Part shown: piece after piece, positions 1-64,000 of the stretch
Layout: the number at the start of each line of letters is the position of its first letter
How positions within the stretch are numbered: the first letter of the stretch is position 1
DNA from: an uncultured Acidimicrobiia bacterium
Lineage (GTDB): Bacteria > Actinomycetota > Acidimicrobiia > Spongiisociales > JAENVV01
Length of the DNA: 64,000 nucleotides
Reading direction: 5' to 3'
Assembly: GCA_964600365.1 (NCBI GenBank)
Contig: CAZRJG010000001.1
Span: 35,435-99,434 of the forward strand
The notes under the pieces: generated by a model
Told to the model about the DNA's origin: nothing
The model's input: the letters and a program-made list of their open reading frames with translations, nothing else
Database searches by the model: none
Position numbers and translations under genes: made by a program

Positions 1-712
1 GGTCCCGGTTGAGCGCCGAGGCGGCTGCCTCGAACGGGGAGACTGCCTCTTCGTCCTCGATGAAGTCGCCGAGCACGGCGTTGTCCTCACCGACCGGCTC
101 GAAGATGGAGACGGGATCCGGGGCCACGTCGAGGAGCTCCCTGACCTTGCGCTCCTCGACCCCCGAGTGGAGCGCAATCTCCTCGGCGGTCGGGTTCTTG
201 CCCATGCGCTTGAACAGCTCCGCCTCGGTACTGCGGACCTGGGCGATCATGTCCACGACGTGGATGGGGATGCGGATGGTGCGTCCCTTGTCGGCGATCG
301 ACCTGGTGATCGCCTGACGGATCCACCATGTGGCGTACGTTGAGAACTTGAAGCCCTTGCGCCAATCGAACTTCTCCACGGCACGGATGAGGCCCAGGTT
401 CCCCTCCTGGATGATGTCGAGGAGATTCATCCCCGAGTTCGTATACCGCTTGGCCACCGAGACGACGAGCCGGAGGTTGGCATTGATGAAGGCTTGTCGG
501 GCAGCATGGCCTGCCGCCACCTGTGCTTGCAGCTGCGCCTTGGTCGCTGCGTTGAGGCGCTTGGCCGACTCGAGACGTTCGGCGGCCATGAGCCCTTCGT
601 CCATGGTGCGGGCGAGGCGGATCTCATCTTCTGCCGTGAGGAGGTCGTACTCCCCGATCGCGTCGAGGTAGTCGTTCAATGCCTGCCGGCTGGAGAGGTC
701 GAAACGCGGCAC
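1..712 (-). CDS. RNA polymerase sigma-70 family factor (RpoD/SigA-like). N-terminus complete; C-terminus outside the window.
   Basis: Absent from the ORF track because it runs off the left edge. Minus-strand translation reads ...ANLRLVVSVAKRYTNSGMNLLDIIQEGNLGLIRAVEKFDWRKGFKFSTYATWWIRQAITRSIADKGRTIRIPIHVVDMIAQ... (sigma-70 regions 2.1-3). First possible start is GTG at 712, preceded by an AAGGAACAGG Shine-Dalgarno-like sequence. Confidence 0.85.
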   Translation of the reverse strand, partial: MPRFDLSSRQALNDYLDAIGEYDLLTAEDEIRLARTMDEGLMAAERLESAKRLNAATKAQLQAQVAAGHAARQAFINANLRLVVSVAKRYTNSGMNLLDIIQEGNLGLIRAVEKFDWRKGFKFSTYATWWIRQAITRSIADKGRTIRIPIHVVDMIAQVRSTEAELFKRMGKNPTAEEIALHSGVEERKVRELLDVAPDPVSIFEPVGEDNAVLGDFIEDEEAVSPFEAAASALNRD

Positions 713-908
713 TTGGGGGACCTGTTCCTTGGTATCGGGGAAGTGCTCCCGATGGTAGAACTACACACCTGTGATTCCACGGCAATCGACCTCAGGGGGT
801 CGATGCGCCCGCCCAACTCCCCAATCCGGGTAGCGTCTTGTCCGGCACACAAGGTGCCACCGGGCTGACACCCGTCAGTTCGGCACGCGATATTGATCGG
901 ATCCACCC

Positions 909-1160
909 GTGAGCACCAACCTCTTCGTAGGAAACCTCTCCTTCCAGACCACCAATGAAAGCCTTCGAGCTGCCTTCGAGCCGTTCGGGGAGGTCACCTC
1001 GGCGAATGTCATCACCGACCGTGACACCGGCCGCTCCCGTGGTTTCGGGTTCGTGGAGATGTCCTCTTCCGATGCAGCCTCCAACGCCATCGAGGAGCTC
1101 GACGGCTCCGAGATCGACGGTCGTCGCATCAATGTGAACGTCGCCCGTCCGCGTCGCTGA
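909..1160 (+). CDS. RRM-domain RNA-binding protein
   Basis: LFVGNLSF (RNP2) and RGFGFVEM (RNP1) motifs. GTG start. Confidence 0.85.
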   Translation: MSTNLFVGNLSFQTTNESLRAAFEPFGEVTSANVITDRDTGRSRGFGFVEMSSSDAASNAIEELDGSEIDGRRINVNVARPRR

Positions 1161-1163
1161 GGC

Positions 1164-2036
1164 TCAGCCCAGCAGTATCACCAGAATCGAACCGGCCATC
1201 ACCAGGCCGGTTCCGAGTACGAGTGGCAACGTGATGCGCTCGTGCTCGAACCCCACGATGAATGGCGCGGTGAGGATCACCGTGGGCGTCGACAACTGCA
1301 TGAGCGTCACTGCGGTGGCGATCTCGATGAAGGTGTAGGACGTCCACTGGGCCGAGATGGCGACGGCAACGAGCACGCCCGCCAACCCGAGCCACATGGC
1401 CTTGCCTCTGGGTATGGGGTCGCCCTTCCACCGTCCCGTGACGGTGAGGGCGACCGCATACGCGGCGGTCGCCGCGGCGAGCCCGATCGTCACGCCGAGC
1501 AACGGGGCATCGAGGCCTTCGAGGCCCCATCGGATGAACACCGGACTGGTGCCCCACGTGGTCGCTGACGCGATCCCGAACCATGGCACCGAGAACCGGT
1601 CCCCGCCCGTCCCCCCTCGCAGCGAGAGCACCACCATCCCGGCGACCACGAGGATCACCGCGCCTGCGATGGCCAACGTGAGCGGCTCATCGAGGAGCAG
1701 CGCCGCGAGCAACGTCGCAACCAGCGGAACGGCCGCCACGGTCGCCCCGGTGCGGTTCGCGCCGTCCTTCTGCTGGCCGAGGACGAGCAGCGTCCATCCC
1801 AGGAAGAAGTGGATGAAGCCCGCCGCCGTGAGGTACAGGTACGAGGAGACCGGCGCTTCGCCGAGGAGGTCGAGGTCCTGGGTGAGCACCGAGACGACCG
1901 CCAGTCCCACCGTGCCGACCAGCAAGAGCCCGAACGTCGCCCGATAGGCGTCGATACCCTGGTTGGCCCTTCGGTTCACGGCCTGGAACAGGCCGAACCC
2001 GACGCCGGCCGCGATCGCCCATGCGATACCGCTCAC
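1164..2036 (-). CDS. EamA/DMT family transporter
   Basis: 290 aa, about 10 hydrophobic helices, duplicated EamA-like halves. Convergent with the RRM gene. Confidence 0.75.
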   Translation of the reverse strand: MSGIAWAIAAGVGFGLFQAVNRRANQGIDAYRATFGLLLVGTVGLAVVSVLTQDLDLLGEAPVSSYLYLTAAGFIHFFLGWTLLVLGQQKDGANRTGATVAAVPLVATLLAALLLDEPLTLAIAGAVILVVAGMVVLSLRGGTGGDRFSVPWFGIASATTWGTSPVFIRWGLEGLDAPLLGVTIGLAAATAAYAVALTVTGRWKGDPIPRGKAMWLGLAGVLVAVAISAQWTSYTFIEIATAVTLMQLSTPTVILTAPFIVGFEHERITLPLVLGTGLVMAGSILVILLG

Positions 2037-2100
2037 TCCAACTCCCTCTCGTGGATCCGGTCACGGTAGCCTGTGTCACAAACGTTTGCAGGATGGAACC

Positions 2101-3234
2101 ATGAGCAATTGGCCGCACTTCAGCACGACCGAGATGGGGCGGAGGAGGACCGCCCTCGAAGGCCTCTGCGCCGAACACGACCTCGACGGGATCGTCCTCT
2201 ACGGCGCCAACCGCGCTGGGAACGCGGTGCCCTGGCTCACCGGGTGGCAGACGACCCGCGAGGCCGTCGTACTCATGCGCCCGGCCGAGCAGGACGTGCT
2301 CTGGGTCCAGTTCTACAACCACGTCCCCACCGCCACGGCCATCGCCGCCAACGCGCAGGTCCACTGGGGTGGCCACCGCACCGCGGACACCGTCGTAGAG
2401 GCGCTCGAAAGCGCCGGGATCGGGCGCCTGGGACTCGTCGGCCCGATCGGATGGAAGCTCCATGCGCGGCTCGCCGCTGCCGCTGACCTCGTGGACCTGG
2501 GCAGTGCCTACACCCGGCTGCGGATGATCAAGTCCGCCGAGGAGATGGCGTGGATGCGCACCGGCGCAGAACTCTCCGATGCTGCGATCCTCGCTCTCAA
2601 GGACGCGGCGGTGCCGGGAGCAGACGAGCGTGAACTCGGGGCTGCCGTCGAAGCGGCCTACCTGCCGCTCGGTGGGACGAACCACATCCATTACTTCGGC
2701 GTGACATCGATGGCCAACCCCGCTCGGTGTGTGCCGTCGCAGTGGCCGTCGGCCCGGAGACTCGAAGCCGGAGACGTGCTCACCACCGAGATCAGTGCCG
2801 CGTGGTGGGGCTACGCCGGCCAGGTCCTCCGGTCCATGACGATCGCCGCAGAGCCGACCGACCACTACGTGGAACTCCAACGAGTCGCCGACGCCGCCTA
2901 CGACGCCATCGTCGGGGTGCTCCGGCACGGGGCCACTCCCGCTGAGGTCGTGGAGGCGTCCGGCGTCATCGAGGACGCCGGCTTCACGATCTACGACGAC
3001 CTCGTCCACGGCTTCGGCGGCGGCTACTTCGAGCCGATCCTCGGCAGTCGCTCTCGCCCCAACGGCCCCCTCACGGAGACCATCTTCGAGGCAGGGATGA
3101 CGGTCGTGGTGCAGCCCAACGTCATCACCCCCGACGAGCGCACGGGAGTGCAGACGGGGGCGCTCGTGGCCATCACCGAGGACGGCGTGGAGCAGCTCCA
3201 TCACGTGCCGAGGGGCCTCTGGCGCGCCGGCTGA
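2101..3234 (+). CDS. M24 family metallopeptidase (Xaa-Pro aminopeptidase/creatinase fold)
   Basis: ATG at 2101 (MSNWPHF...) within the longer ORF 1963-3234. Pita-bread fold motifs include HGFGGGYFEP. Confidence 0.8.
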   Translation: MSNWPHFSTTEMGRRRTALEGLCAEHDLDGIVLYGANRAGNAVPWLTGWQTTREAVVLMRPAEQDVLWVQFYNHVPTATAIAANAQVHWGGHRTADTVVEALESAGIGRLGLVGPIGWKLHARLAAAADLVDLGSAYTRLRMIKSAEEMAWMRTGAELSDAAILALKDAAVPGADERELGAAVEAAYLPLGGTNHIHYFGVTSMANPARCVPSQWPSARRLEAGDVLTTEISAAWWGYAGQVLRSMTIAAEPTDHYVELQRVADAAYDAIVGVLRHGATPAEVVEASGVIEDAGFTIYDDLVHGFGGGYFEPILGSRSRPNGPLTETIFEAGMTVVVQPNVITPDERTGVQTGALVAITEDGVEQLHHVPRGLWRAG

Positions 3235-3301
3235 GCAACGTTCGTACCTATCCGACGTTCAGTTGACAGGGGCCCTTCGTGCGGCTCTCATCAAGAACGA
3301 G

Positions 3302-3568
3302 ATGAGTCTCGCAGCAGTCCCCGACGGCATTCCGCCCGCACTCGATCAGGCCGAGTTCACCTGTCCCCACTGCGGTGATGTGGCGGCCATGACGCGCACC
3401 GCCGCTCCCCCGCTCCCGAAGCCGACCTCCGGGGAGTGGATGGGGTTCGGCTTCACGACCTGCGCTGCGTGCGGCGCAACCGCTGCATGGGCGACCCAAC
3501 TCGGCTACACCGACGAAGGGGTGGGCATCATCGACCCCTCCTCGGCAGTCCTCGTCTACCCCCGCTGA
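3302..3568 (+). CDS. small hypothetical protein with CPHCG...CAACG zinc-ribbon-like motifs
   Basis: ORF 3263-3568. Internal ATG at 3302. Two CxxC pairs. No recognisable family. Confidence 0.4.
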   Translation: MSLAAVPDGIPPALDQAEFTCPHCGDVAAMTRTAAPPLPKPTSGEWMGFGFTTCAACGATAAWATQLGYTDEGVGIIDPSSAVLVYPR

Positions 3569-3682
3569 GACCCGGTCCCCGCGGGGTCGTGGGCAGTCCT
3601 GAGCGGATTCTCAGGCGACACTCATGCGACGTTCATGAACGCGGCGCACGCTGGTTCCAGCAACGAACCACTGGAGGAGCGC

Positions 3683-5035
3683 ATGCGACTTCGAGCCACC
3701 AGCATCCTCGCCGCACTCATGCTGATCGCGACCGCCTGCGGGACGTCGGACGCCGGCTCCACCGAGGCGAGCCCGGGCACCACGACCGGAACCACCTCGC
3801 CGATCGCGACCCCTGCGACCTCTTCGGAGGACGCGACACCGGGCACCACCGTGCCTTCGCCCGGTGCGGATCTCACGTATGCCATCGTCGACACCGCCCA
3901 GACATCCTTCTTCAACGCCACCACCAAGATTGCTGAACCCGCCACCGGTGGTGCCTTCTACGGCCAGGACGCCGGACACACCGGCAACCAACCCGCGTAC
4001 ACCGGCAATGGCGACGGCACCGTGACCGACGAGGTCACCGGTCTCGTGTGGCAGCAGACCGCCGACACCGGGGGCGACGGTGAGATCGGCGCCGGCGACA
4101 AACTCACCTTCGAGCAGGCCAATGCGTACTGCGAGGACCTCTCGCTCGCCGGAAGCGACGAGTGGGACCTCCCCACGATCAAGCAGCTCTACTCCCTCAT
4201 CCTCTTCACCGGCATCGACCCCAGCGGGTACGAGGGAGGCGACACCTCCGGGCTCGTCGCGTTCATCGACACGAGCGTCTTCGACTTCGCCTACGGCGAC
4301 ACGAGTGCGAACGAGCGGATCATCGACGCCCAGTACGCCTCGAGCACGCGCTACGTGAGCACCGAGGACGAGGAACTGCTGTTCGGGGTCAACTTCGCCG
4401 ACGGCCGCATCAAGGGGTACGGAATGCAACTCCTCGGTCGCGACAAGACCTTCTACGTCATGTGCGTGCAGCCGAACGACGCCTACGGCGTGAACGCCTT
4501 CGTCGACAACGGAGACGGCACCGTCACCGACGCCGCCTCGGGGCTCATGTGGTCACAGGGCGACAGCGGTGTCGACCAACCCGAGGGGCTCGACTGGGAG
4601 GACGCACTCGCCTACGTCCAAGCCCTCAACGAGGCGAACCACCTTGGCTACGACGACTGGCGACTCCCCAACGTCAAGGAACTGCAGAGCATCGTGGACT
4701 ACACGCGGTCACCCCACACGACGGGTTCGGCAGCCATCGATGAGGTGTTCGACGCCACGCCGATCACGAGTGAGCAAGGCGAGACGGACTACGCCTACTA
4801 CTGGAGCAGCACCACCCACGAGAACTGGTCGAACCGCGATGGAGCGGCAGCCGCCTATGTGAGCTTCGGCTCGGGCCTCGGCTTCATGAACGGCGACTGG
4901 AGGGACGTGCACGGGGCCGGCTCCCAGCGCAGCGACCCGAAGACCGGCGACCCGACCGACTACCCCGAGGGACACGGGCCCCAGGGTGACGCCATCCGGA
5001 TCCTCAACTTCGTCAGAGTGGTGCGGGACGCATAG
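3683..5035 (+). CDS. secreted lipoprotein with two DUF1566 (Lcl C-terminal) repeats
   Basis: ATG at 3683 after a GGAGGAG Shine-Dalgarno sequence. Signal peptide with lipobox LIATAC. Thr/Pro-rich linker. Two EWDLPTIKQL / DWRLPNVKELQSI DUF1566 signatures. Confidence 0.8.
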   Translation: MRLRATSILAALMLIATACGTSDAGSTEASPGTTTGTTSPIATPATSSEDATPGTTVPSPGADLTYAIVDTAQTSFFNATTKIAEPATGGAFYGQDAGHTGNQPAYTGNGDGTVTDEVTGLVWQQTADTGGDGEIGAGDKLTFEQANAYCEDLSLAGSDEWDLPTIKQLYSLILFTGIDPSGYEGGDTSGLVAFIDTSVFDFAYGDTSANERIIDAQYASSTRYVSTEDEELLFGVNFADGRIKGYGMQLLGRDKTFYVMCVQPNDAYGVNAFVDNGDGTVTDAASGLMWSQGDSGVDQPEGLDWEDALAYVQALNEANHLGYDDWRLPNVKELQSIVDYTRSPHTTGSAAIDEVFDATPITSEQGETDYAYYWSSTTHENWSNRDGAAAAYVSFGSGLGFMNGDWRDVHGAGSQRSDPKTGDPTDYPEGHGPQGDAIRILNFVRVVRDA

Positions 5036-5061
5036 GGCCACTCCTGTGGGCGTTGACGGGC
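5035..5061. repeat. 27-bp direct repeat copy 1 (duplicate of tRNA-Val 3' end plus 3' flank)
   Basis: gggccactcctgtgggcgttgacgggc at 5035-5061 versus gggccattcctgtgggcgttgacgggc at 5189-5215. One mismatch in 27. Confidence 0.8.
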
Positions 5062-5164
5062 AAGCGTGCGCTCCTCGCTCCGCTGCGGTGCCCGCAACTC
5101 CGGCCACTCCGTGGCCTCCGTATCGGACCGCTGGCTGCGCCACCCGATCGGTCACCCCTCAGTA

Positions 5165-5204
5165 CCCACAGGAATGGCCCCCAATTGGGGGCCATTCCTG
5201 TGGG
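5165..5204. repeat. 40-bp perfect palindrome immediately 3' of tRNA-Val (terminator-like hairpin)
   Basis: cccacaggaatggccccc AATT gggggccattcctgtggg. 18-bp stem. Overlaps the tRNA 3' end by 4 nt. Confidence 0.8.
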
Positions 5205-5215
5205 CGTTGACGGGC
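5189..5215. repeat. 27-bp direct repeat copy 2, overlapping the 3' end of tRNA-Val
   Basis: See copy 1. This copy includes the last 15 nt of the tRNA and 12 nt of trailer. Confidence 0.8.
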
Positions 5216-5273
5216 TCGAACCGCCGACCTCTTCCTTGTAAGGGAAGCGCTCTCCCAGCTGAGCTAAACGCCC
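5201..5273 (-). tRNA. tRNA-Val (anticodon TAC)
   Basis: Reverse complement GGGCGTTTAGCTCAGCTGGGAGAGCGCTTCCCTTACAAGGAAGAGGTCGGCGGTTCGAGCCCGTCAACGCCCA folds as a cloverleaf: 7-bp acceptor stem, anticodon loop CTTACAA, T-loop GGTTCGAGCC. CCA is not encoded. Confidence 0.9.
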
Positions 5274-5351
5274 TGGGAGCGTGCAGTGTACGGGTCTCGA
5301 CCGGATGGGCAGTGCGTAGCCTTGATGCATACACGCATGAAGGGGTGTTCC

Positions 5352-6980
5352 ATGGCCAGGTCCCACGCCCTCGGATCCACGGAGGTCCCGCTCCTCGACG
5401 AGACCATCGGCGCCAACCTCGAACGAGCCGCAGCGCGCTGGCCCGATCGGGACGCTCTCATCGTCCCCCATCAGGGTGTGCGGATGACCTATCAGGAGTT
5501 GAACGAGGCAGTCGACCGCCTCGCGAAGGGACTCCTCGACGAGGGGCTCAACACGGGCGATCGACTCGGGATCTGGAGCCCGAATCGGTACGAGTGGGTG
5601 CTCATCCAGTACGCAACCGCCAAGGTCGGCGTCATCCTCGTGAACATCAACCCGGCCTACCGGACGAGCGAGCTCTCGTACGCGCTCACCCAGTCGGGGT
5701 GCCGGATGCTCGTGAGCGCCCCCACCTTCAAGACGAGCGACTACCGGGAAATGGTGACGGAAGTCCGTCCCGAGATCCCGACGCTCGAACGAGTGGTGTT
5801 CCTCGACTCGCCGGAGTGGGGATTCCTCGCCGACTGCCCGGAGTCCACCGACGACGAGTTGGGACGTCGGAGCACCGGGCTCTCAGCGACCGACCCGATC
5901 AACATCCAGTACACGAGCGGCACGACCGGGTTCCCCAAGGGAGCGACCCTCACCCACCGGAACATCCTCAACAACGGGTTCTTCACCGGCGAGCGGTGTT
6001 CGTACACCGAGGAGGATCGCATCTGCATCCCCGTGCCGTTCTATCACTGCTTCGGCATGGTCCTCGGCAACCTCGCCGCCACCAGCCACGGCGCCGCGAT
6101 CGTCGTCCCCGGCGAGGCATTCGAAGCAGACACGGTCCTGCGCACCGTGCAAGACGAACGCTGCACCAGCCTGTACGGGGTGCCAACGATGTTCATCGCC
6201 GAACTCGAACACCCCGACTTCGACACCTACGACATCTCTTCGCTGCGCACCGGCATCATAGCTGGGTCGCCCTGCCCCATCGAGGTGATGCGCCAAGTCA
6301 TCGAACGGATGGGCGCAACGGAGATGACCATTGCCTACGGCATGACCGAGACATCTCCGGTGAGCACACAGACGCTCCCCGACGACAGCGTCGAACGACG
6401 CACCTCGACGGTCGGCACGGTCCACCCCCACGTGGAGATCGCCATCGTCGACCCCGAGACGAACGAAGCCGTCGAACGCGGGGAGACCGGGGAGTTCCGC
6501 ACCCGCGGGTACTCCGTGATGCGGGGTTATTGGAACGACCCGGGGCGGTCCGCCGAGGCGATCGGCGCGGACGGATTCCTGCGGACCGGCGACCTCGCCA
6601 TCATGGACGGCGACGGGTACGTCAACATCGTCGGGCGAATCAAGGACATGATCATCCGCGGCGGGGAGAACATCTACCCACGGGAGATCGAGGAGTTTCT
6701 CTACACCCACCCGGACATCGCCGACGTGCAGGTGATCGGGGTGCCGAGCGAGCGATTCGGCGAGGAAGTGATGGCCTGGGTGATCGCCCGGGACGGCAGC
6801 GACCTCGATGCCGAGGCGGTGCGGGAGTACTGCAGGGGTCGGATCGCCCATTTCAAGGTCCCCTCCCATGTCAAGGTCGTCGAGGCCTTTCCAATGACGG
6901 TGACCGGCAAGGTGCAGAAGTTCAAGATGCGTGCGATGGCCGCCGAGGAACTCGACCTCCACGACCCTGCAACCGCCTGA
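5352..6980 (+). CDS. AMP-dependent synthetase/ligase (long-chain fatty-acyl-CoA synthetase-like)
   Basis: ATG at 5352 (MARSHALGSTEVPLLDETIGANLERAAARWPDRDAL). AMP-binding motif YTSGTTGFPKGA. C-terminal GRIKDMIIRGGENIYPREIE motif. Confidence 0.85.
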   Translation: MARSHALGSTEVPLLDETIGANLERAAARWPDRDALIVPHQGVRMTYQELNEAVDRLAKGLLDEGLNTGDRLGIWSPNRYEWVLIQYATAKVGVILVNINPAYRTSELSYALTQSGCRMLVSAPTFKTSDYREMVTEVRPEIPTLERVVFLDSPEWGFLADCPESTDDELGRRSTGLSATDPINIQYTSGTTGFPKGATLTHRNILNNGFFTGERCSYTEEDRICIPVPFYHCFGMVLGNLAATSHGAAIVVPGEAFEADTVLRTVQDERCTSLYGVPTMFIAELEHPDFDTYDISSLRTGIIAGSPCPIEVMRQVIERMGATEMTIAYGMTETSPVSTQTLPDDSVERRTSTVGTVHPHVEIAIVDPETNEAVERGETGEFRTRGYSVMRGYWNDPGRSAEAIGADGFLRTGDLAIMDGDGYVNIVGRIKDMIIRGGENIYPREIEEFLYTHPDIADVQVIGVPSERFGEEVMAWVIARDGSDLDAEAVREYCRGRIAHFKVPSHVKVVEAFPMTVTGKVQKFKMRAMAAEELDLHDPATA

Positions 6981-6988
6981 GACGCGAC

Positions 6989-7019
6989 GAAGGGGGGCGG
7001 GCTCAGCCCGCCCCCCTTC
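6989..7019. terminator. bidirectional intrinsic terminator between convergent genes
   Basis: gaaggggggcggg-ctcag-cccgccccccttc. 13-14 bp GC stem followed by ttcgattcgg. Confidence 0.7.
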
Positions 7020-7026
7020 GATTCGG

Positions 7027-7338
7027 TCATGCCGACCGCACCAACTCCCGGAGTTCCCGCTGCTCGAGCCGAACGGGCTCGGCGGGGTCGTCCTTGCGGG
7101 GTCGCCCCCGTCCCCGTCGTTTCAGGTAGGCAACGCCATCCCAGAAGATGACGCCACCCCACACGCCAAACTCGACGCCAATGCAGACCGCGTCCCGTAG
7201 GCACGCCATCCGCACGGGGCAGTCGGCGCAGATCTGTTGGGCACGTTGCTGGTCGGGTATGGATTCGGAGAAGAAGCGCCACGCCTCATGCGAGCCGACG
7301 CACTTCCCTGCTTCGATGATCTGTTGGTTGTGACTCAC
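7027..7338 (-). CDS. WhiB-family transcriptional regulator
   Basis: Four Cys in a WhiB pattern (CVGSHEAW...ICADCPVRMACLRDA), GVWGG turn, Arg/Lys-rich C-terminal tail. Confidence 0.85.
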   Translation of the reverse strand: MSHNQQIIEAGKCVGSHEAWRFFSESIPDQQRAQQICADCPVRMACLRDAVCIGVEFGVWGGVIFWDGVAYLKRRGRGRPRKDDPAEPVRLEQRELRELVRSA

Positions 7339-7623
7339 GAGAGATTCCTTCGGGATGCATGGCGGCCCGGAATGAGAAGAGCCGCCGGGGTTGGTGCGGC
7401 GGCTCTGCGAGATCGGAGTCGGGTCAGATCACGTGGTGAGAAGCCGCCGGGACGGGCCAAACGTCGGCGTTCCGCCGAGACCCGTGAGACGTCGGGTGCG
7501 CGCGACAACACCCGAGTCCATGACGATCGTGGTGATGATGTTGCTCACGTTCCTCGCACCTCCTGTGCGGCTTCGAGGAAGCACCGTAGCAGGGATCTAT
7601 GCATCCCGCAGTGAATACACCGA

Positions 7624-9162
7624 CTACTCCCCGGGGAGGTCGTCGAGGGCGACACGCGCCAACCGACGTCCTCGTTCGATGAGCACCGCCGCGTCGCCAT
7701 CTGCCTGGGCACGGATCACCGTGCCGAAGTCGAGGTCGGTCTCGGGGATCGGGAGATGGACGTCGGGGGTGTCCATCACCTGGATGCCGACGCAGGACGC
7801 CGGCCCTCCCTTGTGGAGTTGGCCCGTCGAGTGGAGGAATCGGGGGCCGAAGCCGATCGTGACCGGAACGCCATGCGCCTCCCCAAGGGCCTCGGCCGCG
7901 CGCTCCAACCTCGCGACGGCGTGCTCATCCATGGGGAGGTACGCCATGAGGGCGAGGTAGTCGCCGGGCCTGGCGCGGAGGTCGGCGACGTCGGTGAACT
8001 GCAGCGAAGCCTGCTCAGCATCACCCTCCATGAGCTCGCGCGCCGACGCCTTCGCAGACTCCACGTCGGGTTGGTCGAACGGATTGATGCCCAGGACGGC
8101 ACCGACTGCGGCGACGGCGAACTCCGCCCGGTACATCTCCGAGGCGATCTCCTCACGCTGGAGCAGGTGGATCACTCGGATCGGGAACCCGGCCTCCTCG
8201 AGGGCCTCCACCCCCGCCACCGCGGGGTCTTCCTCGAGTTGGTACACGAGGAACAGTCGATCATCGCCGTAGGAGTCCGGGTCCCCGAGCGATGCCTCGG
8301 GAACGGGGACCGTGCCCGTGTCCTGCTTGCCCGTCGACTCTGCGAGCAGTTGCTCCCACCAGGCCGGAAAGGCCCTCAACGAGTCGGAGGTCACGATCGT
8401 GAGCTTGTCGCGACCGGCGAGCGTCGCCTCGCCGATCCATGCGCCGAGGTCGAGGCCGACGTGGGCGGTGGCGGCCACGTCGGGGCCACATGCAGCCTCC
8501 ATCCGCGCTGCCATGGCAAGGAGCGCCGCCGGATCGCCGCCCGTGAGCGCGCACGGCACCATCCCGAAGTCGGTGAGCGCCGAGAATCGTCCGCCCACGT
8601 CGGGATCTGCGAAGCAGGTTGCGAGGAAGCCCCGCTCCTCGGCCATCGCAGCCAGGCCCGAACCCGGGTCGGTCACGGCGATGAACGACTCCCCCGGAGG
8701 GCCTTCGGCTTCCGAACGCCACTGCCAGAAGAAGCGGAAGAGGCTGAGTGTCTCCAGCGTGCCTCCCGACTTCGAGCTCACGACGAACACCGTGGTCGCC
8801 GGATCGAGCCGCTCGGACACCGCGACAATGGCATCGGGATGCGTCGTGTCGAGAACCGTCAGGCGCGGGCCGTCTCCGGGGACGATGCTGCTGAACACCT
8901 CGGGGGCAAGGCTCGAACCCCCCATTCCGAGCAGGACGACGTCGGTCGTTCCCCGGTCCGCAACCTCGGAGGCGAGTGACCCCCACTCCCCCACCTTCGC
9001 TGCCATCCGAGAGGGGAGGTCGAGCCAGCCCAGGCGGTTCGTGATCTCGGGCGTGTCCGGTGTGGCCCAGATGGTCGGGTCATGGTCCCAGATGCGCCGG
9101 GGGGCCCCATCGGACTCCCACGCCTCGAGCCGCGCCCACATGCGCTCGCTGAGGTCGCTCAT
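7624..9162 (-). CDS. pgi: glucose-6-phosphate isomerase (actinobacterial type)
   Basis: ATG at 9162 (MSDLSERMWARLEAWE...) within ORF 7624-9510. SIS domain. ATGA overlap with the upstream transaldolase stop. Confidence 0.85.
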   Translation of the reverse strand: MSDLSERMWARLEAWESDGAPRRIWDHDPTIWATPDTPEITNRLGWLDLPSRMAAKVGEWGSLASEVADRGTTDVVLLGMGGSSLAPEVFSSIVPGDGPRLTVLDTTHPDAIVAVSERLDPATTVFVVSSKSGGTLETLSLFRFFWQWRSEAEGPPGESFIAVTDPGSGLAAMAEERGFLATCFADPDVGGRFSALTDFGMVPCALTGGDPAALLAMAARMEAACGPDVAATAHVGLDLGAWIGEATLAGRDKLTIVTSDSLRAFPAWWEQLLAESTGKQDTGTVPVPEASLGDPDSYGDDRLFLVYQLEEDPAVAGVEALEEAGFPIRVIHLLQREEIASEMYRAEFAVAAVGAVLGINPFDQPDVESAKASARELMEGDAEQASLQFTDVADLRARPGDYLALMAYLPMDEHAVARLERAAEALGEAHGVPVTIGFGPRFLHSTGQLHKGGPASCVGIQVMDTPDVHLPIPETDLDFGTVIRAQADGDAAVLIERGRRLARVALDDLPGE

Positions 9163-10247
9163 GAGCCCAGCAATCTCGCCTTCTTCTCGTCGATCGCCCG
9201 GAGCATCCCATCGAACGCGTCGGCGAATGCCGTCACGCCCTTCGCCCGGAGGTCGTCGCACACGGCGTCGAGGTCGATGCCGAGTCCGGGAAGGGCAGCG
9301 AGCGCAGCGCGGGCCTCGCCGAGGCCATCGGCGACCGTGCCCGGCGTGACGACGCCGTGGTCCTCGAAGGCGTTGAGGGTGTCGGGTGGGACCGTGTTGA
9401 CCGTCCCGTCCCCAACCAGTTCCTCCACGTACTTCACGTCGGAGTACGCCGGGTTCTTCGCCGACGTGGATGCCCACAGTGGGCGCTGGGGGCGCACACC
9501 GCGTCCCCACATGGCCTCGAAGTCGTCGCCGAACAGCTCGTCGGCCAGGGCGTACACCGCCTTGCAGTTCGCCACGGCGATCGATCCCCTGAGCCCGAGC
9601 GCTGTGTCACTCCCTTCCTCCTCGAGGAGGGAGTCGACCGCGGAGTCGATGCGGGAGATGAAGACCGATGCGACCGAGGCGACGTCGTGGGGCTCTGAGT
9701 TCTGCTCGATGCCGCCGAGAAAGGCGTTGGCGACGGCCTCGTAGTGGGCCAGCGAGAAGATGAGCGTCACGTTCACATTGATCCCCGCCGCGATGAGTTC
9801 AGTGATGGCGGGGAGCCCCTCGGGGGTGGCCGGGACCTTGATCATGAGGTTGGGACGGTCGACGGCTGCCCAAAGGCGCTTCGCATCGGCGGTCGTTCCC
9901 GCGGTGTCGTGGGCGAGGCCGGGGGCCACCTCGAGCGACACGAATCCGTCGGCACCCGACGTCGCCTCGTACACCCCCGCAAAGGCATCACACGCAGCCC
10001 GGATGTCCTCGATCGCGAGCGCTTCGAAGATCTCCATCGCGGTCGCGTCGGGTCGATCGGAGAGGAGCGCGCCGATCGCGTCGTCGTACAGGTCGGAGCC
10101 GCCGATCGCCTTCTCGAAGATCGACGGATTGGAGGTCATGCCGCGCAGTCCCGCATCGATCATTGCGTCCAACTCGCCGGTCTCCATGAGATCCCGGCGG
10201 ATGTAGTCGAGCCAAACGGATTGACCCGCGTCGGCGAGTTCCTGCAT
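9159..10247 (-). CDS. tal: transaldolase
   Basis: ATG at 10247 (MQELADAGQSVWLDYIRRDL). Motifs TSNPSI and LMIKVPATPEG with the active-site Lys. Confidence 0.9.
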   Translation of the reverse strand: MQELADAGQSVWLDYIRRDLMETGELDAMIDAGLRGMTSNPSIFEKAIGGSDLYDDAIGALLSDRPDATAMEIFEALAIEDIRAACDAFAGVYEATSGADGFVSLEVAPGLAHDTAGTTADAKRLWAAVDRPNLMIKVPATPEGLPAITELIAAGINVNVTLIFSLAHYEAVANAFLGGIEQNSEPHDVASVASVFISRIDSAVDSLLEEEGSDTALGLRGSIAVANCKAVYALADELFGDDFEAMWGRGVRPQRPLWASTSAKNPAYSDVKYVEELVGDGTVNTVPPDTLNAFEDHGVVTPGTVADGLGEARAALAALPGLGIDLDAVCDDLRAKGVTAFADAFDGMLRAIDEKKARLLGS

Positions 10248-10353
10248 GGGGTGGCGATCGGACACGTCGGTTCCTCCGGGTCGGTTATGGGACACATGGT
10301 AAAGGCCCCTCGTGGAAGAGTGGCCTGCGCATCCGGCCCGATACGATCGTCCC

Positions 10354-11937
10354 ATGACCTGGGGACCCGAGACCGACGACCTCGCCGAGCGAAAGGCACG
10401 CGCCGCCGAGCTGGGAGGACCCGAACGTGTCGCCCGCCATCGGGACGCCGGGAAACTCACCGTCCGCGAGCGAGTCGATGCCCTCGTCGATCAAGACAGT
10501 TTCCGCGAGATCGGGTCGGTCGCCGGTTTCGCCGAGTACGACGGGCCCGAGATGACTGGGTTCACGCCCGCCAACTTCGTCTTCGGGCGGGCGAGCCTCG
10601 ACGGGCGACCCGTCGTGGTTGCCGGCGACGACTTCACGGTGCGGGGCGGAGCTGCCGACGCGTCGATTTGGAAGAAGATGACGTACTCCGAGGCCTACGC
10701 CCGAGAGCTCCGCATGCCCGTGGTGCGCCTCGTCGATGGTTCCGGCGGCGGAGGGTCGGTGAAGACGTACCTCGGCTGGGGCCGCACCTACGTCCCTCCG
10801 CTCCCCGGTTGGCGCGACCAGATGGAGATCCTCTCGGAGGTCCCGGTCGTCGCCGCGGCCCTCGGATCGGTCGCCGGCCTCGGCGCAGCACGGGTCGCCG
10901 GCTCGCACTTCTCGGTGATGGTCGACGGTATCTCGCAAGTCTTCGTGGCCGGACCGCCCCTCGTGTCGTACGCAGCCCACGAGGAGGTCTCCAAGGAGGA
11001 ACTCGGCGGCGCCTCGATGCAGACGGCGAATGGCACCGTCGACAACCGCGCCGACTCCGAGGAGGACGCGTTCTTCCAACTTCGCCGGTTCCTCTCGTAC
11101 CTCCCTCCCAACGTGTGGGAGGCACCGCCGATCCGGGAATCGACGGATGATCCCGCTCGCCGCGACGAGGGGTTGCTCTCTGCGGTTCCCCGCGATCGTC
11201 GGGACGTCTACGACATCCGCTCGATCATCGGGATGGTCGTCGACCGAGGGGCGTTCTTCGAGATCGGCCGGCACCGGGGACGATCGATCGTCATCGGCCT
11301 CGCCGACCTCGACGGACACCCGGTGGGTATCACCGCCACCGATCCCACCTACCTGGCCGGTGTCCTCACCGCGGACGCGTCCGACAAGCTGCGCCGTTTC
11401 GTCGACCTCTGCGACACGTTCCACCTCCCCATCGTGAACCTCGTCGACCAGCCGGGGTTCGAGATCGGGGTCCGCGCCGAACGGGCGGCCACGCTGCGTC
11501 GGGGTGTCGGCCTGATCGCCGCGCTCTACCAGGCGACGGTGCCGTACTTCTCGGTCATCATCCGCAGGGTGTTCGGCGTCGGGGGTGCGGCGATCGTGGA
11601 TCGTGGGGCCTTCGCCAACATGCGGGTTGCGTGGCCGAGCGGTGACTGGGGATCGCTCCCCCTCGAGGGCGGGATCGAGGCGGCGTACCGTCGGAGACTC
11701 GCCGAGCCGATGATCCCGATGCGCTGCGGGAAGAACTCCTCGCCGAGTTCGCAGATGTGCGATCGCCGTACCGCACCGCGGAGGCGTTCGACATCGAGGA
11801 GGTCATCGACCCCCGTGACACGCGCCCGCTGCTCTGCGAGTGGGTCGCCGACGCCTACCGCCGCCTTCCCCACGACCTCGGGCCAAAGGCCCGTGGCTAC
11901 CGCCCTGAGAGCTACTCGACCGAGTCGGCGCGGATGA
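10354..11937 (+). CDS. acyl-CoA carboxylase carboxyltransferase beta subunit (PccB/AccD-like), apparent frameshift near 11712
   Basis: ATG at 10354 (MTWGPETDDLAERKARAAEL...). Homology runs in frame 1 to ...GGIEAAYRRRLAE, then continues in frame 0 (ADDPDALREELLAEFADVRSPYRTAEAFDIEEVIDPRDTRPLL; ORF 11757-12170). One nucleotide appears to be missing at about 11707-11712. Confidence 0.7.
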   Translation: MTWGPETDDLAERKARAAELGGPERVARHRDAGKLTVRERVDALVDQDSFREIGSVAGFAEYDGPEMTGFTPANFVFGRASLDGRPVVVAGDDFTVRGGAADASIWKKMTYSEAYARELRMPVVRLVDGSGGGGSVKTYLGWGRTYVPPLPGWRDQMEILSEVPVVAAALGSVAGLGAARVAGSHFSVMVDGISQVFVAGPPLVSYAAHEEVSKEELGGASMQTANGTVDNRADSEEDAFFQLRRFLSYLPPNVWEAPPIRESTDDPARRDEGLLSAVPRDRRDVYDIRSIIGMVVDRGAFFEIGRHRGRSIVIGLADLDGHPVGITATDPTYLAGVLTADASDKLRRFVDLCDTFHLPIVNLVDQPGFEIGVRAERAATLRRGVGLIAALYQATVPYFSVIIRRVFGVGGAAIVDRGAFANMRVAWPSGDWGSLPLEGGIEAAYRRRLAEPMIPMRCGKNSSPSSQMCDRRTAPRRRSTSRRSSTPVTRARCSASGSPTPTAAFPTTSGQRPVATALRATRPSRRG

Positions 11938-12367
11938 TGATGGTGGCGCCGAAGAGCGTCACCCCGCCGAGGTGGATCGTCCCCTTCGGGTTCTCCGGGA
12001 GGTCGGCGCCGCGTCGCTCCAACGCGCCGGCGATCGCGCCGTGGTCTGAGATCACGTTCCAATCGCTGGGCACGATGAGTTCGGTCTCGCCGAACACGGT
12101 GAACACGTTCACCTCCGCTCCCGTCGCCGAGAGCGTGGTCGCCGAGAGGTCGACGGTGGACTGCCCGTAGGCGGTGATGATCCCGACCCGACGGAGATCG
12201 GACGCCTGCGAGGCGAAACGGGACTCCTCGAACATCGAAGTGACGTCTGCCTCGGGGGCGTCCGGATCACGGGAGTCGGGGAGTTGGCGCTGGACCAACT
12301 TCGCCACACCCACGAGGAGCACGTTGACGAGGAAGAACCAGCGAATGACCTTGCCGATGAGCTTCAT
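11912..12367 (-). CDS. LiaF-like / DUF2154 membrane-anchored protein (cell-envelope stress module)
   Basis: N-terminal TM helix (MKLIGKVIRWFFLVNVLLVGVA), then a beta-rich repeat region. Lies directly downstream of the NarL-type response regulator. Confidence 0.6.
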   Translation of the reverse strand: MKLIGKVIRWFFLVNVLLVGVAKLVQRQLPDSRDPDAPEADVTSMFEESRFASQASDLRRVGIITAYGQSTVDLSATTLSATGAEVNVFTVFGETELIVPSDWNVISDHGAIAGALERRGADLPENPKGTIHLGGVTLFGATIIIRADSVE

Positions 12368-12392
12368 GGCACCAACGCTAGTGACTCGTGGC

Positions 12393-13025
12393 TCACACGA
12401 TCCGGTGGTCGGTCGCCCAGCGGGCGAGTTCGTGCCGGCTCGACAACTGCAGCTTGCGGAGGACCGAGGAGACGTGGCTCTCCACGGTCTTCACCGAGAT
12501 CTCCAGTCGCCGCGCCACCTGCTTGTAGGCGTAGCCCCGGGCGATGAGCCTGAGCACCTCCCGCTCCCGCGGCGTGAGTTGGTCGAGTTCCTCATCGTCC
12601 ACCTGCACGGGCGTCCCCGCAAACGCGTCGAGGACGAACCCGGCGAGGCGGGGAGAGAAGACCGCATCGCCGGCAGCGACGCGACGCACCGCATCGGAGA
12701 GCTCATCGGGTTGGATGGACTTTGTCACGTATCCCCTGGCCCCGGCGCGGATCATGGCGATCACGTCCTCGGGTGCGTCGGAGACCGAGAGGGCGAGGAA
12801 CCGGGTGTCGGGGTGGGTCTCGAGCACGTTGCCGACGACGGCGAGGCCACCGCCCCCCGGCATGTGGACGTCGACGAGGACCACGTCGGGCTGCGCGGCC
12901 CGGATCTGGTCGATGGCGTCATCCACGTCGGAGGCGGTGCCAACGACCTCGAACCCTTCCTCGAGCTCGGCGCGCACGCCGGCGAGGAACAGCTGATGGT
13001 CGTCAACGAGGAACAGGGAGGTCAT
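12393..13025 (-). CDS. NarL/LuxR-family response regulator (LiaR-like)
   Basis: Receiver domain (LVDDHQLF...DVVLVDVHMPGGGG) and C-terminal LuxR helix-turn-helix (LTPREREVLRLIARGYAYKQVARRLEISVKTVESH). Confidence 0.9.
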   Translation of the reverse strand: MTSLFLVDDHQLFLAGVRAELEEGFEVVGTASDVDDAIDQIRAAQPDVVLVDVHMPGGGGLAVVGNVLETHPDTRFLALSVSDAPEDVIAMIRAGARGYVTKSIQPDELSDAVRRVAAGDAVFSPRLAGFVLDAFAGTPVQVDDEELDQLTPREREVLRLIARGYAYKQVARRLEISVKTVESHVSSVLRKLQLSSRHELARWATDHRIV

Positions 13026-14239
13026 GCTGGAGGTCCTTCGGTGTCGGGGAGGTCGATGGGGAGTCTGATGATCACTTCGGTGCCTTCACCGGGTTCGGAG
13101 TCGATGGTCGCAGATCCCCCATGGCGTTCCATTCGTCCAACGATCGAGTCGACGACGCCACGGCGATCGCCGGCGATCTCTCCCACCACGAACCCGGATC
13201 CCTGGTCGGTCACGAAGACCTCGATCGCCTCGCCCGTGTGCTCGGCGTACACGCTCACCCGGTCGGCACCGGAGTGCTTGGCGGCGTTCGTCATCGCCTC
13301 ACCGGCAGCGCCCACGAGGGCGTTCAGCGAGGCATCCATCGGGAAGTCGTTCACCACGATCACCTCGACCGGGATCCGCAGGTCGCGCTCCACCCTGCCG
13401 GCAACTGCCTGAAGGGCATCGGAGAGCCGCTGGTGGCCCGATGCACGGTCCCCGTAGAGCCAGTCGCGCAACTCCCGCTCCTGGCCGCGGGCGAGCACCG
13501 TCATCTCTTTCGGATCGTCCGTGCGCTGGATGAGGGCGAGCGTCTGGAGCACCGAGTCATGGAGGTGGGCTGCCACCTCGGCGCGCTCCTCCGAACGGAT
13601 GCGCTCCCGGCGCTCACTCGTGAGGTCCGCGCCGAGCCGATAGACGAAGCGGCCGAACACGAGCCCGAACCCGGCGAGGACGGCGACCAGGCCCAAGGCT
13701 GCGCCACCGAACCGGGACACGTCCTCGGGGCTGAGGCCGCTCAGGGCCCATGCGCCGCCGATCATCAGCGCCCCGCCGACGACCACCTGTCCGATCGCCG
13801 GGCGCTCGGCGGGGTTCGCCCAGCTCGGGGTCCCGCCCTCACGGTCCCACACGGCGGCGACTCCCATGATCACGAACGCCATCGGCCACACGAACACATC
13901 GCCCAGCCACAGGCCCAGCCCGCGCATGAGGAAGAGCAAGCCGACCACGATGGCGGCGAGACCGAGCTTCTGGCGGGATGTGGCCTCTGCCACCGGCCTC
14001 TCCACCGTGCGCCCGCTCTCCACCGCGCCACCCCACATGAGGAGGTAGAGCACGAGGCCGAGGCCACCGGCAGGGAGCAGGGCGAGGAAGGCCGCCCGCA
14101 CGAGGAGCGGGCGCACGCCGAGGCGTTCGGCGAGGCCAGCGGCCACCCCGGCGATCTCACGGGAGGTCGCACTCCGCGCCGGGCGCACGATCGCGGTGAG
14201 CGAGCCGCGCTGGGGGATGGCCGTTTCCATGTGGGTCAT
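13022..14239 (-). CDS. sensor histidine kinase (HisKA_3/LiaS type) with N-terminal PspC domain
   Basis: PspC-like N-terminus (REIAGVAAGLAERLGVRPLLVRAAFLALLPAGGLGLVLYLLMW). Four TM helices. H-box AAHLHDSVLQTLALI. HATPase_c region. Start taken at 14239 (MTHMETAIP); 14230 or 14257 also possible. Confidence 0.8.
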   Translation of the reverse strand: MTHMETAIPQRGSLTAIVRPARSATSREIAGVAAGLAERLGVRPLLVRAAFLALLPAGGLGLVLYLLMWGGAVESGRTVERPVAEATSRQKLGLAAIVVGLLFLMRGLGLWLGDVFVWPMAFVIMGVAAVWDREGGTPSWANPAERPAIGQVVVGGALMIGGAWALSGLSPEDVSRFGGAALGLVAVLAGFGLVFGRFVYRLGADLTSERRERIRSEERAEVAAHLHDSVLQTLALIQRTDDPKEMTVLARGQERELRDWLYGDRASGHQRLSDALQAVAGRVERDLRIPVEVIVVNDFPMDASLNALVGAAGEAMTNAAKHSGADRVSVYAEHTGEAIEVFVTDQGSGFVVGEIAGDRRGVVDSIVGRMERHGGSATIDSEPGEGTEVIIRLPIDLPDTEGPPA

Positions 14240-14323
14240 GGTCGCAGAACGGCCCATCGGCAACAATGAGGGCGAACCCTGACGCGCCCCTGAGACCTCG
14301 GGGTAGGGAGCGGGAGATCCCCA

Positions 14324-15595
14324 ATGGAAGACCGTCCCGACACATGGCCCAATGAGGACATGACGGAACAGACCACACCCCAGTCGGAGGCCCCCGAGGC
14401 CCCGCAGGCCCCTGAGGCCACCCCGCACGAGGCGCCGCATCGTCGGCGGCTCGAGCGCCGTGAAGAGGGAAAGTGGATCGCTGGCGTGTCGACGGGCTTG
14501 GCGGAGTACTTCGCCGTGCCGGTCTGGCTCGTCCGGATCCTCTTCCTCTTCCTCCTGCCCGCCGGCGGTACAGCGATCTTCTTGTACCTCGCCCTCGTCG
14601 TCTTCATGCCGACCGAGTTCGAGGATGAGTCGCTCGCTGAGCGCTGGTTCGGCTCATTCAACGTCGACGGCAACCGGGAACGGACCATCGGAATCGGGCT
14701 CGCTGCCATCGCTGGCATCGTGCTGCTTGCATCGGCCACCTCCCTGGACGGGGGCGTCATCGTGGCGCTCGCCCTCCTCGGCGTCGGCGTGATCCTCTAC
14801 CAGGGCGGCCCCGGCCGCTCGGAGGGCCCCCCCGCCGCTCCCGTGGCAGAAGACGCCCTGGACGGCGATGGCGGCGCAGTCGACACCGGCGACGAGGCAC
14901 GTCCGCCCCGTCCCCCGACCCCACCGACTGCCCGCCGGCCCCGCGAACCCCGCCAGCCGAAGGCTCCGAAGCCACGCCAGCCGAAGTCGAACCTGTTCGC
15001 CTACACCTTTGCCGCCATCCTCTTCGCAGAGGCCGGCCTTGCGACCCTCGACATCATCGGCGTGCTCTACCCGGATGCCTTCCACTACGTCGCGCTCTCG
15101 GTCGCAATCGTGGGCACCGGCCTGCTCGTGGGTGCCTGGCGGGGGCGGTCCCGCGGCCTGTTCTTCCTCGGCCTTGCGTTGCTCCCGTTCCTCGGGGTGA
15201 CCTGGGTGACGGGCAACGTCGACCAGATCGTCGCCGAATGGGAGGCCGACAACCCGAACATCCTCCGCGACGCAGTCGTCATCGTCGATGACGTCACCGG
15301 CCTCGAGCGCATCGACCTCGGCGTCGGTGAGGCAACCATCGACCTGTCCGACACCACGTTCACCGGTGATGCGGAGTTGCGGGTCACGATGGATGCCGGC
15401 CAGCTCACCGTCATCGTCCCCGATGACGTCCGGGTCCGTGCGAGCGTCGAACTCGGCGCCATCGACGGACCGGGGGGAGCCGACTCGGAGGGCATCGACG
15501 TGGACCGCACCTTCGGCCCGTCGCTCGCCGACGCCGACGCCTACGTCCGAGTGAGCCTCGACATCGGCGAACTCATCATCGAAGAAGGAGACTGA
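14324..15595 (+). CDS. PspC-domain membrane protein with a beta-rich C-terminal domain
   Basis: RREEGKWIAGVSTGLAEYFAVPVWLVRILFLFLLPAGGTAIFLYLALVVFMP is a PspC domain. Divergent from the PspC-histidine kinase. Confidence 0.8.
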   Translation: MEDRPDTWPNEDMTEQTTPQSEAPEAPQAPEATPHEAPHRRRLERREEGKWIAGVSTGLAEYFAVPVWLVRILFLFLLPAGGTAIFLYLALVVFMPTEFEDESLAERWFGSFNVDGNRERTIGIGLAAIAGIVLLASATSLDGGVIVALALLGVGVILYQGGPGRSEGPPAAPVAEDALDGDGGAVDTGDEARPPRPPTPPTARRPREPRQPKAPKPRQPKSNLFAYTFAAILFAEAGLATLDIIGVLYPDAFHYVALSVAIVGTGLLVGAWRGRSRGLFFLGLALLPFLGVTWVTGNVDQIVAEWEADNPNILRDAVVIVDDVTGLERIDLGVGEATIDLSDTTFTGDAELRVTMDAGQLTVIVPDDVRVRASVELGAIDGPGGADSEGIDVDRTFGPSLADADAYVRVSLDIGELIIEEGD

Positions 15596-15600
15596 TCACC

Positions 15601-15852
15601 ATGCATGCACACGACACGGACTGGTTCTCCCTCGTCTCGGGGGCGTTCTTCCTCCTCATCGGCGTCGGGGCCATCGTCTCTGCAGAGACGGGCCTCTGGT
15701 TCGACGGCCGATGGATCGGCCCGACGGTCCTCGCGCTGCTCGCGGCAGGGATCGTGGCCGGGATCCGCAGGCGGGACGAGGCCCCGACGGTCGAGGCCCT
15801 CTCCCCCGAGGAGCAACAGGCCATGGAGGAGCTCCCCGTTCCCCCGCAGTAG
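15601..15852 (+). CDS. small membrane protein (two TM helices), co-transcribed with the PspC gene
   Basis: GAAGGAG Shine-Dalgarno sequence 6 nt upstream of ATG 15601. Hydrophobic. Confidence 0.55.
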   Translation: MHAHDTDWFSLVSGAFFLLIGVGAIVSAETGLWFDGRWIGPTVLALLAAGIVAGIRRRDEAPTVEALSPEEQQAMEELPVPPQ

Positions 15853-15865
15853 CGACGCCTCCCCC

Positions 15866-15906
15866 ACGTGGCTGGGCCCCGGACCCCGTCCGGGGCCCAG
15901 CCACGT
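15866..15906. terminator. bidirectional terminator hairpin (17-bp perfect stem)
   Basis: acgtggctgggccccgg-accccgt-ccggggcccagccacgt between convergent genes. Overlaps the lhgO stop codon. Confidence 0.7.
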
Positions 15907-17117
15907 CAGGATGGAACTGCGTCTGCGATGCGCTCTGCGATCGCGAGCGAGGAGGTCGCCGCTGGGCTCGGGGCGTTGCGGACGGCGACCACGCCTTCGA
16001 GCACCGAGATCCTGAAGTCGTCCACGAGGCTCCCATCCCGGTCGAGCGCCTGCGCGCGCACTCCGGCGGGCGCAGGGAGCAGGTCCCCGGGCTCGAGATC
16101 GGGGACGTACCGCGCTGCATCCCGCGCGTAGGCACGCACCGAAAGGGACCGCACCAACTCATCGACCCCTGCCCGCCAGTGGCGGGCGACGAGGCGCCAC
16201 ATCCCCGGCCACCGGAGCATGTCGGCGATGTCCCTCACGTCGATGTCCCCCCACGTGTACCCGTGCCGGGAGAGGGCGAGCAGGGCGTTGGGCCCCACGA
16301 GCACCTCTCCTCCGACCGTCCTTGTGAAGTGGACGCCGAGGAAGGGGTATTGGAGGTCTGGCACCGGGTAGATGAGTCCGTTCACGAGCGACTCCCGGCC
16401 CGGCCGAAGCCGGTGGTACTCACCTCGGAACGGGACGATCCGCGGACCCCGATCGTCTCCGGCGGCCTGGGCGAGTCGATCGGATTGGGCACCGGCGGCA
16501 AGCACGACCAGGCCCGCATGCAGGTGCCCGACGCTCGTTGCCACCCGGACTCCGCCACCGCTTCGATCGAAGTCGCGTACCTCGACCCCGGTGTGCGTGC
16601 TCCCTCCCCGGAACTCGATGTCCTCTGCGAGCGCGGAGACGACCGCGCCGTAGTCGGTGATGCCGGTGTGCGGAGACCACAACGCCCGGTGCCCGGTGGC
16701 TGCCGGTTCCAACTCGCGGATTCCTGCGGCATCGACCATTTCGAGGTCGGGGACCCCGTTGGTCGTGGCCCGACGGTGGAGTTCCTCGAGCGCGGGCACC
16801 TCCGAGCGGTCGAGTGCAATCACGAGCTTCCCGCACTCCTCGAAGGCAATACCGTGGGCGGCGGTGAACTCGGCGAGCAGTCCAACGCCACGACGACAGA
16901 GCATCGCTTTCTCCGAACCGGGCGCGTAGTAGATCCCCGCATGCACGACACCCGAGTTGTGGCCGGTCTGGTGGAACCCGAACACCTGCTCCCGCTCGAC
17001 GACCGCAACCCGGGCGCCGGGACGCCGGAGCAGCAACTCGCGGGCGGTGGCGAGCCCGACGATGCCCCCGCCGACGACGACGATGTCAGCTTCGGTGGGC
17101 AGGGCCTGGGACGTCAC
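15906..17117 (-). CDS. lhgO: L-2-hydroxyglutarate oxidase (LhgO-like FAD-dependent oxidoreductase)
   Basis: N-terminal FAD fold DIVVVGGGIVGLATAREL. C-terminal VRNAPSPAATSSLAIAERI, typical of the LhgO family. Confidence 0.75.
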   Translation of the reverse strand: MTSQALPTEADIVVVGGGIVGLATARELLLRRPGARVAVVEREQVFGFHQTGHNSGVVHAGIYYAPGSEKAMLCRRGVGLLAEFTAAHGIAFEECGKLVIALDRSEVPALEELHRRATTNGVPDLEMVDAAGIRELEPAATGHRALWSPHTGITDYGAVVSALAEDIEFRGGSTHTGVEVRDFDRSGGGVRVATSVGHLHAGLVVLAAGAQSDRLAQAAGDDRGPRIVPFRGEYHRLRPGRESLVNGLIYPVPDLQYPFLGVHFTRTVGGEVLVGPNALLALSRHGYTWGDIDVRDIADMLRWPGMWRLVARHWRAGVDELVRSLSVRAYARDAARYVPDLEPGDLLPAPAGVRAQALDRDGSLVDDFRISVLEGVVAVRNAPSPAATSSLAIAERIADAVPS

Positions 17118-17142
17118 GGGTCGATCGTACGACGAGCAGACG

Positions 17143-17184
17143 GGATGGGCGAAGGGAGGAGGTGCAGTCGCCCTTCGCCCATCC
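17143..17184. terminator. terminator hairpin downstream of the E2-like gene
   Basis: ggatgggcgaaggg ... cccttcgcccatcc. 14-bp stem. Confidence 0.55.
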
Positions 17185-18453
17185 CTAGGTCAGTTCCTGC
17201 TCCCACGCCCAGGACTCGAGGTTCTCGCGAACCCTCTGCAGGAATGTCAGGGCACTGGCGGTCGTGAGGGTCCCCCCTGTCCACGCGAGCCCGAGGTGAC
17301 CGATCGCGCGGATCGCCAGCGACTCCTCCCCCGTCGGTCCGGTGACGACCGTCGGCCGCCGACGCACTGCGTCGATGACGAGGACCGGGGCACTGGTCCC
17401 CAGTGCGGGGATGGAGCGCGACGACCCGAGGGCGCCCGGGTGGGCGAGGACGAGACCAACGGCGCCGTCGGTCGGTTCGAGCGACTCGAGGCGGCGGGCG
17501 AGGCCCTCGAGGCGAAGGTCGTCTGCGTCGGGCACCACTGCGATTGCCTCCTCGGCTCCCACGACACATCCGATGGGACCGTCGATCCCGTCGACGTGGC
17601 GGATGGCGTCGAGCGCCGCACGGGCGACGAAGGGCAGGACCGAGAGGCCCGGTCGGCCACCACGAAGACGTTCGATCCGCTCGAATCCCACCTCGACCTC
17701 GGCGAATCCCCGAGCGCTGGACGGTGCAGCAGCGGGAGCGGGGGGACCGCTGGCGGCCGTCGCAGGAGTGCTGACAGGCGGGTTGGCGAGGAAGTCCTCC
17801 ACATCGGCGCGGGTGAGGCGCCCGCCCGTCCCGGTCGCAGGGACCTCGCCCGGCCGGAGCCCTTGCTCGGAGAGCAGCCGGGCAACTGCGGGCGTGAGGA
17901 CCTCCCCACGATCGATGGTGCTCGGGGCCCCGGATGCCACGGGAGCAGGGGTCGGCTCGGCTGGAGGCGCAGGGGCCGGAACGTCCAGCACGGCGAGGAC
18001 ATCTGCCTTCGTGATTCGACCGTCGCGTCCCGTGCCCTCCATGTCGGACAGGTCGAGGTCGTGCTCGGCGGCGAGTCGCCGCACCACCGGGGAGAGTCGG
18101 TCACCCGATGGGAGCGCCGCCGTGACCGTCGGCTTCGGCGCAGAGGCTGCAGGACTCGGGGTCGCCGCGGGCTCGGGTGCGGACACCGGGGCCGTGGAGG
18201 TCGACCGCTCCTCCTCGTCGCCCGAGATGATCGCAATCGGGGCACCGACGTCGACCGTCTCGCCCTCTGCGACGAGGAGCTCGATGATCGTGCCGGCGGT
18301 GGGGCTGGGGACCTCGGTGTCCACCTTGTCGGTGGCGATCTCGAGGAGGACATCACCCTCCCCGACCGTGTCGCCAACCTGCTTCGCCCACCGCAGGACC
18401 GTTCCGTCGGCGACCGTCTCCCCAAGCTGCGGCATGCGGATGGTGGTGGCCAT
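17185..18453 (-). CDS. E2-like lipoyl-domain protein: one lipoyl domain, two peripheral-subunit-binding domains, degenerate acyltransferase domain
   Basis: ATG at 18453 (MATTIRMPQLGETV...EIATDKV, lipoyl-Lys). Two peripheral-subunit-binding domains (LSPVVRRLAAEHDLDL..GRITKADV and LTPAVARLLSEQGL..GRLTRADV). C-terminal domain lacks the DHRxxDG catalytic motif; the position reads AWTGGTLTT. Confidence 0.75.
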   Translation of the reverse strand: MATTIRMPQLGETVADGTVLRWAKQVGDTVGEGDVLLEIATDKVDTEVPSPTAGTIIELLVAEGETVDVGAPIAIISGDEEERSTSTAPVSAPEPAATPSPAASAPKPTVTAALPSGDRLSPVVRRLAAEHDLDLSDMEGTGRDGRITKADVLAVLDVPAPAPPAEPTPAPVASGAPSTIDRGEVLTPAVARLLSEQGLRPGEVPATGTGGRLTRADVEDFLANPPVSTPATAASGPPAPAAAPSSARGFAEVEVGFERIERLRGGRPGLSVLPFVARAALDAIRHVDGIDGPIGCVVGAEEAIAVVPDADDLRLEGLARRLESLEPTDGAVGLVLAHPGALGSSRSIPALGTSAPVLVIDAVRRRPTVVTGPTGEESLAIRAIGHLGLAWTGGTLTTASALTFLQRVRENLESWAWEQELT

Positions 18454-18471
18454 GCGTGACTCCTTGCGAAT

Positions 18472-18485
18472 TGCAATCGTTTGTA
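18472..18485. promoter_or_regulatory. LacI-family operator-like site (TGCAATCGTTTGTA)
   Basis: In the divergent intergenic region between the E2-like gene (start 18453) and the CMD gene (start 18519). Confidence 0.5.
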
Positions 18486-18518
18486 GCAGACTCCGGGGCC
18501 CCACGCAACGGAGGAGAC

Positions 18519-19082
18519 ATGCCGCGTATCCCGTATCCCGACCTCGACGCCATCACCGACCCCGAATCCCTCGAGATCCTCGACCGGGCCCGGCGGGTCG
18601 GCACGCCCCGCCCCGAGAGCCAGGCGATCCGCTCTCGCGTGCCCGCAGTGCTCAAGACCTTTTCAGCGGCGTGGCAGGAAACCTTCGTCGAGGGCGTCGT
18701 CGACCACGACCTCAAGGAGCTCTGCCGGGTGTACGTGAGCAAGACCGTTGACTGCGGGTACTGCGGCGCTCAGCGCTCAGTCGATGCCTCCACCTCCGAG
18801 GACCACTACGACGAGATCCAGCTCTACGGGCAGAGCGACAAGTACACCGAACGCGAGAAGGCAGCCCTTGCCTACACCGACGCAATCGTGTGGAACCCCG
18901 ACTTCTCCGACGATGCCCTCTGGGAACGCCTCGACGCACACTTCACTGCCGAGGAGCTCGTCGAGCTGGGCTACTTCGTCGCCATCACCTCGGGGCAGCA
19001 GCGGTGGATCAAGACCCTCCAGTTGGGACACCGCGAGGTCATGGCCGACACCGACGCCGGCCTCCTCGAGGCAACGACCTAG
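18519..19082 (+). CDS. carboxymuconolactone decarboxylase (CMD/AhpD-like) family protein
   Basis: GGAGGAG Shine-Dalgarno sequence then ATG 18519. CGYCGAQ motif. Paralog of 46819-47409. Confidence 0.8.
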   Translation: MPRIPYPDLDAITDPESLEILDRARRVGTPRPESQAIRSRVPAVLKTFSAAWQETFVEGVVDHDLKELCRVYVSKTVDCGYCGAQRSVDASTSEDHYDEIQLYGQSDKYTEREKAALAYTDAIVWNPDFSDDALWERLDAHFTAEELVELGYFVAITSGQQRWIKTLQLGHREVMADTDAGLLEATT

Positions 19083-19088
19083 ACACCC

Positions 19089-21344
19089 CTACGCACCCGC
19101 TGGTGCGCGGGCGGAGCGGATCGCCTCCCAGACCCGTGCGGGGGTGAGCGGGAACGCGAGGTCGTCGACGCCGAGTGGCTCGAGGGCATCGAGCGTCGCG
19201 TTGAGGATTGCCGCAGGGATCCCGATCGTGCCCGACTCGCCGAACCCCTTCGCACCGAGGGGGTTGCTGGGTGCCGGGGAGACGAGGTGGCCGAAGCGGG
19301 TCTCCGGGGCGATGATCGAGGACGGCAGCAGGTAGTTCATGAGGCTGGCACTGAGCAGTTGGCCCTGGTCGTCGTAGTCCACGACCTCCCACAGGGCCTG
19401 GCCGATCCCCTGCATGAGCGACCCCCAGATCTGGCCCCGGGCCGCCATCGGATCGATGATGTTGCCACAGTCATCGATGACCACGAGGTGGTCGAGGAGC
19501 ACCTCTCCGGTCTCGGGTTCCACCTCCACGACGGCGACATGGACGCCGTAGGGGAAGGTCTGGAAGCCCGGTGAGTAGAACTCCTCCTCCCGGAGCACGA
19601 CGCCTTGCCGTTGTGCCTCGGCGTACACCTCCGCGAGACCGACGCCCGGGCCGTGGCGCTCGGCGACCGAGACCACTCCGTCGTCGATGTCGAGTTCCCC
19701 GGGTTCGGCGTCGAGCATCGTCGACGCCACCTGGAGGATGCGCTCTCGCACCACGCCTGCGGTGCGGTGCACGGCCGACCCGCCGATCTGGGTCGAGCGA
19801 CTCGCGAAGCTGCCAACACCGGCGGGCACTTCGGCGGTGTCGCCCTGGATGACCTTCACCCTCTCGAGCGGAGTGGGGATCACCTCGGCGGCAAGCTTCG
19901 CCCACACCGTCTCATGGCTCATGCCGGCAGATGCCGACCCGGAGCGCACGATGAGCCCCCCGTCGGCCGCCACCTCCACCGAGCCGTACTCGCCCGACGT
20001 GGGAGCGCCTCCGGCTCGCTCGACGAACGAAGAGAACCCTATGCCAAGTTGCCGCCCACCCTCGGACCGACGTCGTGCCTGCTCGGCACGGAGGCCGTCG
20101 AGGTCCATGGCCTCCAGCGCCAGCGTGAGCGAGCGGGGGTAGTCACCCGAGTCGTACAGCGCTCCGGAGGCCGTCTCGTACGGGAGTTGCTCGGGACGGA
20201 GCATGTTCTTGGTGCGTACCGTCACGGGGTCGACGCCGGCCGCCCGCGCGAATGCGTCCACGGCGCGCTCGATCGCGAGCACCGCCTCGGGGCGACCCGC
20301 CCCGCGGTAGGAACCGATCGGAGCACGGTTCGTGACGACCGTCGTCACGCCGAGCCGCACCTCATCCCACTCGTAGAGGCCGGGGGCGACGAGGCGGGTG
20401 AAGAGGGGGATCTGGGATCCGTTGTGGGGGTAGGCACCGACTTCGGCCTCGATGCGGAGGTCGAGTCGTCGCATGGCACCCGATCGGTCGCCGCCGATCA
20501 TCACCCGGTGGCGCATGCCACGTCCGTGGGTGCCTCCACTGAGCGCCTCCCTGCGGCCTTGGATCCAGGCGACCGGACGCCCGAGACGCCGAGCCATCTC
20601 GGCGACGACGAGGTACTCGGGGTACAGCATGTGCTTCATGCCGAACGCCCCACCCACGTCGGGGAGTACGACGCGGACCGAGTCGGCAGGGAGCCCGAGG
20701 AACGACGACACCTGGTCTCGGAACCTGTGCGGCGCGGCGTGGGAAGGACGGAGCACGAGGCCCTCCCCTTCGGGTTCGGCGAGGATGCCGAGGGGTTCGA
20801 TCGGCGTGGGGGCGAGTCGGGGGCTGTGGACGACGACCTCGATCTCGACCTCGTCGACGCCGCGGCGCATGGCACCACCCTCGGGTTCGTCGTGCATCAC
20901 GACGTTGGTGCCCTCGTCGGGGTGGAGGATGGACACATCGGCAAGGGCGGCGTCGTAGTCGGGGACCACGGGCAGCTCGTCGAGCTCAAGCCAGGCGAGC
21001 TCGGCGGCGTCGGCCGCCGCAGCGGCGCTCGTCGCCACGACGGCGGCAACGGGCTCCCCCACGTAGCGGACGACGCCGGCGGCGAGCACGGGACGGACCA
21101 TCCCCTCGGCAGCGGGACCACGCCCCGTGGAGCCGGGGATCGCATCCAGGCCGAGGTCGGCAGCCGTGACGACCGCCACCACCCCGGCGACGTCGCGGGT
21201 GGCATCGAGGTCGATCTCGTCGATCGTGGCGTGGGCGAGGGGGCTGCGCACGAAGGCGACATGGAGCGCACCCTGCGGGACGAGGTCGGCCACATAGCCA
21301 CCTGTCCCCGTCACGAACCGTTCGTCTTCCACCCGGCGCATCAT
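19089..21344 (-). CDS. xanthine dehydrogenase/CO dehydrogenase family molybdopterin-binding large subunit (CoxL-like)
   Basis: 751 aa. N-terminal a/b-hammerhead domain, Mo-cofactor-binding domains, C-terminal GFGESGTIG-type motif. No small or medium subunit genes adjacent. Confidence 0.85.
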   Translation of the reverse strand: MMRRVEDERFVTGTGGYVADLVPQGALHVAFVRSPLAHATIDEIDLDATRDVAGVVAVVTAADLGLDAIPGSTGRGPAAEGMVRPVLAAGVVRYVGEPVAAVVATSAAAAADAAELAWLELDELPVVPDYDAALADVSILHPDEGTNVVMHDEPEGGAMRRGVDEVEIEVVVHSPRLAPTPIEPLGILAEPEGEGLVLRPSHAAPHRFRDQVSSFLGLPADSVRVVLPDVGGAFGMKHMLYPEYLVVAEMARRLGRPVAWIQGRREALSGGTHGRGMRHRVMIGGDRSGAMRRLDLRIEAEVGAYPHNGSQIPLFTRLVAPGLYEWDEVRLGVTTVVTNRAPIGSYRGAGRPEAVLAIERAVDAFARAAGVDPVTVRTKNMLRPEQLPYETASGALYDSGDYPRSLTLALEAMDLDGLRAEQARRRSEGGRQLGIGFSSFVERAGGAPTSGEYGSVEVAADGGLIVRSGSASAGMSHETVWAKLAAEVIPTPLERVKVIQGDTAEVPAGVGSFASRSTQIGGSAVHRTAGVVRERILQVASTMLDAEPGELDIDDGVVSVAERHGPGVGLAEVYAEAQRQGVVLREEEFYSPGFQTFPYGVHVAVVEVEPETGEVLLDHLVVIDDCGNIIDPMAARGQIWGSLMQGIGQALWEVVDYDDQGQLLSASLMNYLLPSSIIAPETRFGHLVSPAPSNPLGAKGFGESGTIGIPAAILNATLDALEPLGVDDLAFPLTPARVWEAIRSARAPAGA

Positions 21345-21355
21345 CGCTCCTCGGC

Positions 21356-21369
21356 CACAATCGATTGCG
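21356..21369. promoter_or_regulatory. LacI-family operator-like site (CACAATCGATTGCG)
   Basis: 12 nt upstream of the coxL-like start codon. Confidence 0.5.
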
Positions 21370-21387
21370 AGAGCCTACCCCGAATTG

Positions 21388-22488
21388 TCACTCCTCCGGG
21401 GGGGCCGTCGACTCGCGCACGACGAGCGTCGGTGCGAGCGAGACGGCCCGGATCGGGGTCGCGTCCTTCTTGGAGTCGTCACGGTTCATCGCGTCGAGGA
21501 GCATGCGGGCGGCCATGGAGCCCATCTCGAAGTTCGGCAGGGCAACGGTCGTGAGGGGAGGATTGATCCGGTCCATGAAGAGCGTGTCGTTGTACCCCGT
21601 CACCGACACGTCCTCGGGCACCCGCAGGCCCGCTCGTCGGAGCACATCGAGGCACCCGACGGCGATCAGGTCGTTCGCTGCGACAAGCGCCGTGAACTCG
21701 GCTCCCGAGTCGAGCAGGTGCTGGCACGCATCTGCGCCGGGGTCGACCTGGAAGCGCTCGGCTTCGACGATGAGGTTCGGATCGAAGTCGAGTCCCTCCA
21801 TCCGCATCCAGGCCTCGAAGGCCTCCCGCCGCTTCACGGCCGTGAGCAGCGATTGCGGACCCGCCACATGGGCGATCCGCCGATGACCGAGCGAGGCGAG
21901 GTGCTTGATGACCTGGCCGATGCCGTCGTGGTCATCGGTGGTCACGCCCGGGGCGTTCGTCGGGTTGGGGTCGGGCCAGTCCTCCCCGAGCGGGGCCTGG
22001 GATCGCAGCCGGTTGACCAAGACAATCGGGATATCCGCCTTGAGGAAGTCGGCGAGCATCGTTCCACTCCGACGGGCGGTGGCGAGGATCAGGCCGTCGA
22101 CGCGACGCTCCAGCAACGTTGTCGTCACCGTTCGCTCCGTCTCCGTGTTGTTGTCGCCGTTCGCCACGAGGACGGAGTACCCGGCCTCTGCAAGGACAGC
22201 CTCGGCGCCACGGAAGATCGGCGGGAAGAGGGGGTTCATGAGGTCCGGGACCACCATGCCGACGGTGTGGGTGCGGTTCGTACGGAGGCCGCGGGCGAAG
22301 GGGTGCGGCCGGTACCCGAGCCTCTTCGCCGCCTCGACGACCTTCAGTGCCGTGTTCTCGTTCACGATCGACCGCGTCTCGGGGTTCAACGCCCGCGAAG
22401 CCGTTGAGATGTGGACGCCGGCCGCCTCGGCCACGTCGCGGAGGGTTACCTGTGCCACGCGCTCCCTTTCTCTGCAATCGTTTTGCAT
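21388..22488 (-). CDS. LacI-family transcriptional regulator
   Basis: ATG 22488, or GTG 22457 at VAQVTLRDVAEAAGVHISTASRALN (helix-turn-helix). Periplasmic-binding-fold effector domain. The long ORF 21388-23004 has a spurious N-terminal extension. Confidence 0.85.
   Translation of the reverse strand: MQNDCRERERVAQVTLRDVAEAAGVHISTASRALNPETRSIVNENTALKVVEAAKRLGYRPHPFARGLRTNRTHTVGMVVPDLMNPLFPPIFRGAEAVLAEAGYSVLVANGDNNTETERTVTTTLLERRVDGLILATARRSGTMLADFLKADIPIVLVNRLRSQAPLGEDWPDPNPTNAPGVTTDDHDGIGQVIKHLASLGHRRIAHVAGPQSLLTAVKRREAFEAWMRMEGLDFDPNLIVEAERFQVDPGADACQHLLDSGAEFTALVAANDLIAVGCLDVLRRAGLRVPEDVSVTGYNDTLFMDRINPPLTTVALPNFEMGSMAARMLLDAMNRDDSKKDATPIRAVSLAPTLVVRESTAPPEE
22473..22487. promoter_or_regulatory. 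LacI-family operator-like site overlapping the LacI start codon (TGCAATCGTTTTGCA)
   Basis: Perfect left half-site. Right half has one extra T. Position suggests autoregulation. Confidence 0.45.
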
Positions 22489-22628
22489 ACTAGGAACCCG
22501 GCGACGAGGCTTCAAGCGAACTCCCGAAGACCGGGAATGCCACTGCGGAGTATGGCGTTGGCCGGCACGAGGGGGCTTCGAGCTCCACAGACCCACATCG
22601 TCGGAACCCACGACCGTGAGCCCAAACC

Positions 22629-22642
22629 TGCAACTGATTGCA
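22629..22642. promoter_or_regulatory. LacI-family operator-like site (TGCAACTGATTGCA)
   Basis: 15 nt upstream of the OsmC ATG. Outer positions perfect; central TC to CT swap. Confidence 0.4.
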
Positions 22643-22656
22643 CCCAGGAGGACCCC

Positions 22657-23145
22657 ATGAGCACCATCGTCGACGAGGTCGACCTCACCAGGCCCATCAT
22701 CCGTAGGAAGGCCATCAGCGTCCGCAACGACGCAGGGATGCTCGCCATCCACGACTTCGGGGAATACGGCTACTTCGCGACCGACGAACCGATCGCCCAT
22801 GGGGGCACCGGGGAGGGTCCCTCCCCGCTCCAAACCGTCCTCGGCGCCCTCTGTGGGTGCGAGTCGGTCACGTTCAACCGCACCGCCGAAGAGTACGGCT
22901 TCTCCTACGAGGGCATTGACTTCGAGGCCGAGTACACCATCGACGTCAGGGGCCGCATGGGAGTCGACGAAGTACGACCCCACTTCCAGACCGTGCGCGT
23001 CCAAGCGACGGTCGAAACCGACGAATCCCCCGAGCGGCTCGCCGAAGTCGTGGAGGAGACCGAACGGCGGTGCCCCGTGTTCAACCTCATCAGCGACGCC
23101 GGTGTGAGGATCCAGGTGCAGTGGGTCCGACGGCCGCTCGCCTGA
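22657..23145 (+). CDS. OsmC/Ohr family peroxiredoxin-like protein
   Basis: AGGAGGAC Shine-Dalgarno sequence then ATG 22657. OsmC fold motifs GALCGCESVT and RCPVFN. Confidence 0.8.
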   Translation: MSTIVDEVDLTRPIIRRKAISVRNDAGMLAIHDFGEYGYFATDEPIAHGGTGEGPSPLQTVLGALCGCESVTFNRTAEEYGFSYEGIDFEAEYTIDVRGRMGVDEVRPHFQTVRVQATVETDESPERLAEVVEETERRCPVFNLISDAGVRIQVQWVRRPLA

Positions 23146-23150
23146 CGCGA

Positions 23151-23180
23151 GTGGGGCGCCGGCACACGCCGACGCCCCAC
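23151..23180. terminator. hairpin between convergent osmC and M24 genes
   Basis: gtggggcg ... cgccccac with an inner cggc/gccg stem. Confidence 0.45.
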
Positions 23181-23199
23181 CGCTTCGAACAGACGGGAT

Positions 23200-24465
23200 C
23201 TAGTACGCGTTCGTGACGACGAGTTCCTCTGCGGGGAAGAGCGTGAGGAGCTGCGGGCCGTCCTTGGTGACCACGATCTCCTCCTCGATGCGTGCTGCTG
23301 ATCGGCCGTCGCTGGCCGGGCAGTACGTCTCGAGGGCGAACACCATGCCCTCCTCGATCTCCACCGGGTGCTCAATCGAGTTCAGGCGGCTGATGACCGG
23401 ACGCTCGTGGAGCGCCATGCCCAGGCCGTGGCCGAACTGGAGCCCGAAGGCCTCCATCTCGTTCGGGAACCCGAACTCCTCGGCCTTTGGCCACACCTTG
23501 GCGATGTCCGCCGTGGTGGCTCCCACCTTGACCTCGGCAATGGACGCATCGATCCACTCCCGGGCCTGCTTGTAGGCATCGCGGTGCGCCTGCGTCGCGC
23601 GCCCCACCGCGAACGTGCGGTAGTAGCAGGTGCGGTAGCCGTTGAACACGTGGATGATGTCGAAGTAGGCCTGGTCGCCGGGGCGGATCATCCGATCGGA
23701 GAAGACGTGCGGATGCGGGCTGCACCGCTCACCCGCGATCGAGTTGATGCCCTCGACGAACTCGGAGCCGTACTTGAGGAGCAGTTCGCTGGCCAACGCC
23801 ACGATGTCGCTCTCCCGGATCCCGGGCTTCAGCTCCTCGTAGATGTGCTGGTACACCGCGTCGACCATCGAGGCCGCCTGGCTGAGCAGCATGATCTCGT
23901 CCTGGTTCTTGATGTGGCGGGCGTCGAGCATCGTCTGCTGCCCGTCCCGCACGTCGAAGCCCACGGCTTCGAGCTGGCGGAGCATCGGCATCTCAATCAC
24001 GTCGACGCCGAGTGGCTCGTCTCCGAGGCCCTCCGCATCGAGGATCGACTTGAGCTCCTTGGCAGCCGCCTCCGGGAGGCCGGCGTCGGGGGCGATCGCA
24101 CCCATGAGGCCGGTGTTGCCGCCCACCGAGTGCTCGGGCTTGATCCAGGGTGCCTGTGTGTGATGGGCCTTGGCCGCAGAGCCGAAGTCCCAGATGCGAG
24201 GTTCACCCTTGCGGGTCAGCAGGGCGTACCGCTCGCACTTGCCGTACGCCCAGTAGCCGATGGTGGTGGCGGTGACGTACCGGATGTTGCTCGTGTCGAA
24301 CAGCAGGATGGCACCGAGGTCGCTGGCCTCCAGCGCCTCGACGGCCCGCTTGAGGCGGTACTCGCGGAGCCGCTGGAAGTTGACGCGCTCCTCCCAATCG
24401 ACGCCCATCACACCCGGGGCGGGGATGCTCGTCTGTGCGAACTCGGCTTCGAGTGGATTGATCAT
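23200..24465 (-). CDS. M24 family metallopeptidase (creatinase/Xaa-Pro aminopeptidase/ectoine-hydrolase-like)
   Basis: 421 aa. Creatinase-type N-domain plus pita-bread catalytic domain (FGHGLGMALHERP, ALETY). Confidence 0.8.
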   Translation of the reverse strand: MINPLEAEFAQTSIPAPGVMGVDWEERVNFQRLREYRLKRAVEALEASDLGAILLFDTSNIRYVTATTIGYWAYGKCERYALLTRKGEPRIWDFGSAAKAHHTQAPWIKPEHSVGGNTGLMGAIAPDAGLPEAAAKELKSILDAEGLGDEPLGVDVIEMPMLRQLEAVGFDVRDGQQTMLDARHIKNQDEIMLLSQAASMVDAVYQHIYEELKPGIRESDIVALASELLLKYGSEFVEGINSIAGERCSPHPHVFSDRMIRPGDQAYFDIIHVFNGYRTCYYRTFAVGRATQAHRDAYKQAREWIDASIAEVKVGATTADIAKVWPKAEEFGFPNEMEAFGLQFGHGLGMALHERPVISRLNSIEHPVEIEEGMVFALETYCPASDGRSAARIEEEIVVTKDGPQLLTLFPAEELVVTNAY

Positions 24466-24474
24466 GGCTTCCTT

Positions 24475-25410
24475 TCAGCCGGAGAGTCCGTCATCAACCA
24501 TACGCTCTTCGGACACGAGCTCCATGGCGGAGGCCGCAGCCCCCATTTCAAGGAGGGCCCCGAAGTCCTGGTCACCCAGGCCCCGGCCGATGCCCTCCAT
24601 CACCATCTGGTGGACGAGCGCCGAGGCCGGGAGCGGCACGTCGAGCGCACGACTCTGTTCGAGCCCGAGCTCGAAGTCCTTGCGGAGGAGGTGCCACGTG
24701 AAGGTCGGCGTCCAATCGAGGTTCACGAACGCCGGCGACTTGTAGCGGGTGAACACCGAGCCCATGACGCTGTCGTTGAGGAAGTCGAGATAGTCGTAGC
24801 GCGACACGCCCGCCTTCTCCACCAAGAGCGCGGTCTCGGCCATCATCTGGGTGACCACGCCGAGCATGAGGTTGTGGGCGATCTTCACGAGGCGGGCCTC
24901 GTCGCCACCACCCACGTAGGTGCACTTGGTCCCGTACATCTCGAGGTAGGGCCTCGCGAGGTCGTACGCACCACGGGGACCCGAGGCGACCGACGTCAGC
25001 TTGCCGGACGACACGACCTTGGGATTGCCACTGACCGGAGCGGCGAGCACCGCCACGCCGAGATCGGCCGCAGCGGCACGAAGGATCTCCGAGGTCTGGG
25101 GATCGATCGTGGTCGAGTCGATGATCATCTTGGGGACGACGCCCTCCTTCGAGAGCACGCCGTGCTCCCCCGTCGTCACCTCGAGGACGTCCTTGGGCCC
25201 AGCGACCATGGTGAAGACGATGTCGCGGTCCGCGAGGTCTGCCGGGGTGTCCACGACCGTTGCGCCGAGCTCGCCGAGGGGTTCTGCCTTCGACCGCGTG
25301 CGGTTCCACACCGAGAGGTCACAACCTCCCGCGAGGAGGCGTTCACACAGGGCGTAGCCCATGCGCCCGGTACCGATCCAACCAAGCGTCAGTGCCTTCG
25401 GATCACTCAT
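24475..25410 (-). CDS. NAD(P)-dependent 3-hydroxyisobutyrate/tartronate-semialdehyde reductase family oxidoreductase
   Basis: ATG at 25410 (MSDPKALTLGWIGTGRMG, Rossmann fold). 6-PGDH-like NAD-binding and C-terminal helical domains. Confidence 0.8.
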   Translation of the reverse strand: MSDPKALTLGWIGTGRMGYALCERLLAGGCDLSVWNRTRSKAEPLGELGATVVDTPADLADRDIVFTMVAGPKDVLEVTTGEHGVLSKEGVVPKMIIDSTTIDPQTSEILRAAAADLGVAVLAAPVSGNPKVVSSGKLTSVASGPRGAYDLARPYLEMYGTKCTYVGGGDEARLVKIAHNLMLGVVTQMMAETALLVEKAGVSRYDYLDFLNDSVMGSVFTRYKSPAFVNLDWTPTFTWHLLRKDFELGLEQSRALDVPLPASALVHQMVMEGIGRGLGDQDFGALLEMGAAASAMELVSEERMVDDGLSG

Positions 25411-25423
25411 CTCAACTCCGTTC

Positions 25424-25437
25424 CGCAATCGATTGCA
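25424..25437. promoter_or_regulatory. LacI-family operator-like site (CGCAATCGATTGCA)
   Basis: 14 nt upstream of the HIBADH-family ATG. Confidence 0.5.
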
Positions 25438-25482
25438 CGTGCATCCTAGGGCACTGTTCGGGAGTGTCAATCAGAACACCGG

Positions 25483-26229
25483 CTACGCCCCGGCGGCACT
25501 CCAGAGGAGGCGGACCACCGACGCCACGAGCACGCCGAGCACGACGTACTCGAACGTCTTCCTCTGGATACGACGGGAGACCCGCATCCCGAGCGGCACA
25601 ACCATCAGGGCGGGGATCGTTGCGATGAGACCCTGCCCGAGCCGATCCCATGTGAGCATGTCGAGCGTCCAGTACCCCACGTACTGCATCACCCCGAAGA
25701 TCCAGAACGGGACGGTGATAGAGAAGATGAACACCGACGGATCGAGGCGGAGCCCGTGGAGGTAGGTGGCGAGGACGGGTGCCGACACGCCCGTCGCCCC
25801 TTGGAGCGCCCCGCCGACGAGGCCGACGGGCGCGCTCAGCCACTTCGCAATGCGCTCCCCGATCCGGAACTCCTGGTCGGTGAGGTACCGCACGATGTAG
25901 GCGATGACCACGCCGGCGAGCACCCATGACAACGCCACATCATCGAGCTCACTGAGCAACCAGGCCCCTGCAAGGGTGCCGAAGAGCCCCGCAATGAGCA
26001 TCGAAGGGAGGTACGCCTTCGTATCGCCCGCGGAGCCACGGTGCGCCCACAGGAGCCACGAGTTGGCGAGGAGCGACGGCACCGAGATGACCACCACGGC
26101 CTGCTCGATCCCGACGAAACCGGCCATGACGGGGATGGCGAGCATGGGGCCACCCATTCCGGTGACCCCCTTCACGAAGAACCCCGTCCCCACCGTGAGG
26201 ACGACGAGGAGGATCTCAACGGGATCCAT
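25483..26229 (-). CDS. TSUP (TauE/SafE) family sulfite/organosulfonate exporter
   Basis: 248 aa. Eight TM helices. Duplicated TauE motif (GMGGPMLAIP). Confidence 0.75.
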   Translation of the reverse strand: MDPVEILLVVLTVGTGFFVKGVTGMGGPMLAIPVMAGFVGIEQAVVVISVPSLLANSWLLWAHRGSAGDTKAYLPSMLIAGLFGTLAGAWLLSELDDVALSWVLAGVVIAYIVRYLTDQEFRIGERIAKWLSAPVGLVGGALQGATGVSAPVLATYLHGLRLDPSVFIFSITVPFWIFGVMQYVGYWTLDMLTWDRLGQGLIATIPALMVVPLGMRVSRRIQRKTFEYVVLGVLVASVVRLLWSAAGA

Positions 26230-26277
26230 GCGAACCCGATCGACGAGCGCGTGAACTCACGCGCGGCGCTCCCATGT

Positions 26278-26652
26278 TCAGACGTCGTCGTCCTTCACCC
26301 AGATGGTCTCCGAAGGCTTCGGCACCCAGAGCTCGATGAAGGTGAAGGTGGTGTCGGTGGGGTTCTCGAACCAGTGGACCTCGTCCTCGACCACCAGGGC
26401 GACATCCCCGGGGGCGAGGTCATAGGAGGCGTCATCCACATGGAGCATCCCCGATCCGTCGAGGACGAAGAAGAAGTGTTTGGCGTCCAGGTGGTAGTGG
26501 GCGGCAGCGGTGTCACCGGGGTGATAGGTGATCTTGTCCGCCTTGATCGAGGTGAGGCCGAACAGCTCCTCGGTGATGAGGTCGACCCGGTCGCGGCCGT
26601 CACGCGTGGAGTCGAGAACGGGCAGGTCGGCCCGTTTGATCACGCTTGCCAT
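26278..26652 (-). CDS. cupin domain protein
   Basis: YHPGDTAAAHYHLDAKHFFFVLDGSG, a cupin His-ligand pattern. Confidence 0.7.
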   Translation of the reverse strand: MASVIKRADLPVLDSTRDGRDRVDLITEELFGLTSIKADKITYHPGDTAAAHYHLDAKHFFFVLDGSGMLHVDDASYDLAPGDVALVVEDEVHWFENPTDTTFTFIELWVPKPSETIWVKDDDV

Positions 26653-26674
26653 GAGTCCTCCTCAGTCCGTCCGA

Positions 26675-26712
26675 AACGACGGGTGGGGCCCCTCGGGGCC
26701 CCACCCGTCGTT
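26675..26712. terminator. terminator hairpin (17-bp perfect stem) downstream of the ABC substrate-binding-protein gene
   Basis: aacgacgggtggggccc-ctcg-gggccccacccgtcgtt. Confidence 0.65.
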
Positions 26713-26730
26713 CGGCTTGATCGGTGCGGC

Positions 26731-27894
26731 CTAGAAGTTCTCGACGAGTTCCTTGCCCTCAGTGAGGTCGAGGGCCGGGTTCGTGTCGAGACCAAGGGCC
26801 TCCTGCGCCGTGTGGAGGTCGGAGACGTCCACCCAGTCGCGCCACTTGTCGTTGATGTCCGGGGCAACGTTGCCGTAGGGCACCACGAACTCCATCCACC
26901 AGTCCATCTGGGCGGGGTCGAAACCGAGGTCCTGCGAGAGGATCGTGGCATCGATGCGCCACACGTTCTCGTCGAAGAACGCGTCGGGGAGGTCGATGCC
27001 GTGATCCTCTGAGAGGATCCGCACGAGCTCGTCGAAGTTGGCTCGGGTCTTCGTCCAGCGCTGCGCCTGGATGTAGGCGTAGTTCCACGCTGCCGCGAAG
27101 CCCGGGTCCTCGTTCCGCTTGTCGCCGGTCATGACGAAGCCACCCTGGGGGACGTTGAAGAAGTCCGAGTACAGGGCACTACCGCCGTCGGCCTCTGCGA
27201 GGGGGACGTGGCGAGAAAACGCAACCGTGGCGTCGATCTGGCCGGTGAGCATTGCCTGCACCCAGTCATTGGAGCCACCGGTCATCTCGGTGAACACCAC
27301 GTCGTTCTCCCAGTCGAGACCGAGCTCGCCAAGCATGAACTTGCAGATCGCCTCGTTCACCTGGCCGGCACGGCCACCACCGACCCGCTTGCCGCGGAGA
27401 TCGTCGGCGCTGGTGATGCCAGCGTTGGCGATGAGGATGAGTGGCTGCGCACCGAGGTTCACGGAGATCATCCGCGTGTCGGCCGGGAGCACACCCTTGT
27501 CCATGCCGTCGAAGAAGACATCGGAGTCGTAGAGCGAAACGTCGTAGTCACCCGAGAGGGTCGGGGGAACCGGGTCATCGGCGTCGTTGATTGTGAGATC
27601 GGTGATGCCGACCTCTTCGAAGAAGCCGAGCGACTGGCCCACGTACAGCGGGGCACGCAGCAGTCGGTTCGGGTTGTTGTACCCGACCGTCACCGCAGAC
27701 TTCGTGGTCGTTGGGATGCCCGAACCCGCGGTCGTACCCGGCGCGGCGGTCGTCGCCGGCGCAGCCGTGGTCGTGGTGTCACCACTCCCGGCCCCACAGG
27801 CAGCGAGAGCCAGCCCACCAAGGGCCATACCACTCATGCCGAGGAACTGGCGCCGAGTAGGCGTACCGAGTCCTCGATCCTTCTTTTCCACCAT
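26731..27894 (-). CDS. ABC transporter substrate-binding lipoprotein (NitT/TauT family, SsuA/ThiY-like), Tat signal
   Basis: GGAGGAG Shine-Dalgarno sequence then ATG 27894. RRQFLGMSGMALGGLALAAC is a Tat motif plus lipobox. Confidence 0.85.
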   Translation of the reverse strand: MVEKKDRGLGTPTRRQFLGMSGMALGGLALAACGAGSGDTTTTAAPATTAAPGTTAGSGIPTTTKSAVTVGYNNPNRLLRAPLYVGQSLGFFEEVGITDLTINDADDPVPPTLSGDYDVSLYDSDVFFDGMDKGVLPADTRMISVNLGAQPLILIANAGITSADDLRGKRVGGGRAGQVNEAICKFMLGELGLDWENDVVFTEMTGGSNDWVQAMLTGQIDATVAFSRHVPLAEADGGSALYSDFFNVPQGGFVMTGDKRNEDPGFAAAWNYAYIQAQRWTKTRANFDELVRILSEDHGIDLPDAFFDENVWRIDATILSQDLGFDPAQMDWWMEFVVPYGNVAPDINDKWRDWVDVSDLHTAQEALGLDTNPALDLTEGKELVENF

Positions 27895-27950
27895 GTTTCT
27901 CCTCCGTTGTCTCGACCGAACCCGTGTGATCCAGCCCACTTGGTGTGGCG

Positions 27951-28862
27951 CTAGGTCTTGGAGACCTGCCGCCACGGTGCAATCCACGCCTCGGCAGATC
28001 GGGTCCCTTGGACCATGATCAAGGCGAAGATCGCAAGACTTACGAGCGCTGCGTATGTGAGCGCTCCGTTGAAGCCGCGCGCCGAGCGGAAGACGAGCCA
28101 TCCAAGGCCGCCATCCTTCGATGCGCCGGTGAGGAACTCGGCGATCACGACCCCGACGAGGCCACGGCTCAGACCGAGTTGGATGCCGGAGACGACGAAC
28201 GGGAGCGTGTACGGGAGAACGACCTTCCGATAGATCTGTGCCTTGTTGGCCCCGAACACCTTCGCCGCGTTGATGAGGGACTGCTCCGTTGTCTTCACAC
28301 CGGCCCACGTGTTGATGATCACCGGGAATATCGCCGTGAGGATCACGAGCGCGTACTTGATGGAGTCACCGAGTCCCAGGAACAGGATGAGCACGGGGAA
28401 GATGGCGATACGGGGGAGGGACGAGAGCGTCCACACGTAGGGGCTGAAGATCGCGTCCATCCACTTGCTGCCACCCATGAGGAGGCCGATGGGGATCCCG
28501 ATCACGACTGCGATGAGCAAGCCAATCGCATACACCTCGACCGTGACCCAGAAGTTCTTCGCGATCACGAAGTTCTGGAGGAGGTCGTAGGTCGCGTTCG
28601 TCGTGTCCAGACTCCCGCCGATCCATCCGATCTTGAGCGCGTTCAGCATGCTCGAGAACTTCGGGAAGAAGGCCTCGTTGTCGTACCAGGTGCCGAACCA
28701 CTCCCAGATGAAGGAGAAGACCGTGAGGTTGATGAGCGTGACGACGGCGTAGCGAGACTTCCGCCAAATACGCTCCGGCGTCCACGCGGCATCTTGGAGA
28801 CGCGGCGCGGACGTGATGTCGTCCTCGGTGGCCCGGCCCTTCGACTCGACCTGGTCACTCAT
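27951..28862 (-). CDS. ABC transporter permease (NitT/TauT family)
   Basis: ATG 28862 (ATGA overlap with ATPase stop). Six TM helices. EAA-like loop. Confidence 0.85.
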   Translation of the reverse strand: MSDQVESKGRATEDDITSAPRLQDAAWTPERIWRKSRYAVVTLINLTVFSFIWEWFGTWYDNEAFFPKFSSMLNALKIGWIGGSLDTTNATYDLLQNFVIAKNFWVTVEVYAIGLLIAVVIGIPIGLLMGGSKWMDAIFSPYVWTLSSLPRIAIFPVLILFLGLGDSIKYALVILTAIFPVIINTWAGVKTTEQSLINAAKVFGANKAQIYRKVVLPYTLPFVVSGIQLGLSRGLVGVVIAEFLTGASKDGGLGWLVFRSARGFNGALTYAALVSLAIFALIMVQGTRSAEAWIAPWRQVSKT

Positions 28863-29707
28863 TCGATCTCCTCCGTCTTCGCTCCCAGCGCTTCGTCCTT
28901 GACGAGGTCCCACAGCCTCTGTCGCAGCGGGGCGTAGTTGGGGTGCTGTGTGATCTCACCCTCGGCGAGCCGCGGGCGTTCGATGTCGACCTCGAGCACC
29001 TCGCGCACGGTGCCCGGCCGATGCGAGATCACGGCGATCCGGTCACCAAGGCTGATGGCCTCGTCGATGGAGTGCGTGATGAAGATCACGGTCTGACCCG
29101 AGTCCATGACGAGCTTCTCGAGTTGCCCCTGGAGGACCTCGCGGGTCATTGCATCCAGGGCGCCGAACGGCTCATCGGCGAGGAGGAGCTTCGGCTGCGT
29201 GACCATCGCCCTCGCAATGCCGACCCGCTGGCGCATGCCGCCGGAGAGCTCGTGGGGATACGACCGCTCGAATCCCTCGAGGCCGACGTTGCGGATCACC
29301 TGGTGCACCTGCTCCTCGATCTCCTTGTCGGAGAAGGAGTGGTCGATGAACTCGAACGGCATCGCGACGTTCTTGGCCACGGTCCGCCACGGCATGAGGG
29401 CGTAGTCCTGGAAGACCATGGCCCGGTCCTTGGAGGTGCCCTTTATCGGCTTCCCCTCGTAGGTCATCTTGCCTTCCCAGGGCGACAAGAGCCCTGCGAC
29501 GGCGTTGATGAACGTCGTCTTGCCGCACCCCGAGGGGCCAACGAGCACCATGAACTCCCCCTCGTGGATGGTGAGGTTGATGTTCGTGAGGGCGGTGAGA
29601 AGTTGGCGCTGCTGCTCCAACTCGTACCCCACGGTGACGTTCTCAGCAACGACGAGGGGCCTGCCATGTCCCAGTGGGGAGTGCGAGGTCGCTTCCGTGG
29701 ATGTCAT
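28859..29707 (-). CDS. ABC transporter ATP-binding protein (NitT/TauT family)
   Basis: ATG 29707. Walker A GPSGCGKTT, signature LSGGMRQR, Walker B LLLADEP. Confidence 0.85.
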   Translation of the reverse strand: MTSTEATSHSPLGHGRPLVVAENVTVGYELEQQRQLLTALTNINLTIHEGEFMVLVGPSGCGKTTFINAVAGLLSPWEGKMTYEGKPIKGTSKDRAMVFQDYALMPWRTVAKNVAMPFEFIDHSFSDKEIEEQVHQVIRNVGLEGFERSYPHELSGGMRQRVGIARAMVTQPKLLLADEPFGALDAMTREVLQGQLEKLVMDSGQTVIFITHSIDEAISLGDRIAVISHRPGTVREVLEVDIERPRLAEGEITQHPNYAPLRQRLWDLVKDEALGAKTEEIE

Positions 29708-29724
29708 GATCCTCAGTTCCGGGG

Positions 29725-29738
29725 CGCAATCGTTTGTA
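29725..29738. promoter_or_regulatory. LacI-family operator-like site (CGCAATCGTTTGTA)
   Basis: 18 nt upstream of the ABC ATPase start. Confidence 0.5.
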
Positions 29739-29750
29739 CGAGAGCGGACG

Positions 29751-30665
29751 CTACCCGTTCGAAGCGAAGGTTTCAACTCCTGCGGGAGGTCCCTCACCCA
29801 CCGGCACCAGCACGAGCGTGTCGCCCGCCGTTGCCGCCGATCTGCCCTCCATCTCCTCCATCGGAACGGGCCGCGAGGAGAGGAGCGGCGGGATCCCATG
29901 GGTCCCCGCGAAGCGGAGCGCAGCGTTCCGCTCCGCCGCCCCGGGGCGGATCGGACGTGCCACGGTCACCCCCGCGGGCACCTCCAGCCGGGGCGAGTCG
30001 CCGCCGAGCAGGACAAGGTCACTCCGGGTCGCCCTTCCTCGGAGGCCCTCGGAGATCGTCTGCCCGTCGCCGGTTGCATCCACGATCAGTGGGGCTCCTC
30101 TCCCCTCCGTGACGTCGAGCGTCGCATCGGAGAACCGTGGGAAGGTGCGCGAGTCCACGGCGACCGAAGCCCCGGCAGATCCAGCCGCCGCACGACGACC
30201 CTCATCGGACCCGACGACGATGACCTGCCACCCGAGGGATGCGAGCACATGCGTCGCCGCGAGCCCCTCCTCGGAATCGACCCCAACGACCACCGCCGTG
30301 GGTCTGCGGGCAAGCTCGTACCTCTCGATGGCAGCCACGGGGGCGGCCAGCAGCCTCGCTGCAGCCAGCGCCTCGGCATCGGCGAGCGTGCTCGGCACGG
30401 CGCTCACGTCCTGGCGGTCGGCCACCACGGCTTCGGCGGTCAGGCCATCCACGTCCCGCCCGCGCCTCTTCGCGTCCGCGCAGGCACCGTCTGCGCCTGC
30501 GCGGCAGCGCACACACCGCCTGCACGGACGGGTCGGGTGCACGAGGACCCGTAACCCGCTCGCCAGCGAGCCCGAGCCCTCCCCGATCTCTCCGACGCAC
30601 ATCTCGCCTACCACCCGGCCCTCCGATGTGTCGCCCATGAGTGTCACCGCCGGCGCAACGAGCAC
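29751..30665 (-). CDS. medium-chain dehydrogenase/reductase (zinc-ADH-like) family protein, start uncertain
   Basis: Structural-zinc-like CRRCVRCRAGADGAC and a Rossmann region. In-frame upstream sequence DARPIQGATLQVLVRRDDRFTLEEREAPTRRSGQVLV resembles an ADH N-terminus, but only GTG or CTG starts are available. Confidence 0.6.
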   Translation of the reverse strand: MLVAPAVTLMGDTSEGRVVGEMCVGEIGEGSGSLASGLRVLVHPTRPCRRCVRCRAGADGACADAKRRGRDVDGLTAEAVVADRQDVSAVPSTLADAEALAAARLLAAPVAAIERYELARRPTAVVVGVDSEEGLAATHVLASLGWQVIVVGSDEGRRAAAGSAGASVAVDSRTFPRFSDATLDVTEGRGAPLIVDATGDGQTISEGLRGRATRSDLVLLGGDSPRLEVPAGVTVARPIRPGAAERNAALRFAGTHGIPPLLSSRPVPMEEMEGRSAATAGDTLVLVPVGEGPPAGVETFASNG

Positions 30666-30823
30666 CTGCCCGGACCGCCGCGTGGGCGCTTCACGCTCCT
30701 CGAGCGTGAAGCGATCGTCTCGTCGGACAAGGACCTGCAGGGTCGCTCCTTGGATGGGGCGAGCATCCTATGGCCGGAGGATCGGGCCGTACACTCCCCC
30801 GCCACCCGACCGAGGAGGAGACG

Positions 30824-31885
30824 ATGCCGGACCCCCGCATCGAGGCAGCAATCGATCACTGGGCCCCCCGCTACGTGGAGCACGGGGTCCCCGTCGGCGA
30901 CTTCCTCGACATCACCCGCACACTCGATTCGTGGGACGACTGGTGCGCGGCCTGGGCCGAGGCCGCCCGCCGCCACGAGGAACTCGGCGACGAAGCACTG
31001 GCAGCCGGGCACCGCCGATCGGCAGCGCTCCACTACCTCACCGCCTCCGTGGAGTACCACTTCGGCAAGTTCCTCTTCTGTCACGACGTCGCCCAGATGC
31101 GCGCCACGCACGAGTTGGCGGTCGCGGCCCACCGCAAGGCCCATTCCCTCGCCGATCCCCCCATCGAGCGCATCGAGTTCCCGTACGGGAACCACACGCT
31201 GGTGGGGAACCTCCGCGTGCCCGACGCCGAAGGGCCCGTGCCGGTCGTGCTCATGATCCCTGGCCTCGACTCGGCGAAGGAAGAGCTCACCGGGATCGAG
31301 CACTGGTTCCTCGACCGAGGAATGGCAACGTTCTCGATCGATGGCCCGGGACAGGGCGAGGCGGAGTACGACCTCCCCATCGAGACCGCCTACGAGAAGC
31401 CCGCAGCCGCCGCGATCGACGCCCTCGGAGGCCGGTCCGAACTCGATCTCGATCGCCTCGGAGCCCTCGGGGTGAGCCTCGGCGGCTACTACGTGGCGAG
31501 GGCCACCGCCTTCGAGCCGCGCATCAAGGCGATGATCTCGCTCTCGGGACCGTTCCGCATCAACGACACCATCGACCAGACCCCGCCGATGACGCAGATG
31601 GCGTTCCAGGTGAGGACCCACTCCCCCGACTTCGACGCCGCCAAGACCCACCTCGAGACGATGGATCTCACGGGGGTCGCAGAGCGGATCACCCAGCCAT
31701 CGTTCATCGTCACCGGGGCCAACGACCGGATCGTGCCCGCCGACCAGACACGCCGCATAGCGGCTGCGATCCAGGGGCCGACCGAGGTGCACATCATCGC
31801 GGATGCGAACCACGTGGCGACGAACAAGGCCTACGAGTACCGCCCGAAGATGGCCGATTGGATGGCTGCCCAACTCGGGGCGTAG
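30824..31885 (+). CDS. alpha/beta hydrolase (DUF1100/FrsA/DHPON-hydrolase-like family), paralog 1 of 3
   Basis: GAGGAGGAG Shine-Dalgarno sequence then ATG 30824. GVSLGG nucleophile elbow. N-terminal helical lid. Confidence 0.75.
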   Translation: MPDPRIEAAIDHWAPRYVEHGVPVGDFLDITRTLDSWDDWCAAWAEAARRHEELGDEALAAGHRRSAALHYLTASVEYHFGKFLFCHDVAQMRATHELAVAAHRKAHSLADPPIERIEFPYGNHTLVGNLRVPDAEGPVPVVLMIPGLDSAKEELTGIEHWFLDRGMATFSIDGPGQGEAEYDLPIETAYEKPAAAAIDALGGRSELDLDRLGALGVSLGGYYVARATAFEPRIKAMISLSGPFRINDTIDQTPPMTQMAFQVRTHSPDFDAAKTHLETMDLTGVAERITQPSFIVTGANDRIVPADQTRRIAAAIQGPTEVHIIADANHVATNKAYEYRPKMADWMAAQLGA

Positions 31886-32107
31886 CTGCGGGCGTCGTGG
31901 AGGCCGTGGGGCCCCCGTTGTGTGGAGCGGCGGCAGGCCGCCACTCGTGATGTGGGCTCGGCTTCGCCTCGCCGTTCGGTAGGGCAGCTTCGCTGCCCGT
32001 AGTCGGTCAACTGACAACGGCGCCCACGGGGCGCCACATCACGGGCGGCCGAGCTGCCCCACAGCACGTCGGCCGGAGGCCGACACACACCGATGGCCGC
32101 CAGGCCA

Positions 32108-32947
32108 TCACTGCTCGACCGGCATCCCCACCATGCTTCCCCACTCGGTCCATGAGCCGTCGTAGACGCGCACGTCCTTGCGGTCGGAGAGCCGGGTGAG
32201 GGCGAACCACCCGAGCGACGCCCGGTGGGAGAGACGGCAATAGGTGACGACGTCTTTCCCGGGGGTCGCGCCCCGGGCGGCGAAGGCTGCCTCCAACCCC
32301 TCCGGGGGAAGGAACGTCCCGTCCTCGGCGAGCAGGTCCTCGTGCGGAAGGTGCTGGGCGCCGGGGATGTGACCCCGTGCCTCGGCACCGTGGTCGAACG
32401 GAGCGGAGGACGGCGCCACCCGCTCGCCTCGGAACTCCTCCCCCGAGCGAAGGTCGATGAGCGCCCTCCGGGGATCGCCGAGATGACCAAGGACCTCATC
32501 CCTTCCAACCGATGACGTCCTGTCCTCGGCACCGGTGGTGACGAGTCCCGGGACCGGGGTCGGAGGATCGTCATGGGTGAGCACACGTCCCTGATGCATC
32601 CACGCGCGGTGACCTCCATCGAGGACCGTCACACGCTCCTCGAGTCCCGCCATCGTCGCCATCCAGTAGGCGTACGTCGCGAACTGGATGGTGTCACCGA
32701 TGAGCACCACCGTCGAGTCGTCGGTTGCGCCGTATCCGCCGAGCCGCTGCGCCATCGTCTGCGGCGAGGCAAACCGACGGGCAGGGACCTCCCAACAGAA
32801 CGACTTCCAGTGGACGTAGTGGGAGCCGGGGATGTGACCTTCGAACCAGGCCGCCTTGTCCGGGGTGTAGAAGGAGATGTCGAGGAGCACGAGGGAGGGG
32901 TCCCCAAGGCGCGACTCGAGCCAGTCGGGCGAAACGAGCGGCCCCAT
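32108..32947 (-). CDS. sseA: thiosulfate/3-mercaptopyruvate sulfurtransferase (tandem rhodanese)
   Basis: ATG 32947. Two rhodanese domains. Active-site CRLSHRAS. Confidence 0.8.
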   Translation of the reverse strand: MGPLVSPDWLESRLGDPSLVLLDISFYTPDKAAWFEGHIPGSHYVHWKSFCWEVPARRFASPQTMAQRLGGYGATDDSTVVLIGDTIQFATYAYWMATMAGLEERVTVLDGGHRAWMHQGRVLTHDDPPTPVPGLVTTGAEDRTSSVGRDEVLGHLGDPRRALIDLRSGEEFRGERVAPSSAPFDHGAEARGHIPGAQHLPHEDLLAEDGTFLPPEGLEAAFAARGATPGKDVVTYCRLSHRASLGWFALTRLSDRKDVRVYDGSWTEWGSMVGMPVEQ

Positions 32948-33345
32948 CAGTCCGAGACGACGAAGGCGAAGTTGATCGTCGGGGGACGCTCGAGGGTGTT
33001 GTGGATCTTGCAGCGTCCTGCCACCCGCTCGAGCGTCTTCCGCTGCTTCTCGGTGGCGTCGGTTCCGAGCTCCATGCGGATGTCGATGGTGCCGATCCGC
33101 TCGGGATGCTCGAGGGGCGTGTCCTCGAGGTGCATCGACACGTCCGTGACCTCGATCCCCTGGTTCCTCGCGAACGTGAGCATCGTGCCGATCATGCACG
33201 CGCCGAGTCCGCCGAGCAGGAGCTCGGACGGTCGCCAGCCATCACCCGGCCCCCCAGCTTCAAGAGTGTCGTCCACGATGATCTCGTTCCCGCGGGCGCG
33301 GATCGCCATCCGGCGCCATTCGATCTGCTCAATGTCGACCTGCAT
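32947..33345 (-). CDS. OsmC family protein
   Basis: 132 aa with an OsmC-like fold. One-nucleotide overlap with sseA. Confidence 0.7.
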   Translation of the reverse strand: MQVDIEQIEWRRMAIRARGNEIIVDDTLEAGGPGDGWRPSELLLGGLGACMIGTMLTFARNQGIEVTDVSMHLEDTPLEHPERIGTIDIRMELGTDATEKQRKTLERVAGRCKIHNTLERPPTINFAFVVSD

Positions 33346-33392
33346 CGGTCCTCCTTGGTCTCGTCACACGGAAACCTACCCGACCCCCGACA

Positions 33393-33406
33393 TGCAATCG
33401 ATTGCC
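33393..33406. promoter_or_regulatory. LacI-family operator-like site (TGCAATCGATTGCC)
   Basis: Divergent region between the OsmC-like gene (33345) and the ADH gene (33437). Confidence 0.5.
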
Positions 33407-33436
33407 CGGCTCGAGGAGCCCGAATACGCTCCCCCC

Positions 33437-34471
33437 ATGTCCACCATGCGCGCCATGCTCCTCGAGGAGGCCGGAGGGCCCCTCGTGCTCCGAGAGATCC
33501 CCATCCCCGCACCCGGGCCCGGCGAGGCGCTCCTTCGTGTCCGCGCCTGCGCCGTCGACCGGTTCGACCTCGCCATCCGCGCAGGGGTACGAGAACGCGC
33601 CGCAACCCTTCCCCACATCCTCGGTCACGAGATCGCTGGCGAGGTCGCCGCCCTCGGCCCCAACACCAACGGGCTCGCGGTCGGCACGCGCGTCGCGTCC
33701 ACGCTCTACCTCGTGTGCGGCACCTGTCGCTGGTGCCTGCGCGGTCGCGAGACGATTTGCGAGCGATTCGCCGGCCACGTGGGCGTGAACTCGCCCGGCG
33801 GCTACGCCGAGTACCTCGTCCTCCCCCTCCGTAACCTCGTGCCGATCCCCGACTCGATCGGCTTCCCCGCAGCGTCGATCCTCGCCAATGCGATCGGCAC
33901 GCCATTCCACGCGCTGACGGCTCGAATGGGCCTCATCGCCGGTGAGCGGTTCGTGGTCACGGGTGGCGGCGGCGGGGTGGGGCTCCACGCCATCCAGATC
34001 GCACGCACGCTCGGGGCCTCCGTGATGGGGGTCGACCTCGGCCAGGAGAAGGCGGCTGCGATGCGGGCGAACGGCGCCGAAGTCGTAGTGGACCCCACCA
34101 CAGAGAACCTCGGGGCCGCGATCCGCGGATGGACCGGCGGGCGCGGCGCCGATGCCGTGCTCGAGCTGGTGGGACCGGCAACCATGCCCCACACCCTCAG
34201 CGCCCTCGCAAAGGGAGGGCGAATGGTCATCGTCGGGTCGCACACCGGAAAGCAGTGGGAGATCGACCCGGGCGACATCTACCGCAACGAGTGGGAGATC
34301 CGCGGCTCGCGGAACGTCTCCGCCGATGAGCTCGCAACCGTCGTCGATCTCGTCGCATCGGGGCGGATCACGCCGATCATCGACCGGGTGCGCCCGCTCT
34401 CGGACGCCGAGGCGCTCCAAGACCGGGTTCGCGAGGGGGTCGTCATCGGGCGGGACGTGCTGGAGCCCTGA
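33437..34471 (+). CDS. zinc-dependent alcohol dehydrogenase (MDR family)
   Basis: ATG 33437. GHEIAGEV catalytic zinc motif. Structural zinc site CGTCRWCLRGRETIC. GGGGGVG Rossmann fold. Confidence 0.85.
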   Translation: MSTMRAMLLEEAGGPLVLREIPIPAPGPGEALLRVRACAVDRFDLAIRAGVRERAATLPHILGHEIAGEVAALGPNTNGLAVGTRVASTLYLVCGTCRWCLRGRETICERFAGHVGVNSPGGYAEYLVLPLRNLVPIPDSIGFPAASILANAIGTPFHALTARMGLIAGERFVVTGGGGGVGLHAIQIARTLGASVMGVDLGQEKAAAMRANGAEVVVDPTTENLGAAIRGWTGGRGADAVLELVGPATMPHTLSALAKGGRMVIVGSHTGKQWEIDPGDIYRNEWEIRGSRNVSADELATVVDLVASGRITPIIDRVRPLSDAEALQDRVREGVVIGRDVLEP

Positions 34472-34640
34472 CGGGCTGCGATCGGTCGTCAGCGATCAGC
34501 TGTCAGCTCCCGCCCCCTCGACACCTCGTCGACCGGCGGTCTCGTGGGGTGTTGGCCTGCGGCCAACGTCCTGTGGGCGACCTGGCGGTCGCCGTTGTCA
34601 GCCGTCCGGGGCCGCAGTAGCACGAGCGGGGACCCCGGAC

Positions 34641-34654
34641 CACAATCGATTGCA
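34641..34654. promoter_or_regulatory. LacI-family operator-like site (CACAATCGATTGCA)
   Basis: 33 nt upstream of ATG 34687. Structured 216-bp leader upstream. Confidence 0.5.
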
Positions 34655-34686
34655 GGATCTTGGTTTCGCCGTCTAGAGTGGGCTCC

Positions 34687-35658
34687 ATGACACGCCATGT
34701 CGCAGTGCTCGGGTTGCGCTATCCCGACCTCTCGGTAGAGGAAGCCGCCGTCGACGGGATGGACGTGCAGGTCTCCTCCGGCATGGGTGCGGACGCCGAG
34801 GAGATCTTCGCCCTTGCCGGTGATGCGGACGTGATCATCGCCGGCTCCCTTCCGAAGTTCACCGCCGACGTGATCCAGCGCCTCCCCGCCCGCGCCATCG
34901 TCCGGGCGGGCATCGGGGTCGACAACATCGACCTCGGAGCGGCCGAGGCGAAAGGCTCCCTCTGGGTCTCCTACGTACCCGACTACGGCACGGAGGCGGT
35001 CGCGCAGCACACCCTTGCCCTCGCCCTCGCTGCGACGAGACGCCTCGTGGAGGCCGACTCGGTCGTCCGCACCGGCAACTGGGGATTCGGCGACCTCCGG
35101 CCGCTCCGCCTCCCCTCGTCCCTCACCGCCGGCGTCCTCGGCTTCGGTCGTATCGGCCGCAGAGTCGGCGAACTCGCAGCAGCGGTTGGGTTCGGGCGGA
35201 TCCTCGTCCACGATCCCTACGCGACCGTCGACGGGGTCGAGCGCACCGAGGCGGCCGACATGGCCGCGGTCCTCGCCGAGGCCGACGTGCTCTTCCTCCA
35301 CGCGCCCGCCCCCAGCGACGGCTCGCCACTCATCGGGGCACCGGAGCTCGCCGCGATGAAGCCCGACAGCGTGATCGTCAACACCTCCCGGGGTGCGCTC
35401 ATCGACAGCAGTGCGCTCGTCGCAGCGATGCAGCGTGGCGCTCCACGCGTCGCCGCCCTCGACGTCTTCTCCCCCGAGCCGCCGGAACTCGCCGCCCTCG
35501 CGCCGGTCCTCGATCGCTGCATCCTGTCGCCCCACATGGCCTGGTACACGGAGGAGAGCCAGCGAGCACTCCGCGAGAGCGCAGCGAGTGATGCCGCCCG
35601 GATCCTCCGGGGCGAGGCGCCCACCCACCCACTGGTCACGCCCAAGGAGCCCATATGA
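34687..35658 (+). CDS. D-isomer-specific 2-hydroxyacid dehydrogenase (PGDH/CtBP-like)
   Basis: GFGRIGRRVG NAD-binding fold. Catalytic R/E/H context (SPHMAWYT). Confidence 0.8.
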   Translation: MTRHVAVLGLRYPDLSVEEAAVDGMDVQVSSGMGADAEEIFALAGDADVIIAGSLPKFTADVIQRLPARAIVRAGIGVDNIDLGAAEAKGSLWVSYVPDYGTEAVAQHTLALALAATRRLVEADSVVRTGNWGFGDLRPLRLPSSLTAGVLGFGRIGRRVGELAAAVGFGRILVHDPYATVDGVERTEAADMAAVLAEADVLFLHAPAPSDGSPLIGAPELAAMKPDSVIVNTSRGALIDSSALVAAMQRGAPRVAALDVFSPEPPELAALAPVLDRCILSPHMAWYTEESQRALRESAASDAARILRGEAPTHPLVTPKEPI

Positions 35659-36413
35659 GTCGCAACATCGTCCATCTGACCCGAGACGAGGTCGCCGAGC
35701 AGATCGCAAGGAACCCCGTCGCCGTGATGCCATTCGGGAGCATCGAGCAGCACGGGCCCCACTTCCCCAACGGGACCGACACCCTCGCGTCGGAGGTGAT
35801 CGCAGCCGAGGTCGCCGAGCGACTCGACGCCCTCTACGTCCCCTTCGGGCCCTACGGCGTCACCCCTATCCATGCCGGGCATCCGGGCACGATCGACCTC
35901 GGTCGGCCGGTGTTCGAGATGCTCCTCACGGCAATCGCCACCGAACTCATCGACATGGGTATCGAGCGCTTCGTCTGGGTCAACTGGCACGAAGGCAATA
36001 TCGCCTCGATGGACGGGGTCGCGATGGACCTCCAGGCGGCGAACCCAGGTGTCTATGTGATCACCAACCACGCCTGCTACACCGCGCAGCGGATCTACAA
36101 GGACGAGGGTGGCGAGCTCACCCACGGCGGGGGCATCGAGGCGATCGCCGTCATGGCCCATGATCCATCGCTCATGAAGATCGAACGGGCGGGCAACTCC
36201 ACCCGTCCCGACCACGCCATCGCAATGGACGAGATGCGCCGCAGCCACGAGACGCACGGCTACATCACCGACGTGTCGGAGATCGATGACGACGGCTGGT
36301 ACGGCGATCCACGGTGGGCCACCGCGGAGCTCGCAGCCGGCTTCGCCGATCGGGTCTCGACCGAGGTGGTCACGAAGGTCGAAGAGATCCTCACACTCCG
36401 GTCCAAGGGATGA
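35655..36413 (+). CDS. creatininase (creatinine amidohydrolase) family protein
   Basis: EQHGPHFPNGTD and HEGN motifs. 4-nt overlap with the upstream gene. Confidence 0.8.
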   Translation: MSRNIVHLTRDEVAEQIARNPVAVMPFGSIEQHGPHFPNGTDTLASEVIAAEVAERLDALYVPFGPYGVTPIHAGHPGTIDLGRPVFEMLLTAIATELIDMGIERFVWVNWHEGNIASMDGVAMDLQAANPGVYVITNHACYTAQRIYKDEGGELTHGGGIEAIAVMAHDPSLMKIERAGNSTRPDHAIAMDEMRRSHETHGYITDVSEIDDDGWYGDPRWATAELAAGFADRVSTEVVTKVEEILTLRSKG

Positions 36414-36772
36414 CCACCATCCCCGAGTCCGCCTTCGAGTTCGCCGACCTCCCGGGGAGGCGTTCGGCCAACCCATTGGCAGGGATCGAGAGCGAGGCGA
36501 GCCTCCGCATCGTCGAGCTCGCCCGCACGCGGGGCCGAACAGCGCATCGCCATCCCCACAGCGAGGAGATCGTCTACGTCGCCTCCGGCACGGGCACGGC
36601 GTGGATCGACGGCGCCGAGTTCGCACTCGCCCCGGGTTCGATCGTTCACATCCCGTCGGGGACACCCCACGCCACGATCCCGGACGAGGGAAGCGAGATG
36701 CGCCTCATCTGCTTCTTCCCCCATCCCGACCTGTCCGAGAACATCGAGGACACCGACGTCGTCCTCACCTGA
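36410..36772 (+). CDS. cupin domain protein
   Basis: ATG 36410 overlapping the creatininase stop. HRHPHSEEIVYVASG cupin motif. Confidence 0.7.
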   Translation: MTTIPESAFEFADLPGRRSANPLAGIESEASLRIVELARTRGRTAHRHPHSEEIVYVASGTGTAWIDGAEFALAPGSIVHIPSGTPHATIPDEGSEMRLICFFPHPDLSENIEDTDVVLT

Positions 36773-36796
36773 CTTCACCAACGAAAGGAACCACGA

Positions 36797-37855
36797 ATGA
36801 CCGACAAGGTACGTCTCGCTTCGGTGGGCCTCGGCCGATGGGCCCGAGTCCTCGCCCGGGGTGTCCAGCGCAGCGACAAGGTGGAGCTGTACTCGTGTTT
36901 CTCCCGCCGCGAGGAGAGCCGCAACGCGTTCATGGAGGAGTACGGCGTACCCCGGTCTTCCGCGACCTACGAGGAACTCCTCGCCGACCCCGATATCGAG
37001 GGTGTCATCATCACCACGCCGAACGACACCCACGAAACCGTCATCACCCAGGCCCTGGACGCGGGCAAGGCCGTCTACACCGACAAGCCGATCGCCCAGA
37101 CCCTCGCGGACGCCGCCGCGATCAAGAAGGCCGTCGACGCGAGCGGTCAGGTCTTCGCCGTGGGCCACAGTGCACGCCGCCTCTCCGGCAACCGCGTCAT
37201 GAAGCAGTGGATCGAGGACGGCACGCTCGGCGGGGTCTCCATGGTCGAGGCCAACTTCTCCAACGAGCGCGGCCTCGAGCTCACGCCGGAGACGTGGCGC
37301 TGGTACGCCGACAAGGCGCCCGGCGGCCCGCTCATCCAGCTGGGCGTCCACCACTTCGACAACCTGCAGTACCTCCTCGGCCCGGCGAAGGCCGTGTCGT
37401 CGGTGCACCGGAAGCTCTTCACCCCGTCCGAGGTGCCGGATGCCACCATCACGGTGATCGAGTTCGAGTCGGGCGCACTCGGGTACGTCGGCTGCGGTTG
37501 GGCCTCCCCCGGCATCTATCAGATCCGACTCCAGGGCACGAAGCAGAACCTCCAGTACGACCTCGACTTCACCCACTGGGACGAGTCCCATGAGGCCGAC
37601 GACTACTCGTCGCTCGTCTCGCAGGCCTACGGCCAGGTGGACCGCTCCCCCGTTGCCCTGCCCCGCACCGACATGTTCCGTGAGCAGCTCGAGGAGTTCG
37701 GCCTCGCCGCCCGCGGGCAGGCAACGGTCGAGGTGCAGGTCGATGACGCGATCCGCAACCTCGCCGTTGCCCACGCCGCGCTCGCGTCCAACGAACAGGG
37801 TGGCGCAATGCTCGAGGTGAAGCCGTTCCTCGAGGCCGCCGGCCTCCACCAGTAG
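36797..37855 (+). CDS. Gfo/Idh/MocA family oxidoreductase
   Basis: VRLASVGLGRWA N-terminal Rossmann fold. EKP-type motif (TDKPIA). Confidence 0.85.
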   Translation: MTDKVRLASVGLGRWARVLARGVQRSDKVELYSCFSRREESRNAFMEEYGVPRSSATYEELLADPDIEGVIITTPNDTHETVITQALDAGKAVYTDKPIAQTLADAAAIKKAVDASGQVFAVGHSARRLSGNRVMKQWIEDGTLGGVSMVEANFSNERGLELTPETWRWYADKAPGGPLIQLGVHHFDNLQYLLGPAKAVSSVHRKLFTPSEVPDATITVIEFESGALGYVGCGWASPGIYQIRLQGTKQNLQYDLDFTHWDESHEADDYSSLVSQAYGQVDRSPVALPRTDMFREQLEEFGLAARGQATVEVQVDDAIRNLAVAHAALASNEQGGAMLEVKPFLEAAGLHQ

Positions 37856-37867
37856 CGCACCAAGGGG

Positions 37868-38953
37868 ATGACCTCCGCCCAGGACCTCACCCATCCGGAC
37901 CCTGTCGTCCGCGAGGTGCTCGAGATGTGGCTCCCCCGCTTCCTGCGGGGCGGCACACCCGTCGGGGACCTCGTGGACACTGTCCGGAGGGTGCGGACGT
38001 GGGAGGAGTGGGGGACCGAGTGGATGGCGACCGCCGCCATCCACGAGCACCTTGCCGAGGAGGCAGAGAAGGAAGACCACCTGCGGACCGCCTCCCAGGA
38101 GTGGGACACGGCAGCCCGCTGCCACCACCTCGCCTACTTCCTCACGACGCACGATCCCACTCTCCACGACGCGGGGCTGCGGCGCATGATCGCCTGCCAC
38201 GAGCGGTCGATCGAAGGCGCTTCACCCGCGATCGAGAAGGCGGAGATCCCTGGCCCCGACGGGGCACCGATGATGGGGCTCCTGTCGTCGCCTCGGAAGG
38301 GCGCGCCGGTGGCGATCGTGCTCCCCGGACTCGATTCCACGAAGGAGACCCGCCACGGCTCGCGCGGTGGGTGGATGGCGCGAGGCATGGCCGTCCTCAG
38401 CCTCGACGGCCCCGGGCAGGGTGAGTCGAGCCAGTGGTCCACCGCCCGCCCCGACTACGAGGTGGCCATCACCGCAGCCATCGACTGGCTCGAGGAGCGT
38501 GACGATGTCGACGCCCGCCGGGTGGGACTCGTCGGCTCCAGCCTCGGCGGATACTACGCGCCACGCGCCGCAGCCCATGAACCGCGGGTCGCTGCGACCG
38601 TGGCGAACTGTGGACCGTACGACTGGGCTGCCTGCTGGGACGGACTGCCGGTCGTGACCCGTCGGGCGTTCGAGCACTACTCGGGAGCCGACTCAGCCGA
38701 ACACGCCCAAGAGCTCGCTGCGGCCTTCTCCCTCGCAGGGCACCTCGACTCCCTCGACCGGCCGCTCCTCGTGTTCCACGGCTCCGAGGACCCACTCATC
38801 CCGTGGCAGCAGGGCGAGCGCATCGCCGAGGAGGCGGCAGGACCCTCCGAGTTCGTGCTCGTCGAGGGCGGCAACCACGGCATCAACAACTACCCCTATC
38901 GCTGGGTCCCCAGGGCCCAGGACTGGCTCGCCCACCACCTGAAGGAGGACTGA
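37868..38953 (+). CDS. alpha/beta hydrolase (DUF1100/FrsA-like), paralog 2 of 3
   Basis: Same architecture as 30824-31885. GSSLGG nucleophile elbow. Confidence 0.75.
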   Translation: MTSAQDLTHPDPVVREVLEMWLPRFLRGGTPVGDLVDTVRRVRTWEEWGTEWMATAAIHEHLAEEAEKEDHLRTASQEWDTAARCHHLAYFLTTHDPTLHDAGLRRMIACHERSIEGASPAIEKAEIPGPDGAPMMGLLSSPRKGAPVAIVLPGLDSTKETRHGSRGGWMARGMAVLSLDGPGQGESSQWSTARPDYEVAITAAIDWLEERDDVDARRVGLVGSSLGGYYAPRAAAHEPRVAATVANCGPYDWAACWDGLPVVTRRAFEHYSGADSAEHAQELAAAFSLAGHLDSLDRPLLVFHGSEDPLIPWQQGERIAEEAAGPSEFVLVEGGNHGINNYPYRWVPRAQDWLAHHLKED

Positions 38954-38956
38954 CCG

Positions 38957-39853
38957 ATGGACCCCGAACGCGTCGTCATCACCGAGACAATCGACGGAAA
39001 CCCCGTCGACCTCATGTACATCGAGACATGGGACGGCCTCTACGCCCCCATCGGCGTGCGACGACCCAAGGGCGATGGGCCATTCCCGCTCATCCTCCTC
39101 GCCTCCGGAAACGGCGGTGAGGGCATGGCATGGATCAGGGACAACGTGGCCAATCGCGGGTACCTCATGGGCCGCCTCGTCGCTGCCGGGTACGCATGCG
39201 CGTGGATCCGGTACCGGACCGAGGTCGAACTCGGCTACCACGAGGGCGGACCCCTCATCAGGGACATGCGCCAGGGTCGAGAACTCTTCAATCGCTCACC
39301 CCTCGAGTACGAGGACGAGATCGCCATCGTCGAGCACATGAAGACCGTCGACTGGGTCGACCCCGATCGCATCGGCCTCATCGGGATGAGCCACGGCGGC
39401 GAGATGGTCATGAAGATCACCTCCGAGTACCACGGGGTGCGCGCCGCGGTGGCGTCCGAGCCAGCATCGCACGAGTACCTCGCGCTCACGCCCGACGACA
39501 CCGCCCACGTGAACGAGGAAACCGGCCTCCGGGACATCGAATCGATGCTCATGCGCGAAGTGGACAAGGTGCGGGGGCGCATCGACCACGACCTCGCGAT
39601 GGAGCGCATCAGCGGTATCGACACCCCCATCCTCGTGATGGGCCGGGAGACCGATGAGTTGCAGGGAATCTTCCGCCTCACCTACGACCTCTTGGTCGAG
39701 GCGGGCAAGGAGGCCGATTGGGTCTCATACGATCATGACCTCCACGGGTACGTGTACCCACTACGGGGGCATGACGGCCAGTACGAGGTCAATGACGTCC
39801 AGCTCGAGGCAATCGCAGACGTGATCGCCTGGTTGGACGACCACCTGAAGTAA
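38957..39853 (+). CDS. alpha/beta hydrolase (dienelactone hydrolase/S9 prolyl-oligopeptidase-like)
   Basis: GMSHGG nucleophile elbow. C-terminal His. Confidence 0.75.
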   Translation: MDPERVVITETIDGNPVDLMYIETWDGLYAPIGVRRPKGDGPFPLILLASGNGGEGMAWIRDNVANRGYLMGRLVAAGYACAWIRYRTEVELGYHEGGPLIRDMRQGRELFNRSPLEYEDEIAIVEHMKTVDWVDPDRIGLIGMSHGGEMVMKITSEYHGVRAAVASEPASHEYLALTPDDTAHVNEETGLRDIESMLMREVDKVRGRIDHDLAMERISGIDTPILVMGRETDELQGIFRLTYDLLVEAGKEADWVSYDHDLHGYVYPLRGHDGQYEVNDVQLEAIADVIAWLDDHLK

Positions 39854-39889
39854 GCAGACGGCGCTCGGCGCCGGGAAGGAACGACAGAG

Positions 39890-40171
39890 ATGATCCACTT
39901 CATCGTCCACAACGAGAACGACTCCGTCGGGGTCGTGGTCGTCGAGGGGGTGAGCGCAGGCGACTCCTTGAACGGCTGGATCATGGACCAGCAGAAGGAC
40001 ATCACCTTCGAGGCGAAGGATGACATCCCGATCGGCCACAAGCTCGCGATCACCGATCTCTCCGACGGCGACACGCTCATCAAGTACCAGACCGACATCG
40101 GTCGGGTCGTCGCGCCGATCGCCCGGGGCGAGCACGTGCATGTGCACAACGTGAAGACGAAGCGCTGGTAG
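39890..40171 (+). CDS. UxaA-family dehydratase small subunit (SAF domain)
   Basis: 93 aa. N-terminal SAF domain of altronate/galactarate dehydratases, encoded separately. Confidence 0.7.
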
Positions 40172-40205
40172 CGCACCCCACCCGAGCATCCCAAGGAGTA
40201 CACAC

Positions 40206-41381
40206 ATGAGCCTCGACATCAGCAACGCCACGTTCCACGGATACGTCCGCGAGAACGGACGGGTGGGCGTGCGCAACCACGTCCTCATCCTCCCCGTCGA
40301 CGACATCTCCAACGCCGCCGTCGAAGCGGTCGGCAACAACGTGAAGGGCACCCTTCCCCTCCCCCACCCGTACGGTCGCCTCCAGTTCGGAGCAGACCTC
40401 GACCTGCACTTCCGCACCCTCATCGGCACGGGCTCCAACCCGAACGTCGCTGCGGTGGTCGTGATCGGCATCGAGCCCGAATGGACCGGCCGCGTCGTGG
40501 AGGGCATCGCTGCCACCGGCAAGCCGGTCTCCGGGTTCTGGATCGAGCAGCACGGCGACCACGAGACGGTCAAGCAAGCCTCGGCCAAGGCGAAGGAGTA
40601 CGTGCACTGGGCCACCTCCCTCCAGCGCGAGGAACGCCCCATCAACGAGCTCTGGATCTCGACGAAGTGCGGTGAGTCCGACACGACCTCGGGCCTCGCA
40701 TCGAACCCGGCGGTCGGCAACGTATTCGACCGCCTCCACCCCCACGGCCTCACACTCACCTTCGGGGAGACGACCGAGCTCACCGGCGGCGAGCACCTCG
40801 TCGCCGCCCGATGCGTGAACGACGAGGTGAGGGAACGGTTCCAGTTCATGTTCGACCGGTACCAGGACGTGATCGAGCAGCACAAGACGAGTGACCTCTC
40901 GGACTCCCAGCCCACGAAGGGCAACATCGAGGGCGGGCTCACCACCATCGAGGAGAAGGCCCTCGGCAACATCCAAAAGATCGGCCACACCGCCCCCGTG
41001 GACGGCGTGTTGGACAAGGCCGAGGCACCAACCGGCCCGGGCCTGTGGTTCATGGACTCGTCGTCGGCAGCCGCCGAGCACGTCACGCTCTGCGCCGCTG
41101 CCGGGTTCACCGTGCACATCTTCACCACCGGCCAGGGGAACGTCGTGGGCAACCCGATCCTCCCGGTGATCAAGACCACGGCGAACCCCCGCACCGTGCG
41201 GACCATGGGCGAGCACATCGACGTGGACATCTCGGGTCTCCTCCGCAAGGAGATGGACCTCGACGACGCCGGTGACGAGCTCATCGAGATGGTCCTCGCC
41301 ACGGCGAACGGTCGGATGACCGCCGCCGAGGTGCTCGGCCACAAGGAGTTCGTCCTCACCCGCCTCTACGAGAGCGCGTAG
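40206..41381 (+). CDS. UxaA-family (altronate/galactarate-type) dehydratase large subunit
   Basis: 391 aa. GD_AH_C-type domain with conserved Cys ([11 protein letters not shown]). Confidence 0.8.
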
Positions 41382-41403
41382 GAAGAGAACCAGCAACGCA
41401 GAC

Positions 41404-41447
41404 ACGGCGAGCGGCAGGGGCAACCTGCCGCTCGCCGTCCTCGTTTC
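41404..41447 (+). terminator. intrinsic terminator after the uxaA-like gene
   Basis: acggcgagcggcagg-ggcaa-cctgccgctcgccgt then cctcgtttcc. 15-bp stem. Confidence 0.6.
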
Positions 41448-41462
41448 CACACAGGAGGGACC

Positions 41463-42290
41463 GTGCAGTACTCATTCAAGGTCTGGGCGCAGGAGGCCCA
41501 GTGGCCCCAGCTCCGTGACATCTGGGTGGCGGCCGACCGCGACGGGTTCTGGGCCGCCGTGTGGCTCAACGACCACCTCTACCCGCCGAAGTCCGATGCC
41601 TCTCTCCCGATCATGGATGCCTGGACGCTCTTCGGTGGCCTCGCGGCGGTGACGGAGCGGCTCCGTTTCGGCGCCATGGTGAGCGCGAACACCTTCCGCC
41701 ATCCCGTCATCCTCGCCAAGCAAGCGGTCACCCTCGACCGAATGTCGAACGGACGCCTCAACCTCGGCGTCGGGACGGGCTGGCACGAGGGGGAGCACGC
41801 GGCGTTCGGGATCGACCTCCCGCCCCTCCGGGAGCGTTTCGAGCTCCTCGATGAGACCTTCACGATCCTCGACGGGCTCTTCCGGAACGAGCGCTTCGAC
41901 TTCCGGGGCACGCACCGCACGATCCGCGACGCGGTCTTCGAACCGAAGCCGGCCCAGTCGCCACGTCCGCCCTTCGTGATTGGCGGCACCGGCCCCAAGA
42001 AGACGATCCCACTCGCTGCCAAGTGGGCCGACCACTGGAACTTCCCCGACTACACCACCGACCCCGATCTCTTCGTCGACCGCCGGGACCGCCTCCACGC
42101 CGCCTGTGCGGAGATCGGACGGGATCCCTCCGAGATCGAGGTGAGCGTGCAGGTCCGCCACACCGACCTCGTCACGACACGGGACCTACGCGACACCTAC
42201 CGGGACCTCGGCGCCGACCACCTCCTCGTGAGCTTCACCCCACCGGCCGACCCAACCCTGCCAGTCGCAGTCGCCGAGGCGCTGGGGTAG
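41463..42290 (+). CDS. LLM-class (luciferase-like) F420/flavin-dependent oxidoreductase
   Basis: AGGAGGGAC Shine-Dalgarno sequence then GTG 41463. TIM-barrel LLM motifs (GVGTGWHEGEHAAFG). Confidence 0.8.
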   Translation: MQYSFKVWAQEAQWPQLRDIWVAADRDGFWAAVWLNDHLYPPKSDASLPIMDAWTLFGGLAAVTERLRFGAMVSANTFRHPVILAKQAVTLDRMSNGRLNLGVGTGWHEGEHAAFGIDLPPLRERFELLDETFTILDGLFRNERFDFRGTHRTIRDAVFEPKPAQSPRPPFVIGGTGPKKTIPLAAKWADHWNFPDYTTDPDLFVDRRDRLHAACAEIGRDPSEIEVSVQVRHTDLVTTRDLRDTYRDLGADHLLVSFTPPADPTLPVAVAEALG

Positions 42291-42429
42291 CGAACGTCAG
42301 TCCCCCCTCAAGGGGGGATGGACCCCATGAGCGAAGCGAATCGGAGGGGGGTGACAGATCTCTCTCCCCCCTCCCACAGCCCTGCGGGCTGCGGGTCCCA
42401 TCCCCCCGCTGGGGGGATTCGCTTGTTGG

Positions 42430-43311
42430 TCAGTCGGGAAGGGAGATGAGGACCACTCCCCCGACCACCAGTACCACCGAGGCGATGAGCGGGAGGGTGA
42501 TCTTCTCCTGTTGCTTCAGGAAGACCCAGCTGAGGCCAAGGGTGATGATCGCCTGGGTCGACTGGAGCGTCCCCACGATCCACGCCTCGAGGTAGCTGAA
42601 CGCAGTGAATTGGCTGATGAGGGCGAGGGTGGTGGAGACACCTGCACCCACGAACCACCAGGACACGTTGCCGAAGTTCTCCCGCACCCGGCGGCCGAGC
42701 TGGCCTCGGAAGGCCTCGATGAGCACGATGACCGCGTACGCCGATGCGGCACCGAGGAAGGCGCCCATGATCGCCGAGTCGAACCGCTCGAGCCCCCACT
42801 TGCGGAACACGAAGGCCGTTCCGAACGCGGTCGGAGCGGCAGCCGCAATGAGGTAGTGCGAGATAGGAACGTGCTCGTGCCCGTCGACCTCCGAGCCCGA
42901 TGACCGCGCTCGCACGAGCCACAACAGCCCGCTGATCACGATCGCGGCACCGACGAACTCGAGCAGGGTGAGCGTCTCGCCGAGCAGGATCCAGCCGGTG
43001 AATGCTGCCACGGCGGGGGTTGCAGCCATGAACGCGTTGGATCGGCTCGCCCCGACGAGGCGAACTGCCCGCAGCATGGCGGTCCGGCCCACAACCGTTC
43101 CGATCACCCCACCGATGAAGAACGCCCAGAAGGCATCCCACGACCAGGGGGGGAGGTCGAGTGTCGTGGAGATGAGCCCGAGCGCAACCACGTTGATGAG
43201 CACGGACATGAACACGCCGTCGTCCTTCGGACGGTCGCGTTGGCCGACGCGGACGAGCACCGAGGTCGTCGAGAAGAAGAAGGCGGCCGCCACGCCGAAG
43301 ACGAACCCCAT
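42430..43311 (-). CDS. EamA/DMT family transporter
   Basis: 293 aa. Ten TM helices. Two EamA repeats. Confidence 0.75.
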   Translation of the reverse strand: MGFVFGVAAAFFFSTTSVLVRVGQRDRPKDDGVFMSVLINVVALGLISTTLDLPPWSWDAFWAFFIGGVIGTVVGRTAMLRAVRLVGASRSNAFMAATPAVAAFTGWILLGETLTLLEFVGAAIVISGLLWLVRARSSGSEVDGHEHVPISHYLIAAAAPTAFGTAFVFRKWGLERFDSAIMGAFLGAASAYAVIVLIEAFRGQLGRRVRENFGNVSWWFVGAGVSTTLALISQFTAFSYLEAWIVGTLQSTQAIITLGLSWVFLKQQEKITLPLIASVVLVVGGVVLISLPD

Positions 43312-44450
43312 CAGGAGAGCTTCTCAGAGAGCCAGTCGAAGGACGCGGGAGCCCAGTGGTCGAAGTGCTTGAAGGCGCAGTGGCCCGCGTCGGCGTACAC
43401 GCGGGCTTCCCGGCCCGTCGCTGGCCCGTGCTCGAGCATGAAATAGATGTTCCCGATCGGCGCCAATGGGTCGTGCTTCCCATTGATCATGAGCACCGGC
43501 ATGGTGATGTTGTCCACGATGCCCTGCGCCGAGAGTGACCACGAGTCGAAGAGCTCCCGCTCCTTCTCCACCGACCACGCGGGGAATGAGGGCGGGTCAT
43601 CGGGCTTGCCGAACCGGAGCTCGGCCCGCTTGTTGCGGAACTCGACGACGACGTCCATCTCCTCATCGGACAGCTCGTAGCCGAACGGGTGGCCGGCGTT
43701 CGCCACCACGGCCTTGACCTTGTCCGATGCGTGGCCGGCGAGTTGCATCACCGAGTAGCCACCACGAGAGATCCCGAAGGCGCCCACCTTGTCGGCATGG
43801 ACCTCGGGCCGCTCCATGAGCCAGTCGATCGCTGCCTCCCATGCCGTCACCGACTCGGGCGACCAGGGGAACGGGTTCTCACCGGTGCCGGGCGCATCCA
43901 TGACGAGCGCCGCCATCCCGCGTTCAATGCACATCTCCTGGGCCCACCCCCTGTCCTCCTTGAACACATCCGCTCCGCACATGATGAGGACGGCGGGGAC
44001 GGGGGCGTCGGCCGACGCCTCGCTGGGGGCCCGGTAGTGGCTCACCATCTGCTTGCCCCCATGGGGGATGCGGACGACCTCCATCGGGGGGGCGAGGTGG
44101 GCGCAGGCCTTGAGATAGGCACGGGAGCACTCGGCCGAGATCTCCGCCTTGAGCGGCGTCACCTCCGAGGGGAAGCGTCCGATGGCGTAGAACGTCTTCG
44201 CCTGCAGGTAGGCCTTCCTGGCGCCCTCGTGGTCGCCGGCGGCCTCGCGCGCATCACCGATCGCCTCATGGTGCCGGCCCCGCTCCCGCCAGATCGGCAC
44301 CCAGACGTCCTCCGTGGTCGCGGTGAGTCTCGCAACCGTGTCCTGGAGCTCCTGGATGTCGTCGATCATCGAGAACCAGCGCCGATAGAAACCGCCGTGT
44401 TCCACGGCGAAGGGGTTCTCCGAGGGCTGGAATCCGAGTTCCGTAGTCAT
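43311..44450 (-). CDS. alpha/beta hydrolase (DUF1100/FrsA-like), paralog 3 of 3
   Basis: ATG 44450 (MTTELGFQPSENPF). GISRGG nucleophile elbow. One-nucleotide overlap with the downstream DMT gene. Confidence 0.75.
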   Translation of the reverse strand: MTTELGFQPSENPFAVEHGGFYRRWFSMIDDIQELQDTVARLTATTEDVWVPIWRERGRHHEAIGDAREAAGDHEGARKAYLQAKTFYAIGRFPSEVTPLKAEISAECSRAYLKACAHLAPPMEVVRIPHGGKQMVSHYRAPSEASADAPVPAVLIMCGADVFKEDRGWAQEMCIERGMAALVMDAPGTGENPFPWSPESVTAWEAAIDWLMERPEVHADKVGAFGISRGGYSVMQLAGHASDKVKAVVANAGHPFGYELSDEEMDVVVEFRNKRAELRFGKPDDPPSFPAWSVEKERELFDSWSLSAQGIVDNITMPVLMINGKHDPLAPIGNIYFMLEHGPATGREARVYADAGHCAFKHFDHWAPASFDWLSEKLS

Positions 44451-44497
44451 CCTGGGCTCCTCCCGAGCGGTCGCGTGCAGCTCGGCCACACTACACT

Positions 44498-44511
44498 TGA
44501 AATCGATTGCA
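44498..44511. promoter_or_regulatory. LacI-family operator-like site (TGAAATCGATTGCA)
   Basis: Divergent region between hydrolase paralog 3 and the PrdB/GrdB-like gene. Confidence 0.5.
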
Positions 44512-44533
44512 GCGCATCAGCGATGGAGGAAGC

Positions 44534-45325
44534 GTGTTCGACCTGCAGCCGATCGACGAAGAAGACCTCGAGGAGAGGTACGAGGAGTGGATCCAGTTCA
44601 TCGCCCGGGCCCACGAGGGTTCCAACCCGAGGCGGAACGAGGATCCGGCCTTCACCCCGCTCTCCAAGCCGCTTTCGGAGTGCCGGGTGGCCCTCTGCAC
44701 GACTGCGGGCGCCCACCTCGACGACCAGGAGCCGTTCAACGTCCTCACCCATGACGGCGACCACACGCATCGGATCCTCCCCGACGACCTCGACTCGTCG
44801 CGGCTCCGGTTCACCCACACCCACTACGACACGTCCTCGGCGGAGCAGGACCCCAACTGCGTCTTCCCGATCGACCGACTCCACGAACTCGCCGACCATG
44901 GCCGCATCGGCGAGGCGAGCCCCGTGCATGTCGGGATGATGGGCTTCAACCCTGATCCCTCCCCCGTGCAGGACGTGCTCGCCCCCACCGTGGTGGACCT
45001 CCTCCACGACAACGAGGTGGACGTCGCACTCATGGTGCCTGGCTGACCGATGTGCCACCGGTCGGTCGGACTGGTTCAAGGTGCCGTCGAGGCAAGCGGA
45101 ATACCAACGGTGACGATCTCGATGCGTCCCGACATCACCCACGGCATCCGGGTGCCCCGGGCGGCGTGGGCGAGGTTCCCACACGGGAACCCCCTGGGTG
45201 AGCCGCACCAGCCAGAGCAGCACCATCTTGTCCTCGAGGCACTCCTCCAACTCCTGGAGACAGCCGAGGGGCGTACCTTCGTCGAGCTCCCGTTCCGCTG
45301 GAGGAGGTGGAAGAAGTGGCTTTGA
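44534..45325 (+). CDS. GrdB/PrdB-family (glycine/sarcosine/betaine/D-proline reductase component B-like) protein with in-frame TGA. Candidate selenoprotein, or else a split gene.
   Basis: GGAGGA Shine-Dalgarno sequence then GTG 44534. ORFs 44507-45046 and 45050-45325 share one frame, separated by a single TGA (45044-45046), giving ...VALMVPG-U-PMCHRSVGLVQGAVEASGIPTVTI (U-x-x-C). Hairpin at 45057-45075 (loop GGUCG) 10 nt after the TGA. Confidence 0.6.
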
Positions 45326-45606
45326 ACGCCATGTCCCGGATCACCGAGAAGACCGAGGCCATGACCGACGCGGTCTATGCCGCCCTCGACGCCCTCGACG
45401 CCCTCATCGAAGAGGCGACGGCGGTGCGCAACGAAGCGCTCGCGCTCGACGAGCCGAACGAGAAGGTCGCAGGCCGGATGAAGCAGTACATCGCCCGCTG
45501 CGAGGCGATGATCACCCTCATCGAGGACAAGATCACGCCCGACACCTCGTGGCTCACGGACCGCCTGTTCAGCATCGAGACGGCAGAAACGGGCGAGTTC
45601 CTCTAG
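45316..45606 (+). CDS. hypothetical small acidic helical protein
   Basis: GGAGGAGG Shine-Dalgarno sequence about 8 nt before GTG 45316 (alternatives 45307, 45331). No recognisable family. Confidence 0.45.
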   Translation: MALNAMSRITEKTEAMTDAVYAALDALDALIEEATAVRNEALALDEPNEKVAGRMKQYIARCEAMITLIEDKITPDTSWLTDRLFSIETAETGEFL

Positions 45607-45618
45607 GCGCCTTCATCA

Positions 45619-45639
45619 GTCCCCCACTTCGTGGGGGAC
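45619..45639. terminator. hairpin terminator between convergent genes
   Basis: gtcccccac-ttc-gtgggggac. Confidence 0.55.
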
Positions 45640-45656
45640 ACACGCCCCTCGGTCGG

Positions 45657-46817
45657 CTACAGCCTCGCCGCGTCCATTCGCTCCCGCAGCGAACCCTCGG
45701 GTTCGAGCACGAACACACCGAGGCCGGCGCGGTCGGTGGCGTACACGAGGAGGTCCTCGCCGACCCAGAGGTCGTTGATCTGGGCTGCCTCCTGGCCCTC
45801 GGGGCACTCGGGGATCCAATGGCCGATCTCCTCGGGATCCAACGGGTCGGCGAGGTCGTACACGCGAACGCCTGCGTTGAAGTACGTGGCAACGACAACC
45901 TCTGCGCTGCGATAGCTCCCAGGGCGGTTCTCGTGGAGGCAGTGGGCCCCGTACCGGAGACCCCGGTCCCAGAACTCGTCGCCGGGCTCCGGGCAGATGG
46001 CCACCACCGCTGGATTCGCCTCATCGGAGATGTCGACCACCCGGATGAGGTGGGGGACCGCCCGACCGTCCTTGACCTGCTCGTCGGTCACGACCACGTA
46101 GTCGCGACCCGGGAGCGGGAGCACCGTGTGCGTGTGGCCGCCGGGCTCCCAGTTGAGGTGGGAGATGGTGCGGATGTCGGAGAGGTCCGAGGTGTCGAGG
46201 ATCGCCATACCCGAGTCCCAGAAGCCGAGGTACGCCCGGTCGCCGTCGACCATGGCGTGGTGGACGGAGCGGTTCTCCGACTCCGGCCAGGTGGGGGTCT
46301 CGTCGATGCGCATCCCGGGCCACCACCAGCGACCGGCCTCGACCGGGTTGGTGGGATCCGAGACATCGATGACGAACCAGATGCGCTCTCGGTACTCGGG
46401 GGGCGTGGCCGAGAGGTAGGCGTATCGCCCGCCCTCGTACACGATGCGGTGCACGCCCCTCCCCCCGGACTCCCAAAAACCCACTTGCTCGGGATGGAAG
46501 GGATCCGCGAGGTCGTACACGCACAGGCCCGCCCGGTGCGGGTCGGACCCGCGGAAGTGCTCGTGGTTGGTGAGCAGGAGTCCGTCGGCAACCTGCACCT
46601 TGTGGGTGTGCCCACCGCCGGGGACGGGCCACTGCTGCACCAATCGGAGGCCGGTCGGATCTGTTGCGTCGAGGATGCTCGTGCCCATCCGGCTGGTTCC
46701 GAAATGGGCGACGAACAGAGCGTCGCCACCGCGCATCACCTGCATGCCGTCACCGTGGCCACCCAGGTCGTGGTGTCCTACCTGTCGAAGGCCGAGGCTG
46801 GAGCCGGGATGGGGCAC
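45657..46817 (-). CDS. LVIVD-repeat beta-propeller protein
   Basis: Repeated ...VYDLADP / VIDVSDP / VVDISDEANP LVIVD-type units. Confidence 0.65.
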   Translation of the reverse strand: MPHPGSSLGLRQVGHHDLGGHGDGMQVMRGGDALFVAHFGTSRMGTSILDATDPTGLRLVQQWPVPGGGHTHKVQVADGLLLTNHEHFRGSDPHRAGLCVYDLADPFHPEQVGFWESGGRGVHRIVYEGGRYAYLSATPPEYRERIWFVIDVSDPTNPVEAGRWWWPGMRIDETPTWPESENRSVHHAMVDGDRAYLGFWDSGMAILDTSDLSDIRTISHLNWEPGGHTHTVLPLPGRDYVVVTDEQVKDGRAVPHLIRVVDISDEANPAVVAICPEPGDEFWDRGLRYGAHCLHENRPGSYRSAEVVVATYFNAGVRVYDLADPLDPEEIGHWIPECPEGQEAAQINDLWVGEDLLVYATDRAGLGVFVLEPEGSLRERMDAARL

Positions 46818-46818
46818 G

Positions 46819-47409
46819 TCAGTCGCTCACGGGGTCGAATCCCGCGACGACGGTGCCCGCCTCCCCGAGATCGATCGCGTCCTGGAGCTGGCCCTGGGTG
46901 GAGCCGAGGGTGCGGAGCCACCGCTGCCCGCCGAATGTGAACCCTATCCAGTAGCCGAGCTCCACGAGCTCCTCCTCGGTGAACTCGGCCCGGAGGTCGT
47001 CCCACATCGCGTCATCGGCGAGGTCGGGGTTCCACATGATCGCATCGGCGTACCGGAAGCACAGCTTCTGGCGATCGGTGTACTCGTCGGACTGCTCGTA
47101 GTTCAAGAGCCCGTCCAGCTTCTCGGCGTCGGCGCGGATACCGCCTGCCACGCCTTGACCGCTGCAGTAGGAGCACTCGCCGCTGAGGGCGATGTAGGCC
47201 CGGATGAGCTCCTTGAGCGCGAAGTCGAGGACGCCGTTGTGGTAGATCCACTCGCGGGTCTTGGTGAACGAGCGCATCACGCCCGGGACGTGGGACCTGA
47301 TCGACTGGAACTCTGGGCCGGGCTTTCCCTTGTCGATGGCGAACTCGAGCCATTCCCTGCACTCGGCATCGCTGAGGTCCTGGGGGAGCTTGTACGAGAT
47401 ACGGGCCAC
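46819..47409 (-). CDS. carboxymuconolactone decarboxylase (CMD/AhpD-like) family protein, paralog 2
   Basis: GGAGGA Shine-Dalgarno sequence then GTG 47409. CSYCSGQ motif. Closely resembles 18519-19082. Confidence 0.75.
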   Translation of the reverse strand: MARISYKLPQDLSDAECREWLEFAIDKGKPGPEFQSIRSHVPGVMRSFTKTREWIYHNGVLDFALKELIRAYIALSGECSYCSGQGVAGGIRADAEKLDGLLNYEQSDEYTDRQKLCFRYADAIMWNPDLADDAMWDDLRAEFTEEELVELGYWIGFTFGGQRWLRTLGSTQGQLQDAIDLGEAGTVVAGFDPVSD

Positions 47410-47455
47410 AGAATCCTCCGATCGACTGGAGCTTGAGTCTAGGGGATGCGCCGTC

Positions 47456-47469
47456 CGCAAACGATTGCT
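47456..47469. promoter_or_regulatory. LacI-family operator-like site (CGCAAACGATTGCT), weaker
   Basis: Divergent region between CMD paralog 2 and the MFS gene. Confidence 0.35.
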
Positions 47470-47522
47470 GGGCGACACGGGTGCATGGGTAGGCTCCCGG
47501 CGATGCGAGGTACGGCCCGACC

Positions 47523-48713
47523 ATGACGTCCGACTCCCACGACAACTCGTCGCGGACATCGATCTTCATCGGCGTCGGGCTGCTCCTCCTCACCGTGGCA
47601 GCGTTCTTCCGCCCTCCCCTCCTGCCGGAGATCGGACGAGAGCTCGACATCTCGCCGCTCGGACTCGGACTCCTCGGCTCGATCTTCGCCTTCGGGCGCA
47701 CCGCCGCCGACTTCCCCGCGGGCCGCCTCTCCGACCGCATCTCCGTCGGCAAGATGATGTTCCTCGGAGCGACGGCCATCGCCTTCGGCTCGGTGATGCT
47801 CGCCCTCGCGCCGAGTGACCTCGTCGCCTACGGCTCGATGCTCCTGCTCGGCGTCGGATCCACCTTTGCGCTCACCACCGCCATGGCGCACTTCGCCCGA
47901 GCGCCCAAGGCGAGGCGCGGTACGGCCCTGTCGGCGTTCGCTGCCTGGCTGCTCGCCGGGCAATCCCTCGGCCCCACCTTCGGCGGCCTGCTGGCAACGG
48001 GGGGCGGCTGGCGACTCGCCATGTGGGTGGCAGCGGGCCTTGCCGGCGTGATGGGCATCGCCTTCCTCTGGCTCCGCACTCCACCCCCCGAACCGGGGGA
48101 AGCAGGACACCACGGCGATACGCCTCCACTGAACGTCTCACGTGGCCTCCTCGGCCTCATCTACCTCCTGCCTGCGGTGCAATTCGCCATCGGGGGCGCG
48201 CTCCTCCAGACACTCGTGCCAATCGTTGCCGACGGCGAGCTCGGGATCGGACCGGCAACGGTCGGCATCGCCCTCGGGGTCGGCGGCGGGATCCGGTTCG
48301 TCTCGGCGCTCGCCTCGGGCCGGATCTCCGACCGGGTCTCCCGTCGGTGGGCGCTCGTGCCCTCCCAGGTGGTCCAGGCCCTCGGTGTCGTGGTGTTCAT
48401 GGTGTGGGCCACACCATCCACCTGGTTCGCGTCGATCGTCCTCCTCACGCTCGGCTCCACGGGCGTGAGCATCGGAGCGACCGTGCTGGGCGACCTCTCG
48501 GAGGGCCAGGCCATGGGGGGACGCCTCGGCGCGTTCCGTTTCACCGGGGATGCCGCTTTCATGGTGGCGCCCCTGCTGTGCGGCTGGCTCTACGAGATCT
48601 CTGGGCGGGTCGCCGCAACTGCGCCGATGGCGGCGTTCGCCGTCATCGTGACGATCGGCATCGCCCTGTTCGTCCCGGAGACGGGCCGTCGGGCCCGTCC
48701 TGCCGCGAGCTAG
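47523..48713 (+). CDS. MFS transporter
   Basis: 396 aa. Twelve TM helices. Confidence 0.8.
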   Translation: MTSDSHDNSSRTSIFIGVGLLLLTVAAFFRPPLLPEIGRELDISPLGLGLLGSIFAFGRTAADFPAGRLSDRISVGKMMFLGATAIAFGSVMLALAPSDLVAYGSMLLLGVGSTFALTTAMAHFARAPKARRGTALSAFAAWLLAGQSLGPTFGGLLATGGGWRLAMWVAAGLAGVMGIAFLWLRTPPPEPGEAGHHGDTPPLNVSRGLLGLIYLLPAVQFAIGGALLQTLVPIVADGELGIGPATVGIALGVGGGIRFVSALASGRISDRVSRRWALVPSQVVQALGVVVFMVWATPSTWFASIVLLTLGSTGVSIGATVLGDLSEGQAMGGRLGAFRFTGDAAFMVAPLLCGWLYEISGRVAATAPMAAFAVIVTIGIALFVPETGRRARPAAS

Positions 48714-49537
48714 ACCACTGGGTTCGAGATCGTGCCGATCTCCGCGACGGTACTCTCGAGCAGGTCACCGGGATGGAGGAACTCCGGGGGCATCCGCGAC
48801 TGTCCCACGCCCTCGGGCGTCCCCGAGAGGAACAGGTCGCCCGGGTAGAGGGTCGTGCCCGCCGAGAGCTCCACGAGAAGCGTGGCAATGTCGAAGATCA
48901 TGTGCCTGGTGTTCGACGACTGTTTGACTTCGCCGTTCACCGAGCAGGTGAGGTCGAGGTCCTGCGGGTCCTCGATCGCCCGGGCATCGACGAGCCACGG
49001 GCCGATCGGGCACGTGCCGTCCAGGCTCTTGCCCTTGAACCACTGGCCGCCGCGCTGCAGCTGCACCTCCCGGGCGCTGATGTCCTGGGCGACCACGTAG
49101 CCGGCGACCGCATCGAGGGCATTCGCCGGGGTGAGGTCTCGCACCTCCCGCCCGATCACGACCCCGAGCTCAACCTCCCAGTCCAGTCTCTCGGTGGTGC
49201 CGAGATGCGAGGGGATCGGATCGAACGGGCCAATGACCGATCCGGTCATCTTCGAGAAGAAGTTCGGGTGGGACGGCAACTCGCGATCCCCGTGGATCGC
49301 CGTCCCCTCCTCGAAGTGGGGCAGGTAGTTCCACCCGACGCAGAGCACGTTCCGCACGGGCTCGAGGGGGGCGAGCAGGCGAACGGCCTCGAGTGGGATC
49401 GGCGCACCGGTCTCCCGGGCCCCATCGAGGACCGCAGCGAGCGGTGACGGGGCGTCCGTGGGGACCAGCGTGTCACCGTCGACTCGCCCCGTGCCGATGG
49501 TCCGGTTGTGTTCGTACTTCGCCCAGCGCATGTTCAC
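48710..49537 (-). CDS. fumarylacetoacetate hydrolase (FAH) family protein
   Basis: GTG 49537. FAH-fold motifs (EVELGVVIG, GDLFLSGTPEGVG). Confidence 0.8.
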   Translation of the reverse strand: MNMRWAKYEHNRTIGTGRVDGDTLVPTDAPSPLAAVLDGARETGAPIPLEAVRLLAPLEPVRNVLCVGWNYLPHFEEGTAIHGDRELPSHPNFFSKMTGSVIGPFDPIPSHLGTTERLDWEVELGVVIGREVRDLTPANALDAVAGYVVAQDISAREVQLQRGGQWFKGKSLDGTCPIGPWLVDARAIEDPQDLDLTCSVNGEVKQSSNTRHMIFDIATLLVELSAGTTLYPGDLFLSGTPEGVGQSRMPPEFLHPGDLLESTVAEIGTISNPVV

Positions 49538-50718
49538 TCCTCAGACTGCAACCGATTGTAGGCGGCGGATGGATGGCGGCGGTCCACGAGGAAGATCCCC
49601 GATCGGGGCTTGGGGGCGAAGAACGTGGACTTGGGGGGCATCACCCCTCCGTGATCGGAGATCGAGAACATCGCCTGGAGCGAGGGGGGATGGAGGAGGA
49701 AGCCCGTGCCCCCGAGGACCTCCACCCGATCGCACACGGTCGATGCACCGGTGGTTCCCGGCAGCGACTCGAGCCGATCGTCGGTCCGCGTGTCCCGGAT
49801 CCCGAGGAGCGGGCCGAGGATCGTTCGCTCGAGGGCGGCGACATCCAACTCATCGGCGGATCCTCCGAGTCCTACGCGCCGCCAGCCATTCCCGGTCACG
49901 ACCACGGTCTCGCCCGCCACTGGCGAGGGCGGCGGCCCGTCCTCCCATGACCCTCCATCGGCGGGCCATGCCACATCGACCCAGCGATGGAACGGACGCA
50001 CGATGAGTTCATCGGCCGGCACCGCGGCAACGAGGACCCGCCCCGCAGGATCCTCCCGGCTGGCGCCCACCTCATGGGCATGCCGACGCGCCGAGGCCAT
50101 GCGGTGGTGCCCGTCGATCACATAGGCAACCGGAACCTCGTCGAAGGCGTCGGAGACCTCTGGAACGAAGGCCGGCGGCACCCTCCAGATGACATGGCGC
50201 TCCTCCTGCAACAGGAGGTCGAGCACCGGGTCGCCCCTCGTCACGCCCGACACGGCAGCCCGGAGTCGTTCCGACCCCCGGTGGGTGACGCTGACCGGGT
50301 TGGAAGTCATCCCCACCTCGGCGAGGTACGAAGCGAGCGACGCCTCACGGTCGGGCATCGTTCGTTCGTGGGGGCGGACGAACCCCGGGTAGTCGTCGAC
50401 GTGGATGTCCGCCACGAGGGCGGTCTGCTCGTGCCCGCCGTCGGAGATCCGGTAGACGAAGATCCCCTCCTCCACCGGGCCGAACGCCCCCTCGTCGATG
50501 CGGTCCTCGAGGTACTCGGCCGCGGCGCGCCGGAGCGCTTCCGGTTCTGCCCGGGGGTCATCGGACGGGTCGGGCGTTGCGTGGAGGAAGGAGAGCGGGC
50601 GATCGATCGCCGTCGCACGCCGAGCGGCGTCCTCCACCGAACCCTCCGGGGGGCCCACGACCTCACTCGCATGGGTGGGCGCGACGAGTCGCACACGGAC
50701 GGGATGGAGGCGTCCCAC
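49534..50718 (-). CDS. DUF1015 family protein
   Basis: 394 aa. AYVIDGHHR motif typical of DUF1015. 4-nt overlap with the FAH start. Confidence 0.6.
   Translation of the reverse strand: MGRLHPVRVRLVAPTHASEVVGPPEGSVEDAARRATAIDRPLSFLHATPDPSDDPRAEPEALRRAAAEYLEDRIDEGAFGPVEEGIFVYRISDGGHEQTALVADIHVDDYPGFVRPHERTMPDREASLASYLAEVGMTSNPVSVTHRGSERLRAAVSGVTRGDPVLDLLLQEERHVIWRVPPAFVPEVSDAFDEVPVAYVIDGHHRMASARRHAHEVGASREDPAGRVLVAAVPADELIVRPFHRWVDVAWPADGGSWEDGPPPSPVAGETVVVTGNGWRRVGLGGSADELDVAALERTILGPLLGIRDTRTDDRLESLPGTTGASTVCDRVEVLGGTGFLLHPPSLQAMFSISDHGGVMPPKSTFFAPKPRSGIFLVDRRHPSAAYNRLQSEE
49547..49560. promoter_or_regulatory. LacI-family operator-like site (TGCAACCGATTGTA) inside the 3' end of the DUF1015 gene
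   Basis: 10 nt upstream of the FAH GTG. Confidence 0.4.
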
Positions 50719-50840
50719 CTCAGGGGGTCTCGGTCATGGGGAGCACCGACCCAGTATTGCGTTCCCCACGGGCTGCCCCACGTCCTCGGTATGCTCACCC
50801 CTCGTCCCTCGGGGCTCAGCAGGCGAAAACGGAGCGCACA

Positions 50841-51902
50841 GTGCGATCGATCATCAGCGGCACGGGGATCGCACTCCCAACCACGGTCGTCACGAACGAT
50901 GACCTCACGAAGGTCATGGACACCGACCCGGAGTGGATCTCGTCGCGGACCGGCGTGCTCGAGCGGCGGATCGCCTCCCCCGGACAGACCTCCTCCTCAC
51001 TGGGCGCAGAGGCGGGGACGGCCGCCCTCGTCGACGCCGGCGTGGACACCGCCGACGTCGACGCCCTCATCGTCGCCACGATGACCCCCGACTTCTACGC
51101 CCCCGGCCCCGCGCCCCTCGTGCAGCACGCGATGGGCCTCGAGCGTTCGATCCCTGCATTCTGCATTCGCCAGCAGTGTTCGGGCTTCCTCTACGGACTC
51201 GAGATGGGCGACGCCCTCATCGGCTCCGGGAAGGCCAAGAACGTGCTGGTGATCGGTGCAGAGGTGCACGCCGGAGTGCAGCCGTGGATCACCGCGTGGG
51301 ACCGCCTCCAGGACGAGGGCATCCCGCCAACGCCCGAGGAGTGGGATCTCGCCACCCGGAACCGCGCATGGGCTGTCCTGTTCGGGGATGGCGCCGGTGC
51401 AGTCCTGCTGCAGGCCACCGACCGAGACGACGTCGGCATCCTCGCAACCCGGCTGTTCACCGACGGGGAGCATTTCGGCCTCATCCACATCCCCGCCCTC
51501 GGATCGGCGTCACGACCCTTCATCGACCCCGGTCAGATCGACCGCGAGGAACACATCCCGCTCATGCAGGGCCCCCTCCTCTACCGCCAGGCGGTGCGGC
51601 TCATGCCCGAAGCCCTCCACACGGTCCTCGAGGAGACCGGCCACGGCGTGGAGGACGTGGACCTCGTGGTCGCCCACCAGGCGAACGAGCGGATCCTCGA
51701 CGGAGTGCGCAAGCGCATGGGCGTCGATGCCACGGTCGTCCCCCAGAACCTCCAGCACTACGGCAACACCACGGCCGGCACGCTCCCGATCCTCTTCCAC
51801 GAGTTGCGCACGCAGGGTCGCGTCGAGTCGGGAATGCTCATCGGCTTCGTCGCCTTCGGCGCCGGCGCCCACTGGGGCGCGAGCCTGTACCGAGTCCCCT
51901 GA
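50841..51902 (+). CDS. 3-oxoacyl-ACP synthase III (FabH-like KAS III) family protein
   Basis: GTG 50841 after an AACGGAG Shine-Dalgarno sequence. Cys-His-Asn triad contexts IRQQCSGF, VAHQANERI, GNTTAGT. Confidence 0.8.
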   Translation: MRSIISGTGIALPTTVVTNDDLTKVMDTDPEWISSRTGVLERRIASPGQTSSSLGAEAGTAALVDAGVDTADVDALIVATMTPDFYAPGPAPLVQHAMGLERSIPAFCIRQQCSGFLYGLEMGDALIGSGKAKNVLVIGAEVHAGVQPWITAWDRLQDEGIPPTPEEWDLATRNRAWAVLFGDGAGAVLLQATDRDDVGILATRLFTDGEHFGLIHIPALGSASRPFIDPGQIDREEHIPLMQGPLLYRQAVRLMPEALHTVLEETGHGVEDVDLVVAHQANERILDGVRKRMGVDATVVPQNLQHYGNTTAGTLPILFHELRTQGRVESGMLIGFVAFGAGAHWGASLYRVP

Positions 51903-51961
51903 CGTCTATCGCCCCACGCCTGCGGGGAAGGGTGCCGCCGCCGAAGACGCGGACGGAGGGG

Positions 51962-53083
51962 CTACCGCCCGATCGACTCGTCGATGAAGTCGTTCGTCAC
52001 GACGTCCTCGGCGGTGAGGCCCTCGGGGATCTCGAGGCCGACTTCGCGGCCGAGGCCGATGACCTCCTCGACGCGATCGAGGTCGAAGTCACCAAGGGTG
52101 TCGTTCGGGCCGTTCGCGATGACATCGAGCTCCTCCATCACCCGGATCGTGTTCTCGATACCGGCCTCGGAGAGCACCCAGAAGCTGTCGAGGTCGATCA
52201 CGGCCTGGAGGATGGCTGCGTTCGTCGGGTCCGGGTCCGCCATGAAATCGACCGATGCCTGCTGGAGGATCGGCACGAGGGCGCCGAGGCAGGATCGCAC
52301 CGTCTCGTCCTCGAGCTTGTCGGCCCGGATGGCGAGTGCCTGGGAGTAGATCTCCCACCCTGAGTCCTGGATGAGCAGGTAGTCGACCGGCCGGCCCCAG
52401 TCCTCGAAATCGTTCTCATAGTTGTACGGCTCCTGCGTGGCGAACCCCTGCTGTGCGATGGCACCGTTCTCGGCGATGAAGCGGGCCGGGGAGCCGTCGT
52501 ATGAGGGGTCGATCTGCTCGGCATCGACGAGGCCGGTGGCGATGAGGTAGTCGGTGTAGTACGCCCCGGCGAAGGTGTTGATGATTGCGCCACTCTCCCG
52601 CACATCGTCCCACGACTCCCAGTCGTAGGTCTCAGGGTCGAACATGACGATCTGGGGGTTGCTCTCGATGGTGGCGAGGACCGCAACGGTGGGCTGCGAG
52701 TTGGCGAGGGTGATCTGGGAGTCCGTGTTCACGAAGCCCAGCAGGATCTCGTCATCCGAATAGAGCAGCGAGCTCCCGGGCTGGAACCCCACGAACGGGC
52801 CACCGGATCGGATCTCGACCTGCCGCGGCACGTCCCCGTAGGCGAGCGCGCCGGTGAATGCGCCGGTCTCAGGATTGATCGAACCCTCCCCCGCGGTCAG
52901 TTGGTACACGCCGCCGTACTCGGGCTCCGGGAACCAGTCCGTAGTGATCACGATCGGGTCGGGGCAGGCAGCGAGGTCGGCTTCGCCGGTCCCCACGGGT
53001 CCGTCATCGGTGGGGTCACCACCGGAGCAGGCGGCGAGGACGAGGGCGAGCAACAGGGCAAGCAGGGGCGTGCGGGACATCAA
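51962..53083 (-). CDS. ABC transporter substrate-binding lipoprotein (NitT/TauT-like)
   Basis: Signal peptide plus lipobox LAAC. Periplasmic-binding-protein fold. Confidence 0.75.
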   Translation of the reverse strand: MMSRTPLLALLLALVLAACSGGDPTDDGPVGTGEADLAACPDPIVITTDWFPEPEYGGVYQLTAGEGSINPETGAFTGALAYGDVPRQVEIRSGGPFVGFQPGSSLLYSDDEILLGFVNTDSQITLANSQPTVAVLATIESNPQIVMFDPETYDWESWDDVRESGAIINTFAGAYYTDYLIATGLVDAEQIDPSYDGSPARFIAENGAIAQQGFATQEPYNYENDFEDWGRPVDYLLIQDSGWEIYSQALAIRADKLEDETVRSCLGALVPILQQASVDFMADPDPTNAAILQAVIDLDSFWVLSEAGIENTIRVMEELDVIANGPNDTLGDFDLDRVEEVIGLGREVGLEIPEGLTAEDVVTNDFIDESIGR

Positions 53084-53123
53084 TGGCTCCGATGGGGGAT
53101 CGCGGCGGAACTGTAGCCCCGGC

Positions 53124-53954
53124 TCACTTCGAACCGGTTTCGTGCCAATGGCCCGTCAGCCGGGTGCGCGCCCACCCGAAGGAGACGAAGACGGCGATGC
53201 CCAGCAGTGTGCTGAATACGAGCGCTCCGAACAGTTCCTCCGGACGCAGTCGGGCGGCGTACAGGTTGATGAGGTTGCCGAGCCCGCGCTCCCCGCGACC
53301 GAAGAAGAAGTCGCCCACGATCGCCCCGATCACCGAGAGGCCCGCCGAGATCTGGAAGCCGGTGAACATCGCCGGCAGGGACGCAGGCAGCTGCAGCTTG
53401 AGCAGCCGCGCCCACCTGGACCGCGTGTGGAGCGTGAAGAGGTCATGGAGGCCGTCCTCGGCCGACTTCAGCCCGAACAGTGTGTTCGTGATGATGGGGA
53501 ACAGGGAGATGATCACGACCACGGTGAGGCGAGCCCCGAACCCGAAACCGAACCACAGCCCTATGAGCGGCACCAGGGCGAGGATCGGGACCGTCTGCAG
53601 CAGCACCGCGTAGGGGTACCCGCTCACCTCGATCCACTTCGCCTGGCTCATTGCGACCGCGATCGCGACCCCGATCGCAATGGAGATGGCAAGGCCGCCG
53701 AGCGCGAGCCGGATGTCGAGCCAGAGCCCCGACAGGAGATCCGAGAGGTTCTCGGGATCGAGGAACGCAACGGCGACGACGTCGTGTGGATATGGCAAGA
53801 GCGTGCTCCGGAGTCGATCGGCGGCCGAGATCGGGTCGCCGAGTACCACGGGGAGGAACCGCCACGAGAGCAGATACCAGATACCGACGAATCCCGCGAA
53901 GACCGCGAGCGGCGGGCCCGCGAGCAGGAGGCCGACACGGGCCCTCTCACGCAT
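53124..53954 (-). CDS. ABC transporter permease
   Basis: ATG 53954 (overlaps the ATPase stop). Six TM helices. Confidence 0.8.
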   Translation of the reverse strand: MRERARVGLLLAGPPLAVFAGFVGIWYLLSWRFLPVVLGDPISAADRLRSTLLPYPHDVVAVAFLDPENLSDLLSGLWLDIRLALGGLAISIAIGVAIAVAMSQAKWIEVSGYPYAVLLQTVPILALVPLIGLWFGFGFGARLTVVVIISLFPIITNTLFGLKSAEDGLHDLFTLHTRSRWARLLKLQLPASLPAMFTGFQISAGLSVIGAIVGDFFFGRGERGLGNLINLYAARLRPEELFGALVFSTLLGIAVFVSFGWARTRLTGHWHETGSK

Positions 53955-54693
53955 AGGAGGACTCCAGGGCACGGGAGATCTCACCTGCGAGGGCGCCGTA
54001 CTCGGGGGTGTAACGCAACTCCTTGGCCCGTGGGAACCCGAATGGGACATCGAACTCGGCGATGATCCGACCGGGACGGGCCGACATGACGAGGACCCGG
54101 GTCGACATGAACACGGCCTCCGGGACCGAATGGGTGATGAACAGCCCGGCGAACCCCTGGTTCAAGAACAGGTCGAGCACCTCATCGTTGAGTCGCTCCC
54201 TCGTGATCTCGTCGAGAGCGCCGAACGGCTCGTCGAACAGCCACACCGTGGGGCGGAGCGTGAGCGATCGCGCGAGGCTCACGCGCATCCGCATCCCGCC
54301 CGAGAGGCGATTGGGGTGGTGGCGTTCGAAGCCCACCAGGTCCACGAGTTCAATCGCCTCACGGGCGCGACGAGACCGTTCCTCGGAGGGGAATCCGTGG
54401 AGCTCGGGGAGCAGCTCGACGTTCTTCTGAACGGTCCTCCAGGGCAGGAGCGTGGCATCCTGGAACACGTACCCGAGCTGGTCCCGATCCACGGTGACGG
54501 TGCCGGATGTCTCGGAAAGCAAGCCCGACGCGAGTCGGAGGAGCGTGGACTTCCCGCATCCCGATGGCCCCACCACGGTGACGAACTCCCCCGGCGACAC
54601 CGACAGGTCAACACCGGAGAGCGCCTCGGTCCCATCGGGGTACGTCATACCGGCGTCGTGGAAGGCGAGGGCGGGACCGGTGGAGGGCTTCAT
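53947..54693 (-). CDS. ABC transporter ATP-binding protein
   Basis: Walker A GPSGCGKST, signature LSGGMRMR, Walker B LFDEP. Confidence 0.85.
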   Translation of the reverse strand: MKPSTGPALAFHDAGMTYPDGTEALSGVDLSVSPGEFVTVVGPSGCGKSTLLRLASGLLSETSGTVTVDRDQLGYVFQDATLLPWRTVQKNVELLPELHGFPSEERSRRAREAIELVDLVGFERHHPNRLSGGMRMRVSLARSLTLRPTVWLFDEPFGALDEITRERLNDEVLDLFLNQGFAGLFITHSVPEAVFMSTRVLVMSARPGRIIAEFDVPFGFPRAKELRYTPEYGALAGEISRALESSYA

Positions 54694-54717
54694 CGTGGGG
54701 ACCGGGACCCTAGCCGG

Positions 54718-55326
54718 TCATCCGACGCGGACGAAGAAGCGCTCGACCTGGTCGGCGAACCGTGATCGCTGTTCCGCCCCGACCCGGTCGAGGCCGTACA
54801 TCGCGAGGAAGCGGGTCTTCGCCCCGTAGCGGCACAGCGATCGGAGTCCCTTGAGGAACATCGCCTTCCCGACCTCGCCTTCGAGGACGTTCACCCACTT
54901 GGGGGCTCCATGCGTGGTGACGACGGTGAGGCGGCGCACGGCGAGCAGTTTCGGGCGGATCGTCGTCGCCCCCTCGGGGAGGTCGTACGCGACGCCTTCC
55001 GCCCACACGCGGTCCACCCATCCTTTCAGGATCGCCGGGGGCCCGGACCACCACGTGGGGTACACCCACACGATGTGCTCGGCCCACCGAAGGGCGTCGA
55101 ACTGGTCGGCGAGCCACGGCTTCCGCTCCGGAGGAGCATGATGGAGGGCGCGTTCCTCGGCGCTGAGCACCGGATCGAATCCCATCTCGTGGAGGTCGAG
55201 CAGGCGGCACTCGGCACCCGCCCGCTCCAGACCCCGCAGGACCCGGTCGCGGAGGTGGGCAGTGAACGAGTTCGGATGCGGATGCGCGTACACGACGAGG
55301 GTCCTCACAGCGAGGCCACCCCGCAC
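54718..55326 (-). CDS. NAD(P)H dehydrogenase (quinone)-like flavodoxin-fold oxidoreductase, copy 1
   Basis: VVYAHPHPNSF...YPTWWSGPPAILKGWVDRV (Flavodoxin_2/NQO1-like). Confidence 0.75.
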   Translation of the reverse strand: MRGGLAVRTLVVYAHPHPNSFTAHLRDRVLRGLERAGAECRLLDLHEMGFDPVLSAEERALHHAPPERKPWLADQFDALRWAEHIVWVYPTWWSGPPAILKGWVDRVWAEGVAYDLPEGATTIRPKLLAVRRLTVVTTHGAPKWVNVLEGEVGKAMFLKGLRSLCRYGAKTRFLAMYGLDRVGAEQRSRFADQVERFFVRVG

Positions 55327-55898
55327 CGGACCCGCTCAAGGAACTCCACCCGCTCGGCGTCGCTCCTTCCGTCCATCCCGTAGAGCCCGAACCACTCCTT
55401 GCGCAGGGTGTGCGGGGCGTTGAGGCGGAGGGCCCGATGCAGCATCCGCCGTCCCCCGTCACCGAAGAACGCCGAGTACGCCCTCGACGCGCCGTATGTG
55501 GACACACCAGCGATGGCGCGGAGTTCGGTCAGGTTGGGGCGCACCCGACCACCCTCGAGGGTGAATGCGACGCCGGGCACGAATACCCGATCGAGCCACC
55601 CCTTGAGGATCGCCGGCGGCCCGAACCACCACGTCGGATAGACGAAGCAAAGGAGTGCGGCCTGCGACACGAGCGCGGCGTGTCTCCCAACGATGCCATC
55701 GAGGTCCGGAGCCCCGCTCGAGTACGCCTCCCACTCGCCGGCGCCCATCACCGGATCGAAGCCGAGTCGGTGGAGGTCGAGCGCTGCGACGTGATACCTG
55801 CTGTCGAGTCCGGCTACTGCGGCGTCGAACAACGCCATCGAGTAGGAATCTGGATCCGGGTGGGCGCCGACGACAACAGCGCGGGGCCGATCCCCCAC
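55305..55898 (-). CDS. NAD(P)H dehydrogenase (quinone)-like flavodoxin-fold oxidoreductase, copy 2 (tandem paralog)
   Basis: VVVGAHPDPDSYS...YPTWWFGPPAILKGWLDRV. Start taken at GTG 55898. The long ORF extends to 55979. Confidence 0.65.
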   Translation of the reverse strand: MGDRPRAVVVGAHPDPDSYSMALFDAAVAGLDSRYHVAALDLHRLGFDPVMGAGEWEAYSSGAPDLDGIVGRHAALVSQAALLCFVYPTWWFGPPAILKGWLDRVFVPGVAFTLEGGRVRPNLTELRAIAGVSTYGASRAYSAFFGDGGRRMLHRALRLNAPHTLRKEWFGLYGMDGRSDAERVEFLERVRCGVASL

Positions 55899-56500
55899 TA
55901 CGGGGTCACCACCACGGTCGTCCCTACGTCGGCGAACCGGTACATCCGGATGGCGTCCGGGAGGGACTGACGCACACACCCACCACTGAGCGCCGTGCCC
56001 AACTCATCGAGGGTCTGGTAGGGGCTCCCATCACCGTGGATGGGGATGTCGTGGAACCCAATGTTCGTCTTGTCGGTGCGGGCAAACCGCACCATCCACC
56101 GCATCGTGGTGTTCGGATCGAGGAAGGAGCGCGTGATCGGCGACTTCGAAAAGACCGAGTAGGTGCCCGGATTCGGCCACCCCTTCCGCCCCGAAACGAG
56201 GTAGTTGGCGACGACAGACCCATCCTCGGTCACCAACCACACCATCTGGTCGTCGAGCGCATACACGACCCTCCTCCCCTCCCCCGAATCCTCCGGCAGC
56301 GGGGCGAGGAGTACGTCTTCGGCCGCCGCCCACAAGTAGCGATCGAAGGCCCGAAGCCCCCGGTCCCACGTCCACTCGAACCGCTGGACCGTGTCGGCGC
56401 CGGGGATCGACAGGCGGGGTGGTGCCCAGGCGGCCGCGCCAGCAGGCGCCGACCCGAGGAGGACGGCGAGCAAGACCCCGGACGCGAGGAAACGGCGCAC
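55898..56500 (-). CDS. secreted L,D-transpeptidase (YkuD domain)
   Basis: Signal peptide. Catalytic HGDG...SGGCVRQ motif. Confidence 0.8.
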   Translation of the reverse strand: MRRFLASGVLLAVLLGSAPAGAAAWAPPRLSIPGADTVQRFEWTWDRGLRAFDRYLWAAAEDVLLAPLPEDSGEGRRVVYALDDQMVWLVTEDGSVVANYLVSGRKGWPNPGTYSVFSKSPITRSFLDPNTTMRWMVRFARTDKTNIGFHDIPIHGDGSPYQTLDELGTALSGGCVRQSLPDAIRMYRFADVGTTVVVTP

Positions 56501-56530
56501 GACCGTCAGGCTACCGGGCCTGTTGGAGGA

Positions 56531-57523
56531 TCAACCGAACAGGCGTTGCGCGTTCCCCCCGACGATGGCGTCGACCGTGGCCTCGTCGAACCCGACGGAC
56601 TCGACGAAGGAGACCGGATCCTGGTCGCCCATCGGGAAGGGGTAGTCGGTCCCGAGCAACACCTTCTCGGCGCCGAAGTAGCGAACCAAGTAGTCGAGGG
56701 CGATCGGGGCATGGACCACGGTGTCCACGTAGAGCGCTTTGAGGTAGTCGCTCGGGGGCCTCGAGATGTGGCGCGCGGACTTGCCGGGGACCATCTTGTA
56801 CCCCTTGTCCATGCGCCCCGCCTGGTACGGGGCGAATCCCCCGCCGTGCACGACGCAGAGTGTGAGGTCGGGATACCGCTCGAAGACACCCGAGAAGATG
56901 AGACCGGCGAGGGCGATCGTCGACTCGGCGGGGCGCGCCACCATGTTGTCCATGAAGTAGCGATCGACGTCGACACCCGCGAGCGGTCGCATCGGGTGCA
57001 GGAGGATGAACGCACCGGTCTCCTCTGCCGCCTCCCACAGGGCATCGAGGCCTTCCACCTCGTCGAGGAAGTCTCCGTCGACGGTCGTCGCTATCTCGAG
57101 GCCCGACATGCCCAGTTCCGTCATCGCGTGGCCAAGTTCCTCCACCGCGATGTCCGGATGCTGGAGCGGGGCGGTCCCGAGGGCTCGGAACCGCTCCGGT
57201 GCCTTGGCCGCCTCCTCCGCGAGCGCCTCGTTGTGCGCACGGGTGTACTCCGACGCCACGGACCGGGAGAGTTCGTATCCGGTGAGGTCGATCCACCCGG
57301 CGAGCACCTGCACGTCGATCCCCATGCGGTCGATCTCCGACAACCTCCGGTCGACATCGGTGATGTCGTCGCGGAACGGCGCCGTCGTGACCTTGTCGGC
57401 GAACCTGGCGGCGGGACCCTTGGGCGTCTCGACCAGGTCGACGCCGACCTTGCCGCCGTGGGCCGAGAGCCACTCGCGGAACGAGGCCGGGATGCAGTGT
57501 GCGTGGACGTCGTAGGTGGGCAT
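56531..57523 (-). CDS. amidohydrolase_2 family protein (ACMSD/LigW decarboxylase or sugar-lactonase-like)
   Basis: HAHCIP N-terminal metal ligands. TIM-barrel hydrolase motifs. Confidence 0.8.
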   Translation of the reverse strand: MPTYDVHAHCIPASFREWLSAHGGKVGVDLVETPKGPAARFADKVTTAPFRDDITDVDRRLSEIDRMGIDVQVLAGWIDLTGYELSRSVASEYTRAHNEALAEEAAKAPERFRALGTAPLQHPDIAVEELGHAMTELGMSGLEIATTVDGDFLDEVEGLDALWEAAEETGAFILLHPMRPLAGVDVDRYFMDNMVARPAESTIALAGLIFSGVFERYPDLTLCVVHGGGFAPYQAGRMDKGYKMVPGKSARHISRPPSDYLKALYVDTVVHAPIALDYLVRYFGAEKVLLGTDYPFPMGDQDPVSFVESVGFDEATVDAIVGGNAQRLFG

Positions 57524-57533
57524 GGTGCTCCTG

Positions 57534-58781
57534 TCAGTCGGTGTCGTGGGTGGGACGGTAGGCGGGCAACTCAGGGAGCCATCTCGCGATGGCGAGGATG
57601 CCGAGGATGCACATCACACCCCCGGAGAAGAGGGACATCTGGGGCGAACTGAACGATGCAACGGCCCCTGCACGGAAGTCGCCGATCCGAGGACCGCCAG
57701 CGACCACGCCGACGTGGATCGCGGAGAGCCGCCCCCGCAGCTCGTCGGGTACGGCCGCTTGGAGCAAGGTGGTTCGGAAGACCGCTGATGCAACGTCGGC
57801 AGCGCCCGCAACGGCGAGGAACACAACCATCATCCACAGCGACGAGCCGAGGCCGACCGCGGCGATCGCCGCACCCCAGGTCGCGATCGAGATGATGATC
57901 ACTCTGCCTTGGCGCTTCACCGCGCCGACCCACCCCGAGGTGACCGCCGCAACGAGCGCACCGGCTCCGGGCGCGGCGAAGAGGATGCCCACGGTCGTCG
58001 CATCCCCGCCGAGGACCGTCTCGCCGAGCGCGGGGAAGAGGGCCTGGGGGGCACCGAAGACCATCGCGTTGATGTCCGCGAGGAAGTTCGCCTGGAGGAG
58101 CCGCCGATCCTTGAGGAAGGAGAAACCCTCCTTGATCGAGTCGACCCCGAAGCGCCGGCCACCCCCCTCCGGGACGAGCGTCGGCAGTCGGAACAGTGCG
58201 ATGGCGCTGAGGCAGAACAGAACGGCCTCTGCGGCGAAGCTGATCGTGAGGCCAGCCTGGGCGATGAGCAGCCCGCCGATCGCAGGTCCCGCCGTCTTGG
58301 CGATGTTGAAGAGCGTCTGGATGATGGCGAAGGCCTGCGCGAGGTGCCGCTCGCCCACGAGCACCGGGATCGAGGCGGATCGCGAGGGATTGTCGATCGC
58401 CGAGATCCCCGCGTTGAGACCAGCGAGCACGAAGACGAGCCACACCCTTGGTTCGTCGAGGGCCGCGTTGAGAGCGAGGCCAGTCGCCGTGGCGGCGAGC
58501 AGCATTTGGGTGAGGAGGAGCAGGCGCCGCCGATCCACAGAGTCGACGATCGCTCCACCGATCACCGACGTGAGGAGGAGGGGGACCAGTTGCGCAATCC
58601 CGAGGGCACCGACGAGCAGGGTGGAACCGGTGAGTTGGTACACCTGATACGGGACGGCGACGATCGTGAACTGCCGTGCCGTCACCGAGAGCGTCATGCC
58701 CCCGAAGAGCCATCGGAAGCCTCGCGACGCCCGCAGGGGCGCCACGTCGACGAAGAACTGCCGACCGCTCCCTTCGCTCAT
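57534..58781 (-). CDS. MFS transporter
   Basis: 415 aa. Twelve TM helices. Confidence 0.8.
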   Translation of the reverse strand: MSEGSGRQFFVDVAPLRASRGFRWLFGGMTLSVTARQFTIVAVPYQVYQLTGSTLLVGALGIAQLVPLLLTSVIGGAIVDSVDRRRLLLLTQMLLAATATGLALNAALDEPRVWLVFVLAGLNAGISAIDNPSRSASIPVLVGERHLAQAFAIIQTLFNIAKTAGPAIGGLLIAQAGLTISFAAEAVLFCLSAIALFRLPTLVPEGGGRRFGVDSIKEGFSFLKDRRLLQANFLADINAMVFGAPQALFPALGETVLGGDATTVGILFAAPGAGALVAAVTSGWVGAVKRQGRVIIISIATWGAAIAAVGLGSSLWMMVVFLAVAGAADVASAVFRTTLLQAAVPDELRGRLSAIHVGVVAGGPRIGDFRAGAVASFSSPQMSLFSGGVMCILGILAIARWLPELPAYRPTHDTD

Positions 58782-58804
58782 CCCGCTGCCGACCTCCTTG
58801 GACC

Positions 58805-58818
58805 TGCAATCGTTTGGA
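58805..58818. promoter_or_regulatory. LacI-family operator-like site (TGCAATCGTTTGGA)
   Basis: 24 nt upstream of the MFS ATG 58781. Confidence 0.45.
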
Positions 58819-58849
58819 TCACCCTAGGAGGGTGGCGTCGAAGTTCCCG

Positions 58850-60187
58850 CTACCCCTTGTCGGAGGGTCGCAGCACGCATGCCGCCATGTGGTCCTGGCT
58901 GCGCTCGGAGAGGACGACCTCATCCACCTCTTCGAATCGGAGGTGGATCGACTGACCCTCGACCCGTGACTCGACGAGGGCCGAGCGCATTGCGGCAGGG
59001 ATCGCATCCCCGCCCAGTGCAGCGGCGAGCGCGCCCGCGCCAGCCTCGTCCTCGAATCGCAGCTCTGCCGCGAACGCAGACGACCGCTCGACACCCTCGA
59101 GGCCGTCGAGCACCCCGGTCACGTCCTGGAGTTGGAGGATGACGTCATCCACCTCCCAGCCGCAGACGGGCGTCGCAACGGGACAGCGGGTGTGGAAACG
59201 ACACCCCTGGGGGGGCCTCGCCGGGTCGGGGACGTTGCCCTCGAGCCCGTGGAAGCCCCCACCCGCATCGTCCACCTCGGGACTCGCAGCGAGGAGGGCG
59301 TCGGTGTAGGGATGCTCCGCCGCCTCGAAGAGCCGATCGGTGGGACCGGCCTCGGCCACCCGACCGAGGTACATGACGACGATACGGTCGGCCATGTGCC
59401 GCACGACCGAGAGGTCGTGGGTGATGAACAGGTAGGTGAGCCCGAGGTCTTGCTGCAGGTCGTGGAGCAGGTTGAGGATCTGGGCCTGCACGGAGACGTC
59501 GAGTGCACTCGTCGGTTCGTCGAGCACCACCAGGTCGGGGTCGAGCGCGAGGGCGCGGGCGATCGAGATGCGCTGGCGCTGCCCGCCGGAGAACTGGTGT
59601 GGATACCGGTAGAGGTGCTGTCGACCGAGTCCGACGCGCTCGAGGAGTTCGACCACCCGTTCGGTGAGGGCCGAACCCGACGCCTCCTTCTGGACCTGCA
59701 GGGGGCGGGCGACGACATCGCGGACGAGTTGGCGCGGGTTGAGGGACGCGAACGAGTCTTGGAACACCACCTGGCAGTTCCGACGGAACCTGCGCCACGC
59801 CTCCTTGTCGAGGGCGTCGACTCGATGGCTCGCGTCGATCCGAGCGAGTTCGGCCTGCTGCTCGGAGCTGCGCTCGGCGAGCCGCTCAAGCGCCTCGAGA
59901 CGGGCGCGGGTGGCCTCATCGAGCCCGAAGTACACACCGCCCGACGTGGGGTCGGTGAGCCCGGCGACGACGCGGCCCAGCGTGGTCTTGCCGCATCCCG
60001 ATTCGCCCACGAGGCCGAGGGTCTCTCCGCGTCGGATATCGAAGCTGACACCGTCGACTGCCTTCACATGGCCGGCGACCCTCTGGAGGGCGCCCTCCCT
60101 GATCGGGAAGTGCTTCTGGAGGTCCCGGACGCTGAGCAGCGTCACATCGGAGCGACCCTCCACTGGGGTGTGGTCGACGGCGGTCAC
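58850..60187 (-). CDS. ABC peptide-transporter ATP-binding protein (OppF/DppF-like) with roughly 120-aa C-terminal extension
   Basis: GTG 60187 (GTGA overlap with upstream ATPase). Walker [11 protein letters not shown]-terminal oligopeptide-type Cys motif. Unassigned tail after it. Confidence 0.8.
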
Positions 60188-61503
60188 GACGTCCTCCTCT
60201 CGAAGCTCGGCATGTCGGTGCCGTCGATGCCAGCGTGGTGGATGAAGCAGGCGACCTCGTGCTCGACAGGGCCGGTGAGGACCGGGTCGGTGCCGTGGCA
60301 CAGGTCGGTGGCGAAGCCGCACCGGGACGCGAAACGACATCCCGGCTCGGGGTCGATCAACTCGGGGACGGTCCCCTCGATGGCTGCAAGGGCGCCGCGC
60401 TCGTGCGACGCCGACGGGATCGCCCCGAGCAGGCCTCGGGTATACGGATGCTGCGGGTCGGCGAACAACTCGTCGGCCTCGCCGATCTCTGCGACCCGCC
60501 CGGCGTACATGACGGCCACGCGGTCACACACCCTGCGCACGAGCGAGAGGTCGTGGCTGATGTAGAGCACCGACGTCTTCGTTCGCTCCTGGAGGTCCCG
60601 AATGAGCTCGATGATCCGAGCCTGGACGGTGACGTCGAGGGCCGTGGTCGGCTCATCGGCGATGAGGAGGTCGGGGTTGCAGGCGAGCGCCTGGGCGATC
60701 ATGACCCGTTGTCGCATGCCGCCCGAGAGCTCGTGCGGGTAGCGGTCCATGACCTTCGCCGGATTGGGGATCTGGGTGTCGGCGAGGGCCTCCTCGACCA
60801 TTCCGTCGAGGCCCCGGTCCAACAGCTTCGCCTTGCCCCTGAGCGGCGGGAAGGCGAAGGCAATGCGCTCGAGGAACCGCGACCGGTAGCCGGCCCGACG
60901 TTCGAGCAGCCAGCGCACCGCTGAGGGCTCTCCGCTGAGGCCGGAACGCTCGATCAGCTCGCCCATCCGGTGCTCGACGAACACCTCTCCGATCTGGTCC
61001 CGTACCGATAGCGCCGGGTTGAGCGCCTTGCCGGGGTCCTGGAAGATCATCGCGATTCGGTTCCCGCGGATGTCGCGGATCTGCTTCTCGCCGAGCGAGA
61101 GCAAGTCGATCGTCTCCTCCCCCGTCCCCTCGCACACCCCGCAGCCCGCACCGCCGCAGGCAGGGCAGGCCATCGGGGTACGGCCGGTGTGGTCGCAGGT
61201 CGCGCACCCTTCGCCTTCGCAGGCGGCGCACGGGGCATGGGGTCGGAACAGGATCCGTCCTCCGACCTGGATGCCCGGCGGCATCGGCACGAGCCGGAGG
61301 AATGAACGTGCGGTGACGCTCTTCCCGCACCCGGTCTCCCCCACGAGGCCGAGGGTCTCACCGTCGCGGATGTCGAAACTCACCCCATCGACGGCGTGCA
61401 CCCGGCCCGCCTTGGATTGGAAGTGGACGCGGAGATCACGGACCTCGGCGATCAAGGACGCACGGACCGCACGGTCCTGGGAGGCCGTTCTGGGAGCGGT
61501 CAT
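60184..61503 (-). CDS. ABC peptide-transporter ATP-binding protein (OppD/DppD-like) with inserted DnaJ-type CxxCxGxG zinc-finger segment
   Basis: Walker A GETGCGKS. Insert [16 protein letters not shown]...[16 protein letters not shown]. Signature LSGGMRQR. Confidence 0.8.
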
Positions 61504-62426
61504 CGCGACTCCGTCCGTGGGTCGAGGACATCACGCAGGCCGTCGCCCACGAGGTTGAAGGCAAGCGCCCAGATGAAGACCATGAGCCCCGGGAAGGTGG
61601 AGGCCCACCAGCGGCCGGCCGAGATCCCCGATTGGCCCTGGGAGACGAGCACTCCCCACTCGGCGAGGCCGGCTTCGGCAAGGCCGATGAAGCTCAGCGT
61701 GGCACCCACGAGGACGATGTGGCCCATGTCGAGGGTTGCCTGCACGATGATCGGTGTGATGGAATTCGGGAGGATGTCCTTGAGGAAGATCCGGAACCTC
61801 GAGTCCCCGCTCACGCGGGCCGCGTCCACATACTCGTTCTCACGGATGTGGATCACCTGCGCCCGCATGATGCGGGCGTATTTCACCCAGAAAACCACCG
61901 CCAGGGCGAGGATGATGTTCCCGAACGACGGTCCGAGCACCGACGCGATGGCAAGGGCGAAGATCAGTTCCGGGATGGAGAGGAACACGTCCACCAGCCG
62001 CATGAGGAATTCGTCGACCTTCCCGCCGAGGAACCCGGCTGCGCTCCCGACGATGATGCCCACCACCACCGTGATCGACACGACGATGATCGAGAGCCGC
62101 AGCGAGGTCCGGGATCCCCACACGACGCCGTAGAAGACGTCACCACCCGTGTCGGTGGTGCCGAGGATGTGTCCCGGGGACCCTGGCGGTACGTTGAGGT
62201 TGCTCCAGTCGCGGGGCATCTGATAGGCGTCGGGCGTGTTCGGCGGCGCGATGAGCGGCGCGAAGAGCGCCATGGCGAGCATGCCCACGATGAGCACCAC
62301 ACCGAACACGGTGGTCGGGTTGGAGAGGACGTTCTTCGAGAGTTCGAGGAGTCGCCTCAGGCGAACCTGCAGCGCGGACTCCGGGGCCGGCACGGAGACG
62401 TTCTGCTCGTAGGAGATGCCGGCCAT
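61500..62426 (-). CDS. ABC peptide-transporter permease (OppC/DppC-like)
   Basis: 308 aa. Six TM helices. EAA loop. Confidence 0.85.
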   Translation of the reverse strand: MAGISYEQNVSVPAPESALQVRLRRLLELSKNVLSNPTTVFGVVLIVGMLAMALFAPLIAPPNTPDAYQMPRDWSNLNVPPGSPGHILGTTDTGGDVFYGVVWGSRTSLRLSIIVVSITVVVGIIVGSAAGFLGGKVDEFLMRLVDVFLSIPELIFALAIASVLGPSFGNIILALAVVFWVKYARIMRAQVIHIRENEYVDAARVSGDSRFRIFLKDILPNSITPIIVQATLDMGHIVLVGATLSFIGLAEAGLAEWGVLVSQGQSGISAGRWWASTFPGLMVFIWALAFNLVGDGLRDVLDPRTESR

Positions 62427-62427
62427 G

Positions 62428-63441
62428 TCAGGACCCCAGCACGACGCGTCGGTCGAGGTAGGCGTAGAACACGTCCACCACGAGGTTCACGAGCAGGAAG
62501 AGGACCGACGTGAACATCACGAACGCCATCATCGTGGCCTGGTCACCTCGGAGGACGGCCGAGGCCATCCACCTCCCGAGTCCCGGCCATTGGAAGATGA
62601 TCTCGGCCACGATGCTGCCCTGCAGCAGGAAGCCGAACGAAAGGCCGATCACGGTCACCGTCGGGATGAGTGCGTTGCGGCGTGCGTGGCGCTTGAGCAC
62701 GAGGCGTTCGGCGAGGCCCTTGGCCCTCGCGGCGTCCACATAGTCCTCCTGGAGTTCCTCCACGAGGCTGGAACGCATCATGCGGGCGATGATCGCCGTG
62801 GCCCCATAGCCCAGGGTGATCGCGGGGAGGGTGAGGTGCCAGAGGGCGTCCCGAAAGGCCTCGAAGTCGCCTGCGAGCAAGGCGTCGATGGTGTAGAGGC
62901 CGGTGGGATGGGCGATCCGACTGAAGAGATCGGCGTCGGACCGACCGATTGGGAACCACCCGAGGCCGACCCAGAAGATGATGAGCAGCAGGATCGCGAA
63001 CCAGAACAAGGGGAGGCTCGCCCCCGAGATCGAGAAGATACGGGCAAGGTGGTCGGGCCATCGGTTGCGCCGCGCGCCGGCGAAGGTGCCGAGCCCCAGG
63101 CCGAGGGTGACCGCCACGATGGCCGAGGCCACCGCCAACTCCATGGTCGCGGCGAGTTTCTTGGGGAAGACATCGGCGACGGGGGCAGCCGAGACACCGG
63201 ACCATCCGAAATCGCCTCGGACCACGCCCGACGCCCAGTAGTAGTACTGCACCGGGAGGGGGTCGTTGAGGTGGAAACGCTCGTAGACCTGCTCGACCTG
63301 TTCGGGACTCATCTCATGGCTGAGATAGATGCCAACCGGCGATCCTCCGATGCGAGTGAGCGCGAACACGACGATCGAGGTGCCGATCACGAGGATCGGC
63401 AGCACCATGAGTCGTCGCAGGACGTAGTCGCGGATCTGCAT
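62428..63441 (-). CDS. ABC peptide-transporter permease (OppB/DppB-like)
   Basis: 337 aa. Six TM helices. Confidence 0.85.
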   Translation of the reverse strand: MQIRDYVLRRLMVLPILVIGTSIVVFALTRIGGSPVGIYLSHEMSPEQVEQVYERFHLNDPLPVQYYYWASGVVRGDFGWSGVSAAPVADVFPKKLAATMELAVASAIVAVTLGLGLGTFAGARRNRWPDHLARIFSISGASLPLFWFAILLLIIFWVGLGWFPIGRSDADLFSRIAHPTGLYTIDALLAGDFEAFRDALWHLTLPAITLGYGATAIIARMMRSSLVEELQEDYVDAARAKGLAERLVLKRHARRNALIPTVTVIGLSFGFLLQGSIVAEIIFQWPGLGRWMASAVLRGDQATMMAFVMFTSVLFLLVNLVVDVFYAYLDRRVVLGS

Positions 63442-63471
63442 GCGGGTGGGTGCCCTCCTCGGTGTGGTCTT

Positions 63472-63508
63472 GTGAAGGGGGTGCCCACAGCGTGGGCACC
63501 CCCTTCAC
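63472..63508. other. intercistronic hairpin (17-bp perfect stem) between the substrate-binding-protein and permease genes
   Basis: gtgaagggggtgcccac-agc-gtgggcacccccttcac. Confidence 0.7.
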
Positions 63509-63520
63509 GGGTTGCTCGGC

Positions 63521-64000
63521 CTACTTGTCGAAGTACTGGAACTTGACGTTCGGGCGTGGCCAGAGCGGGTTGAGCACGAAGCCCTCCACCCACGAGCGGT
63601 GGGCGTTGGCGATGCCCTCCTGCGCTGCGATGAGCCACATGGGATCGTCGTAGAGCAGGTTCTGCAGCTCGCTGTAGAGCGCCGCCCGGGCCTCTTCGTC
63701 GAGCTCCTTCGCCGCATCGTCGATGAGCTGGGCGATCGTGTCCGGGTCCTCGTACACGGCCCGGTAGCCGTGGACCTCACCCCACTCGCCATCCGGATGC
63801 TGGTACGACTGCATGTAGGCGTCCGGATCGGCGAACGGGTCGGCGTTCTTCACCCACATGAGGTACGGCACCGGGTTCGAGGCGTGCGCCTCGTCGAAGA
63901 TCGCCTCGGCAACCGCTGCCACCCGGATGTTGAAGGCCGGGTTGAGGTCGGCCATTGAGTCCTTGAGGACGATGGCTGCGATCTCGAACAGGTTGTTGCC
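63521..64000 (-). CDS. ABC transporter substrate-binding protein family 5 (OppA/DppA-like). C-terminal part; N-terminus outside the window.
   Basis: Reading frame continues open to position 64000. SBP_bac_5 C-terminal motifs. Confidence 0.75.
   Translation of the reverse strand, partial: GNNLFEIAAIVLKDSMADLNPAFNIRVAAVAEAIFDEAHASNPVPYLMWVKNADPFADPDAYMQSYQHPDGEWGEVHGYRAVYEDPDTIAQLIDDAAKELDEEARAALYSELQNLLYDDPMWLIAAQEGIANAHRSWVEGFVLNPLWPRPNVKFQYFDK

Follow-up and report, generated by a model that had tools for sequence, protein, structure and literature searches.

The 64,000-nucleotide stretch analysed here (the window), from an uncultured Acidimicrobiia bacterium, contained a LacI-family gene together with the operator-like palindromes and flanking units listed in Table 1. 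The deduced regulator scored 43.3 bits with the Pfam LacI HTH model (cut-off 27), 133.8 bits with Peripla_BP_3, and 108.5 bits with Peripla_BP_1, and aligned over its full length with the structures of CcpA, PurR, and LacI, with conservation of the hinge 'ARGL'; it is a canonical LacI-family protein. The regulator was not an orthologue of CytR, PurR, CcpA, or RbsR. As the initial annotation had stated for the region, no other transcription factor could be recognised between 15.9 and 64 kb. Translation may start at GTG 22458, which is preceded by AAGGGAG, instead of ATG 22488, and the orthologues of the regulator aligned only from residue 14.

Table 1. Operator-like sites and predicted target units in the window. 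Scores are those of the matrix built from window sites; gaps are distances to start codons.
Feature	Coordinates	Strand	Remarks
EamA gene	1164-2036	-	start 40 nt from operator 2077
Operator CACAAACGTTTGCA	2077-2090	.	21.9 bits; between divergent EamA and M24/creatinase-N genes
M24/creatinase-N gene	2101-3234	+	ATG 2101, 10 nt past operator 2077
E2-like lipoyl protein and L-2-hydroxyglutarate oxidase unit	15906-18453	-	left of operator 18472
Operator	18472-18485	.	25.3 bits; gaps 18 and 33 nt
CMD-like gene	18519-19082	+	right of operator 18472
Mo-hydroxylase large-subunit gene	19089-21344	-	Pfam MoCoBD_1/2, Ald_Xan_dh_C; operator 21356 is 11 nt upstream
Operator	21356-21369	.	22.7 bits; just past lacI stop codon
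LacI-family transcription factor	21388-22488	-	Pfam; predicted repressor of whole set
Weak operator-like site TGCAATCGTTTTGC	22473-22486	.	12.2 bits, 4 mismatches; 5' end of lacI
Operator	22629-22642	.	20.4 bits; divergent lacI/OsmC region
OsmC-like gene 1	22657-23145	+	operator 22629 is 14 nt upstream
HIBADH-like and M24 (DddP-like) operon	23200-25410	-	target of operator 25424
Operator	25424-25437	.	25.6 bits; gap 13 nt to refined ATG 25410
ABC ATPase/permease/NMT1-type binding protein/cupin/TauE unit	25483-29707	-	target of operator 29725
Operator	29725-29738	.	21.4 bits; gap 17 nt
OsmC-like gene 2 and rhodanese sseA	32108-33345	-	Pfam OsmC, Rhodanese; sseA 32108-32947
Operator	33393-33406	.	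21.2 bits; OsmC2-sseA/alcohol dehydrogenase divergent region
Zn-alcohol dehydrogenase	33437-34471	+	Pfam ADH; other side of operator 33393
Operator	34641-34654	.	25.9 bits; gap 23 nt
Nine-gene operon: 2-hydroxyacid dehydrogenase, creatininase-family, cupin, Gfo/Idh/MocA, two alpha/beta hydrolases, SAF and GD_AH (split UxaA-like dehydratase), F420-type LLM	34678-42290	+	target of operator 34641
FrsA-like hydrolase and EamA unit	42430-44489	-	one side of operator 44498
Operator	44498-44511	.	23.5 bits; gaps 8 and 22 nt
PrdB-like selenoprotein gene	44534-45325	+	other side of operator 44498; in-frame TGA 45044
CMD and LVIVD-repeat unit	45657-47409	-	one side of operator 47456
Operator	47456-47469	.	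18.4 bits; gaps 46 and 53 nt
MFS transporter	47523-48713	+	other side of operator 47456
FAH-family gene	48710-49531	-	operator 49547 is 15 nt upstream
Operator TACAATCGGTTGCA (gene orientation)	49547-49560	.	23.4 bits
MFS_3/amidohydrolase_2/YkuD/two flavodoxin-like reductases unit	54718-58781	-	target of operator 58805; possibly continues via ABC ATPase, permease, and unknown gene to 51962
Operator	58805-58818	.	22.5 bits; gap 23 nt

A search of the window with the pattern TGCAATCGATTGCA, allowing up to three mismatches, gave 12 matches, against 1.25 ± 1.13 expected from shuffles (shuffle maximum, 4). Eleven of these were positions already given in the initial annotation, namely every strong site in Table 1 except that at 2077; the remaining match, at 14704, was intragenic and had a matrix score below 8 bits, and was therefore probably due to chance. 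With the matrix built from sites within the window, scores were bimodal: 12 sites reached at least 18 bits (range, 18-26), one reached 12.2 bits, and all others were below 9. Thus, of the dozen or more sites originally placed between 18 and 59 kb, 11 were strong but that at 22473 was weak, and the strong site at 2077 showed that the predicted regulon is not confined to that interval, as had been supposed. The 12 strong sites lay in a 57-kb stretch, with 11 in a 40-kb stretch. Eleven of the 12 were in the non-coding 8% of the window (P ~1e-11), and the operator at 49547 lay within the last nine codons of a DUF1015 gene. When permuted half-site palindromes of the same composition (n = 630) were searched, no other had more than two non-coding matches, against 10 for the real motif, and at up to two mismatches no other exceeded three matches, against eight; shuffled intergenic DNA gave 0.017 sites per trial. 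The site alignment showed no information in the flanking positions, and no longer repeat enclosing the sites was found in the window. The sites are therefore in excess, and they are promoter-proximal.

The 14-bp palindrome had the consensus T-G/A-C-A-A-t/a-C-G-a/t-T-T-G-C/T-A, with a fixed spacing between half-sites at all 12 strong sites. After symmetrisation, the core C-A-A-n-C-G-n-T-T-G was nearly invariant (A4, A5, T10, and T11 in 22 of 22 half-sites; C3, C7, G8, and G12 in 21 of 22) and the outer two positions varied on both sides; the invariant left and variable right half first described resulted from the choice of strand and are not real. The reading of the motif as LacI-operator-like was borne out: like most operators of the family, it is an even palindrome centred on CG (PMC4052901). 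The hinge leucine of the regulator aligned with that of CcpA, in keeping with this invariant central CG.

With refined start codons, the operators lay 8-53 nt upstream of the starts, so that the near-start placement held and the earlier range of 10-50 nt was slightly widened. Where promoters were recognisable, the operators were located just downstream of, or overlapping, the -10 box, which fits repression by occlusion. At 25424, a TTGACA-16-TAGGAT promoter ended 5 nt upstream of the operator, and three further sites had a similar but weaker geometry. A candidate GACAAT -10 box began 20 nt upstream of operator 21356, TTGAAA-17-TAGCGT was found upstream of operator 29725, and the TACAAT half of operator 49547 could be usable as a -10 box. 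Since sigma-70-like hexamers were seen in only 4 of the ~18 promoters, we mostly infer operator placement relative to transcription starts.

The weakest site of the set was the one nearest the regulator's own start, which counts against the explanation favoured below. A TTGAAG-17-TAGTAT promoter-like element lies directly upstream of it, so that the 22473 site would cover the transcription start, and it may overlap this rather than the start codon. For autoregulation, initially argued from this site, better support comes from the strong sites that precede every close orthologue of the regulator gene. Several orthologues had two such upstream sites; 72% of LacI regulators are autoregulated (PMC4052901).

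Scanning 86 related loci with the window matrix revealed a site upstream of the regulator gene, within ~330 nt, in all 17 orthologous loci at 53% identity or more, in 11 of 18 at 45-52%, in one of six at 41-44%, and in none of the 31 paralogous loci at 40% or less. Among the seven loci at 45-52% without an upstream site, all but L036 had sites elsewhere in the locus. Site densities in the related loci were 1.94 versus 0.14 per 10 kb. The recognition helix GVHxxTASRALN was common to the motif-bearing loci, and the distant motif-less loci had other helices. The regulator clade and the motif thus co-occur across independent loci, in agreement with the link first proposed between them. The divergent OsmC/regulator pair with a site between was kept in essentially every locus with at least 53% identity; in the 45-49% group, the divergent partner was a Liv-type binding protein and the site still lay beside the regulator gene. 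Comparison with orthologous islands, which the initial annotation had suggested, showed that the following predicted targets carry sites there too: OsmC, HIBADH (L002, L004, L008, L010, and L023), the 2-hydroxyacid dehydrogenase/creatininase/Gfo operon (L023 and L030), CMD, EamA (L004), FrsA-like, and LhgO (L-2-hydroxyglutarate oxidase). In L023, the CMD orthologue and the regulator gene were divergently oriented, with two sites, and in L030 the motif preceded a 2-hydroxyacid dehydrogenase/creatininase/Gfo/cupin/FAH/SAF/GD_AH operon with the regulator as its last gene.

The predicted regulon comprised ~18 transcription units with 40-43 genes, and the original target list proved essentially right, including sseA and the split UxaA. 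Its description as catabolic or detoxifying needs a shift of weight, because much of the cargo (two OsmC, two CMD, a rhodanese, the PrdB-like selenoprotein, and two flavodoxin-like quinone reductases) is redox or detoxification-like, not catabolic. Of the LacI groups whose pathway has been assigned, 96% control carbohydrate genes (PMC4052901), so that OsmC, CMD, rhodanese, quinone reductases, and a selenoprotein are atypical cargo, which also counts against the favoured explanation. Our best guess for the pathway is a cyclitol- or sugar-acid-like breakdown route; the earlier suggestion of a sugar-acid or lactone-like route was reasonable, and the L030 regulator ends a motif-preceded catabolic operon. 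The Thermotoga maritima-type inositol route uses IolG, IolM, IolN, and UxaA. Four enzyme families are common to this route and the predicted targets: the UxaA-like dehydratase and three others whose scores, 125 bits for Gfo/Idh/MocA against IolG (equivalog cut-off 355), 146 for Zn-ADH against IolM (450), and 51 for the creatininase family against IolN (245), were all far too low to show orthology. FAH, F420-LLM, and the alpha/beta hydrolases are extra here. LacI-family IolR groups exist (PMC4052901), and LacI-type IolR, UxaR, and ExuR are among the closest known systems.

Very probably, the LacI-family protein binds these operators and represses the ~18 units, its own gene included, until a small-molecule inducer releases it. 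We infer binding, the sign of regulation, the inducer logic, and operon extents from sequence. The repressor would most likely act as a dimer on the 14-bp palindrome, with the 12 strong operators and the weak one as predicted binding sites, and, since the operators lie at or after the -10 box where promoters are recognisable, bound repressor would block RNA polymerase. The inducer would probably be the substrate of the pathway that the 34678-42290 operon encodes, or one of its intermediates.

The motif is near the generic family consensus, and the sites might be true operators of another regulator elsewhere in the genome, such as a LacI-family paralogue of PurR- or MalR-like GCAAnCGnTTGC specificity, with the adjacent LacI gene merely one target. 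PurR/MalR-type operators (GCAAACGTTTGC core) are likewise even palindromes that are centred on CG and contain a GCAAnCGnTTGC core, and their regulators share the two-domain architecture and hinge leucine; GCAAACGTTTGC reportedly appears in publications about the PurR regulon and pneumococcal MalR. The visible genome is 64 kb, beyond which sites or a second paralogue of the same specificity could lie, and the site proximal to the regulator itself is weak. Such an arrangement nevertheless appears distinctly improbable, because the motif follows this regulator's orthologous clade and recognition helix over many gene contexts, is missing beside the 31 more distant paralogues, and stays by the regulator gene in the 45-49% group despite the different divergent partner. 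The present system differs from the PurR/MalR type in several respects: the regulator scored 163 bits against the PurR NCBIfam cut-off of 501, the loop that follows the recognition helix in its HTH is 2 residues longer, ATCGAT is preferred at the operator centre, and the targets serve catabolism, transport, or redox functions and are not purine biosynthesis or maltose genes. By its 'SRAL' recognition-helix signature, the regulator presumably resembles CytR, its second-best NCBIfam model (201 bits, far under the cut-off of 436). The half-sites of the CytR operator of gamma-proteobacteria (TGCAA-N2-3-TTGCA) also occur here, but CytR accepts spacers of different lengths and works through CRP-dependent anti-activation (PMC3454398), whereas the spacing here is fixed and the cargo is unrelated to nucleosides.

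Sequence does not reveal the sign of regulation, and the core of the operator is similar to the PurR box; a PurR-like co-repressor logic, or an activator or dual role at some sites, could therefore be considered in place of simple inducible repression, particularly as the sites 40-53 nt from starts (2077/EamA, 33393/OsmC2, and 47456) might be situated upstream of promoters. We regard this as unlikely: the cargo serves catabolism, transport, or detoxification and not biosynthesis; most sites are adjacent to the ribosome-binding site or overlap a recognisable -10/+1 region, which is a repressor position; and the majority of LacI regulators bind DNA in the ligand-free state (PMC4052901). That the palindromes work at the RNA level, as 5'-UTR hairpins that influence translation or stability, or that they represent a generic repeat or promoter element, is scarcely credible. 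Although they are palindromic and, at 8-53 nt from start codons, may be transcribed, the predicted hairpins were negligible (0 to -4.7 kcal/mol), pairing was impossible at 11 of 60 outer positions, and the sequence was conserved with no covariation. In addition, individual sites serve divergent genes on both strands, an Rfam search gave no match, the flanks were not conserved and belonged to no longer repeat family, and composition-matched palindromes were not enriched in non-coding DNA.

The predicted regulon falls in the same size class (>15 genes, at least 7 operons) as the global LacI regulons of GapR, PckR, and FruR that comparative genomics has predicted, with GapR controlling 7-18 genes in 5-13 operons (Ravcheev et al. 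2014). Whereas those regulons are dispersed and concern central carbohydrate metabolism, the one predicted here is made up of genes for peripheral catabolism, transport, and redox functions, and it appears autoregulated; it would be "global"-sized by published criteria, yet physically clustered. The mechanism itself would be ordinary, in an unusually large and tightly clustered form.

Matches to TGCAATCGATTGCA with up to three mismatches occurred 12 times in the window, as compared with 1.25 ± 1.13 (maximum 4) in dinucleotide-preserving shuffles of the window. The initial annotation had listed 12 LacI-type operators between 18472 and 58818; 11 of these coordinates were recovered well above the shuffles, indicating that the palindromes are real, and one, at 22473, was weak with four mismatches. 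A symmetrised 20-position matrix made from the 11 confirmed sites gave bimodal scores in the window, with 12 sites at 18–26 bits, 22473 at 12.2 bits, and the rest below 9 bits. Among the strong sites (at least 18 bits) was one absent from the first list, CACAAACGTTTGCA with 21.9 bits, which is 16 kb outside the 18–59 kb island, so that the motif is not confined to the island. A match at 14704 with three mismatches, inside the PspC/LiaF-like gene, is probably a chance occurrence. Information was confined to positions 1–14, with about 0.1 bit in each flank; A4, A5, T10, and T11 were invariant, and C3, C7, G8, and G12 were present in 21 of the 22 symmetrised half-sites. The earlier impression of an invariant left and a variable right half-site was an artefact of strand choice, because the symmetrised half-sites showed conserved positions on both sides. 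The assignment to the generic LacI/GalR pattern held: the motif, a palindrome of even length centred on CG, is the consensus of the family.

When all 630 permuted half-site palindromes of the same composition were searched, the real motif had 10 non-coding matches against a maximum of 2 (mean 0.11); when no more than two mismatches were allowed, it had 8 matches and the permuted palindromes at most 3. Intergenic-only shuffles gave 0.017 matrix matches per trial, and 11 of the 12 strong sites were in non-coding DNA, which makes up 8% of the window (P ~1e-11). A long-repeat search of the window placed the sites in no longer repeat or mobile element, and an Rfam scan of the window returned tRNA-Val alone, with no family covering the sites. 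The palindromes could in principle act as RNA hairpins; this is unlikely, since their folding energies were 0 to −4.7 kcal/mol, there was no covariation, and it was the sequence and not the pairing that was conserved.

Genes in the window, which has a G+C content of approximately 68%, were called by third-position GC, some with correction by hand, and families were assigned with Pfam and NCBIfam. With refined start codons, the operators were located 8–53 nt upstream of the first gene in about 18 transcription units, and the predicted regulon consisted of 12 strong operators and 40–43 genes, the extents of the units being inferred from gene spacing. Five strong operators (2077, 18472, 33393, 44498, and 47456) each lay between a divergent pair, and a sixth pair, the LacI gene and OsmC-1, shared operator 22629. 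The unit at 58805 may extend further, to take in genes for an ABC ATPase and a permease and one unknown gene. No site preceded four units of the island: the short ADH, the FrsA-like gene at 30770, DUF1015, and KAS III.

Predicted operators with their adjacent genes, and other features of the window
Feature	Position	Strand	Genes or description
Operator	2077–2090		between EamA (1164–2036, −) and M24/creatinase-N gene (2101–3234, +)
Operator	18472		E2-like lipoyl protein and L-2-hydroxyglutarate oxidase; divergent CMD-like
Operator	21356		Mo-hydroxylase large subunit
Operators	22473 (weak), 22629		LacI gene; OsmC-1
Operator	25424		HIBADH-like and M24
Operator	29725		ABC ATPase, permease, NMT1-type binding protein, cupin, TauE
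Operator	33393		OsmC-2 and rhodanese (sseA); Zn-ADH
Operator	34641		nine-gene operon: 2-hydroxyacid dehydrogenase, creatininase-family, cupin, Gfo/Idh/MocA, two alpha/beta hydrolases, SAF and GD_AH, F420-type LLM
Operator	44498		FrsA-like hydrolase and EamA; divergent PrdB-like gene
Operator	47456		CMD and LVIVD; divergent MFS
Operator	49547		FAH
Operator	58805		MFS_3, amidohydrolase_2, YkuD, two flavodoxin-like reductases
LacI gene	21388–22488	−	predicted repressor
E2-like unit	15906–19082		E2-like gene, then L-2-hydroxyglutarate oxidase equivalog; divergent from AhpD-like CMD gene
M24 protein	23200–24465	−	same operon as HIBADH-like gene
Short ADH	29751–30665		
PrdB-like gene	44534–45325	+	in-frame TGA at 45044–45046; frame open to 45325
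Paralogous CMD genes	18519–19082, 46819–47409		147 nt at 71%
Paralogous alpha/beta hydrolases	37868–38953, 43311–44489		
Flavodoxin-like reductases	54718–55326, 55305–55898		tandem pair
Envelope-stress-type module	12393–15595		PspC-domain histidine kinase, LuxR-type response regulator, divergent PspC/LiaF-like membrane protein
tRNA-Val(TAC)	5200–5273	−	
Inverted repeat	region 5155–5273		30 nt, no spacer, 87% complementary; overlaps tRNA-Val 3' end
Inverted repeat	15845–15927		40 nt; between convergent genes ending at 15852 and 15906

The LacI gene was, as first stated for the island, the sole recognisable transcription factor, here from 15.9 to 64 kb. At 12.4–14.3 kb there was a response regulator of the LuxR type with its kinase, and the matrix scan gave no strong site in the envelope-stress-type module to which they belong. 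Besides the paralogous CMD, hydrolase, and reductase genes, the regulon has two each of OsmC, EamA, MFS, and cupin genes, and such pairs suggest growth by duplication. Both inverted repeats of the window are probably terminators.

The regulator had a LacI-type helix-turn-helix at residues 15–61 (PF00356, 43.3 bits; cut-off 27) and a C-terminal periplasmic-binding-protein-like effector domain (PF13377, 133.8 bits; PF00532, 108.5 bits), and aligned over its full length with the structures of CcpA, PurR, RbsR, and LacI. Its hinge sequence PFARGLRT aligned to AVARGLAS of CcpA, with ARGL kept. In LacI/GalR proteins, the hinge-helix leucine is the lever that contacts the central CpG of the operator, and the kept ARGL thus fits the nearly invariant central CG of the operators. 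The regulator thus had the LacI/GalR features of the helix-turn-helix, the effector domain, and the hinge leucine, and, by the operator criteria of PMC4052901, even central-CG palindromes upstream of the predicted targets and of its own gene; operators of this form are those of most LacI regulators surveyed there. A 12-residue insertion (GEDWPDPNPTNA) was present in the effector domain at residues ~165–176 and absent in all five of the closest orthologues. The exact sequence of the regulator had no match in the public gene index.

Of known operators, the window motif most resembles the PurR/MalR core GCAAACGTTTGC and the CytR half-sites TGCAA/TTGCA. The scores of the protein on the NCBIfam models were far below the equivalog cut-offs for PurR (163 vs 501 bits), CcpA (183.5 vs 442), RbsR (207.8 vs 382), and CytR (NF008269, 201 vs 436), and whereas CytR spacing is variable, that of the window operators was the same at 12 of 12 sites. 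A literature search on the motif strings found nothing on this regulon, the matches to GCAAACGTTTGC being PurR and MalR papers and the others unrelated. The regulator is a new LacI-family orthologous group, of a well-known kind, with its own predicted regulon. By the published definition, a "global" LacI regulon exceeds 15 target genes and comprises seven or more operons, and among the LacI regulons surveyed 93% had 20 genes or fewer and 69% had one or two operons (Ravcheev et al. 2014). The predicted regulon is of "global" size, and differs from the known global LacI regulons in being physically clustered and apparently autoregulated. Given these survey figures, this architecture is rare.

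To relate the regulator to the motif, we scanned 86 loci from genomes and metagenomes, in which identity to the regulator ranged from 59% down to 32%, with the window matrix, and counted a locus as positive when the ~330 nt preceding the regulator gene contained a site scoring 15 bits or more. Such a site was found in all 17 loci with at least 53% identity, in 11 of 18 at 45–52%, in 1 of 6 at 41–44%, and in none of the 31 at 40% or less; six of the other seven loci at 45–52% had sites elsewhere in the locus, and one (L036) had none. Site density per 10 kb was 1.94 in loci with at least 45% identity and 0.14 in those with 40% or less, although these are less GC-rich. The regulators of motif-bearing loci shared GVHxxTASRALN as the signature of the recognition helix, and their loop exceeded that of CcpA by two residues; the distant motif-less loci had other recognition helices, e.g. 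VSVFTVSAVVN. In the 45–49% identity group, a Liv-type binding protein replaces OsmC as the divergent partner, and the site is still at the regulator gene. The identity gradient, the shared helix, and the staying of the site with the regulator, which are standard comparative-genomic evidence, support a predicted cognate regulator–operator pair with conserved autoregulation.

Comparison with the islands of relatives, proposed as a check in the initial annotation, showed that OsmC, HIBADH, EamA, CMD, the FrsA-like gene, and the 2-hydroxyacid dehydrogenase operon carry sites there too. In essentially every close locus, an OsmC-like gene (66–74% identity) and the regulator gene were divergent and flanked the site. 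HIBADH (70–74% identity) was preceded by a site in L002, L004, L008, L010, and L023, and the EamA orthologue had a site in L004. The same island was present in L023 in compact form, where 21 kb contained six sites; these preceded the FrsA-like gene, an operon of 2-hydroxyacid dehydrogenase, creatininase, cupin, and Gfo, the divergent CMD and regulator genes, OsmC, and divergent HIBADH and LhgO-like genes. In L030, the motif preceded an operon that encodes 2-hydroxyacid dehydrogenase, creatininase, Gfo, cupin, FAH, SAF, and GD_AH and ends with the regulator gene, which marks this operon as the core target. A Liv-type (Peripla_BP_6) binding protein was a frequent further motif target (L002, L003, L007, L014, L031–L033, and L040–L044), at about +6.9 kb from the regulator in the first four and paired with a GH88-like gene in some loci; this transporter was absent from the window, where the NMT1-type ABC system is found instead.

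The best-defined promoter, TTGACA-16-TAGGAT upstream of HIBADH, ended 5 nt before operator 25424, so that the operator covers the predicted transcription start. Three further sites, those of the ABC operon and the Mo-hydroxylase gene and the weak one next to lacI, showed a similar but weaker geometry. A sigma-70 consensus scan of 18–37 kb gave one promoter, no more than chance, and when the scan was relaxed, only four sites had plausible hexamers. The gene-facing half-site was TACAAT or TACAAA, a −10-like hexamer, at three window sites and most orthologous regulator-proximal sites. Since the operators with recognisable promoters are at or next to −10/+1, some have such half-sites, and ribosome-binding sites directly follow, we infer that the predicted repressor would sterically block polymerase at or next to −10/+1, with short leaders, and that an inducer would relieve the repression. 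As for site 22473, which had been placed on the start codon of the LacI gene, a weak site does exist near the 5' end of the gene; its position on the start codon is doubtful. It may instead be a promoter-proximal operator, because a TTGAAG-17-TAGTAT element is upstream of it, a GTG at 22458 preceded by AAGGGAG is an alternative start, and the orthologue alignments begin only at residue 14. The site would be at +1 of this element if translation begins at GTG 22458.

The predicted target families were heterogeneous, and only two proteins passed curated cut-offs, the L-2-hydroxyglutarate oxidase (511 bits vs the equivalog cut-off of 299) and a member of the F420-dependent LLM subfamily. Four families were combined in the core operon: a dehydrogenase of the Gfo/Idh/MocA family, a hydrolase of the creatininase family, a dehydratase resembling UxaA, and FAH, for which the best model was 2,4-didehydro-3-deoxy-L-rhamnonate hydrolase (205 bits vs a cut-off of 500). 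The IolM model gave 146 bits for the Zn-ADH, and in L053 there is a TPP enzyme in addition. Our best guess is a non-phosphorylative sugar-acid or cyclitol-type route, in agreement with the initial suggestion. Creatinine/creatine/sarcosine, DMSP, inositol, and organosulfonate, the last considered on the basis of TauE and the SsuA-like binding protein, were rejected as substrates since no score exceeded the relevant equivalog cut-off. The best NCBIfam model for the M24 protein, whose HIBADH-like neighbour is highly conserved, was the DMSP lyase DddP over the full length; the score of 120 bits (cut-off 600) makes the protein no more than a remote relative of DddP. In L002, the HIBADH gene was followed by an aldehyde dehydrogenase gene.

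The other cargo comprised two OsmC and two AhpD-like CMD proteins, a rhodanese, two flavodoxin-like reductases, the PrdB-like selenoprotein, and the lipoyl E2-like protein. This cargo looks like a redox or detoxification set, which could, as a speculation, protect against a reactive intermediate. The E2-like protein had a lipoyl domain and two E3-binding domains without a recognisable acyltransferase domain, and its arrangement with LhgO and CMD recalls the lipoyl-dependent AhpD and OsmC/Ohr peroxidase systems. In L004, an E1-component gene (E1_dh) and a second gene preceded the LhgO orthologue. It seems rather improbable that the GVHxxTASRALN/long-loop LacI clade, in uncultured Acidimicrobiia-like and other environmental bacteria, is the master switch of a self-contained "supra-operon" coupling an undescribed ring-cleaving/sugar-acid-like route to dedicated thiol/selenol and lipoyl redox protection, with a non-carbohydrate or reactive intermediate, not a sugar, as the effector.

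The in-frame TGA of the PrdB-like gene was in the context …ALMVPG-U-PMCHRS…, a UxxC motif, and the protein matched PF07355 (32.6 bits; cut-off 22). UxxC is the motif of the PrdB family, a selenoprotein family abundant in marine samples (PMC2398784). In the L023 homologue (5989–6762, 58% identity), an in-frame stop aligned with this TGA, and the sequence beyond it was conserved. Because the UGA column and the downstream sequence are kept, the gene likely encodes a PrdB-family selenoprotein, having the features of this type in a UGA at the UxxC motif, its conservation in a homologue, and membership in GRDB/PrdB. A true D-proline reductase PrdB was rejected (TIGR04483, 112 vs a cut-off of 300). 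An 11-bp hairpin spanned the UGA with a z-score of only −1.65, and no tRNA-Sec was found in the window.

Overall, the initial observation was confirmed, and its interpretation is supported with corrections. The predicted mechanism, repression of the LacI type, is a textbook one and raises no conceptual issue; the value is practical. The operator map delimits, unusually clearly, about 40 predicted co-regulated genes in an uncultured high-GC bacterium, and links enzymes of unknown role: the creatininase-family hydrolase, split UxaA-like dehydratase, FAH, FrsA-like hydrolases, orphan Mo-hydroxylase subunit, DddP-like M24 protein, and PrdB-like selenoprotein. It is a good start for pathway and ligand discovery, and the regulator/operator pair, conserved over many environmental loci, could, given knowledge of its ligand, be used for orthogonal inducible expression.
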